A DNA stretch of 64,000 nt from Candidatus Woesebacteria bacterium GW2011_GWB1_33_22 (lineage in GTDB: Bacteria > Patescibacteriota > Microgenomatia > UBA8517), in the NCBI GenBank assembly GCA_000989765.1, contig LBOW01000001.1, forward strand, positions 47,660 through 111,659, in the 5' to 3' direction. Shown in pieces: positions 1 to 64,000 of the stretch (positions within the stretch are counted from its first letter, which is position 1; every line of letters begins with the position of its first letter). Below the pieces are notes generated by a model, which did not search any database, was not told the origin of the DNA, and saw only the letters and a list, made by a program, of their open reading frames with translations. The translations under genes were made by a program, and so were the position numbers.

Positions 1-201
1 ATTATTGGTTGTGGTGGTGTATTTAATGCAGAAGATGCTTGGGTTAAATTTACAAACGGCGCAAGTTTAGTTCAGCTTATAACAGGTATGATTTTTGAAG
101 GGCCTCAATTAATTGCACAAATAAATAGAGATTTGTCATATAAACTTTCTAAAGAAGGATACAAAAATATTGCCGAAATAGTTGGAATTAATGTAAACTA
201 A
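1..201 (+). CDS. pyrD: dihydroorotate dehydrogenase, C-terminal fragment (5' partial at window edge)
   Basis: Frame 1 reads [45 protein letters not shown], which matches the conserved PyrD C-terminus (IIGvGGI...GASLVQ.Y.G.i..GP.li..i). Stop codon at 199-201. Confidence 0.75.
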
Positions 202-207
202 ATATAT

Positions 208-924
208 ATGAAGACAGCAGTGATTACGGGTGCCGGTGGGGCTATGGGTAGTGAATTGGTCAAAGCTTTAGAAAAAGAAGACGTAACTTGTATTTTAATT
301 GAGAGAGAAAGGGATCTTCTAGGAGAATTGGTTCATATGCTGGATGGTAATAAACACTTTTTTTATAAAGCAGATTTTACCAATCAAAAAGATATTCAAA
401 ATATTATAAGCAATATTATCAGTAAGCATCAAAAAATTGACTATCTTTTTAATGTGGCAGGTATTGGAATTTATAAAAAACTAGAGGATTTAACACTTTC
501 CGAATGGAGAGCTTCAATGGATATAAATGTAAATTCTATATTTTTGTTTTCAAAAGGACTCTTACCTCTATTAAAAAATTCTAAAAATGCAATGGTACTC
601 TCTTTTGGTTCGGGAATGGGAATATATCCTAAAGAAAATAGAGTTGCCTACTGTGCTTCTAAATTTGCACTTCGAGGACTTTCTTTGACTTTATCTCGTG
701 AGTTTAAAGGGCGAGGTGTTGACTTTGTACTATTAACTCTTGGCTCTGTTATGACAGATTTTGGCACAGGCGGTTTAATTTATAGAAAAAAACTTGAAAC
801 TAACGGCAAAAAATATTTAAATGTAGAAGAAGTAATTTCTAAAGTAATAGAAATAATAAAATTATCTTCAAGGAAAGAGGAATATACCCTTTTCCCTGAA
901 GGATATGAAGAGGAAACTAAGTAG
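208..924 (+). CDS. short-chain dehydrogenase/reductase (classical SDR) family oxidoreductase
   Basis: N-terminal Rossmann motif ITGAGGAMG, catalytic YCASK (YxxxK) motif, about 238 aa as is typical for classical SDRs. Confidence 0.8.
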   Translation: MKTAVITGAGGAMGSELVKALEKEDVTCILIERERDLLGELVHMLDGNKHFFYKADFTNQKDIQNIISNIISKHQKIDYLFNVAGIGIYKKLEDLTLSEWRASMDINVNSIFLFSKGLLPLLKNSKNAMVLSFGSGMGIYPKENRVAYCASKFALRGLSLTLSREFKGRGVDFVLLTLGSVMTDFGTGGLIYRKKLETNGKKYLNVEEVISKVIEIIKLSSRKEEYTLFPEGYEEETK

Positions 925-938
925 GATATAATTACTTT

Positions 939-1349
939 GTGAATTATTATCAAACTAAATCAACTTTGTTGCATGGTTCAAATTACAAAGAAATTAAAAA
1001 AAACTCAGATAAGTTATTTGCATCACTTCAAAAACAAACTAAGCGTCAGCCTTATGTTCGATCAGCATATTTTAGTAAGCAAAAAATATTTTTCAATCTA
1101 TTTTGGATACACCTATTTGATAAACCTGATAAAATAAGGTCAGAGAGACTTAGATTTTTAAAATGTGGGATTGAATTGATTCAAAAATCGAGAAATCATC
1201 CTGAAAGCAAAGATAATCTAAATAACAAAGCTGAGATTTTGCATCGATTTATGGGAATTACAAAAAATAAAATAAAATTTGCTGTACAAATTAAAGAAAT
1301 AAAACGGACAGGAAAAAAGTATTTAATGTCTGTATTTTTATATGATTAG
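939..1349 (+). CDS. hypothetical basic (Lys/Arg-rich) protein
   Basis: 136-aa ORF with no recognisable motif. It is followed by a GC-rich hairpin, which suggests the end of a transcription unit. Confidence 0.4.
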   Translation: MNYYQTKSTLLHGSNYKEIKKNSDKLFASLQKQTKRQPYVRSAYFSKQKIFFNLFWIHLFDKPDKIRSERLRFLKCGIELIQKSRNHPESKDNLNNKAEILHRFMGITKNKIKFAVQIKEIKRTGKKYLMSVFLYD

Positions 1350-1362
1350 CAGATAAACAAGA

Positions 1363-1408
1363 AATTCCTCCGCCAGGTTGAAGTATATAAACTTCGGCCG
1401 AGGAATTA
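1363..1408 (+). terminator. GC-rich imperfect hairpin (AATTCCTCCGCC...GGCCGAGGAATT); putative terminator or attenuator between the SDR unit and the glycan cluster
   Basis: Inverted repeat of about 12 bp (one mismatch) around an AT-rich loop of about 20 nt, in an otherwise roughly 30% GC genome. There is no clean U-tract afterwards, so this could equally be regulatory. Confidence 0.25.
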
Positions 1409-1432
1409 TCTTAAAGAGTATAATAACATATT

Positions 1433-2422
1433 ATGTCAAGTAAATCAATCAAGATTGCGATTGTAAGTGGGGCATCCAAAAACGACGATGCCGTGAGGGG
1501 AATTGGAGTACACACTTCTCAACTGTTTGAACAGTTGAGACAATTATCAATTAACAATTATCAATTTTCAATTACCAAGAGTACTAGCCAAGCTGATATA
1601 GTTCATTTTACTGTTTTTAGACCGTTTTTTATTTCTTTACCATTTTTTAAATCAAAGAACCAAAAATTGGTTTTGACAATTCATGATTTGATTCCATTGA
1701 TCTACCCTAATCATTATCCTGCTGGAATTAGAGGTAAAATTAAATTTTTAATTAACAAGTTTTTGGTTTGGAAAAATATTGATCAAATTATAACTATTTC
1801 TGAAACTAGCAAAAAGGATATTTGCAGATTTTTACAAGTTGATCCAAAAATTGTCAATGTAATTTATCTTGCCCCAAAAGAAATTTATAAAAAATCTAAA
1901 GTTATTAATAATTATAAATTACCCAATAAATTTGTACTGTACACAGGGGATATTAATTATAATAAAAATATTCCTAATTTAATTAAAGCTTGTGAAATTG
2001 CAAAAATTCCCTTAGTTATTGCAGGTAAGCACGCTAAAGAAATTCAAAATATGGATTTAAAACATGCAGAATTAAAACACCTTAACAATATTGATTGGTC
2101 AGGTGTAATTAGGGTTGGTTTTGTCCCCGATGAAATTCTAGTTGATTTATATAATTTAGCAACAGTTTATGTACAGCCTTCTTTGTATGAAGGTTTTGGA
2201 TTGCCTGTTTTAGATGCTGTTGCTTGTGGTACACCAATTGTCGTTACGAAAACACAAGCGTTGGTTGAAATACTTGGAACAAATTTAAATTATGTTGATC
2301 CTAACGATCCAAAAGATATGGCACGAGGAATTTTAAATCCAAATAAAAATATAAAATTACCAAGAGAATATTCATGGCAGAAAACAGCTGAAGAAACATT
2401 AGAAGTCTATGTCAAAGCGTGA
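1433..2422 (+). CDS. glycosyltransferase, GT-B fold (GT4-like)
   Basis: C-terminal motif EGFGLPVLDAVACGTPIVVT is the classic GT4 E-x7-E region. N-terminal Rossmann-like half. Confidence 0.85.
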   Translation: MSSKSIKIAIVSGASKNDDAVRGIGVHTSQLFEQLRQLSINNYQFSITKSTSQADIVHFTVFRPFFISLPFFKSKNQKLVLTIHDLIPLIYPNHYPAGIRGKIKFLINKFLVWKNIDQIITISETSKKDICRFLQVDPKIVNVIYLAPKEIYKKSKVINNYKLPNKFVLYTGDINYNKNIPNLIKACEIAKIPLVIAGKHAKEIQNMDLKHAELKHLNNIDWSGVIRVGFVPDEILVDLYNLATVYVQPSLYEGFGLPVLDAVACGTPIVVTKTQALVEILGTNLNYVDPNDPKDMARGILNPNKNIKLPREYSWQKTAEETLEVYVKA

Positions 2423-3446
2423 TTATTGGTTTATTTTAAAAAGTTATTTGGTTTGGAGAATTGCAATAACGATTGTAGCTATATTGGCCATTAATTATAT
2501 ACCAAGATTTAGTGATAATTTTTTCGGGGGGAGATTATTAAATTACGAAGCTAATCCACTTCTTTGGGGATGGGCAAATTTTGACGGAGAACATTACCTT
2601 TCTATTGCTATAAACGGTTATAAAGATTTACAACAAGCTTATTTTCCCTTTTATCCCCTTTTAATAAGATTATTTGGTGGTTCTATCGTTGTGGCAATTC
2701 TAATTTCTAATATCTCATTTCTAGTTGCTATCGTAGGTTTATACAAATTAATTAGATTGGATTATTCAGAAAAAACAGCAGAATTAGCCATTATTTTACT
2801 TTTAATATTTCCAACCTCTTTCTTTTTTGCAACTGTCTATACAGAAAGTTTATTTTTAGCTCTTGTTGTTTGGAGTTTTTTTCTTTTTAGAAGGCAAAAG
2901 TATTTTTCTGGGTTAGTTTTAGGTACATTATCTTCTTTAACGCGTGCAATTGGTATTATTCCAATTGGGTTACTTTCATATATGACTTATTCAAAATATC
3001 GCTGGGGTGATTATCTTACTTTTTTTCATAATCAAACCTATTTTGGTGAGCATAGGAGTAACCAAATAATTTTATTGCCTCAAGTCTTATATAGGTATTT
3101 AGTTAAGATTATTCCTAATTTAAATTGGGAATATTTTCCAATAGTTTTTACAACCTTTCTTGAAGCAATTATTGCTATTATATTCTTAATTATAATCATT
3201 TATTCTTTCAAAAGAATTAGATTTGAATATTGGTTGTTTTTAGCCTTTGGATATTTATTACCAACGTTATCTGGAAGTTTTTCGTCACTCCCAAGATATG
3301 TTGTAGTCTTATTCCCAGCTTTTATATACATGGCAACAAGATTCAAAGATATTAAAAAAAGTTTTTTAATCGTAGGGCTATTCATAACAAGTTTGATTGC
3401 AATCGCTACAGAAATGATGTTTATTAGGGGTTATTTTGTGTCATAG
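2409..3446 (+). CDS. polytopic membrane glycosyltransferase-like protein (GT-C, PIG-V/DUF2029-like mannosyltransferase motif)
   Basis: About 10 TM helices. Motif WANFDGEHYLSIAINGY followed by FPFYPLL resembles the WDg.hYl.IA..GY / FPlyP signature of PIG-V-like mannosyltransferases. Start overlaps the upstream stop. Confidence 0.5.
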   Translation: MSKRDYWFILKSYLVWRIAITIVAILAINYIPRFSDNFFGGRLLNYEANPLLWGWANFDGEHYLSIAINGYKDLQQAYFPFYPLLIRLFGGSIVVAILISNISFLVAIVGLYKLIRLDYSEKTAELAIILLLIFPTSFFFATVYTESLFLALVVWSFFLFRRQKYFSGLVLGTLSSLTRAIGIIPIGLLSYMTYSKYRWGDYLTFFHNQTYFGEHRSNQIILLPQVLYRYLVKIIPNLNWEYFPIVFTTFLEAIIAIIFLIIIIYSFKRIRFEYWLFLAFGYLLPTLSGSFSSLPRYVVVLFPAFIYMATRFKDIKKSFLIVGLFITSLIAIATEMMFIRGYFVS

Positions 3447-3454
3447 AGCATAAT

Positions 3455-4705
3455 ATGAAAAAAATAAAAGATTTAATGAAACATCCACTTTTTTCGGGTA
3501 GTGCAATCATGTTTGTTGGGAGTATGGGAGCCAACGCAATTAATTATTTGTACCATTTAATTATGGGTAGGCTTCTTGGCCCTGTTGAATATGGAATTTT
3601 GGCGAGTCTCTATTCAATCATGTATTTAATTAGCATTATTCCGTCTTCTGCTAGTGTTTCTATAGTTAAATATATTTCTTCGTCTAAAAGTATAAATGTA
3701 TATTCGGTTTATTCAGAAATTAATAAATTTATTTTTAAAATTTCATTGATAATTTCATTATTAATTCTTTTCTCATCAAAAGTAATTGCAAATTTCTTAA
3801 ATATTGATAATTTATTATCAATAATACTTCTTGCTCCTGTTTTATTTTTATCTTTGGTTACATTAGTTAATCAGGCAACATCACAGGGGCTGATTAAATT
3901 TGTTGGACATATTGTTCCGAATTTAATATCTTCAGTATTTAAACTATTGCTTGGAATATTTTTTATTTATATTGGATGGTCGGTTGCTGGTGCGATGTTT
4001 GCAGTAACAATTGGTGCCCTTTTTGCTTATTTTTATAGTTTTAATTTTATAAAAAAACATATTTCTAAAACTAAATTACGAAAAATTGACATTATGCCAT
4101 TTATTAGATATTCGGCTCCAGTACTGTTACAGTCTTTGGCTTTTACATCTATATTTACAATCGATGTAATGTTGGCAAAACATTTTCTAGATCCTTTTTC
4201 GGCCGGAATTTATGCAGCTCTTTCAACATTAGGAAAAATAATCTTTTTTGCCACTTCTCCTGTTACTGCAACCATGTTTCCTGTAATCTCCAAAAGAATA
4301 AGTTTAAAACAAGAATATAAAAAAATATTTTTCCTATCACTTCTTGCCACTTTTGCTATCGCATTTGTAATAACCTGCTTTTATTGGATATTTCCAAATA
4401 TTGCCATTGGAGTATTGTATGGAAGAGAATACATTTCTGCTAAAACCGATTTAGTTTGGATGGGATTTTTTATTCTTTTTTATACTCTTTCAAACTTAAT
4501 TGTAAATTTCTTTCTTTCTATTGGCAAACTCAAAATTGTTATTATTCCAATTTTGGCTGCGCTGATTCAAATATTGGTTATTTGGACTAATCATGATAGT
4601 ATTACTGAAATTATACAGATATCTTTTTACACCACTTTAACAATGTTTATTTTGTTGATAGGATATACAGGCTACAATTTAATTTATGAACCAAAAAGAT
4701 TATAA
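3455..4705 (+). CDS. polysaccharide/oligosaccharide flippase (Wzx-like, MOP superfamily)
   Basis: 416 aa with about 12-14 TM helices. N-terminal region typical of polysaccharide biosynthesis (Wzx) proteins. Sits in a glycan locus. Confidence 0.7.
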   Translation: MKKIKDLMKHPLFSGSAIMFVGSMGANAINYLYHLIMGRLLGPVEYGILASLYSIMYLISIIPSSASVSIVKYISSSKSINVYSVYSEINKFIFKISLIISLLILFSSKVIANFLNIDNLLSIILLAPVLFLSLVTLVNQATSQGLIKFVGHIVPNLISSVFKLLLGIFFIYIGWSVAGAMFAVTIGALFAYFYSFNFIKKHISKTKLRKIDIMPFIRYSAPVLLQSLAFTSIFTIDVMLAKHFLDPFSAGIYAALSTLGKIIFFATSPVTATMFPVISKRISLKQEYKKIFFLSLLATFAIAFVITCFYWIFPNIAIGVLYGREYISAKTDLVWMGFFILFYTLSNLIVNFFLSIGKLKIVIIPILAALIQILVIWTNHDSITEIIQISFYTTLTMFILLIGYTGYNLIYEPKRL

Positions 4706-4717
4706 ATTAAAAAAATT

Positions 4718-5494
4718 ATGAACCAAAAAAATAAAGGCAAAAATCAATTTCTATCTGTTATTGTTCCAACTTATAAACAAGAAAGAACGATAAAAAAAGA
4801 TTTAGAAAATATTATTGACACACTTGATAGTGGTTTATCAAATATTGACTTTGAAATAATTTGTGTGATTGACGGTAAAATTGATAATACTTCAAAAGAA
4901 GCAAAAAAAATTAAATCAAACAAACTAAAAGTGTATGAATATAACAATAATCAGGGTAAGGGTTATGCTGTTAGATTTGGGATGAGTAAGGCAAAAGGTG
5001 ATTTGATATCTTTTCTAGATGCGGGTATGGATATTTCTCCAAAGGGAATAATGATGCTTATGGCACATATGGATTGGTACAACGCTGATATTATAGTAGG
5101 TAGTAAAAAACATCCAGTTTCTAAAGTTAACTACCCAATTTTAAGAAAAATATTAAGTTTGGGTTATCATCTAGGGGTTAGAATTCTTTTTGGACTTGAT
5201 CTTTCTGATACTCAAAGTGGTATAAAAATATTTAGAAGAGAAGTGGTGGAAAAAATACTTCCTAGACTTTTAGTTAAAACTTATGCAATGGATATTGAAA
5301 TGCTGGCTGTGGCTAAATACTTAGGCTTTGACAGAATTTACGAAGGTCCAATTGAAGTAACATTTAGTAAACTAACAAGTGCAGTTAGATGGAACACTAG
5401 TTTTAAGATGGCATGGGATACCTTAGCAGTTTTTTACCGATTAAAAGTTCTTCATTATTATGATGACAAAAATATAAACAACTGGATAAATTAG
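4718..5494 (+). CDS. glycosyltransferase family 2 (GT-A fold)
   Basis: N-terminal SVIVPTYKQE..., DGKIDNTS, and the DxD-like FLDAG motif. Confidence 0.8.
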   Translation: MNQKNKGKNQFLSVIVPTYKQERTIKKDLENIIDTLDSGLSNIDFEIICVIDGKIDNTSKEAKKIKSNKLKVYEYNNNQGKGYAVRFGMSKAKGDLISFLDAGMDISPKGIMMLMAHMDWYNADIIVGSKKHPVSKVNYPILRKILSLGYHLGVRILFGLDLSDTQSGIKIFRREVVEKILPRLLVKTYAMDIEMLAVAKYLGFDRIYEGPIEVTFSKLTSAVRWNTSFKMAWDTLAVFYRLKVLHYYDDKNINNWIN

Positions 5495-5509
5495 ATTATA
5501 ATACCGGTT

Positions 5510-6484
5510 ATGACTATTATAAGTATTGAAAGTATGAATAAAGGTATGAAAGTAGTAAATTCTGTTCGTACTGCAATGAACGACTTGATGCCTCCAATAG
5601 AAATTAAGGCCTCAAAAAGAGATTTAACTATCTCTCTGGGAATAGCAGTATCTGAAAAAGAGAATGATTGGTATGGTGCGTTAAGTATATTTGGGAATAT
5701 TTATAAAGATAATGATGGAAATCCAACAAATGATGAGCGTGTTAAAGCTGGAATATGGGCAAGTCAGATGCTTATAAATCTAGGTAGACTTAAACAGGCA
5801 ACTGGCATACTTGATGGATGTTCAAAATTGTTGGCTAAAATAAATGATGACGATTTAAAATTACAACTTGAAGCCTTCGTTTTAGAAAAAAGAGCATGGG
5901 TCTCCGATTATCGAGGAAAACCTAAAATGGCATTAAAATACTTAAATGATGCAAAAAATCTTTTTGATTCTCTTGGTGCGGGTTTGTCTGATGAATTTGT
6001 CGAGTCTCGATCAACAGTCGAACATTTTTTGGGACGAGTCAATTTCGAGTTAGGAAATTTTGATACTGCGATAATTCATTTTAATATAGATTTAGGTAAT
6101 TACAAAAGGGGTAGAAAAAATGGTAAACCTAAATCGTATGGTGAAGCATTTAATCTTGAATGGTTAGCTAGATGTTACGCATACAAAAACGAATTTCAAA
6201 GATCAAGGGAGCTTATTGATGAATCAATTCCATTTTTTGAGGAAGAATCAAAACTGAGAGGGAGTAGAGCAATAATTGCGCATTATTGCTTGACGAATGC
6301 AGAGATATCATTATTAGATTCAAAACCTACAGATGCTGTTTATTTTGCAAATGAAGCATTAAAACTGCGCGAGACGGAATTGCCAAAGTTTTCTAAAGGA
6401 AAAATAGAAGCTAGATTTGTTTTAGCGATCGCCCTATATTCTAGTATACCTTTTGTTTTTAAGGACCTTTTTGATCTTAACTAA
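5510..6484 (+). CDS. hypothetical soluble helical (TPR-like?) protein
   Basis: 324-aa ORF with no TM segments and noticeably less AT-skewed composition than its neighbours. No catalytic motif recognised. Confidence 0.5.
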   Translation: MTIISIESMNKGMKVVNSVRTAMNDLMPPIEIKASKRDLTISLGIAVSEKENDWYGALSIFGNIYKDNDGNPTNDERVKAGIWASQMLINLGRLKQATGILDGCSKLLAKINDDDLKLQLEAFVLEKRAWVSDYRGKPKMALKYLNDAKNLFDSLGAGLSDEFVESRSTVEHFLGRVNFELGNFDTAIIHFNIDLGNYKRGRKNGKPKSYGEAFNLEWLARCYAYKNEFQRSRELIDESIPFFEEESKLRGSRAIIAHYCLTNAEISLLDSKPTDAVYFANEALKLRETELPKFSKGKIEARFVLAIALYSSIPFVFKDLFDLN

Positions 6485-6496
6485 ATCTAGTACAAT

Positions 6497-7618
6497 ATGA
6501 TTTGCATGAATATTTTAGTTTTTTCTTGGCGTGATCCAAAACACCCGTTAGCTGGTGGTGCTGAGCAAGTGATGCATGAACACATGAAAGGGTGGATTGA
6601 AGTAGGTCATAATGTCACATTTTTTTCATCAAAGGTAAAAGGTCTTGTTGATTATGAGAAAATAGATGGAGTAGAAATAATTAGACAAGGAAATCAATAT
6701 TTAGGTGTCCAAATTAAAGGTTTTTTATATTACCTAAAAAATATAAATAATTTTGATTTGATAGTTGACCAGTTTCATGGTATTCCTTTTTTTACACCAC
6801 TGTACGTTAAAAAACCAATCCTCGCGGTTTTACAGGAAGTTGCCAAAGAGGTGTGGTTTAAAAATCCATTTAATTTTCCAATAAATGTAATTGTTGGTTT
6901 AATTGGTTATATTTTAGAGCCTGTAATTTTTCTTTTGTATAAAAATTGTAAATTTATGGTTGGCTCAAATTCTGCCAAAGAAGATTTAATTAAATTTATG
7001 ATACCTTCAAAAAATATTACAATAGTTCCGCATGGGGTATTGCTTCCCAAAAAATTGCCTGATCATAAAGTTACAAACCCCCAAATAGTTACCTATTTTG
7101 GGCCCCTAACGGGGGATAAGGGAATAATGGATGCAATAGAAACATTTAGTATTGTAAGTCTTTCAGGAGATTATAGATTTTACGTCATTGGTAGACCTGA
7201 AACCGACAATTATTATAGAAAAGTATTACAAAAGATTAACAAATACAAACTTAAAGAAAAAATCACATTTTATAAACGACCAGACGATGAAGAAAAGTTT
7301 AAGATTCTTTCAAAGTCGTATCTATTAATCAATCCGTCAATAAGAGAAGGGTGGGGACTTGTAAATATAGAAGCAAATTCTGTTGGTACTCCGGTAGTTG
7401 CATATAATTCAGCGGGTTTAGTAGATTCGGTTAAAGATGGGTATTCTGGGGTAATTGTTTCTGAAAATTCCCCTCAAAAAATAGCTGAAATAATTATCAA
7501 TCTCTTATTGAATAAGGATAAATATAAAAAACTTCAAAGGACGTCTATTCTCTGGAGCAAAAAATTTGATTGGAAGATATCAAAAAAAATATCTCAAAAA
7601 TTAATACCAAATATTTGA
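6497..7618 (+). CDS. glycosyltransferase, GT-B fold (GT4-like)
   Basis: MNILVFSWRDPKHPLAGGAEQ N-terminus; C-terminal EGWGLVNIEANSVGTPVVA...DGYSGV motif. An alternative start lies at Met4 (6506). Confidence 0.8.
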   Translation: MICMNILVFSWRDPKHPLAGGAEQVMHEHMKGWIEVGHNVTFFSSKVKGLVDYEKIDGVEIIRQGNQYLGVQIKGFLYYLKNINNFDLIVDQFHGIPFFTPLYVKKPILAVLQEVAKEVWFKNPFNFPINVIVGLIGYILEPVIFLLYKNCKFMVGSNSAKEDLIKFMIPSKNITIVPHGVLLPKKLPDHKVTNPQIVTYFGPLTGDKGIMDAIETFSIVSLSGDYRFYVIGRPETDNYYRKVLQKINKYKLKEKITFYKRPDDEEKFKILSKSYLLINPSIREGWGLVNIEANSVGTPVVAYNSAGLVDSVKDGYSGVIVSENSPQKIAEIIINLLLNKDKYKKLQRTSILWSKKFDWKISKKISQKLIPNI

Positions 7619-7640
7619 TAGAATACAAATAACAAAGTAT

Positions 7641-9167
7641 ATGAACAAAAAAGTAGTTTGGGTAGCAACACCAACATTTTTGTATAGAAATTATTTATAC
7701 CAGAAGATAATTTCTAAATTGCCTAGAAATTATAAGTTTCTATTAATAGGTACAGGTAGTGGATATTTTCTTGAAATTTTACAAAAAAGGGGTTTTCAGG
7801 GTACCGCTATTGACATATCTTCGGAATCTGTTTCTTGTGTTAAAAAAATATTAGATAAAAATAAAATACGAGTAAAAAAGGGAGATATTTTAAATTATCA
7901 AAGTAAAGAGAAATTTGATTTAATATTTTCCTTTGAGGTTATTGAGCATATCAAAGATGATCGCAAAGCCTTAAGTAATATGTACAAACTTTTAAAACCT
8001 GGAGGTAAGTTGATATTTTCGGTACCTGCACATATGAAAGCTTGGGGAAGGATGGATGAAATAGGTGGACATTTTCGTAGATACGAGAAGACAAGTTTAA
8101 CCGAATTGTTGTTAAAATGCGGTTTTAATATTGAAAATTTTTGGTCTTATGGTTTTCCATTTTTAAATGTTATTCAAAGGTTTAGTAAAACAGGCATGTT
8201 TGTTAAAAACTTTAATCATGGTATTTCGGTAAGTGAAAAAACTAAAAAATCTGGAATCAGAACTGATGCTGACCCAAGGTTTTCTTTTTTATATTCAAAC
8301 AAAATTCTATTATACCCATTTTTTTTAATTATGAATTTTTTTATTAAAACTGATTTAGGCTTTGGGTACCTAGTTGTTGCAGACAAAAAAATAAAAACAA
8401 AATTTTCAAACATATTAAAATCAATTCATAATAACTACGCAGTATTTAATGATGAAGTATTGGATGTCAAAGGTAGAACGATGATTGCTAGACAAATTAT
8501 AAAAGTTGTTTCAATATATAGAAATAATACTATTAAACCAAATTTAATGAAAATATTGGATATTGGTTGTTCTTCAGGTATAATTACAGACTATTTGTCT
8601 AAAGAATATGGTCAAGTTGTAGGGATTGATGTTGATAAAGAGTCAATAAATAGTGCCAAAAGTAAATTTAAAAATAAAAATTTAAATTTTTTAGTAAAAG
8701 ACGGTTCCAAAACTGGATTTCCTGATTCCTCCTTTGATGTAATAATTGCTAACCAAATTTATTATTGTTTTTTAAGACCAAAAGATTTTTTTGATGAAGT
8801 TTACCGACTATTAAAACCAGGAGGTATATGTTATTTTGGGGGAAGAAATAAATATACTCTTTGGGATGCACAATATAAACTTCCTCTCCTCTCGGTAATG
8901 CCAAGAAATTTGTCTGACTTTATGGTTAAAACAACGGGGCGTAGCGAAAAGTTTGAGGCTGAATATAGAACATATTGGCAATTGGAAAAAATGTGTAATA
9001 AATTTATAGTTGAAAAAATAACCCCCAAAGCGATTCATAATTATAAAAAATTCGGCTTTGAAAAATTTAAGAAATATAGATTGTTGTTCTCTTCGATACC
9101 TGAATTTGTATGGGCTATATTAGAACCGATACTACCGAATTTTGTTTGGATTTTGAAGAAAATGTAG
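7641..9167 (+). CDS. tandem (dual) class I SAM-dependent methyltransferase fusion
   Basis: Two complete MTase units. First: LLIGTGSGYF...FDLIFSFEVIEHIKDD...LKPGGKLIF. Second: ILDIGCSSGIITDYL...FDVIIANQ...LKPGGICYF. A hydrophobic linker (LLYPFFLIMNFFIKTDLGFGYLVV) lies between them. Confidence 0.75.
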   Translation: MNKKVVWVATPTFLYRNYLYQKIISKLPRNYKFLLIGTGSGYFLEILQKRGFQGTAIDISSESVSCVKKILDKNKIRVKKGDILNYQSKEKFDLIFSFEVIEHIKDDRKALSNMYKLLKPGGKLIFSVPAHMKAWGRMDEIGGHFRRYEKTSLTELLLKCGFNIENFWSYGFPFLNVIQRFSKTGMFVKNFNHGISVSEKTKKSGIRTDADPRFSFLYSNKILLYPFFLIMNFFIKTDLGFGYLVVADKKIKTKFSNILKSIHNNYAVFNDEVLDVKGRTMIARQIIKVVSIYRNNTIKPNLMKILDIGCSSGIITDYLSKEYGQVVGIDVDKESINSAKSKFKNKNLNFLVKDGSKTGFPDSSFDVIIANQIYYCFLRPKDFFDEVYRLLKPGGICYFGGRNKYTLWDAQYKLPLLSVMPRNLSDFMVKTTGRSEKFEAEYRTYWQLEKMCNKFIVEKITPKAIHNYKKFGFEKFKKYRLLFSSIPEFVWAILEPILPNFVWILKKM

Positions 9168-9181
9168 TAGAATACATTTAA

Positions 9182-10180
9182 ATGATAACAACCAAAAAGA
9201 AAGATTTTTATAAAAATAAAAAAGTTTTAGTTACAGGAGGGTTAGGTTTTATAGGAAGTACACTTTGTATTGAATTAGTTAAATTAGGTGCAGATGTAAC
9301 GCTTATTGATTCTCTTGTGCCAGATTACGGCGGTAATTTATTTAATATTGATCCAATTAAAAATAAAGTAAAAGTTAATATATCTGATGTGCGAGATAGA
9401 TACAGCATGAACTATTTAGTTCAGAATAAAGACATAATGTTTAATTTGGCTGGAACATTAAGTCATGTTGATAGTATGCGAGATCCATATACAGATTTAG
9501 AAATTAATGTTACAAGTCAAGTCTCTATTTTAGAAGCGTGTAGGAATAATAATCCTAAAATAAAAATAATATTTGCAGGAACAAGAAATCAATATGGGAA
9601 AGCACAATACTTACCTGTAGATGAAAAACACCCACTTGAACCAACAGATGTTAATGGAATAAATTGTAATGCAGGAGAATATTATCATTTACTTTACAAT
9701 AAAGTTTATGGAATTAGGGCTTGTTCATTAAGATTAAGTAATACTTACGGGCCAAGACATCAAATGAAACATGAACGACAAGGGATTCTAAATTGGTTTT
9801 TAAGGCAGATTATGAACGGAGAACAGATCACTCTTCATGGAACAGGTACTCAAATACGAGATGCTCATTATGTTGACGATGTAGTTAATGCATTTATTTT
9901 AGCTGGCGCCTCTGATAATGTGTGGGGAGAAGTATTCAATACAGGCTGTACACCGATTTCTTTAAAAGATTATGTAGAAGCAGCAATAAAAATATATAGG
10001 AAAGGTGGTTATAAAATTATACCCTTTCCAGAAAATAGAAAACCAATTGAAATAGGAGATTATATCGCAGATTATTCAAAGATTAATAAAATGATTGGGT
10101 GGAAACCTAAATTTAATCTTGACACAGGTTTAAAGAGGACTTTTGAATACTATGACAAATACAAAAAATTTTATTGGTAA
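9182..10180 (+). CDS. NAD-dependent nucleotide-sugar epimerase/dehydratase (extended SDR)
   Basis: VLVTGGLGFIGS Rossmann motif and an extended SDR C-terminal region (SNTYGPR). Confidence 0.8.
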   Translation: MITTKKKDFYKNKKVLVTGGLGFIGSTLCIELVKLGADVTLIDSLVPDYGGNLFNIDPIKNKVKVNISDVRDRYSMNYLVQNKDIMFNLAGTLSHVDSMRDPYTDLEINVTSQVSILEACRNNNPKIKIIFAGTRNQYGKAQYLPVDEKHPLEPTDVNGINCNAGEYYHLLYNKVYGIRACSLRLSNTYGPRHQMKHERQGILNWFLRQIMNGEQITLHGTGTQIRDAHYVDDVVNAFILAGASDNVWGEVFNTGCTPISLKDYVEAAIKIYRKGGYKIIPFPENRKPIEIGDYIADYSKINKMIGWKPKFNLDTGLKRTFEYYDKYKKFYW

Positions 10181-10198
10181 AATAATATTATCTCACTA

Positions 10199-11296
10199 AT
10201 GTCTTCAAAAATAATAAAATTTGTTGATTTAGCGGGAGAATATAGAAATATCAAAAAAGAAATTAACCAAAGTGTTCAAAGAGTTTTGAACAGTGGGGTT
10301 TACGTTTTAGGACAAGAAGTAGAAAATTTTGAAAATAAATTTGCCTCTTATATTGGTACAAAATATGCTGTTGGGTTGGCTTCAGGTACTGATGCCTTAA
10401 CACTTGCTATAAAATCATTGAGTTTAAAGGAAGGCGAATCAATTTTAGTACCTGCAAATGTCTATCCTACAATTTTTGGAGTTGCACTTTCGGGAATAAA
10501 AATAAAACTAACAGATGTTAATCCAAAAAGTTTAAATATTGATATTGAGAATATAAAAAAATATTACTCTAGAGAGGTAAAAGCAGTTTTAGTGGTTCAT
10601 TTGTATGGTAATCCTGTAGATATGTCTCCAATAGTTAAATTTTGCAAAGAGAAGAAGATATATCTGATTGAAGATTGTGCCCAAGCTACAGGTAGTATAT
10701 ATAAAAATAAAAAAGTTGGATCATTCGGAGACGTCTCCTGTTTTAGTTTTTATCCAACTAAAAATCTTGGAACTTATGGTGATGGTGGAGCAGTTTTAAC
10801 AAATAATAAAAAAATTTATGAGAAGGTAAAAAGTCTTAGAATGTATGGTGAACAAGGAAGATACAATAGTCTTGAGATTGGCCACAATAGCAGACTTGAT
10901 GAAATTCACGCTGCTATTTTATCTGTTAAATTAAAACATATTGATAAATGGAATTTGAAAAGGCGTAAAATAGCTAAACTTTACAATTTACTTTTAACAA
11001 AAAAGGGGATAGATGTGGTTGAAGAAAATAGATTAGGGAAATCAAATTATCACCTGTATGTTATAAAGATAAACAACAGGCAAAAATTGATGGATAATTT
11101 AAGAACTCATGGTATCCCTTCTGTTATTCATTATCCACTTCCAATACATTTTGTTAAATCATTTTCGTATTTAGGATATAAAAAAGGTAGTTTTCCCATT
11201 ACTGAAAAATATACGGAGCGTATTCTCACATTACCAATATATCCTGAAATAAAACAAGATGACATAATTAAAATATGCCAATTAATTAAAATATGA
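10199..11296 (+). CDS. DegT/DnrJ/EryC1/StrS-family PLP-dependent sugar aminotransferase
   Basis: SFYPTKNLGTYGDGGAV with the catalytic Lys; whole-length family architecture (about 365 aa). Confidence 0.85.
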   Translation: MSSKIIKFVDLAGEYRNIKKEINQSVQRVLNSGVYVLGQEVENFENKFASYIGTKYAVGLASGTDALTLAIKSLSLKEGESILVPANVYPTIFGVALSGIKIKLTDVNPKSLNIDIENIKKYYSREVKAVLVVHLYGNPVDMSPIVKFCKEKKIYLIEDCAQATGSIYKNKKVGSFGDVSCFSFYPTKNLGTYGDGGAVLTNNKKIYEKVKSLRMYGEQGRYNSLEIGHNSRLDEIHAAILSVKLKHIDKWNLKRRKIAKLYNLLLTKKGIDVVEENRLGKSNYHLYVIKINNRQKLMDNLRTHGIPSVIHYPLPIHFVKSFSYLGYKKGSFPITEKYTERILTLPIYPEIKQDDIIKICQLIKI

Positions 11297-12537
11297 AAAT
11301 TTGTATTCTCACACACACATTTCCAAGATTTGAAAAAGACGTTGCCGCACCATTTATGGATGGAGTAGCTACTGGAATGGTTGAAAATAAAAATGAAGTA
11401 ATTGTACTAACCCCATTTTCATCTAAATTTAGTAAGTTTTTAAAATCTAAAAAATATAAACTTGTGTTATATAAATACGCACCGTTTAAAAGTTGGCACA
11501 AGTTAGGTTATTCAGAGACACTAACTGATGATAAAACTTTAAAATTTACGAATCTTTTACTTTCTCCCTTTATGTTTACTTTTGGAATATTAGCTTTGTA
11601 TAAATTAGTGAAAAAAGAAAAAATTGATATTATTAATGCTCACTGGATCTTACCAAATGGATTTATTGCCTGCGTAGTGTCAAGATTAACAGGTGTTCCT
11701 GTGGTTTCAACTTTGCCTGGATCTGATGTTTATATGGCAGATAGAAATAATCTTTATAGATATATGGCAAAATTTGCATCCGAGACATCAAAGGCAATAT
11801 CGAGCAATAGTCCACAGTTATTGGTAGATTTAGCTAAAATTTGTGAAAAATTGGGAACTAAAAAAGGATTAATCCAAAAAAAATCTTATCCAATCATGTA
11901 TGGTGTTGATCCAAAGAAGTTTTATCCAACCACAAAAAATATTACATCAATTAGAAAAAAGCTAAAAATTTTAGGAGACAATATTATAATTTCTTCGGTA
12001 GGAAGACTAGTCTCCAAAAAAGGATATAAATATTTGGTTGAGGCAGCACCGAAAATTATTAAAGAAAATAAAAAGGTAACATTTGCAATATTTGGTGAGG
12101 GTGACCAAAGAAAAGAATTAGAAAAAAGAGTGTTAGAACTTGGTCTAGAAGATAATTTTCGTTTTCCTGGGTGGGTAAAATATGATGAAATCCTTTATTA
12201 TCAAAATCTTGGAGATATCTTTATACTACCTTCTATTCGTGACGAGGAAGGTAATCTAGATGACCAATCTGTTTCTGTTGTAGAAGCTATGGCTTGTGCA
12301 AAACCCATAATCACCACAGACTTTCCTGGATATAGGATAGTTATGAGAAATGGCAGAAATGGTTACCTTGTTCCTGAAAAAAATGCACAAAAAATGTCAC
12401 AGGCTATTATTAAATTAATTGGTTCGCCAAAACTAAGAGATGATATGGGAAAAACGTCTCGTGAACTTGTGCTAAATCATTTTTCGTGGGATTCGATTGG
12501 AAAAGAGTATACTTTTCTTTTTGAAAAACTGTTGTAG
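11293..12537 (+). CDS. glycosyltransferase, GT-B fold (GT4-like)
   Basis: C-terminal VVEAMACAKPIITTDFPGY...NGYLV motif; N-terminal MKICILTHTFP. ATGA overlap with the upstream gene. Confidence 0.8.
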   Translation: MKICILTHTFPRFEKDVAAPFMDGVATGMVENKNEVIVLTPFSSKFSKFLKSKKYKLVLYKYAPFKSWHKLGYSETLTDDKTLKFTNLLLSPFMFTFGILALYKLVKKEKIDIINAHWILPNGFIACVVSRLTGVPVVSTLPGSDVYMADRNNLYRYMAKFASETSKAISSNSPQLLVDLAKICEKLGTKKGLIQKKSYPIMYGVDPKKFYPTTKNITSIRKKLKILGDNIIISSVGRLVSKKGYKYLVEAAPKIIKENKKVTFAIFGEGDQRKELEKRVLELGLEDNFRFPGWVKYDEILYYQNLGDIFILPSIRDEEGNLDDQSVSVVEAMACAKPIITTDFPGYRIVMRNGRNGYLVPEKNAQKMSQAIIKLIGSPKLRDDMGKTSRELVLNHFSWDSIGKEYTFLFEKLL

Positions 12538-12549
12538 ATATATAATAAT

Positions 12550-14598
12550 ATGCAAAAAAAAATTTCTATTTTTATTGGTATAATCTTTTTTATTTTCGGT
12601 ATTTTAACTCTTCCAGACTATGGAATTAATTGGGATACGGTTAACCATATTCCAAGGGGTCAAATATACCTCCAATATTTGTTAACAGGTGAAAAAGATT
12701 ATTCAAAACTTCCTGCGTACAAAAAATATTGGCAAAAACCAGAGGAACTTTTGTTAGATAAAGGCCAGCGTAATTTAAAAGGTCCATTGAGAAGTTATTA
12801 TCAAAGCGATGCCTACACATTTGATTGGTATATGGAAATTGATGGTACTGGACATCCCCCCTTAAGTGATATTATTTCATCGATCTTTAACAGAGTATTG
12901 TTTGGTAGGTTGAAAATAATCAACGATATTGATTCCTATCGGGTATATGGAGTTTTTTTAGCTTCTATATTAGTCGGATTGATCTACTATTGGATTAGTG
13001 GTTTGTATGGTAAATTTGCAGGCATAATTGCCTCCCTATCATTAGCAACCTATCCATTGTTTTTTGCGGAAAGCCATTTTAATACAGAAAAAGATGTTCC
13101 CGAAACTGTTTATTGGTCATTATTTTTGTATTGTATCTGGAAAGGATTTACGAATAAAAATTGGAAGTGGATATTAGTCTCAGGACTTTTATTTGGTTTA
13201 GCACTAGGAACTAAGTTTAACATTCTATTCTCGATTTTTGTAATTTTACCTTGGTTGCTAATTTTTTTAAAGAAAAGATTATTTGATAAAGTTAATTTAA
13301 ATTTAATTTTTGTAGGTTTTATTGCCCTTTTTATTGGTATTTTAATATTTATTAGTTCTTGGCCATTTTTGTGGCAGGATATTATTTCAGGGGTACAAAA
13401 AGTGTTTGGATTTTATAAGACAATTGGCACCTCGGTAAAGTTTGACACCCAATTTACAGGACCATTTGGAATTAATACCTATCCTTTTTATTGGATAATT
13501 TATACAACTCCAGTTTTAGTTTTAATATTATCTTTTTTTGGTTTAATTTCTTTGTGGGTTGATAGGAAAAAAGATCAGTTTTCAACAGGTTTGCTATTTG
13601 TTTTGTGGTTTATGGTTCCGATTGTCAGAGTAATGATTCCGCATAGTAATGTCTATGGAGGTATAAGACAGGTTATGGAGTACATTCCAGCAATGGCAAT
13701 TCTGGCAGGTATTGGCGCCAGTAAAATTATAAATATAATGAAAGTTGCTTGGTGGAAAAAACTTTCAATCTTTAGTATTTTGTTTTGTTTTGTTTTGATT
13801 ATGTTTAATCTCGTTAAAATACATCCAAATGAAAATGCATTTTTTAATATTTTAATCGGAGGATTATCAGGAGCTAAACAAAGTAATATACCTTCTTGGG
13901 GTAATACATTTGGAGCTGCATATAGACAAGGTGTCGTTTGGATTAATCAAAATGCTAAACCAAATTCAAGATTAGCATATGCCCATGGACTTATGCCAGA
14001 TATACCTCTAATTTGGATCCGACCAGATATAGACACAAGTAACACTAATAGAAGTGGTTTTTTGAGAAATGGAGAATATGTTATTGGTCTTGTTTATGAA
14101 GGAATTTCGAATAGTTTTTATTTTGATGACTATTTAGAAAAAATAGTACAGCCTATGTATAAATCAGGTATTGATGGAGTAACTTTAGTTGGAGTTTGGA
14201 AAAACGAGGATGAACAAATAAAACCTGAATACAAAAAACAAAATATTATAAAAAATATTAGTTGGAAGAAAAGTGACAAAAATGGAGAAATTATAGTTGA
14301 TTTAAATAAAGTCTATACATTGTCATATTTAAAAATGGGTTACAGTGAAAGAGGATGCGCTTCACTAAAATATGGTATTGTTTATTTGTCATCAGATAAT
14401 AAGTTGTGGGTAGAGCTTCGTGATAAATTACCTATGGATGAAATACCACCCCTAAAAGCAATACAACCTTCTAAAGGTCAATTTTATTATCCGTTTGTTG
14501 CGGAGCAAGCTAGATATATTAAAATTAACGTTGATCCAATTACTTCATGTCTAACAAATAAGGCGACTTCAGTGGAAGTTTATAGTTTAGGTTATTGA
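12550..14598 (+). CDS. GT-C fold membrane glycosyltransferase (ArnT/PMT-like) with C-terminal beta-rich putative carbohydrate-binding domain; paralog of 40446-42527
   Basis: N-terminal TM followed by DYGINWD in the first extracytoplasmic loop; the paralog reads DYGINWDE, the ArnT/PMT DE motif. About 11 TM helices, then a roughly 230-aa C-terminal soluble region ending in a discoidin-like stretch. Shared blocks with 40446-42527: GHPPLSDI / GHPALNGV, TYPLFFAESHFN / TYPLFVGEQHFN, IHPNENAFFN / IHPNENVFFN. Confidence 0.6.
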   Translation: MQKKISIFIGIIFFIFGILTLPDYGINWDTVNHIPRGQIYLQYLLTGEKDYSKLPAYKKYWQKPEELLLDKGQRNLKGPLRSYYQSDAYTFDWYMEIDGTGHPPLSDIISSIFNRVLFGRLKIINDIDSYRVYGVFLASILVGLIYYWISGLYGKFAGIIASLSLATYPLFFAESHFNTEKDVPETVYWSLFLYCIWKGFTNKNWKWILVSGLLFGLALGTKFNILFSIFVILPWLLIFLKKRLFDKVNLNLIFVGFIALFIGILIFISSWPFLWQDIISGVQKVFGFYKTIGTSVKFDTQFTGPFGINTYPFYWIIYTTPVLVLILSFFGLISLWVDRKKDQFSTGLLFVLWFMVPIVRVMIPHSNVYGGIRQVMEYIPAMAILAGIGASKIINIMKVAWWKKLSIFSILFCFVLIMFNLVKIHPNENAFFNILIGGLSGAKQSNIPSWGNTFGAAYRQGVVWINQNAKPNSRLAYAHGLMPDIPLIWIRPDIDTSNTNRSGFLRNGEYVIGLVYEGISNSFYFDDYLEKIVQPMYKSGIDGVTLVGVWKNEDEQIKPEYKKQNIIKNISWKKSDKNGEIIVDLNKVYTLSYLKMGYSERGCASLKYGIVYLSSDNKLWVELRDKLPMDEIPPLKAIQPSKGQFYYPFVAEQARYIKINVDPITSCLTNKATSVEVYSLGY

Positions 14599-14632
14599 CA
14601 ATCACCTTTATAATAATTTATAGTATTAAAGT

Positions 14633-15178
14633 ATGAAAGTAGTCAAATTGATAACTATATTGGTGGCAGTGACTTTCTGTCTTTTTACATTAAATCTAAA
14701 GGCTCTAGCAGTATCTTCTGACCCAAGTCCTAATCCGACCAAGGTTGATTCATTCGAGCTATTTTGGCCAATTGTAGCAGGAAAAGTTCAAGGTGATTCG
14801 ATGTATCGTTTAAAAATTTTTAAGGAAAATATGCGTGGATATTTAATTTTGAGTAGTTTGAAAAAAGCAGAGTATCTTACTTTTATTTCGAGTAAACGAC
14901 TAGTAGAATTTGAAGAGCTCGCTTTATCGAGAAAAAATTTTGAGAACGCTACTAAGACTTTAGAAGTATATAGATCTACTCAAAAAAAGATTTTTTCTTA
15001 TCTTGATAAAGCAAAAAGCGAGGGTGTTATGATCACAAATACTCAAAGTATTATAGAGGATACACTCAATAGGCAGCTTACATTACTAAATTATATTCTT
15101 CTTGGTGTGGATAATTCACAAAAGACAGGTGTAGAGGGTGCTATATCTTTTATAAATTCAGAGTTAGAAAAGTTTTAA
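14633..15178 (+). CDS. secreted/N-terminally anchored protein, DUF5667-like
   Basis: Signal/anchor MKVVKLITILVAVTFCLF. The MYRLKIFKENMRGYLILSSLKKAEYLTFISSKRLVEFEEL region resembles the DUF5667 pattern common in CPR genomes. Confidence 0.45.
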   Translation: MKVVKLITILVAVTFCLFTLNLKALAVSSDPSPNPTKVDSFELFWPIVAGKVQGDSMYRLKIFKENMRGYLILSSLKKAEYLTFISSKRLVEFEELALSRKNFENATKTLEVYRSTQKKIFSYLDKAKSEGVMITNTQSIIEDTLNRQLTLLNYILLGVDNSQKTGVEGAISFINSELEKF

Positions 15179-16120
15179 TTAAAATAGTTTTTCTTCAATA
15201 TACTTTTCTGTCAGATTTTCTTTTTGATCTAAGTTAACCAGCATTTCAGCAAGAAGTCCTGTCGTAATTAATTGTATACCTATTATCATTAATAACATTC
15301 CTAGGAACAATAAAGGCTGTCTGTATTGTATTGTGCCTGTAAATACTCTCAAATAAGTAATATATACACCTATTAAAAATCCAATAAATGATAACATTAT
15401 TCCAATTGTTCCAAAAAAATGAGCTGGTTTTTTCATATATCCCGTAAGAAAAGTTACAGTTAGCATGTCTAAAAATCCTTTAATGTTTCTTTGCCAACCA
15501 AATTTACTTTTACCGTATTTTCTTGGTCTATGGATTACTATTATTTCACCTACTTTAAAATTTTGTTTTTCAGCTAAAACTGGAATATATTTATACAATT
15601 CTCCGTATAGGTGTAGATTCTCGACGACGACCCTTTTATAAGCTTTAAGGCCACAATTAAGGTCGTGAATTTTTATACCAGTTAATAATCTTGTTGTCCA
15701 ATTACCAAGTTTTGATGGTAAAGTCTTGGATATTGGATCATGACGGTTCTTTTTCCAACCAGATACTAAATCATACCCTTCACCAAGCATTTTGATAAGT
15801 TTAGGAATTTCTATCGGATTATCTTGTAGATCTGCATCCATAGTAATAATTATCTCTCCATTTGAGTTTTCGAAACCTGCTTGTAAGGCAATAGATTTAC
15901 CAAACCAACCTCTTAGTTTTACTATTTTAATTTTTTTATCCAACTTGTGGAGTTTTTCCAAAATTTGATATGATTTGTCAGTTGAGCCATCATCAACAAA
16001 AACAATTTGGTAATTTATTTTGTTCTTTTTAACTACATCAATAATTTCTAGATATAGTTTTTCTATAGACTCCTCCTCATTTTTAATTGGAATTACAATG
16101 GAAATTAGAAATTTGTTCAT
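15179..16120 (-). CDS. polyprenyl-phosphate glycosyltransferase (GT2, GtrB/ArnC/DPM1-like) with C-terminal TM helices
   Basis: MNKFLISIVIPIKNEE...VFVDDGSTDKS...MDADLQDNP plus two C-terminal TM helices, the typical Und-P-sugar synthase architecture. The six-frame ORF extends to 16132 with a TTG; the ATG at 16120 is the more likely start. Confidence 0.8.
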   Translation of the reverse strand: MNKFLISIVIPIKNEEESIEKLYLEIIDVVKKNKINYQIVFVDDGSTDKSYQILEKLHKLDKKIKIVKLRGWFGKSIALQAGFENSNGEIIITMDADLQDNPIEIPKLIKMLGEGYDLVSGWKKNRHDPISKTLPSKLGNWTTRLLTGIKIHDLNCGLKAYKRVVVENLHLYGELYKYIPVLAEKQNFKVGEIIVIHRPRKYGKSKFGWQRNIKGFLDMLTVTFLTGYMKKPAHFFGTIGIMLSFIGFLIGVYITYLRVFTGTIQYRQPLLFLGMLLMIIGIQLITTGLLAEMLVNLDQKENLTEKYIEEKLF

Positions 16121-16170
16121 TATAAAAACCAATTATACCTTATTAATGCAAAGTGTGATATATTTTCTTT

Positions 16171-16668
16171 ATGTTAAAGCAGTTTATTATTGTTTTTTTC
16201 ACAGTTATTTTTCTAATCTTTATTTCAAGCACGAAACCCTTTTTAGTCATAGGTTCTGATGAATATATATTTGATACTCAAATCACGCAAAAAACAACTT
16301 TAATAAATAAGATTTTTGAGAAGACAGGTTTTTTAATTCGGTTGAATAAATCTAGTAAGGCAAAATATTGGAGAAAACTTGTGGATAAAAGGTTGGCCGA
16401 ATTCAAACTTGTTGTCGAGAATGACGATAAGGGAGCTTTCGAGGAAACTTCATCAAGATATTCAACCTATGTTGCCAATTATTCAGATTATCTTTTAAAT
16501 TCAAATTTAGTTAATGAAAAAAGTATCACCAAGCAGCAATTTGATAAACATCAAGAAATCTTAAACACATTTAAGGATAAATATGAATACAATTCTGCTT
16601 GGTGGATTTTAGTTATGCACCCAATTAATACGTTGGAAATCTTCAAATTAAAGGTCGAAAAATTATGA
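16171..16668 (+). CDS. N-terminally anchored protein, DUF5667-like (second copy)
   Basis: N-terminal hydrophobic helix. FLIRLNKSSKAKYWRKLVDKRLAEFKLVVEND resembles the same pattern as 14633-15178. Confidence 0.4.
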   Translation: MLKQFIIVFFTVIFLIFISSTKPFLVIGSDEYIFDTQITQKTTLINKIFEKTGFLIRLNKSSKAKYWRKLVDKRLAEFKLVVENDDKGAFEETSSRYSTYVANYSDYLLNSNLVNEKSITKQQFDKHQEILNTFKDKYEYNSAWWILVMHPINTLEIFKLKVEKL

Positions 16669-17693
16669 CAAAAGGAAACGAGCCAAAAATTTCGATAATC
16701 ACACCAACATTAAATTCTTCGAGAACAATAAAATTATATTTTGAAGCAATAAAAATGCAAAAATATAATGGTAGTGTAGAAGTGTTAATTATAGATGGTG
16801 GAAGTATGGATGACACACTAGATTTCGCTAAAAAGTATAATAATAAAATATTTTTTAATAAATTAAAAACAGCAGAATCTGGTAAGGCCTTGGGTGTTAA
16901 AAAATCTACTGGTTCAATATGTGCTTTTATTGATTCAGATAATATTCTACCAGATAAAGACTGGTTAAGAAAAATGATTTTGCCGTTTATGATAGATTCT
17001 CAAATTATGGCAACTGAGCCGATAAAGTTCACATATCGCGTAAAGGACCATTGGCTTACTAGATATTTTGCATTAATAGGTATGGGAGATCCTATAAATT
17101 TATTTATTGGTAATTATGATAAATATAGTTACATTACAAATAAGTGGACGAACCTAAAACTTAAGGAAGAAAACAAAAATGGGTATAGAAAAGTAAAGCT
17201 TGAAAATAGAATACCCACAATTGGAGCAAATGGGTTTCTAATAAAAAAAGAAGCACTGACTAGCTACGAACTTGGTGACTATTTGTTTGATGTCGATTTA
17301 CTTGAAACGTTAACCAAAAGAAGCCCAATATTCATTTCTAAGGTTGATGTTGGGATTGTTCATCTTTTTTCAGGTGATATAAGCACATTTATTAGAAAAC
17401 AACGTAGAAGGATTAGAGATTATCTTTATCATTATTATTATAAAAATTCTAAAAAAACTGAAAATTCGCTTGAATCTCCATTCATTTTTTGGGGTATTGT
17501 AAAATTCATCGCATCTTGTATATCCGTATTTCCCTTAATATTTCAGTTATTTGTGGGTTTTACAAGAAAACGAGATGTTGTTTGGTTGTTTCATATACCT
17601 GCTTGTTATATTACTCTTTTTGTTTATACTTACGAAACAGTTAGATCGCTATTTATCAAAGAAGAGTATAGTCGAGTGAATTGGAAACAATGA
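16665..17693 (+). CDS. glycosyltransferase family 2 with C-terminal TM helices
   Basis: KISIITPTLNSSRTI...LIIDGGSMDDT...FIDSDN; C-terminal hydrophobic helices. Confidence 0.75.
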   Translation: MTKGNEPKISIITPTLNSSRTIKLYFEAIKMQKYNGSVEVLIIDGGSMDDTLDFAKKYNNKIFFNKLKTAESGKALGVKKSTGSICAFIDSDNILPDKDWLRKMILPFMIDSQIMATEPIKFTYRVKDHWLTRYFALIGMGDPINLFIGNYDKYSYITNKWTNLKLKEENKNGYRKVKLENRIPTIGANGFLIKKEALTSYELGDYLFDVDLLETLTKRSPIFISKVDVGIVHLFSGDISTFIRKQRRRIRDYLYHYYYKNSKKTENSLESPFIFWGIVKFIASCISVFPLIFQLFVGFTRKRDVVWLFHIPACYITLFVYTYETVRSLFIKEEYSRVNWKQ

Positions 17694-18736
17694 GAAAACT
17701 AAAACCCAAAGTATCAATTATTATAACCAATTATAACGGAGGTCAAATTCTTTTAGATTGTATCGAATCCGTCAAAAAAATTGATTACCCAAATTTCGAG
17801 GTTATTTTAATAGATGATAGGTCAAAGGATGATAGTTTTGAGATGGCAACAAAAAATAAAGGTAAATTAAAATTAATATCATCTCGTAACAAAGTTAATC
17901 TTGGATTTGCAGGTGCAAATAATGCTGGCTTAGAGTTGGCAACTGGTGATTATATATTACTTCTTAATAATGATACAAAGGTTGACAAAAACTTGTTGGC
18001 AAAATTGGTTGATAAATTTGAATCTGATTTGTCAATTGGAGCTGGTCAGTCAAAGATACGTTTTATGGATAAACCGGAATATTTAGACAATGCTGGTTCA
18101 TTTTTAACACGAACTGGTTTTTTGGTGCATTGGGGATTTGGGAGTCGAGATTCTAAAGAATTTAATTCAGAAAAAAAAATATTCTCTGCTAAGGGAGCCT
18201 GTTTATTTATAAGACGAAAAGTTATCGATACGGTAGGTCTTTTTGATGCTGACTTTGTAAGTTATATTGAAGAATCTGATTTTTGTTGGAGGGTGTGGTT
18301 GGCTGGATATAAAGTAATCTTTTACCCAGAAACTTATATATTACATAAGGTTGGATTTACTTTTAGTAAACAATTTAATCCAATTACGGTAAATTATAAT
18401 TCGTTTAAAAACAGAATTTTGTCGTTATATAAAAATCTTGAAACCAAAAATCTAATATTAATTTTAATACCACATTTATTTATAATTTTGGGTCTATCTC
18501 TTTATTATTTAATTAAATTACAGTTTGCAAAATCATCGATGATAATTAGAGCTATTTGGTGGAATGTAGTGAATTTTCAAAAATCCCTTAAGAAAAGAAT
18601 GATTGTTCAAAATTTAAGAGTTAAAACAGACGATGAATTATTTAAAACGATTATGAAAAAGTTTGTCTTTAAAGAAATGTTTTCTCATTTTCTTAAGGTA
18701 GAGGCTAATTTTGCCACAAAACGGACTACTAAATGA
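17681..18736 (+). CDS. glycosyltransferase family 2 (WbbL-like rhamnosyl/hexosyltransferase type)
   Basis: KVSIIITNYNGGQILLDCIESV...ILIDDRSKDDS...LLNNDT...; C-terminal TM. Confidence 0.8.
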   Translation: METMRKLKPKVSIIITNYNGGQILLDCIESVKKIDYPNFEVILIDDRSKDDSFEMATKNKGKLKLISSRNKVNLGFAGANNAGLELATGDYILLLNNDTKVDKNLLAKLVDKFESDLSIGAGQSKIRFMDKPEYLDNAGSFLTRTGFLVHWGFGSRDSKEFNSEKKIFSAKGACLFIRRKVIDTVGLFDADFVSYIEESDFCWRVWLAGYKVIFYPETYILHKVGFTFSKQFNPITVNYNSFKNRILSLYKNLETKNLILILIPHLFIILGLSLYYLIKLQFAKSSMIIRAIWWNVVNFQKSLKKRMIVQNLRVKTDDELFKTIMKKFVFKEMFSHFLKVEANFATKRTTK

Positions 18737-19413
18737 TTAAAAATTTCACTTTTAAAGTGCCGATTTCTGGAAGAGTTTTGGCATGTCTAAAACTTTTAAA
18801 TAAATTTAATGTTAATAATAAAACAATACTTGATGTTGGATCGTCTTTTGGTTGGCTAGAGAGAGAGATATTGAAAACTGGTAAATCAAATAAATTGATT
18901 GGTGTTGATCCTAATAAAGATGCAGTTATGTTTGCACAAAAAAAAGTCAAAGGGGCAAGGTTTTTGGTTGGAGACGCCTTAAATTTACCACTTAAGAATA
19001 ATCAGGTAGATGTGGTTACCTTGTTTGATGTAATTGAGCATGTTCCAGAGAACTTTGAGACTAAAGCTCTAAACGAAGTAAATAGGGTTTTAATGAAAGG
19101 TGGATTACTGTTTTTATCTACTCCTAATTCTAAATTTTTGTTAAATATTTTAGACGTAGCATACTTATTTGGTCATAGACACTATAAAAAAGAGCAATTG
19201 ATTAAATATTTAAAGAAATCTAAATTTAAGATCATTGAATCTAGAATTTTAGGGGGATACTGGTTTAGCATATATCTTATTTGGTTATATTTAACTAAAA
19301 GGATTACAGGAAACTTTCTCCCCAGAAATACTTTTTTAGAAAATAGGGAAGCGTCAGAATTTTTAAAAGATAATGGTATTCATACACATTTCATAGTTGC
19401 CAGGAAAATGTGA
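18733..19413 (+). CDS. class I SAM-dependent methyltransferase with C-terminal hydrophobic segment
   Basis: ILDVGSSFGW...VDVVTLFDVIEHVPE...MKGGLLFLSTPN; C-terminal hydrophobic stretch ILGGYWFSIYLIWLYL. Confidence 0.8.
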   Translation: MIKNFTFKVPISGRVLACLKLLNKFNVNNKTILDVGSSFGWLEREILKTGKSNKLIGVDPNKDAVMFAQKKVKGARFLVGDALNLPLKNNQVDVVTLFDVIEHVPENFETKALNEVNRVLMKGGLLFLSTPNSKFLLNILDVAYLFGHRHYKKEQLIKYLKKSKFKIIESRILGGYWFSIYLIWLYLTKRITGNFLPRNTFLENREASEFLKDNGIHTHFIVARKM

Positions 19414-19418
19414 ATAGT

Positions 19419-20345
19419 TTAGTGAAAACCAATTTTTTGGTGAATAAGGTATTCTGGTCTTTTTTTAACCTCATCATAAATACGTGCAAGATATTCACCT
19501 ATAATACCTAAGGTTATAAGTTGAACCCCGCCCATAAAAAGAATTGATGATATTGTTGATGTCCAACCCATAATTCCTAAATTAATAAAAAATTTGAGTA
19601 TAAAAAGTATAACAATTAAAACAAAAGCAAATCCGGAAAAAATAAAGCCTAATATGCTTGCGATTCTTAAAGGGACAAATGAGAAAGAAACAATTCCATC
19701 CATGGCTAGTTTAAAAAGCCTAGAAAAGCTTGCTTCATTTCCAGCATATCTTTTTGACCTTTCGTATATGACACCTGTTTGTTTAAAACCTGTCCAAGCT
19801 CTTAATCCACTAAAGTACTTATTTTTTTCAGGCAAATCAATAATTATGTTTACGATTTTTCTGTCTAATATTGAAAAAGTGCCAGCGTCAATTGGCATTT
19901 TTAAAAAAGATATTTTGTCAAATAGTTTATAAAAAGATTTAAATAAAAATTTTCTTACAAAACTCTCTTTTCTTTTTCGCTTAACACCATAAACTACATC
20001 ATACCCTTGTAATGATTTTTTATACATTTTTTCAATTATATGTGGTGGATCTTGCAAATCGGCATCCATTACGACCACTTTTTCACCTTTTGAATGGACT
20101 AATCCTGCTGTTATCGCGGGCATATGACCGAAATTTCTAGAAAAAGATATAATTTTAATATGATTATCTTTTTTGGAAATTGGGCGCAAAATGTTTAAAG
20201 AATTATCATAACTGCCATCATCAATAAAAATCACTTCATAGCTACTACTTATTTTCTGAAAAGTTGTTTTAATTTTCTCATAAAGAGTTTTGATGTTTCC
20301 TTCCTCATTGTAAATCGGAACAATAACTGATATCTTTAATTTCAT
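19419..20345 (-). CDS. polyprenyl-phosphate glycosyltransferase (GT2, GtrB/ArnC/DPM1-like), second copy
   Basis: MKLKISVIVPIYNEEGNI...VIFIDDGSYDNS...MDADLQDPP plus two C-terminal TM helices. The six-frame ORF extends to 20381; the start at 20345 is more plausible and relieves the overlap with the divergent gene. Confidence 0.8.
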   Translation of the reverse strand: MKLKISVIVPIYNEEGNIKTLYEKIKTTFQKISSSYEVIFIDDGSYDNSLNILRPISKKDNHIKIISFSRNFGHMPAITAGLVHSKGEKVVVMDADLQDPPHIIEKMYKKSLQGYDVVYGVKRKRKESFVRKFLFKSFYKLFDKISFLKMPIDAGTFSILDRKIVNIIIDLPEKNKYFSGLRAWTGFKQTGVIYERSKRYAGNEASFSRLFKLAMDGIVSFSFVPLRIASILGFIFSGFAFVLIVILFILKFFINLGIMGWTSTISSILFMGGVQLITLGIIGEYLARIYDEVKKRPEYLIHQKIGFH

Positions 20346-20363
20346 AAGTGCAATATTACTAGA

Positions 20364-21083
20364 ATGAAGTTGATTAAGCAAATTCTAATATTTTTTATAA
20401 CAATTTTCTTTAAGATTTTCTTTTTAGTGTTTGGCGAGCCTAAAATTTCTAGCAGATTAAGGTCTGTGGTTAATTTATACAAGGGAAATAGTTTTTCCTC
20501 ACTATTTAAAATTATAAGGGTTTGGGATGCTCCTTTTGAAGAAATCGAAAAAGCTGTGCCGGAAAACGGTAAAATTGTTGACTTGGGATGTGGTGATGGA
20601 ATTTTGGGAAATTATTTAGCTTTATCGTCCAAAAAAAGAAGTGTTGTTGGGATAGAATTTAATAAGAAAAGGATAAGTGAGGCAAATAAAGGCATAGTTA
20701 ATACTAAATTTGTCTATGGCGATATTTTAAAAAGTAACTTTACTAAAGCAGATGCAATTCTACTTATACACGTGCTTCATCATCTAGAATCCTATATAGA
20801 TCAAGAAAAGCTTCTAACTAAATGCAAAGAAAGATTAAATAGGGGGGGTAAGATAATTATTGCAGAGATAATAGAAAGACCTTTACATAAGTTTTTATTT
20901 ACAGCCTTAACAGATTTTTTAATTGTACCTATACTGTTTGAAGGAAGGTTAATGAATACAATGATACATTTTAGAACCTTAGACAAATGGAAAACATTAT
21001 TTAAGAGAATGGGATTTAAATATAAATACTCGTTAAATCATCAAAATATGCCTTTCTCACACGCCATTTTTACATTGGAGTAA
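20364..21083 (+). CDS. class I SAM-dependent methyltransferase with N-terminal hydrophobic helix
   Basis: IVDLGCGDGILGNYL...AILLIHVLHHL...LNRGGKIII; N-terminal helix ILIFFITIFFKIFFLVF. Confidence 0.75.
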   Translation: MKLIKQILIFFITIFFKIFFLVFGEPKISSRLRSVVNLYKGNSFSSLFKIIRVWDAPFEEIEKAVPENGKIVDLGCGDGILGNYLALSSKKRSVVGIEFNKKRISEANKGIVNTKFVYGDILKSNFTKADAILLIHVLHHLESYIDQEKLLTKCKERLNRGGKIIIAEIIERPLHKFLFTALTDFLIVPILFEGRLMNTMIHFRTLDKWKTLFKRMGFKYKYSLNHQNMPFSHAIFTLE

Positions 21084-22310
21084 CTAGATAAATTTTAATT
21101 TTTTAGCTGCAAAGAGAGTCATTTTCAGAAGCAACCATCCGTGAGAATAACGATTAATGTTTGTTTGACCATATGTTCTTTCTCGATATCTAGCAGGAAT
21201 TTCGCAAATTTTTAAATTGAGTTTGGTGGCGCCAAATAAAAGATCATAGTCTCCGAAAGGATCAAAATTGCCAAAGTAATTTCTATTATTACAAATTTTA
21301 ATGTAATCTTTACGGAACAAAGCTTTAGTTCCACAAAGCGTGTCATTTACTTTTTGATCTAATAAATAAGTAAAAATAAAACTAAATATTTTATTTCCAA
21401 AAAAGTTTAGCGTTTGCATTGCCTGTTTTTCTAATGGATAAACTAAACGAGAACCATTTGCAAAATCACAATATCCTTTCGAAATAGCTTCATAAAATTT
21501 GATTAAATCCTTAGGATTTACGGTCAGATCGGCATCAAGAATAATTAAGATATCGTTTTTGGCTTTTTTGAATCCTAATCTAACAGCATCTGCCTTACCT
21601 ACCCCCTGTTGTTTATATAATTTTGCTATATTTTTATTTTCTTTATTCTTATTAATCTCCTTCAAAATATAATCATAAGTTTTATCCTTAGATTTTCCTT
21701 CTACAAAAATAATTTCCATATTTTTACCTATTTTAGGTATTTTAGATATCATATTTGGGATATTTCCTTGTTCGTTTCTAGCTGGGATTATTATTGAAAC
21801 AGAATATTCCTTTGTTGGGGGACGCTTTTTAAAAATTATATAAGTAGTTAAACACAGATCGTTTATTAGTGGTAATTTTGCAACCAAAGTATTAATAAAT
21901 GAAGTTACGATGCCAAGATCGATAGGTAATAGAAATCTTTTACCTTTTCTAATAACATCAAATCCCTCTAGATTAAAAACATTTACAATATCATCAGTTG
22001 ATAACCAATTTGAAGGCTTATCTTCCTTTTTTCTTAAACCCAATTTTGTAGCAAAATTTAAAATAGGTTTCCAGAATTGATTAAAATAAATCACCACAAA
22101 CCTTGTATCTTTGTGTGAATATTTTTTTAATTTTTTTATCTCAAACTGTATATCATTCCAATGAGCAATTGTATTTGGAAGAACAATGTAATCATATCTC
22201 TGTGGCTGTATATTTGCGTTTGAATAAGTAAGTACTTTAGAACTCTTAGGTGTTAATTGACTTACTAACTTTTTAATATCTCGTTGGTAAAATTTAGAAA
22301 AAACCTTCAT
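21084..22310 (-). CDS. glycosyltransferase family 2 fused to an N-terminal about 160-aa methyltransferase-like remnant domain
   Basis: C-terminal SVSIIIPARNEQGNI...IFVEGKSKDKT...ILDADLTVNP (GT2). The N-terminal part (YDYIVLPNTIAHWNDIQ...) looks like MTase post-motif-II regions but lacks the GxGxG SAM motif. Confidence 0.7.
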   Translation of the reverse strand: MKVFSKFYQRDIKKLVSQLTPKSSKVLTYSNANIQPQRYDYIVLPNTIAHWNDIQFEIKKLKKYSHKDTRFVVIYFNQFWKPILNFATKLGLRKKEDKPSNWLSTDDIVNVFNLEGFDVIRKGKRFLLPIDLGIVTSFINTLVAKLPLINDLCLTTYIIFKKRPPTKEYSVSIIIPARNEQGNIPNMISKIPKIGKNMEIIFVEGKSKDKTYDYILKEINKNKENKNIAKLYKQQGVGKADAVRLGFKKAKNDILIILDADLTVNPKDLIKFYEAISKGYCDFANGSRLVYPLEKQAMQTLNFFGNKIFSFIFTYLLDQKVNDTLCGTKALFRKDYIKICNNRNYFGNFDPFGDYDLLFGATKLNLKICEIPARYRERTYGQTNINRYSHGWLLLKMTLFAAKKLKFI

Positions 22311-23248
22311 TTAAAGGTCTTTATATACCAATTAATTGTTTTGGTCAATCCTTCGCCAAGTTTTGTCTTAGCAACAAATCCAAATTCATTTTTTGCCTTT
22401 TGAATATTAAGTTTTCTTCTGATTTGACCATCGGGTCTGGTTTTATCCCAAATAATTTTTCCCTTATATTTCATTTTCGCAGCAATTAGAGCGACTAAAT
22501 CCTTGATCTTTATTTCGGAGTTTGATCCAATATTAATTGGATCAAGTTTATTATATCTTTGTGTTGCCATAACTATTGCCTCAGCGGCATCTTCTACATA
22601 CAAAAATTCTCTGGATGCTTTTCCTGTGCCCCATACTATTACGTTATTATTCGTTTTTTTAGCTTCATCTAGTTTTTTAATTAATGCGGGAATTACGTGT
22701 GAAGATTCTGGGTCAAAGTTGTCCCCTGGACCGTAAAGATTGACAGGTAATAGATATATTGAATTAAATCCAAATTGTTGTCTGTATGCTTGTGATTGTA
22801 CTAAAAGTATCTTTTTTGCTATTCCATAAGGTGCATTGGTTTCTTCAGGATATCCATTCCAAAGCGATTCTTCTTTAAACGGAACTGGTGTATTTTTGGG
22901 GTAAGAACAAACAGTTCCAATGCAAACAAATTTATGTACATGATTATTTTTAGCCGCCTCCATTAATTCTAAACCCATTATTGCATTATCATATAAAAGC
23001 GTACCAGGTAAGGAAGAGTTTTTTCCAATTCCACCAACATTTCCAGCTAAATGAATAACAATATCTATTCTTTTGGTCAATTTTTGGCAATTTATTCTAT
23101 CTCGTAAATCAAACTTATTACTGTCTGGTATAATAATGTTTCTTTCCTTTAATCCCTTTTTTAATAATATATTTTTAACATATTTTCCTAAAAAACCATT
23201 TCCACCTGTAAGCAAAATCTTATTATTTTTAAATTTAACTATTTTCAT
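22307..23248 (-). CDS. fcl: GDP-L-fucose synthase (GDP-4-keto-6-deoxy-D-mannose 3,5-epimerase/4-reductase)
   Basis: KILLTGGNGFLGKYV, EETNAPYGIAKK, NLYGPGDNFDPESSHVIPALIKK. These are the hallmark Fcl/WcaG motifs. Confidence 0.85.
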   Translation of the reverse strand: MKIVKFKNNKILLTGGNGFLGKYVKNILLKKGLKERNIIIPDSNKFDLRDRINCQKLTKRIDIVIHLAGNVGGIGKNSSLPGTLLYDNAIMGLELMEAAKNNHVHKFVCIGTVCSYPKNTPVPFKEESLWNGYPEETNAPYGIAKKILLVQSQAYRQQFGFNSIYLLPVNLYGPGDNFDPESSHVIPALIKKLDEAKKTNNNVIVWGTGKASREFLYVEDAAEAIVMATQRYNKLDPINIGSNSEIKIKDLVALIAAKMKYKGKIIWDKTRPDGQIRRKLNIQKAKNEFGFVAKTKLGEGLTKTINWYIKTFK

Positions 23249-24772
23249 TTAATATAAAAATTGTATCTTTTTACCACTTCTGTAATTTTTTGTTAAATCA
23301 ACAATATATCCCTTTTCCGAATCAAAATCTTTTGAAGGAATTCTATCATAGTTGTAATCAATAACCCACACTTTGTTTCTAATACTCCAATACTTATTTT
23401 CCCACCCATCGACAGGTATGGGAAAATCTACGTTTGGACTAACGAATTCTGTAATTAGAGCTGCAGGCCACTGTAAATATGAAGGTACAATTATTATAGA
23501 ATCTTTTTCAAATTGTGGTGATATATATTTAATATAGGAAATAAATTTTTTAAAGGCCTCAGATTTATATTGAATGGAATCAAAATGTCTCCATACCATA
23601 TTGGTATTGTTAGTCACAAATACAATTAATACAAATAATGTTGCTACTTTGTATGAAATTTCATTTTTTGTAAATAATGCTTTTAATAAAATCGCCCACA
23701 TAATAGCAGCAAAAAGGCTTGAAAAGATAAAATACCTGTCCTCTCCAAAATATTTGGTAACATCAAGTCTGGTGTCGACATACATATATAGAAACATTGT
23801 TGAAACCATTGACAATAATAACGAAATATATAAGGTTAATAGTCTGGGTGCTTTTTTAAAAACAAGCCATATTCCGCCAAAGTACATGACTAAGGTTATT
23901 GGTAAAAAAAACTTTACAACTGGTAAATAAGGATCTTTAATTGACGTAATCCAGTTTTGACCAATGAAACTAACTAAATTTAAAGGAATCGTAACTGTTG
24001 GTATTTGATATAAAAGTCTTTGGGTGAGATTTTCTTGGGTTTTCAAAAAATTTGCAAACCCCCCAAGAGGTTGTTGTTCGCTCTTGTTGGTTATATAAAA
24101 GGAAATTAAAAAAAATGTTGTACAAATTAAAATAACCCTAAAAATTTTATGTAAATTGGGTTTATCCTCAAACATTTTTACAATGGGATAAATAAGCAAA
24201 ATTGGTAGGGCGAGACTAGAAAAATGACCGGTAAATACTGCTAATCCCCAGAGTAAAAAGGCTACAATGAGATTTTTTATTTTTAAATTTTCTCCATATT
24301 TCCATAAAAAATAAAAAGAAAAAATAATTGGTATTATCCCTGGAAATCGTTGTGCAAATCTTTGATATGTTCCTGCACCCAAATACTCAAAAAGAGCTAT
24401 ATAATTAGTGGCAAAAAAAATGGTAGCAGAGAATGCTAATAACTTACTGTTAGTTATCCTATTTATTATTAGATAAAGGGAAATAAACAGGATATAAGCA
24501 ATTGTGAAAGAAAGAAGAAAATATGCAGTTATATTGTCACGAAATATTGGTGGAAGAATATCAAAAATTATTTTAGCAGAATTATCATAACCCCATACAT
24601 TTATACCGTTTTTAACAAAAAAGTTTAAATGAGGATTAAAATACATGTATCCTTCTCCCAGAAACACCTGTTTAAACATCTTATGCCAAACCAAAAAAGA
24701 TAATCCAAAAATTGCAGTAGTAGACACCCAATTTTTTTGATAGAATGATTTAATTTTAGATATGATTTTCAC
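23249..24772 (-). CDS. polytopic membrane protein with extracytoplasmic C-terminal domain (candidate GT-C-like glycosyltransferase/polymerase)
   Basis: About 12 TM helices followed by a roughly 120-aa hydrophilic C-terminus. GTG start inferred. No soluble catalytic motif. Confidence 0.5.
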   Translation of the reverse strand: MKIISKIKSFYQKNWVSTTAIFGLSFLVWHKMFKQVFLGEGYMYFNPHLNFFVKNGINVWGYDNSAKIIFDILPPIFRDNITAYFLLSFTIAYILFISLYLIINRITNSKLLAFSATIFFATNYIALFEYLGAGTYQRFAQRFPGIIPIIFSFYFLWKYGENLKIKNLIVAFLLWGLAVFTGHFSSLALPILLIYPIVKMFEDKPNLHKIFRVILICTTFFLISFYITNKSEQQPLGGFANFLKTQENLTQRLLYQIPTVTIPLNLVSFIGQNWITSIKDPYLPVVKFFLPITLVMYFGGIWLVFKKAPRLLTLYISLLLSMVSTMFLYMYVDTRLDVTKYFGEDRYFIFSSLFAAIMWAILLKALFTKNEISYKVATLFVLIVFVTNNTNMVWRHFDSIQYKSEAFKKFISYIKYISPQFEKDSIIIVPSYLQWPAALITEFVSPNVDFPIPVDGWENKYWSIRNKVWVIDYNYDRIPSKDFDSEKGYIVDLTKNYRSGKKIQFLY

Positions 24773-24799
24773 AAAAATATATTCTCATAATTCTACAAC

Positions 24800-25744
24800 A
24801 TGAACAAAGCTTTTTCAAAACTTTTACCAATACTTACGTGTCCTATCTGTCACAAAAATTTAAAGTTAATTAATAAAAATTTCGTGTGTACAGGAAATCA
24901 TAAATTTTCAGTCAAAAGTTATGTTCCAGTTTTTACCAAACTCAATGATTATCTTGAAATTGAATCCAATGCATGGGAGGAAGAATGGAAATCTAAAATT
25001 TCCAAAAAAGCCTTAAAAGCCTATGATATCAACATGGCAGTTTTTAAAAGTTTAGGCTATTGGGAAGAAAGTGGAAATGCTTCAAACCTAATACCAAGTA
25101 AGAAAGATAATATTGTTCTTGACTTAGGTTGCGGTAATGGTGTTTCAACGAGTAAACTCAAAGCAACACAAGCAGTAGGGTTGGATCTTTCTACTAAACA
25201 ATTGGTAAAATCCAAAAATAAATATCCAAACTGTAGTTTTATTGTAGGTGATGCAAGAAAACTTCCCTTTAAAGATTCATCATTTGATATGGTTGTTGCA
25301 ATAAATATGCTTCACCATGTCAAAAATCCTCAAGTTGTGATCAAAGAATGTTATAGAGTTTTAAAAAGTGGGGGACGTCTTTTAACTGTAGATCCGAACC
25401 TTTATAACCCTATTGGATTTATAGGTAGAGGTATGTATAAATTATTAAGACTTAAAAAGATTTTTCCAACATTTCCACAGTTTGCATTAGGAGAAGACGA
25501 ATATCAATTTTCAAAGAAAAATTATTACAATCTTTTTACCAAGTCACCATTTAAAAATTTTACGATTAGGCCACACAGACTTGAAAGAATATTTTTCTTT
25601 GCTAGTATTTTGATACCTAGTTTAATTATGTTTCCTTTCTATAAAAATATTATTTACATACTTAGTCGCATGGGAGAGGGCTTGGTTAAAATTCCACCGC
25701 TGGACAATATTTGTTATTTTTGGAAATGTGAGGCTATTAGGTGA
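24800..25744 (+). CDS. class I SAM methyltransferase with N-terminal Cys4-type zinc ribbon (RlmA-like architecture) and C-terminal hydrophobic segment
   Basis: LTCPICHKNL...CTGNHKF zinc-ribbon; VLDLGCGNGVST...FDMVVAINMLHHV...LKSGGRLL; C-terminal hydrophobic FFFASILIPSLIMFPFY. Confidence 0.75.
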   Translation: MNKAFSKLLPILTCPICHKNLKLINKNFVCTGNHKFSVKSYVPVFTKLNDYLEIESNAWEEEWKSKISKKALKAYDINMAVFKSLGYWEESGNASNLIPSKKDNIVLDLGCGNGVSTSKLKATQAVGLDLSTKQLVKSKNKYPNCSFIVGDARKLPFKDSSFDMVVAINMLHHVKNPQVVIKECYRVLKSGGRLLTVDPNLYNPIGFIGRGMYKLLRLKKIFPTFPQFALGEDEYQFSKKNYYNLFTKSPFKNFTIRPHRLERIFFFASILIPSLIMFPFYKNIIYILSRMGEGLVKIPPLDNICYFWKCEAIR

Positions 25745-27930
25745 AAAAATTGCTTTTTTGGTCAATTTTAATTCTGGCCTTTCTCTGGCGTATAATAGGG
25801 ATCTATCCTGGCTATCCGCTTCATGCAGATGAAGGAATGTCTTATTCACAAGGTATGGCCATGATAACAGAAAAAACTTTAGATGCTCATGGATATGCTT
25901 ACGCATATGCATATCCAAACCTTGTGCCAATAATAAATGCACTATTTTTTAAATTGTTTTTTATACCTTTATCTTGGTTTTGGTTTTTTTTAAATAGAAT
26001 ACCTGAACTTATTGATGGGGTTTTACAAATTATTCCATCACAACTTGAAAGAGAAAGAATCTTTCAAGTTTTTATATTAGGAAAAGGAGGAATTAATCCA
26101 CTATATTGGGGAAGATATGTGGCATCCTTTTTTGGTTTTGGTTCTGTAATTCTTTCTTATATTCTAGGAAAGAAAATATTTAGTAAAAATGTTGGATTAA
26201 TTTGGGCCTTTTTTATGGCTGCAAGTTGGCGTCTAGTTCTTGCAAGTCATTTGGATTTACCAGATATATATAATGTATTTTTTCTTATTTTGTCTATGAT
26301 TTTTTCTCTAAATATTAAAGACAAACCCACAATCAAAAATTATTTATTTGCAGGTTTATTTGCAGGTTTATCGTTTAATGTTAAGTTCCAGACGTTTTCT
26401 ATCATTATTATTGGTATTTGCTATCTATATTCAGTTTTTATACAGAAGAGACTAAACCTACCTTTTATATTAATTTCAGTTTTTTCCTTTTTATTAATTA
26501 CTTTAATAATGAATCCTTACCATCTTATCCAATGGAAGACGACTTATGAACAAATTTCATATGTTGCAATGAAATATGGAATGGGTAAGAAAAACTTATA
26601 TATTTATCCAATTTTTTATCTTTATTATTACGCTGTAGGAGTTCCTGCAGTCTGGGCATCCTTTTTGGGAATCATATACGTAATTTTTAAGAAAAAATAT
26701 TTTTATTTAATATTGATTTTGTCCCCAATTTTGTCAGGTTTGTATTTATTTGCTTATTATTCTGGAGGTGGTTTTTATACTCGTAATCTTTTAACAATTA
26801 GTACATTTGTATTACTTTTTTCTGCGTTAGGTGTAAATTTCATTTTCGAAATACTTGAGAAAATAATCAAAAATAAATTATTTTTAGTGGGTATTACTAT
26901 ACCCTTAATATTATTATTGTATTTTGATCAGATAATGGCTTCGACGTTAGTAGTATTAAATTATAAAGAAACGTGGAATATACATATTTTGGAAAACTGG
27001 TTAAGCAAAAATATTCCTACTGGTGCAAAAATAGCTGCTCACAGTAATGTTCCACTTCCCATAAAAGATGTAGTTAGACTTGATTTTGAGGATGGTATTT
27101 CTTTTTCTATCGACGAATTCAGAGAAAACGGTGCTAGCTATGCTATTGCTAATTTTGCGTGGGCCACTAACAGTTTTTATTGGTGGATGGGTGGCATACC
27201 ACAGAAATATCAACTAAATTATTTTAATAAGCCTGTTGATTTATTAGAATTTACCTATCAAGGGATTGCCTTAAGAGAGTTATCTGAATCAGCAATTTAC
27301 TTAATATCAAATTCCTGGCAAGCACCGGATACAACTTTTGTTGTAGCTAAAATTCCAGAATATAATTTAATAGATAAATCAGAGATAATTTATTATGATT
27401 TTCAAAAAGGTACCAATGGTTGGAAAAAGAGTGGTATTGCTTGGGAAGATAGCGATAATTTAAGTTGGGCAACAGAAGGTTTACTTTTAGAAGCAGAACC
27501 TGTTCTTCTTCCTTCAACAAGATGGGAGTCTCCAGTCCATAAAATTGAAGATGCAAAGGGATTTTACGTAGAGTACAAAGTCAACTCGATATCTGATACA
27601 AAGAATATAAAGGGCGCATATATCTTTGTAAGTTTTTATAAAAACCTTGAAGATGCTCAACAATCAGTAAATAGGGTTAGTGTTAGATTAAGTGAAAGAA
27701 AAGATGCAGATTCTATTTGGGAAATTAAGAATTTGATGGGTTTAATTCCCGATAATGCAAAATATATGACAATTGGTTATTCGAGTTATGACAACGTTAA
27801 AACTCGAAATATTCTAAGTTGGTTAAAAATATATAAATCAGATATAGAAGTTGATTACGGTAAAGAAAAGATTAAACCTGTTATGTTAGATATTAACGAT
27901 CTCTTCCCAAACAGTCATGGAAATTTGTAA
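25741..27930 (+). CDS. GT-C fold membrane glycosyltransferase (ArnT/PMT, GT39/83-like) with large extracytoplasmic C-terminal domain
   Basis: First-loop motif YPLHADEG (DE motif), about 12 TM helices, roughly 300-aa hydrophilic C-terminal region. Confidence 0.65.
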   Translation: MKKLLFWSILILAFLWRIIGIYPGYPLHADEGMSYSQGMAMITEKTLDAHGYAYAYAYPNLVPIINALFFKLFFIPLSWFWFFLNRIPELIDGVLQIIPSQLERERIFQVFILGKGGINPLYWGRYVASFFGFGSVILSYILGKKIFSKNVGLIWAFFMAASWRLVLASHLDLPDIYNVFFLILSMIFSLNIKDKPTIKNYLFAGLFAGLSFNVKFQTFSIIIIGICYLYSVFIQKRLNLPFILISVFSFLLITLIMNPYHLIQWKTTYEQISYVAMKYGMGKKNLYIYPIFYLYYYAVGVPAVWASFLGIIYVIFKKKYFYLILILSPILSGLYLFAYYSGGGFYTRNLLTISTFVLLFSALGVNFIFEILEKIIKNKLFLVGITIPLILLLYFDQIMASTLVVLNYKETWNIHILENWLSKNIPTGAKIAAHSNVPLPIKDVVRLDFEDGISFSIDEFRENGASYAIANFAWATNSFYWWMGGIPQKYQLNYFNKPVDLLEFTYQGIALRELSESAIYLISNSWQAPDTTFVVAKIPEYNLIDKSEIIYYDFQKGTNGWKKSGIAWEDSDNLSWATEGLLLEAEPVLLPSTRWESPVHKIEDAKGFYVEYKVNSISDTKNIKGAYIFVSFYKNLEDAQQSVNRVSVRLSERKDADSIWEIKNLMGLIPDNAKYMTIGYSSYDNVKTRNILSWLKIYKSDIEVDYGKEKIKPVMLDINDLFPNSHGNL

Positions 27931-27984
27931 AAAGACTGGAGACAATTTGCAATCTCAAATATTATTGGTAGAATAACTTCAATA

Positions 27985-28989
27985 ATGAAATATGTAGCTT
28001 TGGTAGGTTATGGTTATTGGGGAACAAACCTTTTGAGGAATTTTGTGGAGACTAAAAATTGTGAAGTTGTATATGTTTGTGATAATGATATCACTAGACT
28101 AAAACCAATTAGAAAAAGATATCCTTCAATTATTCTTACTTCGAATTATGATGAAATTCTTTTTGATAAAGAAATTGATGCAGTGATAATAGCTACTCCC
28201 ACAAGGTTTCATCACGATCTAGCTAAGAAAGCTATGGAGGCGGGAAAGGATGTTTTAATTGAAAAACCGATGGCTTTATCAATGTCCGAAGCAAAAGATT
28301 TAGTTGTGGTATCAAAAAAAACGAAGAGAATAATAATGGTTGACCATACATTTTTGTTTACACCAGCTGTAAGAAAGTTAAAAACAATTATTGATAACGG
28401 TGAAATCGGTGACATTGTTTATATTGATTCAGTAAGAACAAATCTCGGACTTTTTCAAACTGACTCCAATGTTTCCTTTGACTTAGCAACCCACGATATT
28501 GCAATACTACAATATTTATTAAATGCTAGTCCTACAGTAATTACCTCGGTGGCGGAGTCTTTCTATGGTACACAGGAAGAAATCTTTTACATTCATTTAA
28601 ATTACCCAAACAAAATAACTTGCCATTTACATGTAAGTTGGCTTTCCCCACTTAAGGTGAGGAAAATGATGATAGTTGGAACTAAAAAAATGATAGTGTA
28701 TGATGATGTTGAACAATCTGAAAAGATAAAAATTTATGATAAGGGAGTTGTGTTTGATCAAATAAGAATTGGGTATAGGTCAGGAGATGTCAATTCTCCC
28801 AATATTGATATTAAAGAGGCGTTAGGAACCATGGCATTAGAGTTTATAGATACTTTGGAAACCAGAAAAGAGCCTGTAAGTAACGGTCTTTTTGGTTTGT
28901 CAATTGTAAATATATTAGAAATGTCTAATAATTCTTCTCGAAGTAGTAAAACAATTATTATTAAAAATATAAATGACAATAAAAAATGA
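27985..28989 (+). CDS. Gfo/Idh/MocA-family NAD(P)-dependent sugar oxidoreductase (WbpB-like)
   Basis: MKYVALVGYGYWGTNLL Rossmann start; EKP motif; family length about 330 aa. Confidence 0.8.
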   Translation: MKYVALVGYGYWGTNLLRNFVETKNCEVVYVCDNDITRLKPIRKRYPSIILTSNYDEILFDKEIDAVIIATPTRFHHDLAKKAMEAGKDVLIEKPMALSMSEAKDLVVVSKKTKRIIMVDHTFLFTPAVRKLKTIIDNGEIGDIVYIDSVRTNLGLFQTDSNVSFDLATHDIAILQYLLNASPTVITSVAESFYGTQEEIFYIHLNYPNKITCHLHVSWLSPLKVRKMMIVGTKKMIVYDDVEQSEKIKIYDKGVVFDQIRIGYRSGDVNSPNIDIKEALGTMALEFIDTLETRKEPVSNGLFGLSIVNILEMSNNSSRSSKTIIIKNINDNKK

Positions 28990-29440
28990 TGTCAAAATAG
29001 GTAAAAGAGTAAAAATTTATCACAAAAATTTAGTTAATTTGTATGGTTGTAGCATAGGCGAAGATACAAAAATTGGAACTTTTGTTGAAATACAGGCGGG
29101 TGCAAAAATAGGTTCCAGATGTAAAATTTCATCACATACATTTATTTGTGAAGGAGTAACAATAGAAGACGAAGTGTTTATTGGTCATGGTGTTATGTTT
29201 ACAAATGATAAATATCCTAGGGCAGCAATCGGTGGGCATTTAAAGGAAAATGATGATTGGAAGCTCGAAAAAACAGTTATTAAAAAAGGTGCATCTGTTG
29301 GCAGTGGTGCAATTATTCTCCCTGGAATAATAGTAGGGGGAAATGCAATGGTGGGAGCCGGTTGTGTGGTCAGTAAAGATGTTCCATCAAACTCTCTAAT
29401 TTATGGAGTACCTGGTAAAATTGTTAAAAAATTAAAATGA
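28973..29440 (+). CDS. hexapeptide-repeat (left-handed beta-helix) N-acetyltransferase (WbpD/PglD-like)
   Basis: Repeated [LIV]-G-x-x-x-x hexads: IGEDTKIGTFVEIQAGAKIGSRCKISSHTFICEGVTIEDEVFIGHGV. Confidence 0.8.
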   Translation: MTIKNDVKIGKRVKIYHKNLVNLYGCSIGEDTKIGTFVEIQAGAKIGSRCKISSHTFICEGVTIEDEVFIGHGVMFTNDKYPRAAIGGHLKENDDWKLEKTVIKKGASVGSGAIILPGIIVGGNAMVGAGCVVSKDVPSNSLIYGVPGKIVKKLK

Positions 29441-31521
29441 TACCCTTTTTAGATTTAAAAAAGCAACACAACAGCATCAAAAAAGATATTGATCTTGCAG
29501 TTGGTAAAGTTCTAGAAGATTCAAATTTTATTCTTGGTTATGAAGTTGATGAATTTGAAAAAAATTTTGCTAATTATATAGGCGTTAAAAGATGTATTGG
29601 TGTTTCTACAGGAGAGTCGGCAATTTTATTGATATTAAAAGCTTTGGAAGTAGGACCTGGAGACGAAGTTATTACTGTTGCAAATACTTTTATTGCTACG
29701 GTTTTTCCAATAATTACACTTGGAGCAAAACCCGTTCTGATTGATATTGATCCTAAGACCTATCAGATGGATTTAAATATGTTGCAAAAATCAATAACAC
29801 CCAAAACTAAGGTTATACTTCCTGTACATCTGTTTGGTATACCTGCGCCGATAGCGGAAATCTTAAAAATTGCTAAGGAAAAAAATATATTTGTTGTTGA
29901 AGATGCATGTCAGGCTCATGGATCATCAATTGCTGGTAAGATGTGTGGATCTTTTGGCATAGCCTCGGCCTTCTCGTTTTATCCAGGAAAGAATCTTGGA
30001 GCTGCAGGAGATGCTGGCGCAATAACTACAAACGATGAAGATTTAGCAAATAAACTAATTGCAATGAGAAATATAGGCCAATTTGAAAAATATAAACATG
30101 ATTTATTTGGATACAACTTTAGAATGGATACGATCCAGGCCGCTTTTTTAAGTGTAAAGTTAAAACATCTTAACTTATGGAATAAAAAGAGAAGAGAAAT
30201 TGCAAATTACTATAATAAATTATTATCTGATTTACCCGTGGTTTTACCGCCAAAATTAAAAAATGGGTTGGTAGAAAATTATCATCTTTATGTAATAAAA
30301 AGCCAAAAAAGAAATGAGTTGTTGGAATTTCTGAAACAAAATGAAATTTCAACAGGTATTCATTATCCAATACCTCTTCATATGCAAAAATCACTTTCCT
30401 TTTTGTGTTATAATGAAGAAAGTTTTCCTGTAACTAAAAAATATGCAACAGAAATTTTATCACTTCCAATGTTTCCTGATATGACGAAAAACCAAGTGAA
30501 AGAAGTATCTGACAAAATTCATGAATTTTATCGAAACCTTGATAGATTGGGAAAAATTGTAATTACGGGTGGTGCTGGATTTATAGGTTCTTCAGTTGCT
30601 GATTATTTATTAGAACATTTTGCTGAAAAAATAGACAAAATTGTAGTTTTAGATAATTTTGTCAGAGGTAAAAAGGAAAATTTAATTAAGGCTCTAAAAA
30701 ATAAGAAAGTGGAACTAATTGAGGGTGATATTCGAGATAAAGAGTTGGTTGATAAGTTGATTAAAGGTGCAAATTATGTAATTCATGAGGCAGCTATCAA
30801 AAATATTTTATGCGATGAAGATCCACGGCTTTCCTTAGAAGTATTAGTTAATGGAACATTTAATGTTATGGAAGCCTGTGTTAAGCATAAAGTCAGAAAA
30901 TTGGTATTTAATTCATCAGCTTCAGTTTATGGACAACCTTTAAAAATACCAATGCAGGAAACAGATAATTATAATAATGAAGCATTTTATGGTGCAGGAA
31001 AAATTGCCAACGAACAAATGGCAAAAGCTTTTAATAAAATGTACGGCCTAAATTATGTTTGCCTACGACCTTTCAATATCTATGGACCCAGAATGGATAT
31101 ATCAGGCATATATACTGAAGTTTTTATTAGATGGTTGGACTCAATAGATAATGGAAAGGCGCCTGTTATCTTTGGAGATGGCACAAACACCTTAGACTTT
31201 GTTTACATCGAAGATGTAGTTAGGGCAACTATCACGGCATTATTAAGTGATATAAAACAAGGTTTTTATAATGTCGGATCTGGGGATGAAGTTAGCTTAA
31301 ACAAACTAGTAGAAGTACTTCTTAAATGTAATAAATCTGATCTTAAAGTAGAACACATTCAACAGATTAGAAAATCTAACTATGTAACTAGAAGAAAAGC
31401 TGATATAGTAAATGCAAAGAAAGATTTAGGGTTTATTGCCACCACCTCATTAGAAACTGGTGTTAAAAAACTTATTGAATGGAGGAAGAAAACAAAGAAA
31501 AATGAAAATACCGTTAATTAA
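29437..31521 (+). CDS. bifunctional fusion: DegT-family sugar aminotransferase (N) + NAD-dependent SDR epimerase (C, GalE/WbpP-like)
   Basis: N-domain has SFYPGKNLGAAGDAGAI (PLP Lys). C-domain starts KIVITGGAGFIGSS with a YGAGK catalytic motif and NSSASVYG (epimerase-like, no DEVYG dehydratase motif). Single uninterrupted 694-aa ORF. Confidence 0.75.
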   Translation: MIPFLDLKKQHNSIKKDIDLAVGKVLEDSNFILGYEVDEFEKNFANYIGVKRCIGVSTGESAILLILKALEVGPGDEVITVANTFIATVFPIITLGAKPVLIDIDPKTYQMDLNMLQKSITPKTKVILPVHLFGIPAPIAEILKIAKEKNIFVVEDACQAHGSSIAGKMCGSFGIASAFSFYPGKNLGAAGDAGAITTNDEDLANKLIAMRNIGQFEKYKHDLFGYNFRMDTIQAAFLSVKLKHLNLWNKKRREIANYYNKLLSDLPVVLPPKLKNGLVENYHLYVIKSQKRNELLEFLKQNEISTGIHYPIPLHMQKSLSFLCYNEESFPVTKKYATEILSLPMFPDMTKNQVKEVSDKIHEFYRNLDRLGKIVITGGAGFIGSSVADYLLEHFAEKIDKIVVLDNFVRGKKENLIKALKNKKVELIEGDIRDKELVDKLIKGANYVIHEAAIKNILCDEDPRLSLEVLVNGTFNVMEACVKHKVRKLVFNSSASVYGQPLKIPMQETDNYNNEAFYGAGKIANEQMAKAFNKMYGLNYVCLRPFNIYGPRMDISGIYTEVFIRWLDSIDNGKAPVIFGDGTNTLDFVYIEDVVRATITALLSDIKQGFYNVGSGDEVSLNKLVEVLLKCNKSDLKVEHIQQIRKSNYVTRRKADIVNAKKDLGFIATTSLETGVKKLIEWRKKTKKNENTVN

Positions 31522-32632
31522 ACCTAACTTTGACAAAAAGGAAGAAAAAGCCGTTATAGATGTATTAAGATCTGGTTGGGTCACTCAAGGACCTAAAGTT
31601 GAAGAATTTGAAAGAATGGTGGCTTCTTATGTTGGAGCAAGATATGCAGTAGCAGTTACTTCTGCAACAACAGGTTTGTTCTTAGCCCTTCATGTAAAGG
31701 GAATTGGTGCTGGAGATGAAGTTATAGTTCCGTCATTTTCCTTTATAGCAACAGCTAATGTAGTAGTTCACTCTCAAGCTAAACCCATTTTTGTTGATAT
31801 TGATCCAAATACTTTTAATATTGACCCGGAAAAAATTGAAAAGGCTATCTCTAGTAGAACAAAAGCAATTATTCCTGTAGATCAAGTTGGTTTACCATCT
31901 GATTTAGATAAGATTCATAAAATAGCCAAAGCTCATAATTTGATAGTTATTGAAGATGCGGCCTGTGCGATAGGAACTAAGTATAAAGGTAGAAAAATAG
32001 GGTCAATTAGTGAAATGACAGTTTTTTCGTTTCATCCGAGAAAGACTATAACCACGGGAGATGGAGGAATGATTACAACAAATGATAAAAAATTGGCTGA
32101 TCGATTAAAGCTTTTAAGAAACCAAGGTATGGGGGTATCCGATGTTAAAAGACATTCTTCTAAAAAAGTTGTTCAGGAGCAATATCCTGAAATAGGCTTT
32201 AATTTTAGAATGACAGATATTCAGGCTGCAATAGGAATAGAGCAAATGAAAAAGATAGATAGGATTTTGACAAAAAGAGAAAAATTAGCTAAAAGATATG
32301 ATAAGGCATTTTTGTCTTCGAAAAATATTATTCCTCCATATATTCCAAAAGGTTATGAGCACAATAGACAAAGTTATGTAGTTAGGGTAAAAAAGGAATC
32401 TAAAATTAGTAGAGATAATTTAATGCAAAAACTACTTGATTTGGGTATTGCCACAAGACGGGGTGTAATGGCATCTCATTTAGAAAAACCATATGTAAAA
32501 ATGCTTGGGAAAATTAAACTTCCCATTACGGAAGAGGCAACGGCAAATACTATGGTATTGCCACTTTTCCCCAAAATGACGATTTCTGAACAAGATTTTG
32601 TAATTAAAAACATATTGAATTTAACCCAATAG
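31502..32632 (+). CDS. DegT/DnrJ/EryC1/StrS-family sugar aminotransferase (second copy)
   Basis: MKIPLIKPNFDKKEEKAVIDV...SFHPRKTITTGDGGMI. Start chosen at the ATG at 31502; the six-frame ORF extends upstream to 31460. Confidence 0.85.
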   Translation: MKIPLIKPNFDKKEEKAVIDVLRSGWVTQGPKVEEFERMVASYVGARYAVAVTSATTGLFLALHVKGIGAGDEVIVPSFSFIATANVVVHSQAKPIFVDIDPNTFNIDPEKIEKAISSRTKAIIPVDQVGLPSDLDKIHKIAKAHNLIVIEDAACAIGTKYKGRKIGSISEMTVFSFHPRKTITTGDGGMITTNDKKLADRLKLLRNQGMGVSDVKRHSSKKVVQEQYPEIGFNFRMTDIQAAIGIEQMKKIDRILTKREKLAKRYDKAFLSSKNIIPPYIPKGYEHNRQSYVVRVKKESKISRDNLMQKLLDLGIATRRGVMASHLEKPYVKMLGKIKLPITEEATANTMVLPLFPKMTISEQDFVIKNILNLTQ

Positions 32633-32635
32633 TAA

Positions 32636-33760
32636 ATGCAAGATAGTGAATTTAATCATGGAATTGGAGATAACCCATATAATAAACACTCTTGGATTTT
32701 GGGAAATCCTAAAATTGCTAAAAATGTATGGATTGGAGCTTTTACTTTAATTGATGCTTTACACAACGAATTAGAAATTGGTGAAGGAACTGATGTTTCT
32801 TCTGGTGTACAGATATTAACTCACTCAACAGTAAAAAGAGCGATTTCTGAAAGAAGATTCATAGGCATTGAAAGTGCTCCAAGCAAAATAGGTAATTTTT
32901 GCTTTTTGGGAACTCACGCTACTATTTTAATGGGGGTAGAAATTGGTGATCATAGTGTAATCGCTGCTGGATCAGTTGTACCTCAATTTATGAAAATTCC
33001 TGCTTATTCAATGGTTGCAGGAGTCCCTGCAAAAATTATTGGTTCGAGTAAAAAACTCTTAAAAGATGTACCAGATGATTCACTTTCGATTACTATTCCT
33101 GCTTTTAATGAAGAAAAAACAATTGAAAAGGTTGTTAAAGAAGTGGTTCAAGAAGTTTCTAAATTATTTAAGGATTATGAAATACTATTAGTTAACGATG
33201 GGTCAAAAGATAAAACTGGTAAAATTATTGATTTTCTTGCTAAAAAGAATAAACATATTAAAGTTATCCATCATAAAATGAATAAAGGTTTTACTGGAGC
33301 AATGAAATCTTGCTTGTTTAACGCTCAGAAAAACTTAGTATTTTTAGCCCCCGCTGATGGACAATTTAATTTTAAGGAGCTTCATAAATTTATTGAAGCC
33401 ATAAAGGGCTATGATATGGTTATTGGGTATAAGAAAGAATCTAGTGAAGGCTTTTATAGAAAATTTAGCTCTAAATTAATTTATACTTTGTATCAAAAAC
33501 TATTTAATGTTCCTATCAGAGAAATTTCAACGGTATTTATGTGGAGAAAAAATGTAATAGATTCAATTAAGATTGAATCAGCTGATAGGGGATCAATGTT
33601 TTTATATGAATTTTTCTATAAAGCAATAAAAAATAAATTTAAATATGTTGAAATTCCAATTTCTTGGCATAAACGCCGTGGTGGTTTGGCAAAAGGAAGA
33701 AATTTAAAAAATATAATTAAAACCTTGGAGGGGATGATTAAACTAAGGTTGCAAAGTTAA
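32636..33760 (+). CDS. fusion: hexapeptide acetyltransferase (N) + glycosyltransferase family 2 (C)
   Basis: N-terminal LbH repeats (IGAFTLIDA...IGEGTDVSSGV...IGDHSVIAAGSVV), then SITIPAFNEEKTIEKV...LLVNDGSKDKTGKI (GT2). Confidence 0.7.
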   Translation: MQDSEFNHGIGDNPYNKHSWILGNPKIAKNVWIGAFTLIDALHNELEIGEGTDVSSGVQILTHSTVKRAISERRFIGIESAPSKIGNFCFLGTHATILMGVEIGDHSVIAAGSVVPQFMKIPAYSMVAGVPAKIIGSSKKLLKDVPDDSLSITIPAFNEEKTIEKVVKEVVQEVSKLFKDYEILLVNDGSKDKTGKIIDFLAKKNKHIKVIHHKMNKGFTGAMKSCLFNAQKNLVFLAPADGQFNFKELHKFIEAIKGYDMVIGYKKESSEGFYRKFSSKLIYTLYQKLFNVPIREISTVFMWRKNVIDSIKIESADRGSMFLYEFFYKAIKNKFKYVEIPISWHKRRGGLAKGRNLKNIIKTLEGMIKLRLQS

Positions 33761-34662
33761 TTTGAATTTGTTAATTTTTGTAATTCATTAACGATATTTT
33801 TATTTTTAGGTTTTCTAAATTTTTCTAGTGTTTTTATTTGTGTACGTCTAAAGTCGACTTTATATTCTTTATATAAAAAAGCCATTTCTTTCCTTAATAA
33901 TTCTATAGTCATATATTGGCCGTTTCTTTCTGAAAGTGCTCTTTTTGCAAGATCTTCATTTATCCAAACCCCACCAGTGTATCTTTGAGGTTGAGTTTTT
34001 GCAAATCCTATTATTTCATTTGTATCTTTTATTGTGATTTCACCGGAAAGATTCAATTTTGGCTGACCTAAATTATTTGCTACATCGGCAATAATTTGTT
34101 CAAGACTTAGTTTTTCTATTTCTGTAATGGTTTTTTTCGATATGCCTATAATATCTTCAACTGGAGGAATAAAATCCATGGTTCTTGAATCCACTCCGCA
34201 TCTTTTCAAAAACCTAGAAGCAATTTGATTACTAAGCATATATCTAAATTTAAAAAGTTTCCCAATATCATGAATAAGAAGACGAGATTTAATTAACCAC
34301 GGATTTAAATCCGGACCACCATTTTGTTTAATAACTTCTTCAATAGTTTCAGCATATTCTGCAGACATAATTGGATGTGCCCAGAAAATTGGTGAGACTT
34401 TTGTGTCACAATCAGTGGCTAAAAGTTTTAGTAACTTGGCTCCTACTTCAAAGTCTTTTTCAGTAAATTCTTTTTTATGATCTGTAAAAGCTGACCCCTT
34501 GAGGATAACTTTGGCAGGTACAACAAATTTTGCAAATCTATCATGTACTTGGGTAGCTTCCTCTCTAAGAAGATTATCACGTAATTTTTTTTTGTCCGGA
34601 GGCAGTTTTGAGATTATTTCTCGTTCGGTCAAAAAGTATGTATCAGCTATCTCATTTTTCAT
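33757..34662 (-). CDS. HD-domain (metal-dependent phosphohydrolase superfamily) protein
   Basis: WAHPIM ... LLIHDIGK (the HD motif); soluble, 301 aa. Confidence 0.55.
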   Translation of the reverse strand: MKNEIADTYFLTEREIISKLPPDKKKLRDNLLREEATQVHDRFAKFVVPAKVILKGSAFTDHKKEFTEKDFEVGAKLLKLLATDCDTKVSPIFWAHPIMSAEYAETIEEVIKQNGGPDLNPWLIKSRLLIHDIGKLFKFRYMLSNQIASRFLKRCGVDSRTMDFIPPVEDIIGISKKTITEIEKLSLEQIIADVANNLGQPKLNLSGEITIKDTNEIIGFAKTQPQRYTGGVWINEDLAKRALSERNGQYMTIELLRKEMAFLYKEYKVDFRRTQIKTLEKFRKPKNKNIVNELQKLTNSN

Positions 34663-34736
34663 TTGAGGAGAATTATAGGATATTAAAGTAAATATGGCAA
34701 TAATTGAGTTAATTTTATAGTAATATTAATAAACGG

Positions 34737-35093
34737 ATGAATATCTATACAATTGGGATTGTCTTAGTTGGAATGATTATCCTTCTTATTACTGCTGAGG
34801 TAATGAGTCATTATTTTAAAATTCACTCAGATAAATTTTACGTTATTTTTCATTTTGCAGGTGGTGCATTATCTTTCCTTTTATTTTTAAATTTATTTAA
34901 TAATAAACTTCTTGCTTTTTTCTTAGTTTTAGTAATTGGTATACTTTGGGAAATACATGAGTGGATATTATGGAAATTATATATTAAAACAAAATTATAT
35001 AAACCAAAGAGTAAGGATACAATTTGTGATTTGGTAATGGATATTTCCGGAGCGTTAATATTTTATGTTATTGAAATTTTACACATATTTTAA
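34737..35093 (+). CDS. small 3-4 TM membrane protein (GtrA-like size/topology)
   Basis: 118 aa with 3-4 hydrophobic helices, in a locus with GtrB-like enzymes. No motif-level proof. Confidence 0.4.
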   Translation: MNIYTIGIVLVGMIILLITAEVMSHYFKIHSDKFYVIFHFAGGALSFLLFLNLFNNKLLAFFLVLVIGILWEIHEWILWKLYIKTKLYKPKSKDTICDLVMDISGALIFYVIEILHIF

Positions 35094-37788
35094 AAACCTT
35101 TTAAAAAACCATTTTTGGGTTTTGTTAATTCTTGTTGTTTTTATCTCTTATGGCCAGATGCTTTGGATGCAACCGTGGGAAGATGATAACGCCTTGTTTG
35201 TTAAACTGGCAAGCATAGAGGATAGGGTTGGCTTTTTTGGTAAAGGCCCCCTAGGAGAAGGAGTTTATAGATTTGCAGCTGTCCCGTTTATATTAATATA
35301 TAAAATTTTCGGTACGTTTATACCAGCTTACTTTGCATTGCTTTTAATTCTTTATGTTTTAGCTACCTTAACAGTGTATAAAGTACTATCTAAAATTATT
35401 GGCGAGACTGGAGGGAGAGTTGTTGGTTTTATTTATGCTTGTGGTTATATTACCTCTGACAGTTTTTGGAGAATGGCAAATAGTGCAACCACAAGCATAA
35501 GTATAATACTTATTAGTTTGTTTACATTATTTTGTTGGCAATATTATAAGCAACAAAAAATTAAGTATTATTTATTGTCACTTTTTTTCTTCCTGATAGC
35601 TACAATAATTGCTGTTTCAAGAACTCACTATCTTGTTGCTGTGGCAATAATTTTTGAATTTACCCTTTTTACCTTTAGAAATTTCCCCAAAAATGTCATA
35701 AAGTTGGTTTTACGCCTAATTCCATTTTTGTATATTTTTTACAATTTAGTTTTATCTTCCAGTGATTCAAGGACCGATGGAGTAGGAAATTATATTATTT
35801 CAATCCTAAAAGGAAAATTGTATTTGACCTATGGATTTTTTTCATCAATTTCAAATTTATTTATTCCGGATTATTTAATTAATTTTATTTTTGATATTCA
35901 AAATAAGTTGACAGTGTTTTTACAAGCCAAAATTCCTATTGCTTATTTATTATTATTTGGTGTTTTTACAATTTTAATATTGTTATCTTTTAAAGGTTTA
36001 AAAAACAAAAAGTATCTTACAATTTTATTTTATTTTATACTTTTAATATGGTTCTTTGTTTCCAAAAAAGTTTTCTTGGAATCATCCTTAGGATTAGGAG
36101 AAAAAGGTATTTTTGTTGGAATACTTGGTGGAGTTATCCTAATTTTGTTAAGTGCATTTTTTATTATTCTTCGTAAAAATAGACAGATATTTTTATTTTT
36201 TATAAGCTGGCTTGTTATTAATTTGTTGGCTTATACTTCTTACTTTCCTACGGTTACCTATGAAACAATTAACCGTTATTTAGCTCACTCCTTTTTTTCT
36301 CTAACATGCGTTTTAGGTATATTATATATTTCACTACCAGACAAAAGTAAAATAAATTTTTTGGTCAAATTAATAATAATTTTATTTGGCATTGTTAATT
36401 TAATAAACGCTGTAATTTATCAAAATAAAATTCTTTATACAAGAAGTTTTCCAGTTAAAAGTTTTTATCAACAACTGTCTATTTTGCTACCTGAAATTAA
36501 GAAAGACGATGTTTTGTATTTTGATGTTTCAAACGATTCACAACGCTTATTTCGTGATGCAATTTCAGCGGCGATGATACCAGACACTGGATCGTTTGGT
36601 TGGCGTTATCAAATATATAGATATGATTTTAGTTTAGAAACAGATTTTTCAAGTTTATATAAAAGAATAACAGAGGAAAAAGTAAAAATAGATAACATCC
36701 ATGCTTTTTGGTATTCCAAAGGTATTCTTACTGATATATCCAAAAATGTGCAAGATTATTTCTTAAATAAAAATTCATATTATTATTCTCAATATAGTTT
36801 AGAAAAAACAAGTGAAGCGATTATAAACAGAAACAAGGATAAAACATTGTGGTTTCAGCCAGAACTTATTGCCGACATCAAATCTCCAATTGAAAGTTAT
36901 GCACCCATTGAATGTGGTATCACTTTTGTGGCCAATCCACTTAAGACTAATAAATTACTTTTTCCACTATATTGGGAATTATCTAATGACAAAACAAAAA
37001 ATGTATTTAATGACCCAGTACAAAAGAAACTTGCCTTACTATATAAGAAAGATATGGATAATTTTGTTAAAAATTCCATTTTTAGTACTAGTAGCCAATG
37101 GTCTGATCGAGTAACTGAAAATTTATATGACAATGATATTGGTACTGTATGGCAATCTGATAGAGTACTCTGGCAAGATAAAAGAGAATATCTAGAAGTT
37201 TTGTTACCTACTGTTCAAAACATAAATAGAATAGTTTGGACACCACCTTCATATCAAGCTAGCGTACCTACAAATTATGAAATTGAAATATCACTTGATG
37301 GAAAGAGTTGGAGAAAAATTAAAACAATAACTAATAAAGAAATAACCAGTCAGATTCAACAAGAGGTAAAATTTGAACCAATAACAGCAAAATACGTAAA
37401 GATGATAATAACTGAAACCCTAGGAGGCGATTCCCCGATGATATCCGAGTTTCGTGTAATACCTAGTAGCTTATCAACGCTTGATTTAAAAAGTGTAGAC
37501 ACATATCTTGAAAGGCCATTTATATTTATTGAAAATGAACAAATTTTTAATAACACGTTAACAAGTTTTGGACAAACAGGCGTTGCTCAATTGTATTACT
37601 TAGCAAATAAAGATAATGTTTGGATTAATACAAGTAAATTAAATATTGGAATTATTTATGATGGAAAAGCTCATTACTATAAAGTTAATTTTCCTGCAGG
37701 TGGGACTAGAATTGAAAATATCAAAGTTTCAAACTTTGCAGTTCCTGGTACAATAACTTTATATAACATCGAATGCAAAACAAACTGA
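35065..37788 (+). CDS. large polytopic membrane protein with C-terminal F5/8 type C (discoidin) domain; candidate GT-C glycosyltransferase (tandem paralog A)
   Basis: N-terminal motif QPWEDDNALFVKL, about 13 TM helices. C-terminal SQWSDRVTENLYDNDIGTVWQSD...YLEVLL...AKYVKMIITET...ISEFRV matches the discoidin/F5_F8_type_C pattern. Confidence 0.7.
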   Translation: MLLKFYTYFKNLLKNHFWVLLILVVFISYGQMLWMQPWEDDNALFVKLASIEDRVGFFGKGPLGEGVYRFAAVPFILIYKIFGTFIPAYFALLLILYVLATLTVYKVLSKIIGETGGRVVGFIYACGYITSDSFWRMANSATTSISIILISLFTLFCWQYYKQQKIKYYLLSLFFFLIATIIAVSRTHYLVAVAIIFEFTLFTFRNFPKNVIKLVLRLIPFLYIFYNLVLSSSDSRTDGVGNYIISILKGKLYLTYGFFSSISNLFIPDYLINFIFDIQNKLTVFLQAKIPIAYLLLFGVFTILILLSFKGLKNKKYLTILFYFILLIWFFVSKKVFLESSLGLGEKGIFVGILGGVILILLSAFFIILRKNRQIFLFFISWLVINLLAYTSYFPTVTYETINRYLAHSFFSLTCVLGILYISLPDKSKINFLVKLIIILFGIVNLINAVIYQNKILYTRSFPVKSFYQQLSILLPEIKKDDVLYFDVSNDSQRLFRDAISAAMIPDTGSFGWRYQIYRYDFSLETDFSSLYKRITEEKVKIDNIHAFWYSKGILTDISKNVQDYFLNKNSYYYSQYSLEKTSEAIINRNKDKTLWFQPELIADIKSPIESYAPIECGITFVANPLKTNKLLFPLYWELSNDKTKNVFNDPVQKKLALLYKKDMDNFVKNSIFSTSSQWSDRVTENLYDNDIGTVWQSDRVLWQDKREYLEVLLPTVQNINRIVWTPPSYQASVPTNYEIEISLDGKSWRKIKTITNKEITSQIQQEVKFEPITAKYVKMIITETLGGDSPMISEFRVIPSSLSTLDLKSVDTYLERPFIFIENEQIFNNTLTSFGQTGVAQLYYLANKDNVWINTSKLNIGIIYDGKAHYYKVNFPAGGTRIENIKVSNFAVPGTITLYNIECKTN

Positions 37789-40442
37789 TTAAGTTTATCT
37801 TTAAATATTACTTAGCAATTATATTATTGATATTAGTTATATCATTTGGACAGACCTTATTAATGATTCCATGGCAAGACGATAATGCCCTCTTTTTTAA
37901 GTTAACTCATATCCAAGAAAGAGCAGGTTTTTTAGGTTCAGGAATATTTGGCGAAAGAGCCTATAAGTATACTGCCTTTTTTTATTATCCTATCTATTTA
38001 ATTTTTAAATTTCAGCCAGTATATTATTTTGGTATTAATTTTATTCTGTACGGAGTTTCAGTTTATATTTTATATAGAATAATTTCAAAAATGATAAATA
38101 ATCAGGTTGGGATGATGACAGGTTTTTTATATGCATGTGGATTTATTGGTTCAGATAGCTTTATCAGATTGTTTAACTCTCAAATTACTAGTCTAAGTAT
38201 AATCTTAGTTAGTACTTTCATCTATACATATTGGGTTTTTTACAAACAGAAGAAGAACGTGTGGTATTTTATTTCACTTTTTATTTTTTTTCTGGCGGCT
38301 GAGTTTGCAAGAGCTAGAACTCATTATATGATTGCAGTTCCTGTTGTTTTCGAATTACTATTTTTAACTTTTAATAAACCTATAATTAAATCAATATTTT
38401 TTTCTATTTTAAGAATATTTCCATTTGTACCGATTTTTTACCGTTATGTTATTTTAGAAGATTATCGTTCGGGAGGTGTGGGAGATTTATTAAACTCTTT
38501 ATTAAAAGGCGAGATCTATAAAATTTTTGGCTTTTTGTCGTCATTTTCTAATATGATTCTTCCTGACTGGTTTACCAAAAACTCCTTAAATAGTACAAAT
38601 GGTGTGTTTTATTCCTGGGGATTTGCTTTAGTAATGTTAATTATGTGTATATTCGTTTTTGTTAAATTCAAAAGACAAAGACTATATTCTTTGTCCCTTT
38701 TAACAACTAGTTTAATATGGGGGTATTTATCGTTAAATATTTTTATTCATCCAGCATTACATGTCACACAGGAGCAAATTTACTTAGCATTTATAGGTGG
38801 ACAATTGATTTTGCTATTTATTTTTGGATTTTTTTTGATTGATAAAAGTAAAAAACTATTGTATATATTTTTTTTGGCCGGAATATTTATAAATTTAGCA
38901 GCTTATTGGGCGTATAGCCCAACTCTGGTATACGAAAAAATTAATAGATATCTTTCACACTCCTTTCTTTATTTAGTGATATTACTTCCACTACTAGTCT
39001 ATTCAATAAAAAACAATAAAATATCAAATATATTTTTTGTAATTGTATTCTTTTGGGGATTGGGAAATATGTATGGTTCCTTTTTATATCAAAGACAAAT
39101 TTATTTAAACAGAGTTGTGCCCGTAAACTCGTTTTATAAAAAACTTGACGATTATCTTGTTACAATTGAAAAAGGAGATATTCTATTTTTTGATGTAGCG
39201 GATGACGCGCGAAGTTATTTTTCTGACGCCTTTTCTGTTGCTCAAATGCCAGATTCGACAGCAATTGCATGGAGGTATGGTATTGATAGATATGATTTTG
39301 AGATGTTTCAAACCTCTTCAGATTTTTTTAATTATTTACAAAAAAATACAGTTGATAAACAAAAAATTCATACATTTTTTTATTCAAAGGCAGGATTAAT
39401 TGAGACAACTAATGATTTTATTTTATATTTAGATAGTAATAAAATTGATGATTTGGATATTAAGATAAGTGACTCTTATCCTATTTTTGATAATATTATA
39501 ATTAATAACCAGATAGATAAATCTAGCATTAATTTTACTAAAGATCTATCCTTTTTTAGCCTTATACCTTTAGATTTACTTGTTCAAATTTCTGGTTACC
39601 CTCTATCAACGAAAGAAATTAAATTCCCTTTTAGTTATGGATTAGAAAATACAATGAGAAATAATTTTAGGGATAATCAGGATATATATTTGACATCCCG
39701 ATATAAAAAATATAAAGAAGAATTTAAAAAAACAAAAGTTAGTGTAAGTAGCGATTGGCAAGATAGAGTAGTAAGTAATTTAATTGATGGAGACTACAAT
39801 ACTTCATGGCAGGCCAATAGACTTTTGTGGTTAAAGGATGCTCAATTCATTTTTATTGAATCTGACAACAAGACGTTATTTAATAAGTTAGTTTTTGTAA
39901 ATTCTTATTCTGATAATACTCCACTTGAATTTGACATTTTAGGCTCAGACAATAATAGCGATTGGTTTTTGATTAAAGCATATAAGTCAGATCTCAGACT
40001 TAAAAACGGAGATATGCAAATTGTTGACTTTATACCACAAAGTTTTAAATTTTTAAAAATAAATTTTAAAAAAACATTAAATGATGATTCTCCTGCACTT
40101 TCTGAATTATGGCTTGTGCCATCAGAATTTGATGATTTGAATATTATTCAAACAGAGAAGTATTTAGAAAATTCATTCAAAAACATACCAGATGCTAATT
40201 TTTATAATCAATTATTAAAAGATAATGATTACGTTGGTACAATAGAGCTTTCTTGGTGGAATAATAAAAATTTTGGCTGGCAAACATCTTTTGATTCAAC
40301 CGCAAAGGTAATTTTTGATGGTAAATCTAGGTGGTATAAAATAAAAGTAACTCCCGGTGGGACAAAAATAAATCAACTTAAGTTTTTACTAAAAGATTTT
40401 CCCGCAAAATTTAAGATTCATGCAATCAAAGTTTTATATTAA
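37773..40442 (+). CDS. large polytopic membrane protein with C-terminal discoidin-like domain (tandem paralog B)
   Basis: IPWQDDNALFFKL, GFLYACGFIGSDSF, ARTHYMIAV blocks are shared with paralog A. C-terminal SSDWQDRVVSNLIDGDYNTSWQAN... discoidin-like. Confidence 0.7.
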   Translation: MQNKLIKFIFKYYLAIILLILVISFGQTLLMIPWQDDNALFFKLTHIQERAGFLGSGIFGERAYKYTAFFYYPIYLIFKFQPVYYFGINFILYGVSVYILYRIISKMINNQVGMMTGFLYACGFIGSDSFIRLFNSQITSLSIILVSTFIYTYWVFYKQKKNVWYFISLFIFFLAAEFARARTHYMIAVPVVFELLFLTFNKPIIKSIFFSILRIFPFVPIFYRYVILEDYRSGGVGDLLNSLLKGEIYKIFGFLSSFSNMILPDWFTKNSLNSTNGVFYSWGFALVMLIMCIFVFVKFKRQRLYSLSLLTTSLIWGYLSLNIFIHPALHVTQEQIYLAFIGGQLILLFIFGFFLIDKSKKLLYIFFLAGIFINLAAYWAYSPTLVYEKINRYLSHSFLYLVILLPLLVYSIKNNKISNIFFVIVFFWGLGNMYGSFLYQRQIYLNRVVPVNSFYKKLDDYLVTIEKGDILFFDVADDARSYFSDAFSVAQMPDSTAIAWRYGIDRYDFEMFQTSSDFFNYLQKNTVDKQKIHTFFYSKAGLIETTNDFILYLDSNKIDDLDIKISDSYPIFDNIIINNQIDKSSINFTKDLSFFSLIPLDLLVQISGYPLSTKEIKFPFSYGLENTMRNNFRDNQDIYLTSRYKKYKEEFKKTKVSVSSDWQDRVVSNLIDGDYNTSWQANRLLWLKDAQFIFIESDNKTLFNKLVFVNSYSDNTPLEFDILGSDNNSDWFLIKAYKSDLRLKNGDMQIVDFIPQSFKFLKINFKKTLNDDSPALSELWLVPSEFDDLNIIQTEKYLENSFKNIPDANFYNQLLKDNDYVGTIELSWWNNKNFGWQTSFDSTAKVIFDGKSRWYKIKVTPGGTKINQLKFLLKDFPAKFKIHAIKVLY

Positions 40443-40445
40443 ATG

Positions 40446-42527
40446 TTATTCAAGTACAGTAACAATTGCACTTTTACTTTTGGTTAAGCATGTATCACCA
40501 TTTTCCATCTCAAAGACAATAACTTTAGCTTCTCTGGCAACAAAGTAAAAATCAAAGTTAGAAGTTAAGGTTTTTAATTCTGCATGTTTTAGTTGATTTT
40601 GAGCAATATCTTCATTTTCTCTTATCCAATCGCTATTATTCGTACTTGTGCGCACATATCCAGTTTGAACTAATGAACAATTCTTAGTTGGTATAATAAA
40701 TGAAGTCTTCATTATTTTTTCAGTCTTGGGTAATGTTATGGTTATATTTTTTTTATCTTTTTGAGTATTGACAGAAATAATTAATTTTTTTTGGTTTTTA
40801 AACATTTCTTTTACATACTTTTCATCGTTTTTCCAAACTTTAGCAATTGCTACTCCATCAACCTTAACTTCATACAGGGGATTCATAACAGTGTTTAGGT
40901 AGTTTAGGTTGTACCAGTGCATCGGAGAATAATCATATGTAAGTTCTAATACATATTCACCTTTATGCTCAGGTCCAGACCAATAATTTGGAGATAGAGA
41001 GATATCAGGTCTTAATTTAAATCTTGGAATGTTGCTTATTGAACCTACTGGTAAAGTCAAATATGCATTTTGCTCTGCATATTGATTTAACCATAAAATA
41101 GCAGGGTAATAGGCATTCCCATTTGAGTTGCCCCAAGAATTAATATTCTTTTCTTTAGCACCAGCTAAGCCTCCAACTATTTTGTTAAAAAAAACATTTT
41201 CATTAGGATGAATATTAACCAGTTTAATAATTACAGGTATAAAAATAATATTAGTTATTAATATAAAAATATAAATGTTTAATTTACCTAATTTTTTATA
41301 AACTAATCCAGCAGTTATACCACAAAGCATCGCCAATATTGGTATAAATTCCATTATTAACCTTACTCCACCATAACTTAGAGCTCCAAAAAAAGATATT
41401 CTTCCGACAATTGTAATTAATGACAAAATCAACAAAAGCGAAAAACTTTTACTTTTCAATAAACTTCTAACAAAGAATAATGAGAATATAGAAATGATTA
41501 TTGTGGGAATCGGAGTTGTGTAAAATATCCAAGTAATTGGGTAAGTATTAAATATTTTTAAAAGATAATAATTTTGAGGTTGAGATGGTGCTGAATAACC
41601 CACCTCAAGATAGAAATCTATAATTCTTTTTATTCCTAAAATTGGATCTTTCCAAAGAGTTGGAAAACTACCAATTAAGATTGTAAAAACAATAACCGGG
41701 AGTATTATTAGTAGAATCCAAAATTTAGTCAAAAATCTTAAAAAGTCTTTTGTTTTGTAAAAATAAAAAAACAGCCATATAGATAATGGAATAATAATGA
41801 AAATAATATTTAATTTAGTTGAGAGACCCATTGCAAAAAATAAAATTGTTAATATTCCCCAAAAATATTTTTGCTTTTTAATGAAAATATAAAAAGAAAT
41901 CAATGTAAGGGAATAAAAGCAGGTAATGATTGGATCTTTAATATTAAAATGTTGCTCACCAACAAAAAGAGGGTAAGTTGTAAGAACTAATGATGAAACA
42001 ATAGATTGAATTATGCCAAATTCTTTCCACATAAATATAGCAATAGTAAAAACTAGTAATGATGCGACTGTAATTTCAAATAAATGATAACTTTCTAAAT
42101 CATCTAAAATACCAATTTTTTGATAGAAGATTTTATTAAAAAAAGCAGCCAAAACTCCATTTAAGGCAGGATGACCGTAAGTATTATCAATATCGATGTG
42201 ATACTCGCCATTCCAGTCTTCATCTTGATAATAACTTCTTCGGAATTTAGAATCAGATAAGTAGGGGTTGTTATTAACTTCTTGAAAATGTTTTTCAGAG
42301 TCGCGAAAATCTGAACTATCCGAAGTTCCCTTAAGAGCTTTGTATTTAGGAATATCGTTGTAATTTTTTTGTCCAGTTAAAAAATAATGGAGAAATGCTT
42401 GTCCTCGACGAAAATGAAAAGGTTCATCCCAATTTATTCCATAATCACCCAATGTTTTAAATGCTATTAGAAAAAACAATATTGGAATAATTAAAATTAA
42501 TAAAAATATTAAAAAACTTTTTTTCAT
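40446..42527 (-). CDS. GT-C fold membrane glycosyltransferase (ArnT/PMT-like), paralog of 12550-14598
   Basis: DYGINWDEPFHFRRGQ (DE motif), about 11 TM helices, conserved blocks shared with 12550-14598, C-terminal soluble domain. Confidence 0.65.
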   Translation of the reverse strand: MKKSFLIFLLILIIPILFFLIAFKTLGDYGINWDEPFHFRRGQAFLHYFLTGQKNYNDIPKYKALKGTSDSSDFRDSEKHFQEVNNNPYLSDSKFRRSYYQDEDWNGEYHIDIDNTYGHPALNGVLAAFFNKIFYQKIGILDDLESYHLFEITVASLLVFTIAIFMWKEFGIIQSIVSSLVLTTYPLFVGEQHFNIKDPIITCFYSLTLISFYIFIKKQKYFWGILTILFFAMGLSTKLNIIFIIIPLSIWLFFYFYKTKDFLRFLTKFWILLIILPVIVFTILIGSFPTLWKDPILGIKRIIDFYLEVGYSAPSQPQNYYLLKIFNTYPITWIFYTTPIPTIIISIFSLFFVRSLLKSKSFSLLLILSLITIVGRISFFGALSYGGVRLIMEFIPILAMLCGITAGLVYKKLGKLNIYIFILITNIIFIPVIIKLVNIHPNENVFFNKIVGGLAGAKEKNINSWGNSNGNAYYPAILWLNQYAEQNAYLTLPVGSISNIPRFKLRPDISLSPNYWSGPEHKGEYVLELTYDYSPMHWYNLNYLNTVMNPLYEVKVDGVAIAKVWKNDEKYVKEMFKNQKKLIISVNTQKDKKNITITLPKTEKIMKTSFIIPTKNCSLVQTGYVRTSTNNSDWIRENEDIAQNQLKHAELKTLTSNFDFYFVAREAKVIVFEMENGDTCLTKSKSAIVTVLE

Positions 42528-42556
42528 TTAGTTGCTGTTTATTCAATGATATAAAT

Positions 42557-43387
42557 ATGGTAACATATTTTGTGCTTAACAATATTTCTAATCGTTTTCT
42601 AGGATCGGTTTTGAGTGAAGCTGATACAAAAGTTATGAACGCTTATGGTTGGGGTGTTCAGTTTCATAAAAATAGCTCCATAAATTTATTTGTTAAGTTT
42701 TTTGGTGTTCCCCACCTTGGTGCGCGCATGAGAAATCGGATCCTAGAAAATATAATTAACAAAAGAAACCATAAAAATTCTACACTTTTTGATGCTGGGT
42801 GTGGAATAGGCCTAACTAGTATGTATTTATCAAATAAATTTGAAAAAATTTATGCAGTCGATGTTGAAGAACAAAAAATTAAAGTAGCTAAAATGATTGC
42901 TAAGAATAATCACATTAATAATATAGAATTTAGAAAGGTTGATGTTTTGAAGGACAAAATAGCTTCGAAAACTTTCGATTTTGTGATTTGTTTTGAAGTG
43001 CTAGAACATGTAAATAACGAAGAGGAATTTATTTATAAACTCTCAAAATTGGTTAAGAAAAATGGAGTTATGATTCTATCATTTCCTTCGAAGACACTGC
43101 TTTCCCGTATGGCACAGAAATCACTCGATCACCATAAATCAGGCTATTCATCAGATGAGATTAATAAAATAGCTAAAAAATTTAAACTTAAAGTTGTTGA
43201 AGAACAATCTTTTGGTAAGAGCCTCTTGGGAAAATTAGTCGTCGGTTGCGATTTTATTTTTAGAATAACTTTTACACCATTAGCAAGTTTATTTTTCCCA
43301 GTTTTTTATCCATTATTGATACTGGATTATTATTTGCCAAAATTTGGAATTCCAAGAGGATATATATTAGTAATACACAAAAACTAA
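42557..43387 (+). CDS. class I SAM-dependent methyltransferase with C-terminal hydrophobic segment
   Basis: LFDAGCGIGLTSMYL...FDFVICFEVLEHV...KKNGVMILSFP; C-terminal FFPVFYPLLILDYYL. Confidence 0.75.
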   Translation: MVTYFVLNNISNRFLGSVLSEADTKVMNAYGWGVQFHKNSSINLFVKFFGVPHLGARMRNRILENIINKRNHKNSTLFDAGCGIGLTSMYLSNKFEKIYAVDVEEQKIKVAKMIAKNNHINNIEFRKVDVLKDKIASKTFDFVICFEVLEHVNNEEEFIYKLSKLVKKNGVMILSFPSKTLLSRMAQKSLDHHKSGYSSDEINKIAKKFKLKVVEEQSFGKSLLGKLVVGCDFIFRITFTPLASLFFPVFYPLLILDYYLPKFGIPRGYILVIHKN

Positions 43388-43391
43388 AAAT

Positions 43392-45113
43392 ATGAAAATT
43401 ATTGGTTTAACATATCACAAAAGTGGAGTACATGATAATTCTGTTGCTCTTTTGGAGAACGGAAAAGTGTTATTTGCAGAAGCAGAGGAAAGAATTTCAA
43501 GAATAAAGCATGATGGAAGATTTCCATACCTTGCGTTAAAAGAAGGTTTAAATTTAACTAAAAATAAATTAAAAAATATTAATTATTTTGTATCTGCTAC
43601 ACCAAACGAAAATTATATTCAAATGTTTTTAACAACAGTTAAATTTTTACCAACCGTAGGTTTGGGAAATTATTTAGAACAAATGATTGGTGCACTTACA
43701 CATAAAATAGATAAAGTTTCAGATGATGACAGACCAAAAAATATACAGGAGATGGGAATATCGGAAAGTAAGTTTTTTACAGTTTCCCATTATTTTGCTC
43801 ATGCCGTTGCCGCTTATTATACTTGTCCATTTGATAAGTGTTTAGTAATTAATATGGATGGGTTTGGTCCCGGGGATAAGGGAGAGCCTTTGAGTGGACA
43901 AATTTATTTAGGTGAAAATAATAAATTAATAGGACTTGAGGTTGTGCCTGTTCATGCATCACTAGGGCTATATTACGGGGTTATAACAATGGCATTAGGA
44001 TTTAAATTAAATGACGGGGAAGGTAAAACCATGGGTCTGGCAGCATACGGAGATCCAGCAAAGTGTTACAAAAAAGTCAAAAATTTTTTCCCGAGATTTA
44101 TCGATAATGATTGGATAGTTAAAAGTTCAATAATGGACATTCTTAATGTTTCAAGGAAGAAAGTCTATGTGAAGTCAAGTACTTATAAATATCTTAAAAA
44201 GTTAGTAGAGGATTATGGTAAAGAAGATGTTGCTGCCGCCTGCCAATTGGTTTTTGAAGAGGAATTAGTAACTTACATTTCTCATCTTATCAAAAAGTAT
44301 AAAGTTTCAAAAGTTGCTTTAAACGGTGGTATCTTTTTAAATGTCAAGGCAAATATGAGACTTTTGGAGGAAAAAGTTGTTGATGATCTTTATGTTTATC
44401 CTAACCCTTCTGATGGGGGAACTGCTATGGGAGCTGCTCTTGCCGGATTCATAACTAAGGGTCAAAAAATAAAGCGACAAGAGCTACTGCATCCTGCATA
44501 CAGTAGAGAATATAAAAATTCAGAAATTATTACAGAACTCAAAAAGACAAAAGGAATAGAATACAAAAAATTAGGTACTAATCTTCCACGAATTGGGGCA
44601 AAACTACTTTTTGACGGAAAAGTAGTGGGTTGGTTTGAAGGCAGAGGAGAGTGGGGTCCTAGAGCGTTGGGGCAAAGAAGTGTAATAGCTGATCCAAGGC
44701 ATTTGGAAACTAAGAACAGAATAAATAATATATTGAAAGGAAGGGAGTGGTTTATGCCATTCGCTCCAAGCATGGCAATCGAGGGGGCTCCAAAGTATTT
44801 GAAGATGTTGAGAAAGGCACCATTTATGATAATTGGAGATAGAATCATGCCAGGAATGGAAAAAGATCTAAAGGCGGCGGCCCATATTGACGAGACTGTT
44901 CGCCCCCACCTCGTAACAAGAGAAGCAAACAAACTCTATTATCAAGTAATTAAGGAATTTGAGAAATTAACTGGTGTACCTACTATTTTAAATACTAGTT
45001 TTAATAAACATGGACTTCCAATAGTTTACACTCCAAGACAGGCTGTTGAGCATTTATTATGGGGTGCAATTGACGAACTAATAATTGGTAGTTATCATGT
45101 TTGGAGAAAATGA
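43392..45113 (+). CDS. carbamoyltransferase, NodU/CmcH family
   Basis: MKIIGLTYHKSGVHDNSVALLENGKVLFAEAEERISRIKHDGRFP matches the NodU/CmcH N-terminus; about 570 aa, Kae1/HypF-like fold length. Confidence 0.85.
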   Translation: MKIIGLTYHKSGVHDNSVALLENGKVLFAEAEERISRIKHDGRFPYLALKEGLNLTKNKLKNINYFVSATPNENYIQMFLTTVKFLPTVGLGNYLEQMIGALTHKIDKVSDDDRPKNIQEMGISESKFFTVSHYFAHAVAAYYTCPFDKCLVINMDGFGPGDKGEPLSGQIYLGENNKLIGLEVVPVHASLGLYYGVITMALGFKLNDGEGKTMGLAAYGDPAKCYKKVKNFFPRFIDNDWIVKSSIMDILNVSRKKVYVKSSTYKYLKKLVEDYGKEDVAAACQLVFEEELVTYISHLIKKYKVSKVALNGGIFLNVKANMRLLEEKVVDDLYVYPNPSDGGTAMGAALAGFITKGQKIKRQELLHPAYSREYKNSEIITELKKTKGIEYKKLGTNLPRIGAKLLFDGKVVGWFEGRGEWGPRALGQRSVIADPRHLETKNRINNILKGREWFMPFAPSMAIEGAPKYLKMLRKAPFMIIGDRIMPGMEKDLKAAAHIDETVRPHLVTREANKLYYQVIKEFEKLTGVPTILNTSFNKHGLPIVYTPRQAVEHLLWGAIDELIIGSYHVWRK

Positions 45114-45835
45114 AATATCAAACCAAGAATCTTCAGCCACACAGCAAAATCGGTTTATCTTTTATAAGTTTATTAAAACATTATTATCATGTTAGTAATT
45201 TAGATAATTTGAGACAATCTTTGAAAGATGACTTAATCGCCACCATATTTATGGGGTCTGGGAGTGGTATATTTGGATCGTTCATAAGGGGTATGTATTT
45301 TAAGTTATTTTTAAACTATAAACTTCCATCTATGATTGGAAATCGCTTTCGTATTATAAATTCGTCAATGGTTAAGGTTGGTAAGAACTTGTGGATTAAA
45401 GATGATGTTACGATATTTGCGGGGGACAAGATGACAATTGGCGATGGCTGTGTTTTGTGTGATAGATCAAGTATTTGGTCCAGTAAAGACGGTTTAAAAA
45501 TTGGAGATGGATTTTCATTAGGTATAGGTGGATATATCTGTGGAACTGAAGGAAGGATAGCTATAGGTAATAAAGTAATTATGGCTGATAATGTACGTTT
45601 ATACAGTTGGAATCATAGTTTATATTCCAGTTTAAAAACGTTTTCAGAGAATGAAATTTCTCATCGAGGTATTACGATTGGTAACAATTGCTGGCTTGGA
45701 TCTGGATGTGTAATATTAGATGGTGTGAATTTAGGTGATAACTGTGTTGTAGGTGCGGGAGCTGTAGTTACAAAGTCATTTCCTAAAAATTCGTTAATCG
45801 CGGGGGTCCCAGCAAAAGTTGTTAAAACAATATGA
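45101..45835 (+). CDS. hexapeptide-repeat O-acetyltransferase (WcaF/maltose O-acetyltransferase-like)
   Basis: C-terminal GITIGNNCWLGSGCVILDGVNLGDNCVVGAGAVV LbH repeats. Confidence 0.75.
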   Translation: MEKMKYQTKNLQPHSKIGLSFISLLKHYYHVSNLDNLRQSLKDDLIATIFMGSGSGIFGSFIRGMYFKLFLNYKLPSMIGNRFRIINSSMVKVGKNLWIKDDVTIFAGDKMTIGDGCVLCDRSSIWSSKDGLKIGDGFSLGIGGYICGTEGRIAIGNKVIMADNVRLYSWNHSLYSSLKTFSENEISHRGITIGNNCWLGSGCVILDGVNLGDNCVVGAGAVVTKSFPKNSLIAGVPAKVVKTI

Positions 45836-47496
45836 CTAAATTACTAGAATCTTATTTTATATATATTTTATTAGTCGTATCAGTTTTAGTTTGGTTTGTA
45901 TCCTATTCAAAAGTTCCATTTATTTTTTTTCAGCAAGATGAGTTAATGGGGTTTGGTCTTTTTATTCTAAACAGGGTTGATATGTTGTATACGGGCCTTG
46001 GATTTAAAGGAATGGTACATTTTGTGCCGGTCACAATGTCACTTTCCTTCGGAATTTTTAATATTTTTGGCCTAAATCATATTCCTTACAATATATTTGG
46101 GTTGATATTTCACACAATTAATGGACTCCTTGTTTATCTATTGGGTCAAAAGATATTTAAGAATCGTTTATATTCACTCCTTGCTCTGATAATGTTTTTT
46201 TCAAGTAGCTCTGGCGCAGAGTTGGTTATGTGGCCTGTTATAAATTTAAACACAATTTCACTGTCCTTTTCACTCCTTGCTATGTATGTTTTAATCTCAT
46301 CGTATATAAAAGATGGGTATTTACAAATTAAGAAGTCTATTTACATTTCTATATTATTTTTACTCTCTGTTTTCTCAGTAGAATACGCAGCTGGACTTAT
46401 TTTTATCATTCCTGTCACCGCATTTTTAATGGATAGAAAAAATAGTGGAATAAAAAAACTAACTCAAATCTGGCCATTTTATTTAACGGTAATGATATTT
46501 TTAATACTTAGATTTGTTCCCTCTCTTTTTTTAAGAGAATTGAATACCTTAAATTCTGTCCTTGAGACTGGGGTTTTTAGTAGAGCCATGGGTTTAATTC
46601 GATTGCCACTTATTTATGTTTCCCAGACCTTTTTGGGTCAAAATGCATTAATAAACATTTCTCAACTTATATCTAGTGTTTTTTGGGGAAACACAACAAA
46701 CACTCAATTTGCAGAGGGGGTCATTTATAAATATGTAGCGTCCGTATTGGGAGTATTTATTGTTATTATTTTTCTAAAGTTGTTTTCGAAATTTACTAAA
46801 TTAGATAAAAAATATTTATTAATTTTCCTAAGTTTTATTATCTTCTCTTCGCTACCTTTTATCTTAGTTCCTGGACAGTTGTTTTCAATATTTTCATCTA
46901 GGTATTTATATTTTGGTGGTGTTGGGTATGCTTTTATTTTGGTCTTGATATTGCAATTAATTGTAAATCTCAAAAAAAATAGAATTACCCTATTCTATAT
47001 AATATTTTTAGTTTCAATGATCCTCGGTGGAGTATATGGTAATTATAAAAAAGGCAATGCTCTTTATAACATTGGGAACCTGAGGGTTCAAATTTTAAGA
47101 AGTATTAAAAAAGACCATCCAACACTTCCACAAAAAGTTATTTTTTATACAGATAGCAACAAAAGTTATTATGGTTTGCCTGACGAGGATAAGATTCTAC
47201 CTTTTCAGTCTGGTCTAGGGCAAACACTACTTTTATGGTATTATTCAGACGAAAAGTTTTCAAAAAGTTTTTTTAAAAATGAATACCTTTGGGGCATTCT
47301 TTCAGAAGGCTATAAGGAAATTGATGACAGGGGATTAGGGTATTTTAGAGATTTTGAGAGACTTAAAAATGCAGTTAATGATAATAATCTAAATCCCGAA
47401 TCAGTTATAGCATTTAAGTGGGATTATTATACTAATACATTAACTGACACAACAAACGAAGTTAGAAATAAACTTAAGAATGAAAATTATAAATAA
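45832..47496 (+). CDS. polytopic membrane protein, candidate GT-C glycosyltransferase
   Basis: About 13 TM helices; N-terminal loop with FFQQDELMGFG (DE motif); hydrophilic C-terminal about 130 aa. Confidence 0.5.
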   Translation: MTKLLESYFIYILLVVSVLVWFVSYSKVPFIFFQQDELMGFGLFILNRVDMLYTGLGFKGMVHFVPVTMSLSFGIFNIFGLNHIPYNIFGLIFHTINGLLVYLLGQKIFKNRLYSLLALIMFFSSSSGAELVMWPVINLNTISLSFSLLAMYVLISSYIKDGYLQIKKSIYISILFLLSVFSVEYAAGLIFIIPVTAFLMDRKNSGIKKLTQIWPFYLTVMIFLILRFVPSLFLRELNTLNSVLETGVFSRAMGLIRLPLIYVSQTFLGQNALINISQLISSVFWGNTTNTQFAEGVIYKYVASVLGVFIVIIFLKLFSKFTKLDKKYLLIFLSFIIFSSLPFILVPGQLFSIFSSRYLYFGGVGYAFILVLILQLIVNLKKNRITLFYIIFLVSMILGGVYGNYKKGNALYNIGNLRVQILRSIKKDHPTLPQKVIFYTDSNKSYYGLPDEDKILPFQSGLGQTLLLWYYSDEKFSKSFFKNEYLWGILSEGYKEIDDRGLGYFRDFERLKNAVNDNNLNPESVIAFKWDYYTNTLTDTTNEVRNKLKNENYK

Positions 47497-50455
47497 AATT
47501 TGGAATAATTGGCACACAGTAATACTTGTTGCCTTATGTCTTGTTCCAATTATATGGTTTATTGGTAGGGGTGATGTTCTAATTACTGGATTAGACACCA
47601 ATTTCCCACTTGATCCATTAGTTTGGTTTCAGCGGAGATTTTATGTTTGGAATGGCATTAATAATGCTGGAATTGATTTTAGTTCATCAGTTGCAGGAGT
47701 TTTTTTTCATTTTGTTCAACTTGCTCCATATTTATTAGGTTTATCCTTAAAAAATGTAGAAATTGTAAGTTTGGTTTTTTGGTTTTCTGCGATTGTTTCC
47801 TCTTCATATCTTTTAGCAAAGACTATTCTACCTAAAAACAAAACACCTCAATTGATTGTTGTCATTCTTTATATTTTAAACATCTATCTTTTCAATACTT
47901 GGGAGAATGTAAAAGTATCTAACTTAGCTTTGGTCACTGCGTTACCTTTAATTATATCAATTGTCTACAATTGGTTTTCAGAAAAAATAAATTCAAAAAA
48001 AGCAATGATATACCTTTGTCTTGGTTCAATTCTTGCTTCAGGAGCTGGAATAAACCCCGCATATTTTTTAGTAATAATTTTAGCTCTGATAATTGAAACT
48101 GTTGTATATCTTTTTTTAAACCTATCTACAAAAACAGAAATAAAGAAGATTTTAGTAAAAGGGTTAACATCCTTTTTTATATTGATTTTAGTTAATATAT
48201 TTTGGATATTTCCACTTTTAAATTTTTTATATTCTACTAATACCATTAGTTTGGTTGATATAGGACTAACCAATTGGATTACTAGTTTATCTCAAAATAC
48301 ATCGATAATTAATGTTATACGCTTACAAGGGGCATGGGATTGGTATGCCTTAGATAGTAGCGGAATACCTCAATATCTTTCTTACACACTAAATTATTTG
48401 TATAAATTTCCGTTTATTATTTTTAGCTTTGCTGTTCCAATATTGGTATTATTTTCATTTGTTTTTTTTGATAAAGAACAAAAATTTTGGTATATTTTTT
48501 TTGGAATACTAACGGTATTGGGAATATTTTTTGGTGTGGGGTCACACCCACCAACAGGATCCTTTTTCATTTTCCTATTTGAACATGTACCATTCTTATC
48601 TTTTTTTAGAAGCCCTTGGTACATTTTTACTCCACTTTTAACTCTTTCATATGCAGCTTTAGTGGGATTATTAACATATTCGTTCTTTCAAAAATATAAA
48701 GAAGGAATGATTAAACATATATTTAATTTTTTAATTATTATATTTTTGATAGCTTATGGATTATATAATTATCCATTAATTACTGGAAAAATTTTTAGAC
48801 CTGAAAGTAAAAATAGTTTCTATGTTTATTTTCCAGAATATGTATGGGATACAAAAGATTGGTTGAGTAACAAACATGATTCAACTGATGAAAGAATAAT
48901 TTCATATCCCGACGATCAATTAGAGTCATTTAATTGGGGCTATCAAGGTACTGAATCAATTTTAAGTTTATATTCTAACAGAGAAATTATTACACCATCA
49001 TTTAATATGACATCAAAAGTTTTTTCAGAAATGTTAGGTTCCTTTTATGCACATATAAAAAGAGGTGAATATAAATCTGCTATTTCGTTAATGGAATTTT
49101 TTGGTGCTAATGAAATTTTTTATAAAAAAGACTCTTCAACTTTATCCTCCCCGATAGGAGATAAAATAAATGATTTGGTTGAGACAACTAAATTTGGAGA
49201 ATGGTATTTTATGCGTCCAAAAGACGAGATGAATAAAAAAATATTTATTGCGGAAGCAGTTTACAAGAATTTATCTAATCCGGAAGATTTTATTCCTGTA
49301 ATTCCATTTTTAAAACCCAAGAGTGTTGTTGTTAACAATAAAGATACTGAAATTGGACAAATTAAATCAAATGAAAGATTTTTTTCGATTATTAAAACTG
49401 GAATATTGGACCAAGATAAAAGTATATTAACTAATGTTAACAAATATGGACTAGATATATTACGCAATGGAACATTTAATATTCTGATTGAAAGAAATTA
49501 TTTAGATCGAAATAGTCTCATTGTAAAAATTGATTCAAATGTAATTAGTAATTCATTGATTCAATATGATCAAAGTTTGATTAGTGTAGGCCCAGTTAAA
49601 CTATTTTCAGGAACACATACTATTGAAATTGTTTATCCAGTACAAGAAAATTTATTGGCAATTTCTGATTTCGAAAATATTTCAAAAAACCAAAATCTAA
49701 GAAAAGAAGAATTTCCAGAGAATATTCAAAAAACTTTATTAGTATACAATGAAAGTAAAGAAGCTCAAAAAATAATTTTACCAGTAAATGAATTTAATCC
49801 CTATTTAAGGTATGCTGTAGGATTTGATTATAAATATGTGTATGGAAAAGTGCCATTTGTTGAAGTTTTACAATCTGCCCCGACTTCTCCAGTAAAAAAT
49901 CATTCGATTTATCCAGGTTCTTCTACTGATTGGCAGACTCGTTATGACATTTTCAGACCGGTTGAAACAAATTCTAAATTAGAACTTCTGATTAAAGCTG
50001 GACCAAATGAATTTTCTGGTAGAAGTAAATCTTTTATAGAAAATATATTTATAAAAAGAATTTATGACAATAATGTATATCTTGTAGAATCTAATTCTGA
50101 TACTTCTTTTAAATATTTGTCTAAAGGTGAACTAAAGTATAAAAAAATTAATTCGGTAAAGTATGAAGTTGAGTTGAAAAGTGATGGGGATAATCAATTG
50201 GGTAGTGTAATAGCATTTTTAGATAATTACAACAAAGGTTGGGTTTTAAAGTCTTCTGATTCAAAAATAGAAAATAAATTTAGTCACTTTACGATTAACG
50301 GTTATGCAAACGGTTGGTATGTACCTGCAGGAATGAATACTGGTAAGTTTATTATCTATTATCGTCCACAGACTTTATATATATTCGCAGTTTTAGTCTC
50401 AGTTTGTACAATTATGTTATTAATTATTTACAGTTTACATAAAAAGAAATCTTAA
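47480..50455 (+). CDS. AftD/DUF3367-like large GT-C membrane glycosyltransferase (alpha-(1->3)-arabinofuranosyltransferase family architecture)
   Basis: N-terminal GLDTNFPLDPLVWFQRRFYVWNGINNAGIDFSS resembles the DTK.DL..DP...l.r...W signature of DUF3367/AftD proteins. About 13 TM helices, a roughly 550-aa extracytoplasmic region and a C-terminal TM anchor. Confidence 0.6.
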   Translation: MKIINKIWNNWHTVILVALCLVPIIWFIGRGDVLITGLDTNFPLDPLVWFQRRFYVWNGINNAGIDFSSSVAGVFFHFVQLAPYLLGLSLKNVEIVSLVFWFSAIVSSSYLLAKTILPKNKTPQLIVVILYILNIYLFNTWENVKVSNLALVTALPLIISIVYNWFSEKINSKKAMIYLCLGSILASGAGINPAYFLVIILALIIETVVYLFLNLSTKTEIKKILVKGLTSFFILILVNIFWIFPLLNFLYSTNTISLVDIGLTNWITSLSQNTSIINVIRLQGAWDWYALDSSGIPQYLSYTLNYLYKFPFIIFSFAVPILVLFSFVFFDKEQKFWYIFFGILTVLGIFFGVGSHPPTGSFFIFLFEHVPFLSFFRSPWYIFTPLLTLSYAALVGLLTYSFFQKYKEGMIKHIFNFLIIIFLIAYGLYNYPLITGKIFRPESKNSFYVYFPEYVWDTKDWLSNKHDSTDERIISYPDDQLESFNWGYQGTESILSLYSNREIITPSFNMTSKVFSEMLGSFYAHIKRGEYKSAISLMEFFGANEIFYKKDSSTLSSPIGDKINDLVETTKFGEWYFMRPKDEMNKKIFIAEAVYKNLSNPEDFIPVIPFLKPKSVVVNNKDTEIGQIKSNERFFSIIKTGILDQDKSILTNVNKYGLDILRNGTFNILIERNYLDRNSLIVKIDSNVISNSLIQYDQSLISVGPVKLFSGTHTIEIVYPVQENLLAISDFENISKNQNLRKEEFPENIQKTLLVYNESKEAQKIILPVNEFNPYLRYAVGFDYKYVYGKVPFVEVLQSAPTSPVKNHSIYPGSSTDWQTRYDIFRPVETNSKLELLIKAGPNEFSGRSKSFIENIFIKRIYDNNVYLVESNSDTSFKYLSKGELKYKKINSVKYEVELKSDGDNQLGSVIAFLDNYNKGWVLKSSDSKIENKFSHFTINGYANGWYVPAGMNTGKFIIYYRPQTLYIFAVLVSVCTIMLLIIYSLHKKKS

Positions 50456-50839
50456 ATGATTAGATCTTATTTATTTAAATTATTTAATAAAAAGTATGAC
50501 AATTTAAATCAATGGGCAATAGACCATTTGGTTGGATTATTTATTTTTAATATAATCATGTCTTTGCTTGTGTTGCTTAACACTGCTGAATATTTCAAAC
50601 CATTTTTTTTCTTAGGAATAAATGTAATTTTTTTCATTGGGCTGATATTATCCATACCTCTTCTCGGAGCAAGGTCAAAATCTATGTTTTTTATATCAAT
50701 AATTTTTTTAGTTTTTGCTATTTTTTTAAAAATATTAAAGATTGAAATTTGGGCAGAGAGAACAGCTGTTTATACTTTTCAATCTTTACTTATAGGAGTT
50801 ATTTTACTAACAAGGGAATCAATCAATAAACATTGGTAA
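50456..50839 (+). CDS. small 4-TM membrane protein
   Basis: 127 aa with four hydrophobic helices; start immediately after the upstream stop. Confidence 0.4.
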   Translation: MIRSYLFKLFNKKYDNLNQWAIDHLVGLFIFNIIMSLLVLLNTAEYFKPFFFLGINVIFFIGLILSIPLLGARSKSMFFISIIFLVFAIFLKILKIEIWAERTAVYTFQSLLIGVILLTRESINKHW

Positions 50840-52170
50840 AATTTATTGTAAATAATTACAAAAAATATATTTTTGTTTTTTTTATTGTTTATTTACTTAT
50901 TTTTACCGTATTTTACTCTGAAACGACTAAACCAAAAGGTGATGAAGTTCATTATTTAATTGCCACAGAAAGCATAGTGAGAGATAACGATATTTACCTA
51001 GAAAATAATTATCCAGATGGTGTTACAAGCATGTTTGGTTATTTAAAATTAGATAAACATACAGTAATAGGGAGGGGAAATCATGAAATTTTAGGTCACG
51101 GTTTAACAATATTTCCTTTTATAATTGCACCCTTTTACTTTGCGGCTGGAAAATTAGGTGCAAGTTTGTTTTTTTGCTTGATTACTGTTATTTTGTTTCA
51201 ACAAACTATTAAATTTTCTGAGTTGGTAACTAATAGTCACTTAACTAGTTGGGTTGTGTGCCCAGGTTTGTTTTTAACACTTCCATTGTCACAATATTCA
51301 CTTCTTTTATTTCCAGAGGTCATTGCTGGTTTATTGATTGTTTATAATCTATGCGAAGTTATTACTAAAAATAAACTAGGCATTTTATCAGCTATTCTTA
51401 TAGGATTATTGCCCTGGATACATTTTAGGTTTTTGACTGTGTCAATATTTTTTTTATTATTCTGGTTTAGTAGGCAGTTTAAAAAAATCACTAAGCAATT
51501 TTTCTTGCCATTAATATTGATTTTTGTTTATTTTCTCTCGATATTTTTAATATACGGCAGTTTCGATTTTAATAAAACTTTTATGAACTCTGGGAGCGCG
51601 TATTCAGGTAATATTATATCTAATATTATTAATTTATTGATAGATAGACAATATGGTTTGATTCCAAATAACCCCATATTTTTATTAGTACTTCCCGGAT
51701 TTTATTTTTTGTTTAGAAGTAATAAAAAAAAGGCTTTATTAATTATTGCTCTTATATTTTTTGAGATTATGCCATTTATTAATTCAAATGATTGGCATGG
51801 AGGTTTTGCACCACCAGGAAGGTATTTAACAGCGGTAGTTCCAATTATTATACCTTTAATTGTTTTATCTATTACTAAAAGTAGATATTTTTTAACAAAA
51901 ACGATATTTTTATTAGGGTTTATGTGGGGGTATTTTGTATATATTATTAATTTGTTACAGTCTCCAAACTATGGGTATTTATATAAAGATGGTTTTACTC
52001 CGTATTTAAATAAAATATCAATTTGGTCAAATTTATATTTTTATTATTTGTTTCCAAGTTATTTTCCGGATGGAAAGATAACTGTTCTTCATTGGATTTG
52101 GATTTGCACAATACTAATAATTAGTTATCTGGTATTTAAAAAAGGAGGGAAAGTTAAGACAAAAGCTTAA
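50833..52170 (+). CDS. GT-C fold membrane glycosyltransferase (ArnT/PMT_2-like)
   Basis: KPKGDEVHYLIATESIVRDND (DE motif of PMT_2/ArnT-type GT-C) in the first loop; about 12 TM helices. Confidence 0.55.
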   Translation: MVKFIVNNYKKYIFVFFIVYLLIFTVFYSETTKPKGDEVHYLIATESIVRDNDIYLENNYPDGVTSMFGYLKLDKHTVIGRGNHEILGHGLTIFPFIIAPFYFAAGKLGASLFFCLITVILFQQTIKFSELVTNSHLTSWVVCPGLFLTLPLSQYSLLLFPEVIAGLLIVYNLCEVITKNKLGILSAILIGLLPWIHFRFLTVSIFFLLFWFSRQFKKITKQFFLPLILIFVYFLSIFLIYGSFDFNKTFMNSGSAYSGNIISNIINLLIDRQYGLIPNNPIFLLVLPGFYFLFRSNKKKALLIIALIFFEIMPFINSNDWHGGFAPPGRYLTAVVPIIIPLIVLSITKSRYFLTKTIFLLGFMWGYFVYIINLLQSPNYGYLYKDGFTPYLNKISIWSNLYFYYLFPSYFPDGKITVLHWIWICTILIISYLVFKKGGKVKTKA

Positions 52171-52182
52171 TCTTAATTATTT

Positions 52183-52353
52183 ATGTATAATTGTAGTGTG
52201 AATAATATCTCAAAAATATTAATAGGCTTATCTTTTTTAGGTTTTTTAATAATAGGCTTTTTACTTTTAACTAACCACCTCGGATTAGCGACCAAAATAT
52301 CTGGTTATATATTTTTTATATTGATTCTTGGTATATGCTTAAAAACAAACTAA
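52183..52353 (+). CDS. possible small two-TM peptide (56 aa), unannotated in the ORF track
   Basis: ATG at 52183 gives MYNCSVNNISKILIGLSFLGFLIIGFLLLTNHLGLATKISGYIFFILILGICLKTN, with two clear hydrophobic helices. It fills the only sizeable gap (52171-52334) in a run of same-strand genes. No strong RBS. Confidence 0.2.
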   Translation: MYNCSVNNISKILIGLSFLGFLIIGFLLLTNHLGLATKISGYIFFILILGICLKTN

Positions 52354-54836
52354 CTCAAATCTTATATATATTATTAATTATTTTACCAGTTATTGTTGTT
52401 TTTAAAAATATTTTTTATATTTACCCCTTTAGTTTTGGAGATGCGCCATATTTTTATACGGACACTTTAGCAAGTCTATTATCAGAACCTTTAATATGGG
52501 TAACTCGAGGTGTTAATTTTGGAGGTATTAACCAATTTCTATGGCTTTCGCCCATTATGGCTATTTATGGCTTTTTAGGTAAATACTTACTATTAGACAA
52601 TCAAATAATTGTTCGTATTCTTTTTTATATACCAGCAGTAATATTGTCTATTCTCGGTCCATATATTTTAACTAAATATTTGAACTTTTCAAAAACAGTT
52701 TCATTTTTTTCATCTTTGTTTTATTGCTTAAACACGTATTTTATATTACTAATTGATGGTGGACAGGTGGGCGTAGCTTTGGCTTATGGAATTTTTCCTA
52801 TTGTTTTGTATTTTATTAAAAAATATATTGATGTTTCAAATACAACGAACTTTTTTTGGGCATATGTTTTTGGAATGTTACTTTGCATAATTGATCCCAG
52901 AATATATATCATTTTGTTTTCTTTATTAGCAATATGGAGTTTTTTAAGAAGAGAGTCTTTAAAGCCATTATTTGTTTTACAAATTCCAATATTACTATCC
53001 AATTTATATTGGCTTTATCCAATGATCAAAATAAAGCCAATAAATGTAAGTTATTCGGTACTGGATCTACAGACATCTTCTTTAATAAATTCGCTTTTGC
53101 TTTATGCCCCCCATTGGCCAAATAATATTTTTGGTAAAATAGTACCTCCCTTATTTTACTTTTCTATTATCCCCATTTTAGTGTTTGGGTTTTTGTTTTT
53201 TAAAGACAGACACAAAGATATTAAGAAGCTAGTAATATTATTTCTAATTTTTGCCTTTTTGGCTAAAGGTACGACACCTCCATTTGGAGAGATATATGAT
53301 TTTATTTTGACCAAGATACCCTTGATGGTAGCTTTTCGTGACTCTAGTAAATTTTTTATACCCTTAACATTGTTGGGTGGAATTTTAATAGGAGAAACTA
53401 TCGATAAGTTGAAAATGATAAAATTCATTAAAATAATTACTTATACAATAATATTATTACTTGTTTGGCAAGCTATATTCGGAAAATTGAATTTTAATTT
53501 GTCGGGAAGAATCTTAAACGATGATATGGGTAAAATTTATTCTAATTTAAAAAATGAACAAGGAGAATATAAAACATTATGGTTTCCTGAAAAGCACCCT
53601 ATGGCATATGAATCTTTTGATAAACCAGCTCTAGACGCAAGAGACCTTATTAAAATTAATACTATTTCGTCTGTCAATGTCTCCGAGGACCCTTTTAATT
53701 TCTTAAATGATATAAATTTTCCGATAAAATTAGCTAAACTTGGAATTAAATATATATTTTTATCAGGAGATCCGAGGAATGTTTATCCAAGTGAAGATGA
53801 TCTAAAAAGATGGTCTACAGTTTCAAAATTAATAAGCAACAACCCCAACCTTAAGCCAGTAAATTGGAATACAAGTTTTCAAATATTTGAAGTTCCTGAT
53901 TTTTTACCTAAGTTTTATAAAGTTCACGATTTAATTGGAGCTGTTGGACCTCATCTTCCCTCAGATATGCCAGCTGTTTATTTTGAAGACGGGAAATTTG
54001 ATCCGAGGTTTCTAGAAAATAAAGACTCAAATTCAGTTAAATTATTATTTAATAATTCTGTAGAACAGGATCTTACTATGAGTTTTCTACAAAAATATTT
54101 CGTTGATACTGGTAATGCAAAAACAAATGAATGGGCATATTATTCAGCGGATAAGTATCTCAAGGCAAAATACGAATTATTAATCCGGAATTTTATATAT
54201 GATGATTTTGATTACAGCAAAGGACTATCATTTTCAACAAAAATGGGTGAAAAAATTGAATTTAATTTTAAAAACTTAGACTTAGGAGAATATGTTTTAG
54301 CTGTTCGCAGGATGAATGAATTAAACAAATTTGAATGGAAAATAATTAATCATTCACTTAATATTAAAGATAAAGATTTTAGTTACGAATATATAAATGA
54401 AAAAGATTTTGATGCCGTAAATGTTATAGCATTAATTCCTAAAAAAGATTTTGAAGAAGCAGAAAAATTAGGTCAACACCATATAGCCTATTTTGGAGTG
54501 ATCAAAAACGATAAAAACTATAGTTATAAATGGGATACTGTTTCTATAGTTAATGAAGACACTTCCAAATATTTGTTAACGACAGACAAATATGGTTTTT
54601 GGTTAATTCTAAATGAAAATTATAATCCATTATGGACTATTCGTAATGGGGAAAAATATTCTAATTCTATTCCAATTAATTCAGAAGTTAATGGTTTCTA
54701 TTTTGAACCAACATGGAATGATTTACATATTGAATTTAAAGGTCAGGAGTATTTTAGATGGGGATTATATTATGCATTTATTTCTGTATCATTAACGTTG
54801 ATAATATTATTATATTTACATATTAAGAATGAATAA
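52335..54836 (+). CDS. large polytopic membrane protein with about 470-aa extracytoplasmic C-terminal domain and C-terminal TM anchor; candidate GT-C-like
   Basis: About 12 N-terminal TM helices (SFGDAPYFYTD first loop), long hydrophilic region, final TM helix YYAFISVSLTLIILLYL. Confidence 0.5.
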   Translation: MLKNKLTQILYILLIILPVIVVFKNIFYIYPFSFGDAPYFYTDTLASLLSEPLIWVTRGVNFGGINQFLWLSPIMAIYGFLGKYLLLDNQIIVRILFYIPAVILSILGPYILTKYLNFSKTVSFFSSLFYCLNTYFILLIDGGQVGVALAYGIFPIVLYFIKKYIDVSNTTNFFWAYVFGMLLCIIDPRIYIILFSLLAIWSFLRRESLKPLFVLQIPILLSNLYWLYPMIKIKPINVSYSVLDLQTSSLINSLLLYAPHWPNNIFGKIVPPLFYFSIIPILVFGFLFFKDRHKDIKKLVILFLIFAFLAKGTTPPFGEIYDFILTKIPLMVAFRDSSKFFIPLTLLGGILIGETIDKLKMIKFIKIITYTIILLLVWQAIFGKLNFNLSGRILNDDMGKIYSNLKNEQGEYKTLWFPEKHPMAYESFDKPALDARDLIKINTISSVNVSEDPFNFLNDINFPIKLAKLGIKYIFLSGDPRNVYPSEDDLKRWSTVSKLISNNPNLKPVNWNTSFQIFEVPDFLPKFYKVHDLIGAVGPHLPSDMPAVYFEDGKFDPRFLENKDSNSVKLLFNNSVEQDLTMSFLQKYFVDTGNAKTNEWAYYSADKYLKAKYELLIRNFIYDDFDYSKGLSFSTKMGEKIEFNFKNLDLGEYVLAVRRMNELNKFEWKIINHSLNIKDKDFSYEYINEKDFDAVNVIALIPKKDFEEAEKLGQHHIAYFGVIKNDKNYSYKWDTVSIVNEDTSKYLLTTDKYGFWLILNENYNPLWTIRNGEKYSNSIPINSEVNGFYFEPTWNDLHIEFKGQEYFRWGLYYAFISVSLTLIILLYLHIKNE

Positions 54837-56109
54837 ATTTTTTAAAAAAGCTTTTTTACTAACAAAATCAGCAACAGCCAGAGATACATATGTTTTATTT
54901 CTTGGGAATTTAGGCTCTGCCTTTTTGGGGTTTCTTTTCACTTTTTTTGTTGCACGAGCTTTAAATAGGGAAGACTTTGGGATTTTTTCTGCAGCTATGA
55001 ATCTTGTGGTAATAATCTCATCATTATCTGATGTTGGTATAACTACAGGTCTTGTTAATTTTATTTCAGAGTCTGACTCAGAAGGAAACGAAAAAAAATC
55101 ACTTGAATATCAAAAAGCTGGTTTAACGATAAGAGTCGGGATAATTTTAATTCTTACTACTTTAATTATTATCTTTTCTCCTTATATATCTAAATTAATG
55201 TTGGCAACAACAGATCCATTTGTTGCTATATGGGCAGCTATTGTCTCGCTTGTATCTTTTGTTCCAATGTATTTTCCATATATATTACAGGCTAAAAAAC
55301 AATTTTTGAAATCTGTGATTGTCGATAACACTTACTATTTATTTAGATTGATTGGTCTTCTTGGTTTAATATATTTTGGGGCAATGACACTATACACTTC
55401 TCTTTCGACAGCTATAGTAGGTTTTGTGTTTAGTCTGATCGCTAGTATATCTTTATTGAAATTTAAATTTTTATTTTCCAGACCAGAGAAAAATATATAT
55501 ACTAGTTTGATTAAGTTTTCTGGATGGATTGGTGTGAATAGAATTATCTCATCTATTTCAGGACGTTTGGATATTCAAATGCTTGCTAGTATGGCGGGTG
55601 CAACTACTACAGCTCTTTATTCTATACCTGCGAGGCTTTCTTCAATTGTAATAATATTAACATCAAGTTTTTCAGCAGTATTGGCTCCTAGATTTGCTTC
55701 AATGGGTGACAAAGAAAGAGAAAAAAAATATTTAATTAAATCGTGCTTCGCTTTACTTCCCATCATTTTAATAATTTTGGTTTGGGTCATTATGGCAAAA
55801 CCATTTATGCAGGTAATCTTTCCAAATTATATTGATTCGGTCCCAGTGTTTCAGGCATTAACTCTGTCAATGATCCCTTTTATTTTGACAGCACCATCGG
55901 TTGTTGTAATTATTTATGCAATGAAAAAAAATGTTTATATAGGGGCATATAGTTTTTTTCAGATTGTTGCAATATTTATACTTAATTGGATTTTTATTCC
56001 TAAGTTTGGTCCATTTGGACCCACTCTTACTTTTGGTATAACAAATACAATATTGGCAATTTATACTTGGGTAATAGTAATTAAACATTATTGGGGTCAA
56101 GAAAAATAA
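54829..56109 (+). CDS. oligosaccharide flippase (Wzx/MOP superfamily), second copy
   Basis: 426 aa, about 12 TM helices; N-terminus ARDTYVLFLGNLGSAFLGFLFTFFVARAL typical of polysaccharide biosynthesis/Wzx proteins. Confidence 0.7.
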   Translation: MNKFFKKAFLLTKSATARDTYVLFLGNLGSAFLGFLFTFFVARALNREDFGIFSAAMNLVVIISSLSDVGITTGLVNFISESDSEGNEKKSLEYQKAGLTIRVGIILILTTLIIIFSPYISKLMLATTDPFVAIWAAIVSLVSFVPMYFPYILQAKKQFLKSVIVDNTYYLFRLIGLLGLIYFGAMTLYTSLSTAIVGFVFSLIASISLLKFKFLFSRPEKNIYTSLIKFSGWIGVNRIISSISGRLDIQMLASMAGATTTALYSIPARLSSIVIILTSSFSAVLAPRFASMGDKEREKKYLIKSCFALLPIILIILVWVIMAKPFMQVIFPNYIDSVPVFQALTLSMIPFILTAPSVVVIIYAMKKNVYIGAYSFFQIVAIFILNWIFIPKFGPFGPTLTFGITNTILAIYTWVIVIKHYWGQEK

Positions 56110-57920
56110 CATCCTAGCCAAAGCTCAAGCATTAAAAGACTCCATTTTTTTTGGTCAGTGTCAAGATTAATTTTTGAAAGGTCAATAAAATCCTTTATCT
56201 TTGAGTTTTTAGTAAAAAGCTTGTCTTTATAATAATTGTTTAAATCTCCCCTAAACCATTCATCAAGGGGTATTGTAAAGCCCATTTTAGGTCTATAAAG
56301 ATTTTCTTTAGGCACGATTTTTTCAAGAGCCCTTTTAAATATATATTTAGTTTCTCCATTTTTGACCTTTAGATTAAATGGGATTTGACAGGCTAATTCA
56401 ACCATTTTTTGATCTAAAATTGGAGATCTTGCTTCTAATCCATAATACATGGTGGCGATATCCATCTTGGTTAATAATTGATCAGGTAAAAAATATAGAA
56501 GATCAAATTTTAAACCAGCGTCTTTTAAATCTTTACCATTAAATCTTTGAAAAGTTCTTCTGACATATTGATACAAATTATTTGTTGTTAATGTCTTAGA
56601 TAAAGGTTTTTGAGCCATTCTAAAAATTTCATCTAAAGAAAAAATTTGATTATATGAAGAAAATCTTTCATAAAGGGGAAGTTTGGACTTGTCTAAAAAT
56701 TTAGAAACTCTTTGTATTTTTAGTGCATCTAATGGTCTTAATTTACTGATCCAATAGGCATAATCAACATCTCTTTTAAGTCTTAAATATCTATTTGGAT
56801 AGCCTGCAAAATTTTCATCTCCACCATCACCATTTAGAATAACCTTGACATGTTTTTTAGCCTCTTTGCTTACTTGAAACGAAATTACGCAACTATTATC
56901 AGCAAAAGGTTCTTCATAGGCGTTGGCAATTTCAGGTAGTAGTGAAATATTAGTAGGTTTGGCTAAAATTTCGGTGTGGTCAGTTTTATATCTTTTAACT
57001 ATCAATTCTGCATATTTTTTTTCCGAATATTTTTCGTTTTCAAAATTAACAGTAAAAGTTTTTACACGATTTTGTGTGCTTAGTGCCATCATGGCTACAA
57101 CTGCGCTTGAATCCACCCCTCCAGAAAGAAATGCACCTATAGGAACGTCAGAAATCATTCTAAGTTTTGTCGATTCTTCAAGGGTCTCAAGTATTTTTTC
57201 TGACCATTCTTTTTCTGAAAGCAGAAGCTTATCTTTAAATCTAGGCTCCCAATATTTTCTTTTTAAAAATATTTTTCTTTTAATATCAATATAAATATAA
57301 TGACCAGGCTCTAATTTTTTAATATTTTTAAATCCTGTAAGAGGTGCGGGTACATATCCATAGAGAAAATACTTTTGGATAGCTAGGTTGTCTGGAATTT
57401 TTGCCACTTCAGACTGTGTAAGTATTGCCTTTAGCTCTGAAGCAAATATAAAACAATTTTCATTAAAAAAATATTTCAAAGGTTTCTTACCAATTCTGTC
57501 TCTAGCTAAAAACAATGTTTCTTCGTGTGTATCAAATATTGCAAACGCATACATACCTCTTAAATGTTTAACACAGTTTTTCTTGTATCTTGCATAGAGA
57601 GCTAGAATTACCTCAGTGTCAGAAGTAGAAACAAATTTATAGCCTTCTTGTTCAAGTTTTAATTTTTCCTCTTTAAAATTATAGATTTCATTATTCGAAA
57701 CTATGACATATCTATTCATATAAATCATTGGTTGATTGCCATTTTTTGAAAGGTCTATAATTGCAAGTCTATTGTGGCCGAAACCCACATTTCTATGAGA
57801 AGAAATATAATATCCAGTTGAATCTGGTCCGCGGTGGCTAATTTTATTGGCCATCAATTTAAGTTGATACTCGTTAACCTTTTGATTATTAAAATAAACT
57901 TTTCCGGAAATTCCACACAT
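56097..57920 (-). CDS. asnB: asparagine synthetase B-type glutamine amidotransferase (WbpS-like candidate sugar amidotransferase)
   Basis: N-terminal MCGISG (Ntn Cys), HRGPDSTG, and the PP-loop AFLSGGVDSSAVVAMMA. Confidence 0.85.
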   Translation of the reverse strand: MCGISGKVYFNNQKVNEYQLKLMANKISHRGPDSTGYYISSHRNVGFGHNRLAIIDLSKNGNQPMIYMNRYVIVSNNEIYNFKEEKLKLEQEGYKFVSTSDTEVILALYARYKKNCVKHLRGMYAFAIFDTHEETLFLARDRIGKKPLKYFFNENCFIFASELKAILTQSEVAKIPDNLAIQKYFLYGYVPAPLTGFKNIKKLEPGHYIYIDIKRKIFLKRKYWEPRFKDKLLLSEKEWSEKILETLEESTKLRMISDVPIGAFLSGGVDSSAVVAMMALSTQNRVKTFTVNFENEKYSEKKYAELIVKRYKTDHTEILAKPTNISLLPEIANAYEEPFADNSCVISFQVSKEAKKHVKVILNGDGGDENFAGYPNRYLRLKRDVDYAYWISKLRPLDALKIQRVSKFLDKSKLPLYERFSSYNQIFSLDEIFRMAQKPLSKTLTTNNLYQYVRRTFQRFNGKDLKDAGLKFDLLYFLPDQLLTKMDIATMYYGLEARSPILDQKMVELACQIPFNLKVKNGETKYIFKRALEKIVPKENLYRPKMGFTIPLDEWFRGDLNNYYKDKLFTKNSKIKDFIDLSKINLDTDQKKWSLLMLELWLGCYFS

Positions 57921-57921
57921 A

Positions 57922-59424
57922 TTATTTTTCTAATTCCAGATTATCATAAATCCTAGAAAGGACAACTCCATGCCAATCGTTTATATAAATTGGTTTTTTA
58001 TTATTAAAATAAATTATTTCTTCCAAATTTGGGCTTAATAATTTCATTGATTCTTCAACAATTACAAACCTTTCTGTTTTCCAATCTGTTGAAATAGTAA
58101 CATTTGTGTAGTAAGGCAAAGTACTTTTACTACATCCCAAGTATGCAACAGATTTGATATCAGGGTATTTATTTATGAGATTTAAAATTGAAGATCGTGC
58201 TCCCATACATAAACCTATTACTTCATTAGATTGTACAATTTTAGGTCCTCCAGAAAATATGTTTCTATAAATATAGTAATTGGGGAAGTAAAAAAGTGAG
58301 ACTGTAGATGAGATCGCAAATATGCTTATTATAGCTATAGTTTTATAAAACTTATGTAATTTATTTAGAAAATAATATATTGAAATTCCAGAAAATAGGT
58401 ATAACCAAGGAATAACTGGGAAGATGTATCTAATTCCAAGTTTTTTTGCTGGAATAGAAAGTATGAGTATATATGAGATTACAAATAACGGAATAATAAT
58501 AGTTAATAACTTTTTGTTCTTTAATATCTTTTTTTTAACAAATATCGGGTAAAAAAGTAGTGAGCTAATTATTATTATGGGTAATCTAGTTAAGATCTGT
58601 TGTACATAGTAATAAAAAGGTGGATTACTTGTTATTTTCCCATTAAAAAAAGTTATAAAAGAGTTATTTGATAATTGAAATTGGTTAAAAATATATGAAT
58701 ACATATCAATTATAATATTTCCTTCCTGCCCAAGCCAAAGTAATTTTGCAAAAACTAAAAAGCAAAAAAAAGTAATTATTGTTTTGTACTGTTTAGATAA
58801 AAAAAGAGGAATAAATAAGATTAAACCAGTAGGTTTAGTTAAAAAGGCAAGACTTATAAATATCGATGAGACAATAATAGATATTTTTATATTTTTTATT
58901 AAAAAAAAGCTTGATATTGCTAAAAACATCCAAATAGTAAGCGGATAGTCAACAAGTAACCACCTGGATAATGCGATCGATGTAGGATCAATTGATAAAA
59001 GAAGACTGGCAAGTAGTGCAATATATTTATTATTGGTTATCCTTTTTGTTATGAAATAAAAAATTGCTATAAAAATAGAAGTTAAAAATACAATCGGAAT
59101 TCTGGCGGCAATGAAGTCGCTAAATAATTCAAGTGAATAATGTGTTGGTTGACCCTTAGCTAATAAGAATATTGATGCACCAGATATAATAGTTTGTGGC
59201 AAATTAATAGCTTCTGTATCGGTATCTTTTGTCCACCATGCTGACTTGAAATAGTCAAAATTATTAGTTTTAATTGCTAAAAATGCCTCTCTACTTCTGA
59301 CTGTCCAAGTGATTTCATCGGGATATATCTCAGTTGACGTTAGATTATATGAACGAAAAAGAAGAGAAATCAAGAAAATTGCAGTAGGAAATATCACATT
59401 TGACAAAAGTTTTCTCTTTTTCAT
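57922..59424 (-). CDS. GT-C fold membrane glycosyltransferase (ArnT/PMT_2-like)
   Basis: EIYPDEITWTVRSREAFLAI DE motif after the first TM helix; about 12 TM helices. Confidence 0.6.
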   Translation of the reverse strand: MKKRKLLSNVIFPTAIFLISLLFRSYNLTSTEIYPDEITWTVRSREAFLAIKTNNFDYFKSAWWTKDTDTEAINLPQTIISGASIFLLAKGQPTHYSLELFSDFIAARIPIVFLTSIFIAIFYFITKRITNNKYIALLASLLLSIDPTSIALSRWLLVDYPLTIWMFLAISSFFLIKNIKISIIVSSIFISLAFLTKPTGLILFIPLFLSKQYKTIITFFCFLVFAKLLWLGQEGNIIIDMYSYIFNQFQLSNNSFITFFNGKITSNPPFYYYVQQILTRLPIIIISSLLFYPIFVKKKILKNKKLLTIIIPLFVISYILILSIPAKKLGIRYIFPVIPWLYLFSGISIYYFLNKLHKFYKTIAIISIFAISSTVSLFYFPNYYIYRNIFSGGPKIVQSNEVIGLCMGARSSILNLINKYPDIKSVAYLGCSKSTLPYYTNVTISTDWKTERFVIVEESMKLLSPNLEEIIYFNNKKPIYINDWHGVVLSRIYDNLELEK

Positions 59425-59451
59425 TTAAATAAATTATACTATTAACTTAAG

Positions 59452-60273
59452 ATGAAGATTTGGGCACATACATTAGTTAAAAACGAGGAAAAGTTTGTAT
59501 GGTATTCAGTCATGTCAATTATTAGTCATGTGGAGAAAGTTTTACTTTGGGACACTGGGAGTACTGACAATACACCTGAAATTTTAAAAGAATTAAAAAG
59601 AAGATATCCAAATAAAATTGACCTTAATTTTTTAGGTAATGTTACAGTAGATGAATTTACTGAAATTAGACAGCAAATGTTAAATGTTACTAAATCGGAT
59701 TGGTTTATAGTTTCCGATGCTGATGAAATTTGGTGGCAGGATTCAATTGCGACATTATCAACAGCAATTCGTGATAGAGGGTTAAGTGTTGAATCAATTT
59801 ACACTCCTGCAGTTTTATTAGTAGGTGATATGTTTCATTTTCAAGAAGAACGTGCGGGAAATTATAAATTAGGGGGTCAAAAAGGCCATTTTGGACTAAA
59901 AGCCATTAATAGAAATATTTCAGGGCTTTCCTCACTAAATCCTCACGGTTCTTGGGGTTGGGTTGATGGAGATAAAAAAATGGTACAGGATAGAGATCCA
60001 CAAAAACTATTGTTTGTTAATGCACCGTTTATGCATGCTTCTTTTTTGCAAAGATCTCAGAGTAGATTGTTAGATAACAAAGTTCCCAAAAGGAAAAAAA
60101 AGTATAAATTTGAATTTGGTGATAGGTTTCCATTGGACTATTTCTATCCTGAAGTTTTTTTTCAACCAAGGCCAGATTTTGTTGATAGTGTTTGGCAAAC
60201 AACAAATTTTGGCTTTAAATTTAAAGCTTTTTTTCAAACACCATTTAAAAAGATTAAAAGAAGACTAATATGA
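59452..60273 (+). CDS. GT-A fold (family 2-like) glycosyltransferase, soluble
   Basis: HTLVKNEEKFV...LLWDTGSTDNTPEIL...IVSDADEIW (NEE / DxGSxD / DAD motifs). Confidence 0.5.
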   Translation: MKIWAHTLVKNEEKFVWYSVMSIISHVEKVLLWDTGSTDNTPEILKELKRRYPNKIDLNFLGNVTVDEFTEIRQQMLNVTKSDWFIVSDADEIWWQDSIATLSTAIRDRGLSVESIYTPAVLLVGDMFHFQEERAGNYKLGGQKGHFGLKAINRNISGLSSLNPHGSWGWVDGDKKMVQDRDPQKLLFVNAPFMHASFLQRSQSRLLDNKVPKRKKKYKFEFGDRFPLDYFYPEVFFQPRPDFVDSVWQTTNFGFKFKAFFQTPFKKIKRRLI

Positions 60274-60953
60274 ATAAGACCAATTATAAAAAATACCACA
60301 GAGATGACACATATTTGGAAAATGAAAGTCTTTTTAGGAATATTTTTCAAAAAAGATATACCTTAATTTCAAAATATATCGAAAGTCCTTCAAAAGTATT
60401 AGATATTGGTTGCTCAAATGGGGTATTTTTAGATTTGTATATGGAGAGTGAAACTTGGGGGGTAGAGCCTTCACAAAATGCTCATAAAATAAATAAAAAA
60501 CATAAAGTTATTAATTCAACTTTTGAGATAGCAAAACTGCCATTAAATTATTTTGACTTGGTAATAATGAATCACACACTGGAACATCTAAAAAGACCAA
60601 GTGATGTTTTAACAAAGATTAAATCATTACTTAAAAAAGACGGCATAGTATTTATAGATGTGCCTAATGTCGGGAGTTTATCCTCCAAAATTTTGGGCAA
60701 TAAATGGCCATATTTATTGCCAGAGGAACATCTTTGGCAATTTGATAAAAAAAGTATTACTAAACTTACTAAAGATGCTGGATTTGAAGTTCTTCATTGG
60801 GAATCAAGATCCGGAATTTTTGAATATACAAATCCTTTTCTGGAATTAAAAAGGAAGAGATTTTTAATTGATATTTTAACTATTCCTTATGCTTTAATTG
60901 CTACCATTTTTAATATGGGGGATAGTATGAGTATCGTTGCAATGAAACAATGA
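60270..60953 (+). CDS. class I SAM-dependent methyltransferase with C-terminal hydrophobic segment
   Basis: VLDIGCSNGVFLD...FDLVIMNHTLEHL...LKKDGIVFIDVPN; C-terminal LIDILTIPYALIATIF. Confidence 0.75.
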   Translation: MNKTNYKKYHRDDTYLENESLFRNIFQKRYTLISKYIESPSKVLDIGCSNGVFLDLYMESETWGVEPSQNAHKINKKHKVINSTFEIAKLPLNYFDLVIMNHTLEHLKRPSDVLTKIKSLLKKDGIVFIDVPNVGSLSSKILGNKWPYLLPEEHLWQFDKKSITKLTKDAGFEVLHWESRSGIFEYTNPFLELKRKRFLIDILTIPYALIATIFNMGDSMSIVAMKQ

Positions 60954-61171
60954 AAAAAGTAAAAAAATGCGATTTTCAAATAGAAGGTGAATGGGGGAGC
61001 AGACATCAGTTATGTTCTTGTGTAGGAAAGGAAGGTGAAGAAGGTAACTGTTTAAAACAACAAATCGCTGAAGGTAAAGTTAAGTTAGTTAAAGGACATG
61101 GTCCATACGATGAAGTGTGCGAAGGCCGTTGTTTACAAGAACAAATTAAACGAAGAACTCAGGAAGGTTAA
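60950..61171 (+). CDS. small Cys-rich, Glu/Gly/Lys-rich protein (73 aa), unknown function
   Basis: ORF in ATGA overlap with the upstream MTase. Six Cys (CDF, CSC, NC, VC, RC). Local GC content and codon choice are visibly different from surrounding genes. Confidence 0.4.
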   Translation: MKKVKKCDFQIEGEWGSRHQLCSCVGKEGEEGNCLKQQIAEGKVKLVKGHGPYDEVCEGRCLQEQIKRRTQEG

Positions 61172-61743
61172 TCATAAGTTTATCTATGGTTGAAAACAAT
61201 ATTGTATTTATATTTAATTTTTTAGCTGATTCAATATTATTATCTTGATTATCAATAAATAACATTTCCCTCGGTTTAATTTTAAGATCATCTAATACAT
61301 ATTTAAAAATTCTCGAATTTGGCTTTGAAATTCCAAGTTGTGAAGAACAATAAAGTTTGTCAAATATTCTTTCTAATTTAAATTTTTGAATTTTTGACAA
61401 ATAAATATCATCAGAATCATTAGCTATCATTACTATTTTATAATTTTTAATTAATTTTTTAATTATATTTAATAGTTTTTTGTCTATCCATATCGCTTCA
61501 TAATATTTGTTACTTAAAATAACTGGATTTATTTTTTTGAGAGATATTTTTGATACTTCAACCCAAAATTGTTTCATCGTTTTTACCCCAATCTTTAATT
61601 CGGGCCAATGATCCTCAAAAATTTTTTGAAGAATGATCTTTGTCAAAACCTGTTAATTTGAGGATATTTTTAAAAGTATTATTCCAGTCATTAGCATCAG
61701 GACCTAGTACTCCACCAAAATCAAAAGCAATAACTTTTATCAT
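61146..61743 (-). pseudogene. HAD-superfamily hydrolase interrupted by a frameshift in an A5/T6 homopolymer run (or sequencing error)
   Basis: Minus-strand ATG at 61743 encodes MIKVIAFDFGGVLGPDAND (HAD motif I, DxG) and runs to a stop at 61615-61617. The main ORF 61146-61646, in a different frame, carries the distal HAD motifs (GISKPNSRIF, FIDNQDNN). The frames meet at caaaaatttttt (61616-61627). Confidence 0.5.
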
Positions 61744-61766
61744 TTTGATGTTAAATTATACTATAA

Positions 61767-63440
61767 TTAATATTTAAATGGTTCGTATTTAAAATCGACA
61801 AATTTAGTATCATTTTTTATATTTACTTGTCTTGTTTTTTCTGTTGTTTCAAGTACTTTAGTTTTTTCTTTGCCATTTAAATAAGCATTCCAATTTGGAT
61901 TATAAACTTCTGGAATTACTAGTTTGTCAGTTTCGTTTTGTATTATTACCCGTATAAAATTTGGTTTATATATTTCATAATTTGGTTTTTTATATAGTAA
62001 ATTTTCATAAATATCATAATTATCAATTGTTTTTACTAATTTTAGATTATCTCTGCTAATTTTATATGGAGATATTATATATTTAATACGATATTCAGCT
62101 AGAACTGGTGGATATGGCTTGAATTTTTCATGCAAATAATTTTGAAAAGGTGGAATTGATAAAGAGTATTTTTTATCCCAGTAGCCTTGTGTAATTTGTT
62201 GGCTGTATTCAAAATAATTTTTTTGCTGTAAAGTGCCATATCCTTCGACCAATTCAATATTATTAATTGCTGCGTCTTTTTGTCGAATACATTTTGTTAA
62301 ACAAAAAACACGATATATATCCACATCCTCTGTTAAGAATGCAATAATTCCAGGTGGTGTTGATTCTACAAGTTTAATAGGCTTACTAAATATATATTTT
62401 CCTATTAATAAATATTCGATTAATGAAAGTAATCCGAACACAAGAAGTAGCTTCTTATTTTTAGAAGTCAAATAATCTAACCCTTTTGCAGCTAAATACA
62501 TAGTAATTATTATTATAGGAAACCAAAATCTAGTCGAAACTCTAAATAATATAAACCAATCAAAAGTTAAGATATTTAATGCTAAAATCGAAATGGTAGC
62601 CACAGAAATAAAAACATAAATTTTATTTTTAGTAGTTGACTTAATATATCCCAGAGTTGCAAGTATAAATACGACGATACCAAAAGTTATATTTTTTTCT
62701 GTATCCCTAGTTGCAATAAATATATTTTTAATAAATTCTCTTTTACCATTCCAAACAGGATAAGTTTCTGGGCTCTGTAGTAAAAACTCTCTGGTAGTCA
62801 ATTCTTGCCATCTAAGTTGCGGAGTCAATATAGGTAAACTTATCAATAGCAATATTAAATGGCTAAGTAAGAACAACGAAAATGATTTTTTGTTTCTATA
62901 TAAAAAGAATACCCCATTGGTTACGAGTAAAATTAGAAAAATTAATATATGGCTGGTATAAACTAAATATAAAAAGAGTGATAAAAGAAGGATTGATTTT
63001 AAACTCTTCTTTTGAATTAGGTTTATTGTTGACCAGTAAACCCAAGGTATAAATGCCCATGATTGAATAAGACCAAGGTGTCCAGCTTCTAAATATGAAA
63101 AGAATTTTGGAGAGAGAGAAAACAATATTGCGATAATAAGACTGGTTTTTTGTGTAACACTGTTTATTTTAAGCAAGAAATACATACCAAGACCGGCAAT
63201 AATCATGTGAATTAAGATTGAAATTAAAATTCCAGTATCAATCGGAAGAAGCAAGAAAATAATATTTAGCGGGTAAATAAATAAATTTTGAGGATCAGGT
63301 AAAAGTGGTGTACCTGAAAAAAACATCTTGTTCCATAAGGGAATTCCGTCTCCAGATAACAATTGTTCTTTTATGTAATAAATTAATGGCCAGAAAAACT
63401 CAGTTAGGTCATTATTTCGATTTAGTATAAAATTAAACAT
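61767..63440 (-). CDS. YfhO-family polytopic membrane protein (GT-C-like glycosyltransferase)
   Basis: N-terminal FWPLIYYIKEQLLSGDGIPLWNKMFFSGTPLLPDPQNLFIYPLN...IHMIIAGLGMYFLLK resembles the YfhO signature. About 14 TM helices, hydrophilic C-terminus. Confidence 0.6.
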   Translation of the reverse strand: MFNFILNRNNDLTEFFWPLIYYIKEQLLSGDGIPLWNKMFFSGTPLLPDPQNLFIYPLNIIFLLLPIDTGILISILIHMIIAGLGMYFLLKINSVTQKTSLIIAILFSLSPKFFSYLEAGHLGLIQSWAFIPWVYWSTINLIQKKSLKSILLLSLFLYLVYTSHILIFLILLVTNGVFFLYRNKKSFSLFLLSHLILLLISLPILTPQLRWQELTTREFLLQSPETYPVWNGKREFIKNIFIATRDTEKNITFGIVVFILATLGYIKSTTKNKIYVFISVATISILALNILTFDWFILFRVSTRFWFPIIIITMYLAAKGLDYLTSKNKKLLLVFGLLSLIEYLLIGKYIFSKPIKLVESTPPGIIAFLTEDVDIYRVFCLTKCIRQKDAAINNIELVEGYGTLQQKNYFEYSQQITQGYWDKKYSLSIPPFQNYLHEKFKPYPPVLAEYRIKYIISPYKISRDNLKLVKTIDNYDIYENLLYKKPNYEIYKPNFIRVIIQNETDKLVIPEVYNPNWNAYLNGKEKTKVLETTEKTRQVNIKNDTKFVDFKYEPFKY

Positions 63441-63443
63441 TTA

Positions 63444-63472
63444 TTGCTAGAATTAATATTACCACTTACAAT
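63444..63472 (+). promoter_or_regulatory. sigma70-like promoter TTGCTA-17 bp-TACAAT upstream of 63483 gene
   Basis: -35 TTGCTA (63444-63449), 17-nt spacer, -10 TACAAT (63467-63472), in the 42-bp divergent intergenic region. AGGA lies immediately before the ATG. Confidence 0.3.
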
Positions 63473-63482
63473 ATTAAATAGG

Positions 63483-64000
63483 ATGAAAAAAGTTATTTTA
63501 ATTAGCCTTATTTTTATACATTTATATTTACTTTTAAACTTGAAGTTTACACCTTGGCCAGAAATGCTATCTTTCCCATATCTTTTCTCAAATGGGTTTA
63601 CTTTGTATAAAGACTTTATAATTCCATATCCTCCATTTTTAGTTATTTTATTAAGTATAATTTATAAAATATTTGGTTATAAAATATTGGTTTTGAAAAT
63701 ATTTACATGGGCTTTAATATTATTGACTGACCTATTTATTTACAAGATTGTAGATCTTGTGACAAAGAAAAAGTCTTTTGCACTCATTTCAGTTGCAGTT
63801 TTTGTTTTTATTCAGCCCTTTTTGGATGGTAATATGCTTTGGTTTGATACTTTTTTAGTATTACCTGTTTTAGTTTCAGTCTTTTTTTTGCTACAGGATA
63901 AAAATATTAACAAAAACATTTTATTAGCTGGTGTTTTTTTGGCAATTTCAATTTTTAGTAAACAAACTGCCTTAATATATCTTTTAGTTTCCACAATATT
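63483..64000 (+). CDS. polytopic membrane protein, GT-C-like (3' partial at window edge)
   Basis: MKKVILISLIFIHLYLLLNLKFTPWPEM... with multiple TM helices; the ORF runs off the window. Confidence 0.5.
   Translation, partial: MKKVILISLIFIHLYLLLNLKFTPWPEMLSFPYLFSNGFTLYKDFIIPYPPFLVILLSIIYKIFGYKILVLKIFTWALILLTDLFIYKIVDLVTKKKSFALISVAVFVFIQPFLDGNMLWFDTFLVLPVLVSVFFLLQDKNINKNILLAGVFLAISIFSKQTALIYLLVSTI

Follow-up and report, generated by a model that had tools for sequence, protein, structure and literature searches.

Multi-component transmembrane glycosylation, which combines a GT-A glycosyltransferase, a flippase and a GT-C enzyme, has been described in Gram-positive bacteria (PMC8035078), and Gram-negative GT136 belongs to a three-component system with a carbohydrate-binding module (CBM) and a MATE flippase (PMC11127046). 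These multi-component systems are the closest mechanistic relatives of the locus described here, which is unusually dense by comparison. A first-pass annotation of the locus had taken the pairing of GT-Cs with carbohydrate-binding modules as a mycobacterial hallmark; since the Gram-positive and Gram-negative systems share this logic, the pairing is not confined to mycobacteria.

The stretch of DNA analysed (64,000 nucleotides, hereafter the window) comes from a contig of Candidatus Woesebacteria (Microgenomates, CPR) with a GC content of ~29%, and this placement bears out the earlier guess of an AT-rich, CPR-like genome. The host is an uncultured groundwater bacterium with a tiny genome, and more than 62 kb of it are given over to sugar-coat genes. 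ORFs are named below by their lowest coordinate, and coordinates are followed by the strand.

Extent of the locus and its GT-C content

Housekeeping genes lie upstream of the GT4 gene at 1433, the first gene of the locus. The glycan locus continues beyond both ends of the window, and just outside it are a Wzy_C gene and additional GT-Cs, which give it a polymer context. The locus core is syntenic with three other Microgenomates loci, one of them in a complete genome of 1.27 Mb. Of the 49 ORFs that are 150 aa or longer, 13–14 encode GT-Cs, far above any chance expectation.

At least twelve polytopic GT-C-like proteins had been proposed, with 14 starts. An ORF was present at every one of these starts, each with 5–12 predicted TM segments in a crude hydropathy scan; twelve of them have supported GT-C identity, and the other two (61767 and 50833) are probable GT-Cs. 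The HMM searches proposed as a check returned neither transporters nor only one or two GT-C matches: 2409, 12550, 25741, 40446 and 57922 reached the Pfam gathering score for GT-C families, and most of the others were connected via homology. The ArnT/PMT first-loop DE motif noted for several of these proteins was also located. HADEG, YPDEITW, KGDEVHY and WDE stand at residues 28–41, immediately C-terminal of the first predicted TM helix, and a conserved acidic residue lies just past TM1 in the families of 35065 (D41, invariant), 45832 (Q35-D36-E37) and 47480 (D39).

The PIG-V/Mannosyl_trans2-like GT-C 2409 (2409–3446, +; 345 aa, 5 TM) scored 28.8 bits for PF04188 (cut-off 22.4) and 25.3 for PMT_2. 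PMT_2-type GT-Cs are 12550 (12550–14598, +; 682 aa; 54.4 bits) and 25741 (25741–27930, +; 729 aa; 34.1 bits), the latter with HADEG past TM1 at residue 28. The PMT_2/PMT-type 40446 (40446–42527, −; 693 aa; PMT_2 33.5, PMT 23.0 bits), with WDE past TM1, is a paralogue of 12550 at 33% identity. YPDEITW follows TM1 in the PMT-type 57922 (57922–59424, −; 500 aa; PMT 35.5, GT22 21.9 bits). The PMT_2-like 63483 (63483–64000, +), clipped by the window end, has 441 aa in the source contig; its PMT_2 score was 30.1 bits as a fragment and 25.0 at full length, slightly below the cut-off of 26.1.

The YfhO/AftD-like 61767 (61767–63440, −; 557 aa) scored 15.3 bits for GT-C_AftD (E 0.005), its orthologue in locus L007 reached 29.8 bits for YfhO against a cut-off of 28.5, and hhalign linked it to the 52335 group (92.6%, E 4.6e-7). 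The narrowly distributed 50833 (50833–52170, +; 445 aa, 10 TM) has KGDEVHY past TM1. Its sole family match was NCBIfam NF047440 (putative glycosyltransferase; E 1.6e-6, and E 4.5e-8 for a 90% homologue), which the PMT_2-like 63483 also matched; hhalign found no link from 50833 to other GT-C families. 50833 is a probable and not a demonstrable GT-C.

A GT-C superfamily without a Pfam model

Profile and sequence comparisons place 23249, 35065, 37773 and 45832 in one Microgenomates-centred GT-C superfamily that has no Pfam model. The family of 23249 (23249–24772, −; 507 aa) counts 201 relatives among 1.84 billion representatives, and hhalign linked it to the 45832 family (99.7%, E 1.2e-25), the 35065 family (99%, E 3e-18) and the PMT_2 group (93%). 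The 45832 and 35065 families matched each other at 98.8–99% (E 1e-16 to 5e-18). Among the 127 relatives of 45832 (45832–47496, +; 554 aa), PMT_2 was found in 2 and discoidin domains in many, and Q35 D36 E37 past TM1 was invariant. The 45832-type gene lies next to the AftD-like gene on its upstream side, an adjacency kept in other genomes.

In 35065 (35065–37788, +; 907 aa), a TM domain without a Pfam model is joined to a C-terminal CBM32/discoidin domain (residues 675–796). The start of its tandem paralogue 37773 (37773–40442, +; 889 aa; 34% identity, E 1e-157) overlaps its end. The earlier claim of large C-terminal domains, some of them discoidin-like, holds to differing degrees: 35065 gave a strong F5/8 type C match at 55 bits, the match of 37773 was borderline at 27.7, and that of 12550, at 22.1, was weak.

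AftD-like proteins

In their predicted fold and topology, 47480 (47480–50455, +; 991 aa) and 52335 (52335–54836, +; 833 aa) are AftD-like. Structure prediction, which the first-pass annotation had recommended, gave mycobacterial AftD as the best match of 47480, followed by AftA; identity to AftD was 12%. The protein has a TM domain at ~1–435, a beta-rich periplasmic CBM-like region at ~450–960 and a C-terminal TM helix at 965–986, and mycobacterial AftD likewise has an N-terminal TM domain, a long periplasmic beta-rich region and a C-terminal TM helix. Its paralogue 52335, also with a C-terminal TM helix, was assigned by hhalign as a full-length homologue (52335 group versus 47480 family 99.2%, E 3.6e-19, 739 columns). 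A Wzx gene directly follows the 52335-type GT-C here and in loci L006 and L007. Directly after 47480 lies a small conserved membrane protein (50456–50839, +; 127 aa, ~3–4 hydrophobic segments) without a Pfam match, whose homologues occupy the matching position in L005–L007. It is not a GtrA protein.

Lipid-linked donors, flippases and cytoplasmic glycosyltransferases

The two proteins named earlier as GtrB/ArnC/DPM1-type synthases are full-length homologues of ArnC and GtrB enzymes of solved structure. The ArnC-like 15179 (15179–16132, −), a GT2 with two C-terminal TM helices, matched ArnC 9hwj (E 5.7e-42, residues 10–300), GtrB 5eke (E 3.7e-30) and NCBIfam ArnC (E 2e-54). The GtrB/PgfS-like 19419 (19419–20381, −), with three C-terminal hydrophobic segments, matched GtrB 5ekp (E 2.6e-79, residues 14–316) and NCBIfam PgfS (E 1.2e-77). 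Donor synthases of the GtrB/ArnC/PgfS type point to hexose or amino-sugar carriers.

Two Wzx flippases, three GT-B and about seven GT-A enzymes had been counted; we found two Wzx, three GT4 and eight GT2 proteins, the two synthases included. The Wzx/MOP flippases lie at 3455–4705 (+; 10 TM; Polysacc_synt_3 61, Polysacc_synt 60 bits, weak MatE) and 54829–56109 (+; 11 TM; Polysacc_synt 100.7 bits). The GT4 (GT-B) genes, scored by Glycos_transf_1, are at 1433–2422 (+; 85.5 bits), 6497–7618 (+; 98 bits) and 11293–12537 (+; 139 bits). GT2 (GT-A) genes, scored by Glycos_transf_2, are at 4718–5494 (+; 82.8 bits), 16665–17693 (+; 57 bits), 17681–18736 (+; 100 bits), 59452–60273 (+; 33 bits) and 21084–22310 (−; 89 bits); the last encodes a protein that is extended by 170 aa at the N-terminus and has one TM helix, and its GT2 domain is related to the ArnC-like 15179 (BLASTP E 3e-18).

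Sugar-tailoring and other genes

The toolbox for aminated, acetylated, carbamoylated, amidated and methylated sugars was recovered as three DegT proteins, three hexapeptide domains, a carbamoyltransferase, an AsnB and six methyltransferase genes. DegT-family sugar aminotransferases (PF01041) are encoded at 10199–11296 (+; 337 bits), 31460–32632 (+; 406 bits) and 29437–31521 (+; 382 bits). The last is fused to an SDR 4-epimerase-like domain (Epimerase 177 bits), and its best PDB matches were QdtB and WbpE (residues 1–365) and epimerases (373–689). An SDR sugar-nucleotide epimerase/dehydratase (9182–10180, +; Epimerase 149, GDP_Man_Dehyd 146 bits), an SDR epimerase (22307–23248, −; Epimerase 182 bits) and a GFO/IDH/MocA sugar oxidoreductase for a WbpB-like step (27985–28989, +; PF01408 98.8 bits) are also present. 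Hexapeptide acetyltransferases were found at 28973–29440 (+; Hexapep 75 bits), at 45101–45835 (+; 45 bits) and, fused to a GT2, at 32636–33760 (+; Hexapep; Glycos_transf_2 86 bits). The O-carbamoyltransferase (43392–45113, +) scored 190 bits for Carbam_trans_C and 137 for Carbam_trans_N; the AsnB-type glutamine amidotransferase (56097–57920, −; Asn_synthase 292, GATase_7 142 bits) likely amidates a uronic acid.

SAM methyltransferases are encoded at 18733–19413 (+; Methyltransf_11 64.8 bits), 20364–21083 (+; Methyltransf_23 51 bits), 24800–25744 (+; Methyltransf_11 93 bits), 42557–43387 (+; Methyltransf_31 64.8 bits) and 60270–60953 (+; Methyltransf_23 106 bits), and 7641–9167 (+) carries two such domains in one protein (Methyltransf_11/25/23, each in two stretches). 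The remaining genes encode a TPR protein whose C-terminal TM helix spans 299–317 (5510–6484, +; TPR_2/TPR_12), a DUF5667 protein whose N-terminal TM helix spans 3–21 (14633–15178, +; PF18915 29.1 bits), a second DUF5667-like protein (16171–16668, +; 24.3 bits, slightly under the cut-off) and a soluble 301-aa protein matching no Pfam or NCBIfam family (33757–34662, −).

Discussion

We read the window as the central part of an island for making a cell-surface glycan, with a wall-associated glycopolymer of a monoderm-type cell as the most likely acceptor, a reading held with somewhat more confidence than doubt. The analysis shows which genes are present, their homologies and, in predicted structures, the GT-C fold; donors, acceptors, step order and product we infer, each step from family membership. 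Modified nucleotide sugars would be produced in the cytoplasm. An oxidoreductase, an aminotransferase and an acetyltransferase that form a WbpB/E/D-like set would yield di-N-acetylated amino sugars, and epimerases, the AsnB amidotransferase, the carbamoyltransferase and the methyltransferases would modify sugars further. Leloir enzymes of GT4 and GT2 would build a lipid-linked oligosaccharide at the inner face, to be exported via the MOP/Wzx flippases. The two GtrB/ArnC-type enzymes would put single sugars on polyprenyl phosphate, and these carriers would then be flipped, probably by a MOP flippase because no GtrA-type flippase was found. At the outer face, the GT-Cs would move sugars from lipid carriers to the envelope glycan by elongation, branching or decoration, and much of the sugar addition would likely take place outside the membrane. 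Discoidin/CBM32 and other CBM-like periplasmic modules may grip the glycan acceptor, as in AftD. The GT-Cs may draw on a small number of shared donors and differ in acceptor or linkage; with two (perhaps three) lipid-phosphate sugar synthases for 13–14 GT-Cs, donor assignment is speculative. In scans of the window, neither an initiating phosphoglycosyltransferase nor a polymerase turned up, and a chain-length regulator, an LCP ligase and a GtrA flippase were likewise absent.

Proteins might instead be the main acceptors, through O-glycosylation of S-layer, pilin or other surface proteins with extra GT-Cs lengthening the protein-linked glycan, as likened to actinobacterial and eukaryotic PMT and to Streptococcus mutans Pgf (PgfS with the GT-Cs PgfM1/M2). 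PMT-type GT-Cs and a PgfS-like synthase suit this equally well. However, PMT_2 is generic and also spans the lipid and polysaccharide modifiers ArnT, GacL and GtlB (PMC8035078), the discoidin and CBM modules suggest glycan acceptors, the window has no S-layer or pilin gene, and STT3/PglB/PglL oligosaccharyltransferase families were unmatched in every scan; we consider protein acceptors possible but doubtful. Less probable still, and unlikely on balance, is that the GT-Cs act not on a wall polymer but on a glycolipid or lipoglycan anchored in the membrane, which they would make or decorate (as in LM/LAM, in lipoteichoic acid glycosylation or in ArnT-type lipid modification). An ArnC-like synthase, a PIG-V-like GT-C similar to enzymes working on glycolipid anchors and a YfhO-like GT-C, from a family that glycosylates lipoteichoic acid (PMC8035078), would fit it, but the window lacks LtaS, lipid-anchor and phosphatidylinositol-mannoside genes, and the SDR-fused aminotransferase 29437 is nearer QdtB/WbpE than ArnB.

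The Emb/Aft-like assembly proposed earlier stands as regards the fold and topology of 47480 and 52335, and fails as regards Emb homologues and an arabinose-donor pathway, neither of which the window contains. A true Emb/Aft arabinan or arabinogalactan pathway using decaprenyl-phospho-arabinose is very improbable. The AftD and AftA matches of the 47480 model speak for it, as does the NCBI naming of some homologues as arabinofuranosyltransferase family proteins. Against it, no window ORF matched Emb/arabinosyltransferase Pfam families, the window proteins scored below the PF11847 threshold, the 47480-family profile did not find AftD among PDB sequences, identity to AftD is 12%, and no UbiA-type phosphoribosyltransferase or DprE1/E2 homologue (arabinose-donor genes) occurs within the window. 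That the membrane ORFs encode transporters or some unrelated kind of membrane protein, the GT-C reading being an artefact of hydrophobic AT-rich sequence, has next to no probability. In its favour, the own sequences of 23249, 35065, 37773, 45832, 47480, 50833 and 52335 had no GT-C match in Pfam scans, but it is already refuted for 12–13 ORFs, which leaves 50833 as its one candidate.

Returning to the envelope-glycan reading, no description of such a system was found in the literature searched. The earlier word "undescribed" holds to that extent, and not for homologues that already carry NCBI family labels; some are named "alpha-(1->3)-arabinofuranosyltransferase family protein" and some "discoidin domain-containing protein". 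In conclusion, the chemistry of this locus is of a known kind, while the density of its GT-Cs and several of its enzyme families are new.

Census of the membrane glycosyltransferases

The first-pass annotation had read at least twelve polytopic GT-C-like proteins in an AT-rich and probably CPR-like genome. An ORF was present at all 14 of the proposed starts, the GC content was 0.27–0.32 across the whole window, and the lineage indeed lies in the Microgenomates group of the Patescibacteria group. By exact protein matching, the window falls on contig MGFO01000017.1 (assembly GCA_001791935.1) and on identical scaffolds from Rifle groundwater, and its proteins are also deposited under Candidatus Woesebacteria bacterium GWC2_33_12 and related bins. 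By a crude Kyte-Doolittle scan, each of the 14 ORFs has 5–12 hydrophobic segments. Pfam placed 6 of the 14 in GT-C families at the gathering score or above: 2409 (ORFs are named by their start) matched PIG-V/Mannosyl_trans2 (28.8 bits), 12550 and 25741 matched PMT_2 (54.4 and 34.1 bits), 40446 matched both PMT_2 (33.5 bits) and PMT (23.0 bits), and 57922 matched PMT (35.5 bits). The sixth, 63483, reached 30.1 bits against PMT_2 as the window-end fragment only, the full-length ORF (441 aa) scoring 25.0, slightly below the cut-off. The PMT_2/PMT gathering threshold was thus reached by 12550, 25741, 40446, 57922 and the 63483 fragment, and missed by 23249, 35065, 37773, 45832, 47480, 50833, 52335 and 61767; these last eight had no significant GT-C match in Pfam, even at E <= 10.

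Helix maps of two structure models (35065 and 47480), together with the hydropathy scan, indicated a polytopic N-terminal membrane domain of the GT-C kind (about 8–13 helices). Conserved acidic residues were found in the first extracytoplasmic loop, with DE/DD motifs after TM1 in 25741, 40446, 50833 and 57922, and the TM cores, as modelled, resemble those of solved GT-C enzymes. In total, 12 ORFs are well supported as GT-Cs and two, 61767 and 50833, are probable, which bears out the original count.

The protein encoded at 50833 has 10 TM segments and carries KGDEVHY after TM1. Its sole match was to the NCBIfam model 'LA_3751/LA_3752 putative glycosyltransferase' (E 1.6e-6, and E 4.5e-8 for its 90% relative), which also matches the PMT_2-like 63483. 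Neither Pfam at E <= 10 nor PDB phmmer gave a GT-C match, and hhalign linked 50833 to no other window family. Two genome-contig scans and one metagenome scan recovered one relative (90%), and therefore no profile or model could be built. We list 50833 as a putative GT-C. An MptA_B-like identity was rejected, as 50833 bears no resemblance to the MptA_B-like ORF of a related Microgenomates locus (L005:16536-17837, + strand). That 433-aa ORF is assigned to the mycobacterial MptA_B mannosyltransferase family (PF26314) in precomputed annotation; a Pfam scan gave just PMT_2, at 21 bits.

A GT-C superfamily without a Pfam model

The genes 35065 and 37773 are tandem paralogues (34% identity). They have about 60 detectable relatives, five with a PMT_2 match, and nearly all of these are unnamed metagenome proteins or entries from Microgenomates/Patescibacteria named "discoidin domain-containing protein". 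For 45832, 127 relatives were found, most without a Pfam match, two with PMT_2 and many with C-terminal discoidin domains, and this family is homologous to that of 35065 (hhalign 98.8%, E 1e-16, 483 columns). For 23249, a search of 1.84 billion representatives gave only 201 relatives at E <= 0.001; homology with the 45832 family spans its full length (hhalign 99.7%, E 1.2e-25), and a further link leads to the PMT_2 group (hhalign 93%, E 3.6e-7). Since these hhalign and identity links tie 23249, 35065, 37773 and 45832 together, we assign the four to a predicted Microgenomates-centred GT-C superfamily without a Pfam model. No mention of it was found in the literature searched.

In a 33-sequence alignment of the 35065 family, D41 is invariant and W38 and D40 are near-invariant, directly after the first TM helix; the AlphaFold model built on this alignment was confident (pLDDT 87.5, pTM 0.75). 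Q35-D36-E37 after TM1 is invariant in the 45832 family. In the 23249 family the acidic-loop signal is weaker, E40 being the majority residue only. PDB sequence searches with the 35065, 47480 and 45832 family profiles matched CBM32 alone and no TM domain, and fold comparison was therefore needed.

AftD-like enzymes and a conserved small membrane protein

The search with 47480 returned 325 relatives at E <= 0.001. Among the matches listed, about 45 of 120 carry PF11847 (GT-C_AftD/DUF3367), and for several of the listed relatives the NCBI name is "alpha-(1->3)-arabinofuranosyltransferase family protein". When 26 relatives were sampled, eight matched PF11847 at E <= 0.01 (best E 5.5e-10). In the window, Pfam gave no PF11847 match for 47480 or 52335, and 61767 scored 15.3 bits, below the gathering score of 26 bits. 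D39, in the first extracytoplasmic loop, is conserved in the 47480 family. The AlphaFold model of 47480 (pLDDT 83.5, pTM 0.81) is helical to about 435, beta-rich to about 960, and ends in a final TM helix; as predicted, this is the architecture of AftD, with an N-terminal GT-C TM domain, a long CBM-bearing periplasmic region and a C-terminal TM helix. The product of 52335 is homologous to the 47480 family along its full length (hhalign 99.2%, E 3.6e-19, 739 columns).

The case for 61767 as a GT-C is weaker, although it is probable. Its group is linked to the 52335 group (hhalign 92.6%); no direct link to the 47480 family was found, the connection being seen solely via the 52335 group. Its orthologue in a complete Woesebacteria genome (L007) scored 29.8 bits against YfhO (PF09586, gathering score 28.5 bits), largely at the C-terminal end, and 61767 itself had no YfhO match in Pfam.

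Directly 3' of the AftD-like gene there is always a small membrane ORF (window 50456-50839, + strand; L005:12925-13269, L006:13016-13423 and L007:12927-13331 in the related loci). The encoded protein (114–135 aa, about 3–4 hydrophobic segments) is well conserved, e.g. at 'VLLNxAxYFKPF' and 'IWAxR', and belongs to no Pfam family. A GtrA identity of this conserved membrane ORF (127 aa in the window) was ruled out, as it has no GtrA match. The protein may serve the AftD-like GT-C as accessory subunit or as flippase.

Lipid-linked donors, flippases and sugar tailoring

Both genes read at first pass as polyprenyl-phosphate sugar synthases encode full-length homologues of solved enzymes: 15179 matches ArnC (E 5.7e-42, residues 10–300) and 19419 matches GtrB (E 2.6e-79, residues 14–316). 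Each has a GT2 catalytic domain followed by 2–3 C-terminal TM segments. The nearest NCBIfam models are ArnC, PgfS and AglJ, and because all these matches fall below the equivalog cut-offs, sugar specificity is not assignable. The ArnC-like synthase gene lies between two genes for DUF5667 proteins (14633-15178 and 16171-16668, + strand), each with an N-terminal TM helix. The two Wzx flippases proposed, 3455 and 54829, each match Polysacc_synt in Pfam and have the expected 10–12 TM helices.

The Leloir enzymes comprise three GT4 (GT-B) and eight GT2 genes, the two synthases counted among the GT2. The proposed tailoring toolbox was likewise recovered, with three DegT aminotransferases, a GFO oxidoreductase, three hexapeptide acetyltransferase domains, a carbamoyltransferase, an AsnB amidotransferase and six methyltransferase genes. 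Three fusion proteins were seen: a double methyltransferase (7641-9167), a DegT-SDR epimerase-like protein (29437-31521) and a hexapeptide acetyltransferase-GT2 protein (32636-33760). An Ara4N (Arn) pathway was considered in view of the ArnC-like synthase and of the fusion of an aminotransferase with an SDR domain. This was not adopted, as the fused aminotransferase is nearest to QdtB/WbpE rather than ArnB, and its SDR partner is similar to 4-epimerases.

Within the window, no initiating phosphoglycosyltransferase, Wzy or LCP ligase was found, and no ORF, small ORFs included, matched a GtrA-type small flippase. The MOP flippases may substitute for GtrA, by analogy with the GacK and GT136 systems. 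No window ORF matches the Emb Pfam domains (Arabinose_trans, N- and C-terminal; unassigned ORFs checked to E <= 10), and no decaprenyl-phospho-arabinose (DPA) genes (UbiA-type synthase, DprE1/E2) were detected among window ORFs of at least 150 aa. The window also holds no tRNA or Rfam features.

Locus extent and synteny

Upstream, the locus is bounded at about 1433 by housekeeping genes. Three PMT_2 ORFs and a GT2 (L010:1-4536), some 5–10 kb upstream of the window, are set apart from the locus by helicase and pyrimidine-metabolism genes. Downstream the locus continues, about 3–10 kb past the window, with two PMT_2 ORFs, Wzy_C, and GT1/GT2/GT4 genes (L009:1-7000). The contig stretch examined thus holds about 19 GT-C genes (14 in the window and 5 in the flanks).

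The core is syntenic in three other Microgenomates loci, one of them in a complete 1.27-Mb genome. It consists of a discoidin GT-C with a PMT_2 GT-C, a 45832-like/47480-like pair followed by the small membrane ORF (114–135 aa), a 61767-like gene, and a 52335-like gene followed by Wzx in the two loci that reach that far. In the window, adjacent genes overlap by 8–17 nt at 35065/37773 (35065-40442), 45832/47480 (45832-50455) and 52335/54829 (52335-56109). These overlaps suggest that translation is coupled between paired GT-Cs, and between a GT-C and its flippase.

Several genes of other kinds lie in the same stretch. A HAD-family phosphatase gene (61146-61743, − strand) is split by a frameshift, a 42-aa ORF having motif I ('AFDFGGV') and a 166-aa ORF in another frame the remainder. 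Because the same split gene calls recur in two independent metagenome assemblies (L001, L003), the split may be genuine, marking either a pseudogene or a recoding site. A 73-aa Cys-rich, Glu/Lys-rich ORF (60950-61171, + strand) has no family match and is a gene call in each assembly of the region (L001-L004). Two soluble ORFs are also without a family, one of 301 aa (33757-34662, − strand), with a faint HD-domain match alone (E 0.034), and one of 136 aa (939-1349, + strand).

Comparison with known systems

In Gram-positive bacteria, multi-component transmembrane glycosylation is performed by CsbB/GtcA/YfhO, GtlA/GtlB and GacI-L, in which a GtrB/CsbB-type GT-A makes the polyprenyl-phosphate sugar, a GtrA/Wzx-type flippase exports it, and a PMT_2/YfhO GT-C transfers it to a wall polymer on the outer side (PMC8035078). 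All three types of part are present in the window too. However, the known systems have one GT-A per GT-C, whereas the window packs 13–14 GT-Cs and two synthases into 62 kb. It also gave no GtrA match, and four of its GT-Cs fall in the superfamily without a Pfam model. A Gram-negative variant is the GT136 three-component pentofuranose system of Citrobacter youngae O antigens (PMC11127046), which is similar in its C-terminal-CBM GT-C, its MOP/MATE-family flippase for a lipid-phosphate sugar and its post-polymerization extracytoplasmic glycosylation. It differs in having a single GT-C and a polyprenyl-phosphoribose synthase, for which the window has no counterpart.

AftD (PDB 6wbx) has homologues reported across Actinobacteria alone (bioRxiv 10.1101/2019.12.22.885152). 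As modelled, 47480 and 52335 are like AftD in topology, in the CBM-rich periplasmic region and in having it as best structural match; they differ in that sequence identity is 12%, the Pfam threshold is not reached, and their length is 833–991 aa, compared with about 1,400. At the level of the network, mycobacterial arabinogalactan/LAM assembly would share with the window the many serial outer-face GT-Cs and the lipid-phosphate donors, but its Emb homologues and DPA pathway were not found in the window. The Emb/Aft analogy first drawn was right in spirit, and structurally right for 47480 and 52335; it did not hold for AftD Pfam membership or for Emb, and nothing indicated arabinose. In the eukaryotic ER lumen, the ALG3/9/12 and ALG6/8/10 series elongate sequentially with GT-Cs and common donors. 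The likeness to the window is at the level of fold alone, and no oligosaccharyltransferase was found.

The system had also been called undescribed. The literature search turned up no paper on GT-C enzymes in CPR, Patescibacteria, Microgenomates or Woesebacteria, and a recent Patescibacteria perspective makes no mention of glycans; automated annotation, however, already labels some of the homologues. In conclusion, the mechanism is familiar, and what is new is the unusual density of GT-Cs, one superfamily that Pfam does not model, and the occurrence of an AftD-like enzyme well outside the Actinobacteria.

Proposed mechanism and acceptor, and biological meaning

Herein, we describe the process that the locus would encode. 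A membrane GT-A would load a sugar onto polyprenyl phosphate, and a flippase would then export the lipid-linked sugar. Outside the membrane, a GT-C would move it onto a putative acceptor to give the product. Such outer-face use of lipid-phosphate-linked donors is predicted from sequence, the two ArnC/GtrB-type synthases being present. Because 13–14 GT-Cs occur with two synthases, and several carry lectin-like modules, the locus points to a glycan that is elongated, branched or decorated step by step outside the membrane from common donors, by analogy with mycobacterial LM/LAM or the ER ALG series.

The CBMs and the Wzy_C gene close by lead us to favour a wall-associated glycopolymer as acceptor. 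A live alternative is the O-glycosylation of proteins. Of the systems compared, Streptococcus mutans Pgf (PgfS, PgfM1, PgfE, PgfM2) is a four-gene system for adhesins, and it is resembled in that 19419 is PgfS-like (E 1.2e-77, below the equivalog cut-off) with GT-C membrane partners and epimerases nearby; no substrate proteins, however, are evident in the window. A lipoglycan product is live as well. Returning to the wall glycopolymer, the joint reading is of a Microgenomates envelope glycopolymer assembled mostly outside the membrane by a conserved set of at least 12 GT-Cs, a CPR counterpart of mycobacterial arabinogalactan/LAM assembly, with the discoidin-bearing superfamily lacking a Pfam model (23249/35065/37773/45832) and AftD-like enzymes with the conserved small membrane protein as their partner. 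We offer this reading tentatively and consider it rather doubtful as a whole.

CPR bacteria, whose genomes are very small, are presumed to live attached to other cells, and to our knowledge almost nothing is known of their surface chemistry. More than 62 kb, or more than 80 kb with the flanks, is devoted here to surface glycans, which would be about 5% of a genome as large as that of the complete relative (1.27 Mb), and the number of GT-Cs is similar to what the entire Mycobacterium tuberculosis genome encodes. These cells thus appear to put much of their activity into building glycans outside the membrane. The locus offers candidate new GT families and an AftD-like enzyme far outside Actinobacteria, and its conserved gene set is usable as a surface-glycan marker in Microgenomates, with a bearing on host attachment, phage recognition and cultivation attempts. 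If the joint reading is true, the polymer could be central to the attachment and recognition of these ultrasmall cells by hosts and phages.

Follow-up and report, generated by a model that had tools for sequence, protein, structure and literature searches.

Two anciently duplicated GT-C fold glycosyltransferase genes at the ends of a conserved core in a large Patescibacteria-type glycan locus

Results

The locus and its two GT-C genes

The window, by which we mean the whole 64-kb stretch of DNA analysed here, is one glycan-biosynthesis locus with a GC content of about 29%. Pfam matches identify four GT4 and about nine GT2 genes among its glycosyltransferases. Sugar-modification genes comprise at least seven SAM methyltransferases, three DegT aminotransferases, SDR epimerases/dehydratases and hexapeptide acyltransferases, and the window also encodes a carbamoyltransferase, an AsnB-type amidotransferase and many large membrane proteins. 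Two genes, at 3455 and 54829, code for Wzx-type flippases (Polysacc_synt, Wzx/MATE-like). No family match to GtrA was found in the window; the ORF at 50456 encodes a protein of 127 amino acids with 3 TM helices and without a family match.

Two of the large membrane proteins, here called A and B, are the subject of this study. The ORF for A lies at 12550-14598 (+) and encodes 682 amino acids, the ORF for B at 40446-42527 (-) and encodes 693. Both proteins are glycosyltransferases of the GT-C fold with the same architecture. Their coordinates and strands agree with a preliminary description of this DNA, which had also noted their opposite orientation and a spacing of ~26 kb (25,847 bp as measured). 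All-against-all BLAST shows that the window contains many paralogue pairs, of which A and B are one of several.

In BLASTP, A and B align along their whole length (675 residues with 33% identity and 54% positives; 324 bits, E 2e-105), and when B was shuffled 200 times, its score against A never rose above 25 bits. Five collinear motif blocks listed in the preliminary description are present in both proteins: DYGINWD; RSYYQ; GHPPLSDI/GHPALNGV; TYPLFFAESHFN/TYPLFVGEQHFN; and IHPNEN...WGN. The paralogy that it had proposed stands, at an identity (33-35%) slightly below the ~35-40% it had judged by eye. Identity amounts to 40% in residues 1-100, which contain the loop after TM1, and to 44% in the soluble residues 421-560 after the last TM segment; it is lowest, at 20%, in the C-terminal beta domain (561-682). 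The soluble regions are thus the most alike, which together with the low scores of the shuffled sequences rules out that the likeness is confined to low-complexity TM segments, a possibility that the preliminary description had itself raised. A profile of the family, run against 50 proteins of the window, gave strong matches for A and B only (more than 900 bits); next came the 57922(-) protein with an E-value of 4e-5.

Comparison of the DNA of A and B by megablast gave no match; similarity is limited to short stretches, in collinear order, at the conserved motifs, the best of them with 76% identity over 100 nt. Identity at third codon positions is 42%, that is, saturated, and no inverted DNA repeat was found between the two regions. 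A and B are full-length paralogues, and the lack of DNA-level similarity and the saturated third positions show that they stem from an old duplication, as originally suggested, and rule out an assembly repeat or a recent repeat.

Domains, fold and conserved residues

In A, a membrane domain (residues ~1-424) is followed by a soluble, presumably extracytoplasmic domain (~425-560) and a CBM32-like sandwich (~560-682). Hydropathy analysis detects at least nine strong TM segments in each protein, the last ending at residue 424 in A and 434 in B, in keeping with the ~7-13 N-terminal TM helices of a GT-C membrane domain. An alignment of 75 family members contains 46 invariant columns. The TM1 helix of A comprises residues 2-19, and the loop straight after it carries the motif DYGINWDTVNH (residues 23-33; 12616-12648, +), in which Y24, G25, W28, D29 and H33 are invariant. 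The equivalent loop of B reads DYGINWDEPFH (residues 28-38; 42414-42446, -) and keeps an Asp-Glu pair, D34 and E35. The first Asp of DYGINWD is variable, the second (D29 in A, ~10 residues beyond TM1, and D34 in B) is invariant in all 75 members and, by its position, is the putative catalytic Asp. As the Lys-rich N-terminus leads directly into TM1, the loop would be on the outer side of the membrane, where other GT-C enzymes have it too.

Further invariant residues in A are H176, F177, K181 and D182, K222 and N224, and R360, R373 and E377. The most conserved block of all, HPNENAFFN...GGLSGAK...SWGN (residues 425-452; 13822-13905, +), follows the last TM helix and contains the invariant residues P426, N429, F432, G438, G441, A442, W450 and G451. 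The CBM32/discoidin-like beta sandwich at the C-terminus (14227-14595, +) has two invariant cysteines, C603 and C667, and this pair is consistent with an extracytoplasmic location of the C-terminal domain.

The AlphaFold2 model of A, computed from the 75-sequence alignment (mean pLDDT 92.8, pTM 0.92), consists of a helical bundle (residues 1-424) and, beyond the last TM segment, an alpha/beta domain and the CBM32-like sandwich. Its matches among known folds include AftD, AftA and Emb, and ALG12 and ArnT outscore the PMTs. The similarity to solved GT-C structures and the acidic residue in the first loop after TM1 place A and B in the GT-C fold superfamily, GT-C_A class, although A and B share only 10-14% identity with any solved GT-C. 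In searches of the PDB by sequence, with A alone and then with the family profile, nothing significant was found, and ArnT was not retrieved.

Family assignments below the level of the fold are less firm. Pfam PMT_2 (PF13231) is matched by A with 54.4 bits and by B with 33.5 bits (cut-off 26.1), Pfam PMT (PF02366) by A with 19.5 bits, below the cut-off of 22.7, and by B with 23.0, just above it. A match of A to F5/8 type C at residues 559-661 is sub-threshold. Neither MIR nor PMT_4TMC is matched by A or B in Pfam at E <= 0.01, and NCBIfam has no family for A and B (E <= 0.01) or for the proteins encoded at 25741, 35065 and 37773. NCBI labels members of the family "glycosyltransferase family 39 protein" or "ArnT family glycosyltransferase", labels that we regard as generic: with a marginal PF02366 match, no ArnT model, no MIR or PMT_4TMC domain and no Asp-Glu pair in the clade of A, membership in GT39 or GT83 is not established. 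Of the earlier designation "ArnT/PMT-like GT-C", the GT-C fold is thus borne out by the model and the fold matches, but not an affiliation with GT39 or GT83 proper.

Family size, clades and clade-specific sites

At E <= 1e-30, a library clustered at 50% identity contains 1,037 representatives of the family, and those of its sources that are named belong to Woesebacteria, Daviesbacteria, Levybacteria, Microgenomates or "Patescibacteria group". Among the matches listed, at least 120 clusters are A-type (47-92% identity to A, 31-37% to B) and 60 are B-type (32-37% to A, 48-92% to B); 60 further family proteins have 34-39% identity to A and 35-42% to B. Clustering separates the A-type and B-type groups cleanly, and neighbour-joining bootstraps support clade A and clade B with 100/100 each, whereas the remaining proteins do not form one clade. 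A and B thus each have their own clade of orthologues in Microgenomates/Woesebacteria-type Patescibacteria, as judged from these sequences, and the duplication must be older than the split between those genomes in which both occur. Additional tandem or nearby copies occur in other loci, which indicates that the family duplicates repeatedly. A search of genome contigs with protein A alone returned at least one locus, a distant one. We found no description of the A/B family in the literature on CPR, Patescibacteria, Woesebacteria or Microgenomates; it is an uncharacterised, Microgenomates-restricted GT-C subfamily.

Seventeen positions are at least 90% conserved inside each clade and yet differ between clades A and B, a degree of within-clade conservation that is inflated by the sampling of clade members according to their similarity to A and B. 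Twelve of the 17 fall in residues 30-158, an enrichment over the other doubly conserved columns (12/38 versus 5/78, Fisher p = 6e-4). The residue immediately after the invariant Asp is Thr in 95% of clade A, but Glu throughout clade B (100%) and in 97% of the rest, and clade-specific sites also occur at the neighbouring positions 31, 32 and 35. The Asp-Glu ("DE") motif of the GT39/PMT loop 1 is therefore present in B and absent from A, which has Asp-Thr. Since the remaining family members share the state of B at 11 of the 17 sites and that of A at no site, we take B to represent the ancestral state and A the derived copy. The conserved, clade-specific sites around the loop support different specificities of A and B, one of the options in the preliminary description; the two enzymes are probably non-redundant, with different donors, acceptors or linkages.

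Gene order in the window and in related genomes

Upstream of A, genes for an SDR epimerase/dehydratase, a DegT aminotransferase and a GT4 (9182-12537, +; Pfam) are conserved in synteny. Downstream, A converges with an ArnC/GtrB/PgfS-like GT2 gene (15179-16132, -), a conserved neighbour, and two further GT2 genes (16665-17693 and 17681-18736; 16665-18736, +) belong to the conserved A-B core according to Pfam and the positions of their orthologues. At the other end, a tandem pair of genes for GT-C proteins with CBM32 domains (35065-37788 and 37773-40442; 35065-40442, +) precedes B, the second of them tail-to-tail with B at a distance of 3 nt. The protein encoded at 37773 was shown by fold search to be a GT-C; its family and the A/B family are aligned by hhalign with a probability of only 66%. 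Around B, a scan for promoters and terminators gave no excess of sites over shuffled sequence.

Between these core genes lies a variable cassette (18733-35064, both strands), which is absent, replaced or shorter in other genomes. According to Pfam, it contains methyltransferases, GT2s, epimerases, an oxidoreductase, acyltransferases and DegT aminotransferases, together with a second ArnC/PgfS-like GT2 (19419-20381, -) and a third PMT_2 GT-C (25741). Elsewhere in the window, at relaxed Pfam thresholds applied to the unassigned membrane proteins, the 61767(-) protein gave a weak, AftD-type hint only.

Paired contig look-ups in five other genomes gave A-B distances that we compared with that of the window. 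A and B are convergent in all six genomes that carry both, with gaps of 5.7 kb (SRR29054609_115946), 10.9 kb (GCA_034680565.1), 11.3 kb (GCA_040961665.1), 19.2 kb (AMFJ01010794), 25.8 kb (this window) and 27.6 kb (SRR22250817_12164). In all six, the gene after A is a GT2 of ~315 aa on the opposite strand, with two more GT2 genes behind it, and B stands tail-to-tail, with a gap or overlap of a few nt, with a gene for a discoidin-domain membrane protein of 837-907 aa. The most compact genome has the order A, GT2(-), GT2, GT2, GT-C/discoidin, B(-). The extra ~16 kb of the window (about 18733-35064), the sugar-modifying cassette, is absent there, and in AMFJ01010794 it is replaced by other genes (C-methyltransferase, cupin, MBOAT/AlgX). 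The ~26-kb block therefore consists of a conserved four-gene core and a variable sugar-modification cassette; the frame of the locus is conserved, and its middle varies.

A metagenome scan that kept only A-like loci, some of them redundant between samples, extends these observations. Of the 26 A-type loci that extend far enough downstream, 22 have an opposite-strand ArnC-like GT2 gene at most 3 kb from A, and in 14 of the 26 it is the direct neighbour of A; a GT4 like the one at 11293 lies directly upstream of A in 17 of 33. ArnC is the undecaprenyl-phosphate L-Ara4FN transferase. The 15179(-) and 19419(-) proteins match the NCBIfam models of ArnC (185 bits for the 15179(-) protein) and PgfS over their full length, below the equivalog cut-offs. 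The former has about 2 C-terminal TM helices, and the latter also has TM helices at its C-terminus. Both are probable polyprenyl-phosphate sugar synthases of the GtrB/ArnC type. A GT2 of this type is thus genetically linked to a GT-C, as in three-component systems.

Discussion

Together, our data suggest a model in which A and B are diverged GT-C paralogues that act outside the cytoplasmic membrane and transfer sugars from polyprenyl phosphate to a surface glycan with differing specificities, and we hold this model to be probable. A cytoplasmic ArnC/GtrB-like GT2, the 15179(-) protein and perhaps also the 19419(-) protein, would charge polyprenyl phosphate with a modified sugar. After the lipid-linked sugar had been flipped across the membrane, A or B would transfer it to the growing surface glycan, with the invariant Asp in the loop after TM1 as catalytic base. 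The CBM32-like domain may hold the glycan acceptor, as in EmbC, AftD and the GT136 enzyme ORF12. Overall, this would be "three-component" extracytoplasmic glycosylation within a very large Wzx-type glycan locus, and the convergent placement of A and B would be an inherited architecture with a variable cassette inserted in the middle of the core. The donor type, the topology, the glycan as acceptor and the different specificities we infer from GT-C biology and the three-component paradigm (PMC11127046).

Of the known systems, EmbA/B/C, AftD and ORF12 (GT136) resemble A and B in that a GT-C membrane domain is combined with an extracytoplasmic CBM. Systems of this type use a lipid-phosphate donor from a dedicated synthase and have several paralogous GT-Cs per pathway, and ORF12 is part of a pentofuranose three-component system (PMC11127046). 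In Gtr O-antigen glucosylation (GtrA flippase, GtrB synthase and a serotype-specific GT-C Gtr protein), a GtrB/ArnC-like GT2 is coupled to a GT-C as it is here, and paralogous GT-Cs would be expected to differ in linkage or position, as described for Shigella serotypes (PMC11127046). However, no GtrA homologue was found here, A and B are larger and have extra domains, and they are conserved core genes of a chromosomal locus, whereas Gtr is a phage-borne seroconversion cassette. ArnT, the 4-amino-4-deoxy-L-arabinose transferase with lipid A as acceptor, is the GT83 enzyme that works with ArnC and ArnB. Its fold (5F15/5EZM) is similar to that of A and B, but identity is only 14%, the NCBIfam ArnT model is not matched, A and B have additional soluble and CBM32-like domains (682 and 693 aa versus 541 residues in chain 5f15), and the host is a Patescibacteria-type bacterium. 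From the PMTs (GT39; Pmt1-Pmt2, 6P25/6P2R; Pmt4, 9E61), A and B are set apart by the missing MIR and PMT_4TMC domains, the marginal PF02366 scores, the Asp-Thr of clade A in place of Asp-Glu, and a CBM32-like C-terminal domain that is foreign to PMTs.

The last comparison bears on whether the acceptor might be a protein. A and B could be protein O-glycosyltransferases that, like PMT/GT39 or the streptococcal PgfS/PgfM1 pathway (PMC12041528), move a sugar from polyprenyl phosphate to Ser/Thr-rich regions, with secreted or membrane-anchored S-layer proteins, pilins or DUF5667 proteins as candidate targets. The PMT family matches and the Asp-Glu pair of B would fit, as would the PgfS-like GT2 and the recurrence of small anchored DUF5667 proteins. 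We nevertheless consider a protein acceptor unlikely. The C-terminal fold is that of a glycan-acceptor binder in Emb, AftD and GT136 enzymes, the domains typical of PMTs are missing, and ALG12 and ArnT, the better matches by fold, use non-protein acceptors. Moreover, with its two Wzx flippases, its many GT2 and GT4 genes and its sugar-modifying enzymes, the locus is of the classical polysaccharide kind.

Our preferred reading of a transfer to glycan can be taken further. The window could encode an extracytoplasmic glycan assembly line in the mycobacterial style in an ultra-small Patescibacteria cell, with at least ten GT-Cs, in which A/B and the 35065/37773 pair form paralogue heteromers of the EmbA-EmbB or Pmt1-Pmt2 kind. 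Fold or family evidence supports four GT-Cs, namely the proteins encoded at 35065 and 37773 as well as A and B, and PMT-type matches or acidic motifs after TM1 suggest several more in the window. We think this extended picture improbable, together with its companion proposals that clade A, with its Asp-Thr, is a mechanistically distinct subunit and that the A/B family founds a new CAZy GT family.

Could A and B be the two subunits of one heteromeric enzyme, both required for a single catalytic step? GT-C paralogue pairs have been solved as heterodimers (Pmt1-Pmt2, 6p2r; EmbA-EmbB, 7bvc), A and B occur in the same locus in all six genomes examined, and clade A (WDT), in which the Asp-Glu pair lacks its Glu, might be a modified or regulatory subunit. 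We find the idea decidedly doubtful, because among the matches listed the 90%-identity clusters of clade A outnumber those of clade B by a factor of at least two, and many A-type loci have no B within 10 kb. The two genes are never adjacent or co-oriented and keep separate conserved neighbours (the ArnC-like GT2 for A, the GT-C/CBM32 gene for B), and with the other invariant residues kept in both, A and B each appear catalytically competent as far as can be judged from their residues.

The preliminary description had also raised the idea that a multi-gene module was anciently duplicated and inverted, with A and B marking its ends; we reject it as hardly credible in spite of the opposite orientation of the two genes and the several other multicopy families of the window, since all-against-all BLAST finds no paralogues between the flanks of A (GT4, DUF5667, ArnC-like GT2) and those of B (GT-C/CBM32 (discoidin), methyltransferase, carbamoyltransferase), there is no inverted DNA repeat, and the compact relative with its 5.7-kb gap has four unrelated genes between A and B. 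Since the flanks hold no paralogues of each other, what was duplicated was one gene rather than a module.

Our preferred model of two glycan-directed enzymes with different specificities does not challenge the current understanding of GT-C enzymes: A and B form an uncharacterised subfamily of a known kind of enzyme, and as such are of modest interest. What the analysis contributes is a known mechanistic class for two hypothetical proteins and a correction of the idea of a module duplication. Moreover, the family is abundant, well conserved and confidently modelled, and none of its members has been characterised. In Patescibacteria (CPR), genomes are tiny and cell envelopes are poorly understood. 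One surface-glycan locus takes up at least 64 kb here; across Woesebacteria-type genomes its frame is conserved and its middle varies, as in an O-antigen or capsule locus. The main interest of our findings lies in the scale and the frame-and-middle design of this locus and in the clean divergence of the catalytic loop between the paralogues, as the change beside the putative catalytic Asp offers a handle on how GT-C specificities may diverge after duplication.

Gene duplication and GT-C-like enzymes

The family of GT-C fold membrane glycosyltransferases to which A (12550-14598, +) and B (40446-42527, -) belong has undergone repeated, independent duplications. Members occur in tandem or close together in other Microgenomates-type contigs (the metagenomic loci L025, L026, L054, L057, L073, L075, L076 and L087), and in L054 and L057 consecutive genes encode a B-like protein, a GT-C/discoidin protein and an A-like protein. 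The window also has a close relative, the 60-kb metagenome contig Ga0172379_10001027 (L010), which carries an A orthologue with 93% identity. Its counterparts of window ORFs 2409 to 23249 are collinear with them and share 80-98% amino-acid identity. The GT-C/discoidin enzyme at 37773-40442 (+) is 100% identical to the ENA protein P0241.

The window may contain at least ten GT-C-like enzymes, an unusual density. Seven further multi-transmembrane (TM) proteins are encoded at 2409-3446 (+), 23249-24772 (-), 25741-27930 (+), 45832-47496 (+), 50833-52170 (+), 57922-59424 (-) and 61767-63440 (-), several of which have PMT_2, PMT, PIG-V or weak AftD-type matches, or an acidic motif directly after TM1. 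These motifs, read by eye, are HADEG, QQDEL, KGDEVHY and YPDEITW.

Two very large proteins, of 991 aa (47480-50455, +) and 833 aa (52335-54836, +), lack a Pfam assignment; each has roughly 10 TM helices. The two are weak paralogues (23% identity over 405 aa), and counterparts at 43-54% identity lie downstream of B in two other genomes. Between 44 and 46 kb the GC content climbs to 0.35; in the rest of the window it is about 0.29.

DUF5667 proteins, gene fusions and probable glycan decoration

Two small DUF5667 proteins with N-terminal anchors (14633-15178, + and 16171-16668, +) flank the ArnC-like GT2 (15179-16132, -), and in many related loci their homologues again adjoin A or sit upstream of it. 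In the 14633 protein, the anchor is followed by the stretch SSDPSPNPT. It is possible that these proteins act as glycosylation acceptors, or as chain-length or assembly factors.

Three genes are fusions: a DegT aminotransferase with an SDR epimerase/dehydratase (29437-31521, +, 694 aa), which has a 688-aa counterpart in SRR22250817_12164, a contig carrying A and B; a double SAM-methyltransferase (7641-9167, +, 508 aa); and a hexapeptide acyltransferase with a GT2 (32636-33760, +, 374 aa). Together, the carbamoyltransferase (43392-45113, +), the AsnB-type amidotransferase (56097-57920, -) and the many SAM methyltransferase genes (at least seven in the window) imply that the glycan is heavily decorated, being carbamoylated, amidated, methylated and aminated.

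What the first reader, a model, noticed from the sequence alone, without database searches (positions are those of the whole stretch)
15179..20381. Two GtrB/ArnC-type polyprenyl-phosphate sugar synthases interleaved with GT2s and membrane-anchored methyltransferases
15179-16120 (-) and 19419-20345 (-) both have the DPM1/GtrB architecture (GT2 catalytic domain with DAD and DxD motifs plus two C-terminal TM helices). That predicts two different lipid-linked monosaccharide donors feeding the GT-C enzymes. The small 3-4 TM proteins at 34737-35093 and 50456-50839 are candidate GtrA-like flippase partners. Both synthase genes are divergently arranged, separated from + strand genes by 18-50 bp.
Basis: partly seen in the sequence, partly recalled or inferred. 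Interest (0 to 1): 0.5.

Follow-up and report, generated by a model that had tools for sequence, protein, structure and literature searches.

The report
Two lipid-phosphate sugar synthase genes
Two genes in a large cell-surface sugar-decoration island of an uncultured groundwater bacterium (Candidatus Woesebacteria) encode ordinary membrane enzymes that load a sugar onto a lipid carrier, but the two small membrane proteins proposed as their GtrA-type flippase partners are not GtrA family members.

Summary
ORF A (15179-16120, minus) and ORF B (19419-20345, minus) are GT2 enzymes that align over their full length, both C-terminal transmembrane helices included, with the solved polyprenyl-phosphate glycosyltransferases ArnC and GtrB. 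A scores 7e-42 against ArnC. B scores 4e-79 against GtrB. Both keep the DADLQD metal/catalytic motif and the phosphate-binding Arg125 and Arg200. They share only 30% identity.

A belongs to a clade that is 63-76% identical across Patescibacteria. In three related loci it sits with the same PMT_2-type GT-C enzyme and the same GT2. B is a generic GtrB/CsbB/PgfS-like enzyme and recurs in one of those three loci.

The core reading is well supported: two lipid-linked monosaccharide donors for extracytoplasmic GT-C glycosyltransferases. The sugars cannot be named. A is not an ArnC equivalog and B is not a PgfS equivalog.

The GtrA proposal fails. Neither small ORF matches PF04138, and profile-profile probability is 0.1-0.3%, whereas genuine GtrA genes beside B's relatives score about 1e-24. 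One small ORF is DUF2238/VanZ-like. The other is a conserved partner of a 991-aa membrane protein.

Only one of the two methyltransferases has a membrane anchor. This is a new member of a known kind and of low interest.

The parts
15179..16120 (-). ORF A, 313 aa. Polyprenyl-phosphate glycosyltransferase of the ArnC-like clade: GT2 domain, juxtamembrane region and two C-terminal transmembrane helices.
   Evidence: Pfam GT2 3e-31. NCBIfam ArnC model 2e-54, 184.7 bits, below the 529-bit cutoff, covering residues 6-295. PDB ArnC 9hwj 7e-42 over 6-296 and GtrB 5ekp 9e-30. Transmembrane helices at 239-257 and 270-289. D95-A-D97-L-Q99-D100, R126, K132 and R200 are invariant in 120 homologs. Homologs are 64-76% identical in Patescibacteria.
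19419..20345 (-). ORF B, 308 aa. Polyprenyl-phosphate glycosyltransferase of the GtrB/CsbB/PgfS-like clade.
   Evidence: Pfam GT2 1e-30. NCBIfam PgfS 1e-77, 261 bits against a 500-bit cutoff, full length. PDB GtrB 5ekp 4e-79 over 3-304, about 40% identity. Transmembrane helices at 231-249 and 265-283. D94, D96, Q98, D99, R125 and R199 are kept. T156 replaces GtrB D157.
12550..14598 (+). 682-aa GT-C glycosyltransferase (PMT_2) with a C-terminal F5/8 type C (discoidin-like) domain. Likely consumer of ORF A's product.
   Evidence: Pfam PMT_2 2e-14, PMT 8e-4 and F5_F8_type_C 1.7e-4, the last below the Pfam cutoff. About 10 hydrophobic segments. A 47-48% identical protein lies beside the A homolog in L007, L008 and L009. 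It has a paralog at 40446-42527.
14633..15178 (+). 181-aa DUF5667 protein with an N-terminal signal or anchor. It ends 1 bp before the 3' end of ORF A.
   Evidence: Pfam DUF5667 1.4e-6. N-terminal hydrophobic segment at 1-29. DUF5667 genes recur in L007, L009 and L091.
16171..16668 (+). 165-aa DUF5667-like protein with an N-terminal anchor. First gene of the plus-strand run divergent from ORF A.
   Evidence: Pfam DUF5667 4e-5, below the cutoff. Hydrophobic segment at 1-29.
16665..17693 (+). 342-aa GT2 glycosyltransferase with C-terminal hydrophobic helices.
   Evidence: Pfam GT2 2.6e-15. KD peaks at 281-299 (2.14) and 305-323 (1.48). A 53% identical homolog lies next to the A homolog in L008.
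17690..18736 (+). 348-aa GT2 glycosyltransferase (Glyco_trans_2_3 type) with one C-terminal transmembrane helix. Conserved neighbour of ORF A.
   Evidence: Pfam GT2 1.5e-28 and Glyco_tranf_2_3 3e-14. Transmembrane helix at 255-275. 47-58% identical homologs sit beside the A homolog in L007, L008 and L009. Gene callers give 348 aa.
18733..19413 (+). 226-aa class I SAM methyltransferase with no detectable membrane anchor.
   Evidence: Pfam Methyltransf_11 1e-17. No KD window reaches 1.2. An ortholog is present in L009.
20364..21083 (+). 239-aa SAM methyltransferase with an N-terminal transmembrane helix, divergent from ORF B across an 18-bp gap.
   Evidence: Pfam Methyltransf_23 1.7e-13. Transmembrane helix at 6-25, KD 2.39.
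21084..22310 (-). 408-aa protein. An N-terminal domain of about 170 aa of unknown function is followed by a DPMS/AglJ-like GT2 with no C-terminal transmembrane helix. Possible third polyprenyl-phosphate GT.
   Evidence: NCBIfam AglJ 1.7e-27 (residues 171-403, model positions 2-218 of 293) and Dol-P hexose transferase 2e-13. PDB DPMS 5mlz 6e-13. DAD is kept. The C-terminal 'RYRERTYGQTNI' resembles the R200 motif, read directly from the sequence.
34737..35093 (+). 118-aa four-helix membrane protein of the DUF2238/VanZ-like kind. Not GtrA.
   Evidence: No PF04138 hit at E <= 10. Only 33 cluster representatives among 1.84 billion proteins. Invariant H39, G43, W71, E72, E75, D94, D98 and G105. Family members hit DUF2238 (7 of 25, best 1.8e-5) and VanZ (5 of 25). 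hhalign against GtrA gives 0.3%. Homolog P0141 lies beside rpoD and dnaG.
50456..50839 (+). 127-aa four-helix membrane protein of an orphan family, coupled to the 991-aa membrane protein at 47480-50455. Not GtrA.
   Evidence: No Pfam or NCBIfam hit. Only 18 homologs, none with a Pfam domain. hhalign against GtrA gives 0.1%. In L091 a 48% identical homolog again overlaps the end of a 992-aa protein that is 37% identical to 47480-50455.

Best explanation
ORF A and ORF B are two distinct polyprenyl-phosphate glycosyltransferases (Pren-P GTs) of the GT2 GtrB/ArnC/DPMS class.

[quoted passage not shown] It takes a nucleotide-activated sugar, coordinates it through Mg2+ and the DADLQD motif, and threads undecaprenyl phosphate between its juxtamembrane helices to a pocket of basic residues. 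It then transfers one sugar to the lipid phosphate.

The resulting lipid-linked monosaccharides must be flipped across the membrane. Outside the cell they serve as donors for the GT-C glycosyltransferases that fill this 64-kb island of Candidatus Woesebacteria GWC2_33_12, which decorate a surface glycan or surface proteins.

A is the conserved, core enzyme of the pair. Its likely cognate transferase is the adjacent 682-aa PMT_2 GT-C. B is a more generic GtrB/CsbB/PgfS-type enzyme that probably supplies a second, different sugar.

What is shown: family membership, architecture and retention of catalytic and acceptor-binding residues. What is inferred: the lipid acceptor, that the two sugars differ, which GT-C uses which donor, and the identity of the flippase. 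The flippase is not a GtrA family protein encoded in this window.
For: Full-length homology to solved Pren-P GTs, including both transmembrane helices. A matches ArnC at 7e-42 and GtrB at 9e-30. B matches GtrB at 4e-79 and ArnC at 1e-47.

NCBIfam ranks ArnC, PgfS and AglJ first for both proteins, ahead of all soluble GT2 families.

Two C-terminal hydrophobic helices are present in each.

Residues that are nearly invariant in 54 GtrB relatives are present in both A and B: D94 (50 of 54), D96 (54 of 54), Q98 (53 of 54) and R200 (53 of 54). R125 is also kept, and R122 is conservatively replaced by K. The roles of these residues are taken from PMC4728340, PMC12698845 and PMC12690121.

A and B are 30% identical. 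Both are retained in the orthologous locus L009, at 71% and 65% identity.

The A clade carries RG[N/W/G]FGKS where GtrB and ArnC have RN[F/Y]G. That Asn is a substrate-coordinating residue, N77 in ArnC.

A, the 12550-type GT-C and the 348-aa GT2 co-occur in 3 of 3 related loci.

Five proteins in the window reach Pfam GT-C families: PMT_2, PMT, PIG-V or GT22.
Against: There is no biochemical evidence. The donor sugar cannot be read from the sequence. The GtrB structure paper itself notes weak coordination of the sugar.

Both proteins fall well below the NCBIfam equivalog cutoffs: 184.7 against 529 bits, and 261 against 500 bits.

A lacks the R290 equivalent, having N296, and B has T156 at GtrB's D157 and F135 at A136. 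D157N, R290 and A136 substitutions all abolished GtrB activity in vitro. D157 is D in only 37 of 54 relatives, and the 2025 papers favour D94 as the catalytic base.

No recognisable flippase partner was found next to either gene.

The A-to-GT-C pairing rests on synteny in only three loci.
Confidence: 0.78

Rival explanations
1. A and B are both Pren-P GTs but make the same lipid-linked sugar. They would be redundant or differently regulated paralogs, so there is only one donor.
For: Both have the same architecture and catalytic motif. Sugar specificity cannot be read from the sequence. B is absent from two of the three related loci that carry A.
Against: They share only 30% identity and have different nearest characterised relatives. 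Their donor-loop sequences differ at the N71/N77 position. Both are retained in L009. Several distinct nucleotide-sugar pathways are encoded in the window.
Confidence: 0.12
2. ORF A is a true ArnC ortholog that makes Und-P-L-Ara4FN for an Arn-type lipid A or surface modification, as some automatic annotations of its homologs state.
For: The best NCBIfam and PDB hits for A are ArnC. Homologs are auto-named ArnC in Woesebacteria records. DegT aminotransferases scoring 333 and 206 bits on the ArnB model are present in the window.
Against: A scores 184.7 bits against the 529-bit equivalog cutoff and is only 34% identical. The DegT genes also fall below the ArnB cutoff of 631 bits and score better on PseC. 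No formyltransferase (ArnA N-terminal domain), no ArnD-type deformylase and no ArnT match was found among the roughly 50 ORFs scanned. From general knowledge, Patescibacteria of this group are not known to make lipid A. A lacks the N77 and R-after-GEY residues of ArnC.
Confidence: 0.03
3. One or both enzymes glycosylate a membrane acceptor other than a polyprenyl phosphate, for example a glycolipid anchor or a lipid-linked oligosaccharide. They would then be ordinary membrane-anchored GT2 enzymes rather than donor synthases.
For: Generic GT2 Pfam hits. Several positions shown to be essential in GtrB differ: R122K in both, R290N in A, and A136F and D157T in B.
Against: Alignment to Pren-P GTs is continuous through the juxtamembrane and transmembrane regions. 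The phosphate-binding R125 and R200 are kept, and K is found at position 122 in 10 of 54 relatives. Every top-ranked characterised relative uses a polyprenyl phosphate acceptor.
Confidence: 0.07

Closest known systems
GtrB (Synechocystis sll0501, PDB 5EKP), the Und-P glucose synthase of the three-component GtrA/GtrB/GtrC O-antigen glucosylation systems. Also streptococcal GtrB and PgfS, which work with YfhO-type GT-C enzymes in protein O-glycosylation (PMC12041528).
   Same: ORF B aligns end to end at about 40% identity. It has the same GT-A domain, juxtamembrane helices and two transmembrane helices, and the same DADLQD, R125 and R200 residues. GT-C enzymes are encoded nearby. ORF A shares the architecture at 28% identity.
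   Different: No GtrA gene lies beside either gene, whereas six of ten small membrane ORFs sampled beside B's relatives in other phyla are GtrA. B has T at D157 and F at A136. B falls below the PgfS equivalog cutoff. The sugar is unknown.
ArnC (PmrF), the Und-P-L-Ara4FN synthase of the polymyxin-resistance Arn pathway (PDB 9HWJ, 8VXH, 9BHC; PMC12690121).
   Same: It is the best structural and HMM match for ORF A: 7e-42, 34% identity, residues 6-296. The HDLNCG(L/F)KAY motif resembles ArnC's GDYGCMLRAY. A is paired with a PMT_2-family GT-C, as ArnC is with ArnT.
   Different: A is far below the equivalog cutoff. No ArnA formyltransferase, ArnD, ArnE/F or ArnT match is present. The donor loop has RGWFG instead of NRNYG. 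A has no R after the GEY-equivalent motif.
Multi-component transmembrane glycosylation systems of Gram-positive cell-wall polymers (CsbB/GtcA/YfhO, GtlA/GtlB; review PMC8035078), and the three-component pentofuranose systems with a MATE flippase and a GT-C carrying a C-terminal carbohydrate-binding module (PMC11127046).
   Same: The logic is the same: a cytoplasmic Pren-P GT, then a flippase, then an extracytoplasmic GT-C. GT-C proteins here carry C-terminal F5/8 type C domains, like the carbohydrate-binding module on GT136. Two MOP/Wzx-type transporters are present in the window.
   Different: The scale is far larger: two to four Pren-P-GT-like genes and five or more GT-C genes in 64 kb. The flippase is unidentified. 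The acceptor polymer or protein is unknown.
Dolichyl-phosphate mannose synthase (PfDPMS, PDB 5MLZ; human DPM1) and archaeal AglJ.
   Same: Same Pren-P GT superfamily. A and B hit DPMS at 6e-18 and 1e-16. The neighbouring 408-aa ORF (21084-22310) is closest to this branch.
   Different: A and B have the bacterial two-helix C-terminus, not the four-helix GtrA-like domain of PfDPMS. Identity is much lower than to GtrB or ArnC.

Membership tests
Polyprenyl-phosphate glycosyltransferases (GtrB/ArnC/DPMS class of GT2) | GT-A fold GT2 catalytic domain with a DxD motif followed by Q, as in DADLQD | tested here: met
   Pfam PF00535 3e-31 for A and 1e-30 for B. D95-A-D97-L-Q99-D100 in A and D94-A-D96-L-Q98-D99 in B. 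These are invariant in 120 A homologs.
Polyprenyl-phosphate glycosyltransferases (GtrB/ArnC/DPMS class of GT2) | Juxtamembrane region plus two C-terminal transmembrane helices (bacterial GtrB/ArnC subtype) | tested here: met
   KD peaks in A at 239-257 and 270-289, and in B at 231-249 and 265-283. Alignments to the GtrB and ArnC chains continue through the juxtamembrane and transmembrane regions. No 3D model of A or B was made.
Polyprenyl-phosphate glycosyltransferases (GtrB/ArnC/DPMS class of GT2) | Basic residues that bind the acceptor phosphate (GtrB R122, R125, K132, R200; ArnC R128, R131, R137, R205) | tested here: met
   A has K123, R126, K132 and R200. B has K122, R125, R131 and R199. 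R122 is replaced by K in both, as in 10 of 54 relatives.
Polyprenyl-phosphate glycosyltransferases (GtrB/ArnC/DPMS class of GT2) | Other positions where substitution abolished GtrB activity (D157N, R290, A136) | tested here: inconclusive
   A has N296 at R290 but keeps an ArnC-type D153. B has T156 at D157 and F135 at A136. D157 is D in only 37 of 54 relatives and is described as less conserved in PMC12698845.
Polyprenyl-phosphate glycosyltransferases (GtrB/ArnC/DPMS class of GT2) | Catalysis of nucleotide-sugar to Und-P/Dol-P transfer | not testable with these tools
   This needs a membrane assay with labelled nucleotide sugars.
ArnC equivalog (Und-P-L-Ara4FN transferase) | Score above the NCBIfam NF007986 cutoff of 529 bits | tested here: not met
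   A scores 184.7 bits and B 182.3 bits.
ArnC equivalog (Und-P-L-Ara4FN transferase) | Arn pathway context: ArnA formyltransferase/decarboxylase, ArnB, ArnD, ArnT, ArnE/F | tested here: not met
   There is no formyltransferase or deformylase family hit in any ORF scanned. No GT-C candidate matches any named NCBIfam transferase family. The DegT genes are below the ArnB cutoff, and the SDR half of the DegT-SDR fusion scores only 46 bits on the ArnA model. Only the 64-kb window was examined.
PgfS equivalog (NF047588) | Score above the cutoff of 500 bits | tested here: not met
   B scores 261.4 bits and A 126.9 bits.
GtrA family (PF04138, GtrA/DPMS transmembrane domain), tested for the small ORFs 34737-35093 and 50456-50839 | Match to the PF04138 profile | tested here: not met
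   No hit at E <= 10 for either ORF. None of 25 homologs of the 118-aa ORF hits it at E <= 1. None of 18 homologs of the 127-aa ORF carries any Pfam domain. As a positive control, six GtrA genes beside B's relatives score 1.6e-16 to 8.6e-25.
GtrA family (PF04138, GtrA/DPMS transmembrane domain), tested for the small ORFs 34737-35093 and 50456-50839 | Remote homology by profile-profile comparison | tested here: not met
   hhalign of A1 against the GtrA alignment A3 gives 0.3% probability, and A2 against A3 gives 0.1%.
GtrA family (PF04138, GtrA/DPMS transmembrane domain), tested for the small ORFs 34737-35093 and 50456-50839 | Conserved linkage to a GtrB-type gene | tested here: not met
   In the window the small ORFs lie 14 kb and 30 kb from B and are translationally coupled to large membrane proteins. 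A homolog of the 118-aa ORF lies beside rpoD and dnaG. A homolog of the 127-aa ORF follows a 992-aa membrane protein.
DUF2238/VanZ-like membrane proteins, tested for 34737-35093 | Match to PF09997 or PF04892 | tested here: inconclusive
   The window protein itself has no hit. Seven of 25 family members hit DUF2238 (best 1.8e-5) and five hit VanZ (best 0.0057). Precomputed Pfam lists DUF2238 for P0141 and P0145.

The most novel reading that the evidence does not exclude
These Microgenomates run multi-component extracytoplasmic glycosylation without any GtrA-type flippase. The lipid-linked monosaccharides made by A and B would be translocated by an unrecognised protein. Candidates are the orphan 127-aa four-helix protein coupled to the 991-aa membrane protein, the DUF2238-like 118-aa protein with its invariant His/Glu/Asp set, or one of the two MOP transporters. 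In addition, the highly conserved A clade, with its altered donor loop RG[N/W/G]FG, would make a lipid-linked sugar not yet described for this enzyme class.
Probability: 0.12. Interest if true: 0.5.

Novelty: new member of a known kind. Interest (0 to 1): 0.22.

Why it matters
The result correctly labels two genes in a very large surface-glycosylation island of an uncultured Candidate Phyla Radiation bacterium. It also shows that the ArnC-like gene forms a conserved module with a PMT_2 GT-C and a GT2 across related genomes.

That gives a concrete starting point for working out what these tiny, host-dependent bacteria put on their surface. It also corrects database names that call these proteins ArnC.

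The enzyme class, its mechanism and the three-component logic are all well established. The finding adds no new principle.

The one open point is that no GtrA-type flippase is present. That reflects an absence within 64 kb, not a demonstrated alternative.

Tried and rejected
1. GtrA identity of the two small ORFs. Tested with Pfam at E <= 10, scans of family members, and hhalign against a GtrA alignment built from genuine neighbours of GtrB homologs. All were negative.

3. Promoter and terminator scan of 14500-21200. It found 40 promoter-like sites against 36.6 +/- 5.8 expected, and 2 terminator-like sites against 2.3 expected. Nothing can be said about regulation of the divergent genes.

4. 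Naming the sugar. I looked for sugar-contacting residues in the GtrB and ArnC structure papers. The glucose is weakly coordinated in GtrB, and no specificity determinants are defined.

5. ArnT-like identity of the GT-C next to A. phmmer against the PDB gave nothing. NCBIfam gave no family for eight of ten polytopic proteins and only weak, unrelated hits for the other two.

6. Paralogy among the 13 polytopic proteins. Only two pairs are related. I therefore do not claim that all 13 are GT-C enzymes.

7. A true Arn pathway. Rejected on cutoffs and missing partners.

8. A literature search for CPR-specific descriptions of this module found nothing specific.

Full report
**Source and setting**

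The window has about 29% G+C throughout. Exact-sequence look-ups place ORF A and ORF B on Rifle aquifer groundwater metagenome scaffolds, for example ANAN16-1 scaffold_56 of 187 kb. One window protein is recorded in NCBI as a hypothetical protein of Candidatus Woesebacteria bacterium GWC2_33_12.

Almost every ORF in the 64 kb belongs to glycan biosynthesis:
- GT4 and GT2 glycosyltransferases
- SDR epimerases and dehydratases
- three DegT aminotransferases
- hexapeptide acyltransferases
- a carbamoyltransferase
- an AsnB-type amidotransferase
- about seven SAM methyltransferase genes
- two MOP/Wzx-type transporters
- about 13 large polytopic membrane proteins

Five of the polytopic proteins reach GT-C Pfam families (PMT_2, PMT, PIG-V or GT22). 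These are 2409-3446, 12550-14598, 25741-27930, 40446-42527 and 57922-59424. A sixth, 61767-63440, has only a weak AftD GT-C hit at E = 0.005.

**Checking the observation**

ORF A (15179-16120, minus, 313 aa) and ORF B (19419-20345, minus, 308 aa) are real genes. Independent gene calls give the same lengths.

Both have a Pfam GT2 domain at residues about 6-167, with E = 3e-31 and 1e-30.

Kyte-Doolittle analysis finds two C-terminal hydrophobic helices in each. In A they lie at 239-257 and 270-289. In B they lie at 231-249 and 265-283.

The gaps to the divergent plus-strand genes are exactly 50 bp and 18 bp.

Between A and B lie a DUF5667-like ORF, two GT2 genes with C-terminal hydrophobic helices, and a methyltransferase.

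One descriptor is only half right. The methyltransferase inside the interval (18733-19413) has no hydrophobic segment. Only the methyltransferase at 20364-21083 has an N-terminal transmembrane helix.

**What the two proteins are**

Against all PDB sequences, A's best matches are the three ArnC entries (7e-42, residues 6-297), followed by GtrB (9e-30) and PfDPMS (6e-18).

B's best matches are GtrB (4e-79, residues 3-304), followed by ArnC (1e-47) and DPMS (1e-16).

The alignments run without large gaps through the juxtamembrane and transmembrane regions. Neither is met.

NCBIfam ranks ArnC, PgfS and AglJ first for A, and PgfS and ArnC first for B. All scores are far below the equivalog cutoffs: 184.7 against 529 bits, and 261.4 against 500 bits. 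Both proteins are therefore members of the enzyme class, but neither is an ortholog of a characterised enzyme.

**Functional residues**

I rebuilt the GtrB and ArnC sequences from the HMMER output. I aligned them with A, B, a B ortholog, and 54 near-full-length GtrB relatives recovered from species-representative genomes.

The positions that are nearly invariant in those 54 relatives are all present in A and B:

| GtrB position | Conservation in 54 relatives | A and B |
|---|---|---|
| D94 | 50/54 | present in both |
| D96 | 54/54 | present in both |
| Q98 | 53/54 | present in both |
| R200 | 53/54 | present in both |

R125 is also kept. R122 is K in both, as in 10 of the 54 relatives.

According to the structural papers, D96 and Q98 hold the Mg2+. 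D94 (D100 in ArnC) is now the favoured catalytic base. R122, R125, K132 and R200 bind the polyprenyl phosphate.

The departures are:
- B has T156 at GtrB D157 and F135 at A136.
- A has N296 at R290.
- The A clade has RG[N/W/G]FGKS where GtrB and ArnC have RN(F/Y)G.

That last Asn (N71 in GtrB, N77 in ArnC) is 53 of 54 conserved and is listed among ArnC's substrate-coordinating residues.

D157 is D in only 37 of the 54 relatives, and the 2025 GtrB paper calls it less conserved. I do not treat the B substitution as disqualifying.

**Two enzymes, probably two products**

A and B are 30% identical.

A belongs to a tight clade. The 120 best database hits are 64-76% identical, come from Patescibacteria and Woesebacteria, and some are auto-named ArnC.

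I looked at three such loci on long contigs (L007, L008, L009). Each has an A homolog at 63-71% identity flanked by a 47-48% identical homolog of the 682-aa PMT_2 GT-C (12550-14598) and a 47-58% identical homolog of the 348-aa GT2 (17690-18736). In each, the A homolog lies on the opposite strand to its neighbours, as it does here.

B recurs in only one of the three, L009, at 65% identity and with the same flanking methyltransferase. Its nearest relatives among species-representative genomes are 40-46% identical proteins from Bacteroidota, Chloroflexota and Firmicutes.

Taken together, A plus the adjacent GT-C looks like a conserved synthase/transferase pair of the ArnC/ArnT, GtrB/GtrC, CsbB/YfhO or PgfS/PgfM1 kind. 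B is an accessory second synthase.

That the two sugars differ is an inference. It rests on divergence, co-retention and the different donor loop. The sugars cannot be named. The GtrB structure paper reports that the glucose is only loosely coordinated, so no specificity code exists.

**The flippase proposal**

Neither small ORF matches the GtrA family PF04138, even at E <= 10.

*The 118-aa ORF (34737-35093).* It has only 33 cluster representatives among 1.84 billion proteins. Its family has invariant H39, G43, W71, E72, E75, D94, D98 and G105. Members hit DUF2238 (7 of 25, best 1.8e-5) and VanZ (5 of 25), and never GtrA. A 46% identical homolog sits next to rpoD and dnaG, not next to glycosylation genes.

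*The 127-aa ORF (50456-50839).* It has 18 homologs, none with a Pfam domain. In another metagenome contig, a 48% identical homolog again overlaps the 3' end of a 992-aa membrane protein that is 37% identical to 47480-50455. It is therefore a partner of that large protein.

*Positive control.* I collected small membrane ORFs lying within 2.5 kb of B's relatives in other phyla. Six of the ten tested are GtrA, with E values of 1.6e-16 to 8.6e-25. hhalign of the two small-ORF families against an alignment of those six GtrA proteins gives 0.3% and 0.1% probability.

*Conclusion.* No GtrA family protein is encoded in this window or within 8 kb of the A homologs in L007-L009. The flippase is unidentified. 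The two MOP/Wzx transporters (3455-4705 and 54829-56109) are alternatives. A MATE-family flippase serves this role in the pentofuranose three-component systems (PMC11127046).

**Rivals**

*A true Arn pathway.* This is rejected. The equivalog cutoff is not met. No formyltransferase, deformylase or ArnT match was found. The DegT genes score better on PseC than on ArnB.

*A non-polyprenyl acceptor.* This is unlikely, given the retained phosphate-binding arginines and the full-length similarity to Pren-P GTs.

*Redundancy, meaning the same sugar from both enzymes.* This cannot be excluded, and I give it about 0.12.

**Additional Pren-P-GT-like genes**

The 408-aa ORF at 21084-22310 has a DPMS/AglJ-type GT2 domain. 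It scores 1.7e-27 on AglJ and 6e-13 on DPMS. It keeps DAD and an R200-like RERTYGQT motif, and it has no C-terminal transmembrane helix.

The 374-aa ORF at 32636-33760 fuses a hexapeptide acyltransferase to a truncated GtrB/ArnC-like GT2 domain. In that domain the first Asp of the DxD motif is Pro.

The number of lipid-linked donors made in this island may therefore be more than two.

**Verdict**

The finding is real and its core interpretation is right. It describes ordinary members of a well-understood enzyme class in an expected context. The GtrA sub-claim is wrong. Novelty: new member of a known kind. Interest: low.

Noticed in passing
window 32636-33760 (+): A 374-aa fusion of an N-terminal hexapeptide acyltransferase (PDB 8vr6, 2e-20) with a GtrB/ArnC-like GT2 catalytic domain (GtrB 2.7e-16, ArnC 2.5e-15) that has no transmembrane helices. 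In the GT2 domain the DxD motif reads P-A-D, so the proposed catalytic first Asp is missing. It follows two DegT aminotransferase genes. This echoes the ArnB, then ArnA N-acylation, then ArnC order, with acylation and transfer fused in one protein.
   Followed up: partly
window 21084-22310 (-): A 408-aa protein with an unassigned N-terminal domain of about 170 aa followed by a DPMS/AglJ-like GT2. It keeps DAD and an R200-like motif and has no C-terminal transmembrane helix. It may be a third polyprenyl-phosphate sugar synthase. Homologs lie near the A homolog in L007 (35% identity).
   Followed up: partly
window 47480-50455 (+) and 50456-50839 (+); L091 266-3244 and 3237-3629: A 991-aa polytopic protein with no family hit, carrying a 'GLDTNFPLDP' motif after its first transmembrane helix and a C-terminal anchor. 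It is followed without a gap by a 127-aa four-helix membrane protein. The pair is conserved in another metagenome contig, at 37% and 48% identity, next to DUF5667 and PMT_2 genes.
   Followed up: partly
window 34737-35093 (+): A small DUF2238/VanZ-like four-helix membrane protein (AlphaFold pLDDT 96) with an invariant polar set in the membrane: H39, E72, E75, D94, D98, plus a WExxEW motif. This suggests a metal or substrate site. Here it overlaps the start of a 907-aa membrane protein with an F5/8 type C domain. A homolog lies beside rpoD and dnaG.
   Followed up: partly
window 14633-15178 (+), 16171-16668 (+); also L007, L009, L091: Small DUF5667 proteins with N-terminal anchors recur beside PMT_2 GT-C genes in every related locus examined. 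They could be acceptor substrates or accessory factors of the GT-C enzymes. Their function is unknown.
   Followed up: no
window 12550-14598 / 40446-42527 and 35065-37788 / 37773-40442: Two pairs of paralogous large membrane proteins (phmmer 1e-114 and 1e-150). Three of the four (12550, 35065, 37773) have C-terminal F5/8 type C (discoidin-like) hits, only that of 35065 above the Pfam cutoff. This resembles the carbohydrate-binding module on GT136-type GT-C enzymes.
   Followed up: partly
window 27985-32632 (+): A nucleotide-sugar cassette. It contains a UDP-GlcNAc 3-dehydrogenase-like GFO/IDH/MocA enzyme, a NeuD/PglB-type acetyltransferase, a 694-aa DegT aminotransferase-SDR fusion, and a second DegT closest to PseC and ArnB. 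All score below the equivalog cutoffs. It points to di-amino or acetamido sugars.
   Followed up: no
window 43392-45113 (+), 56097-57920 (-), 7641-9167 (+): Glycan-tailoring enzymes inside the island: a NodU/CmcH-type carbamoyltransferase, an AsnB-type glutamine amidotransferase, and a 508-aa double SAM-methyltransferase fusion. Together with about five further methyltransferase genes, they imply a heavily methylated, carbamoylated or amidated glycan.
   Followed up: no
homologs of ORF A in public records (P0029, P0080, P0108): Several Woesebacteria and uncultured-bacterium records name the A-clade protein 'Undecaprenyl-phosphate 4-deoxy-4-formamido-L-arabinose transferase'. On the evidence here (184.7 bits against a 529-bit cutoff, and no Arn partners) that name over-annotates the protein.
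   Followed up: yes
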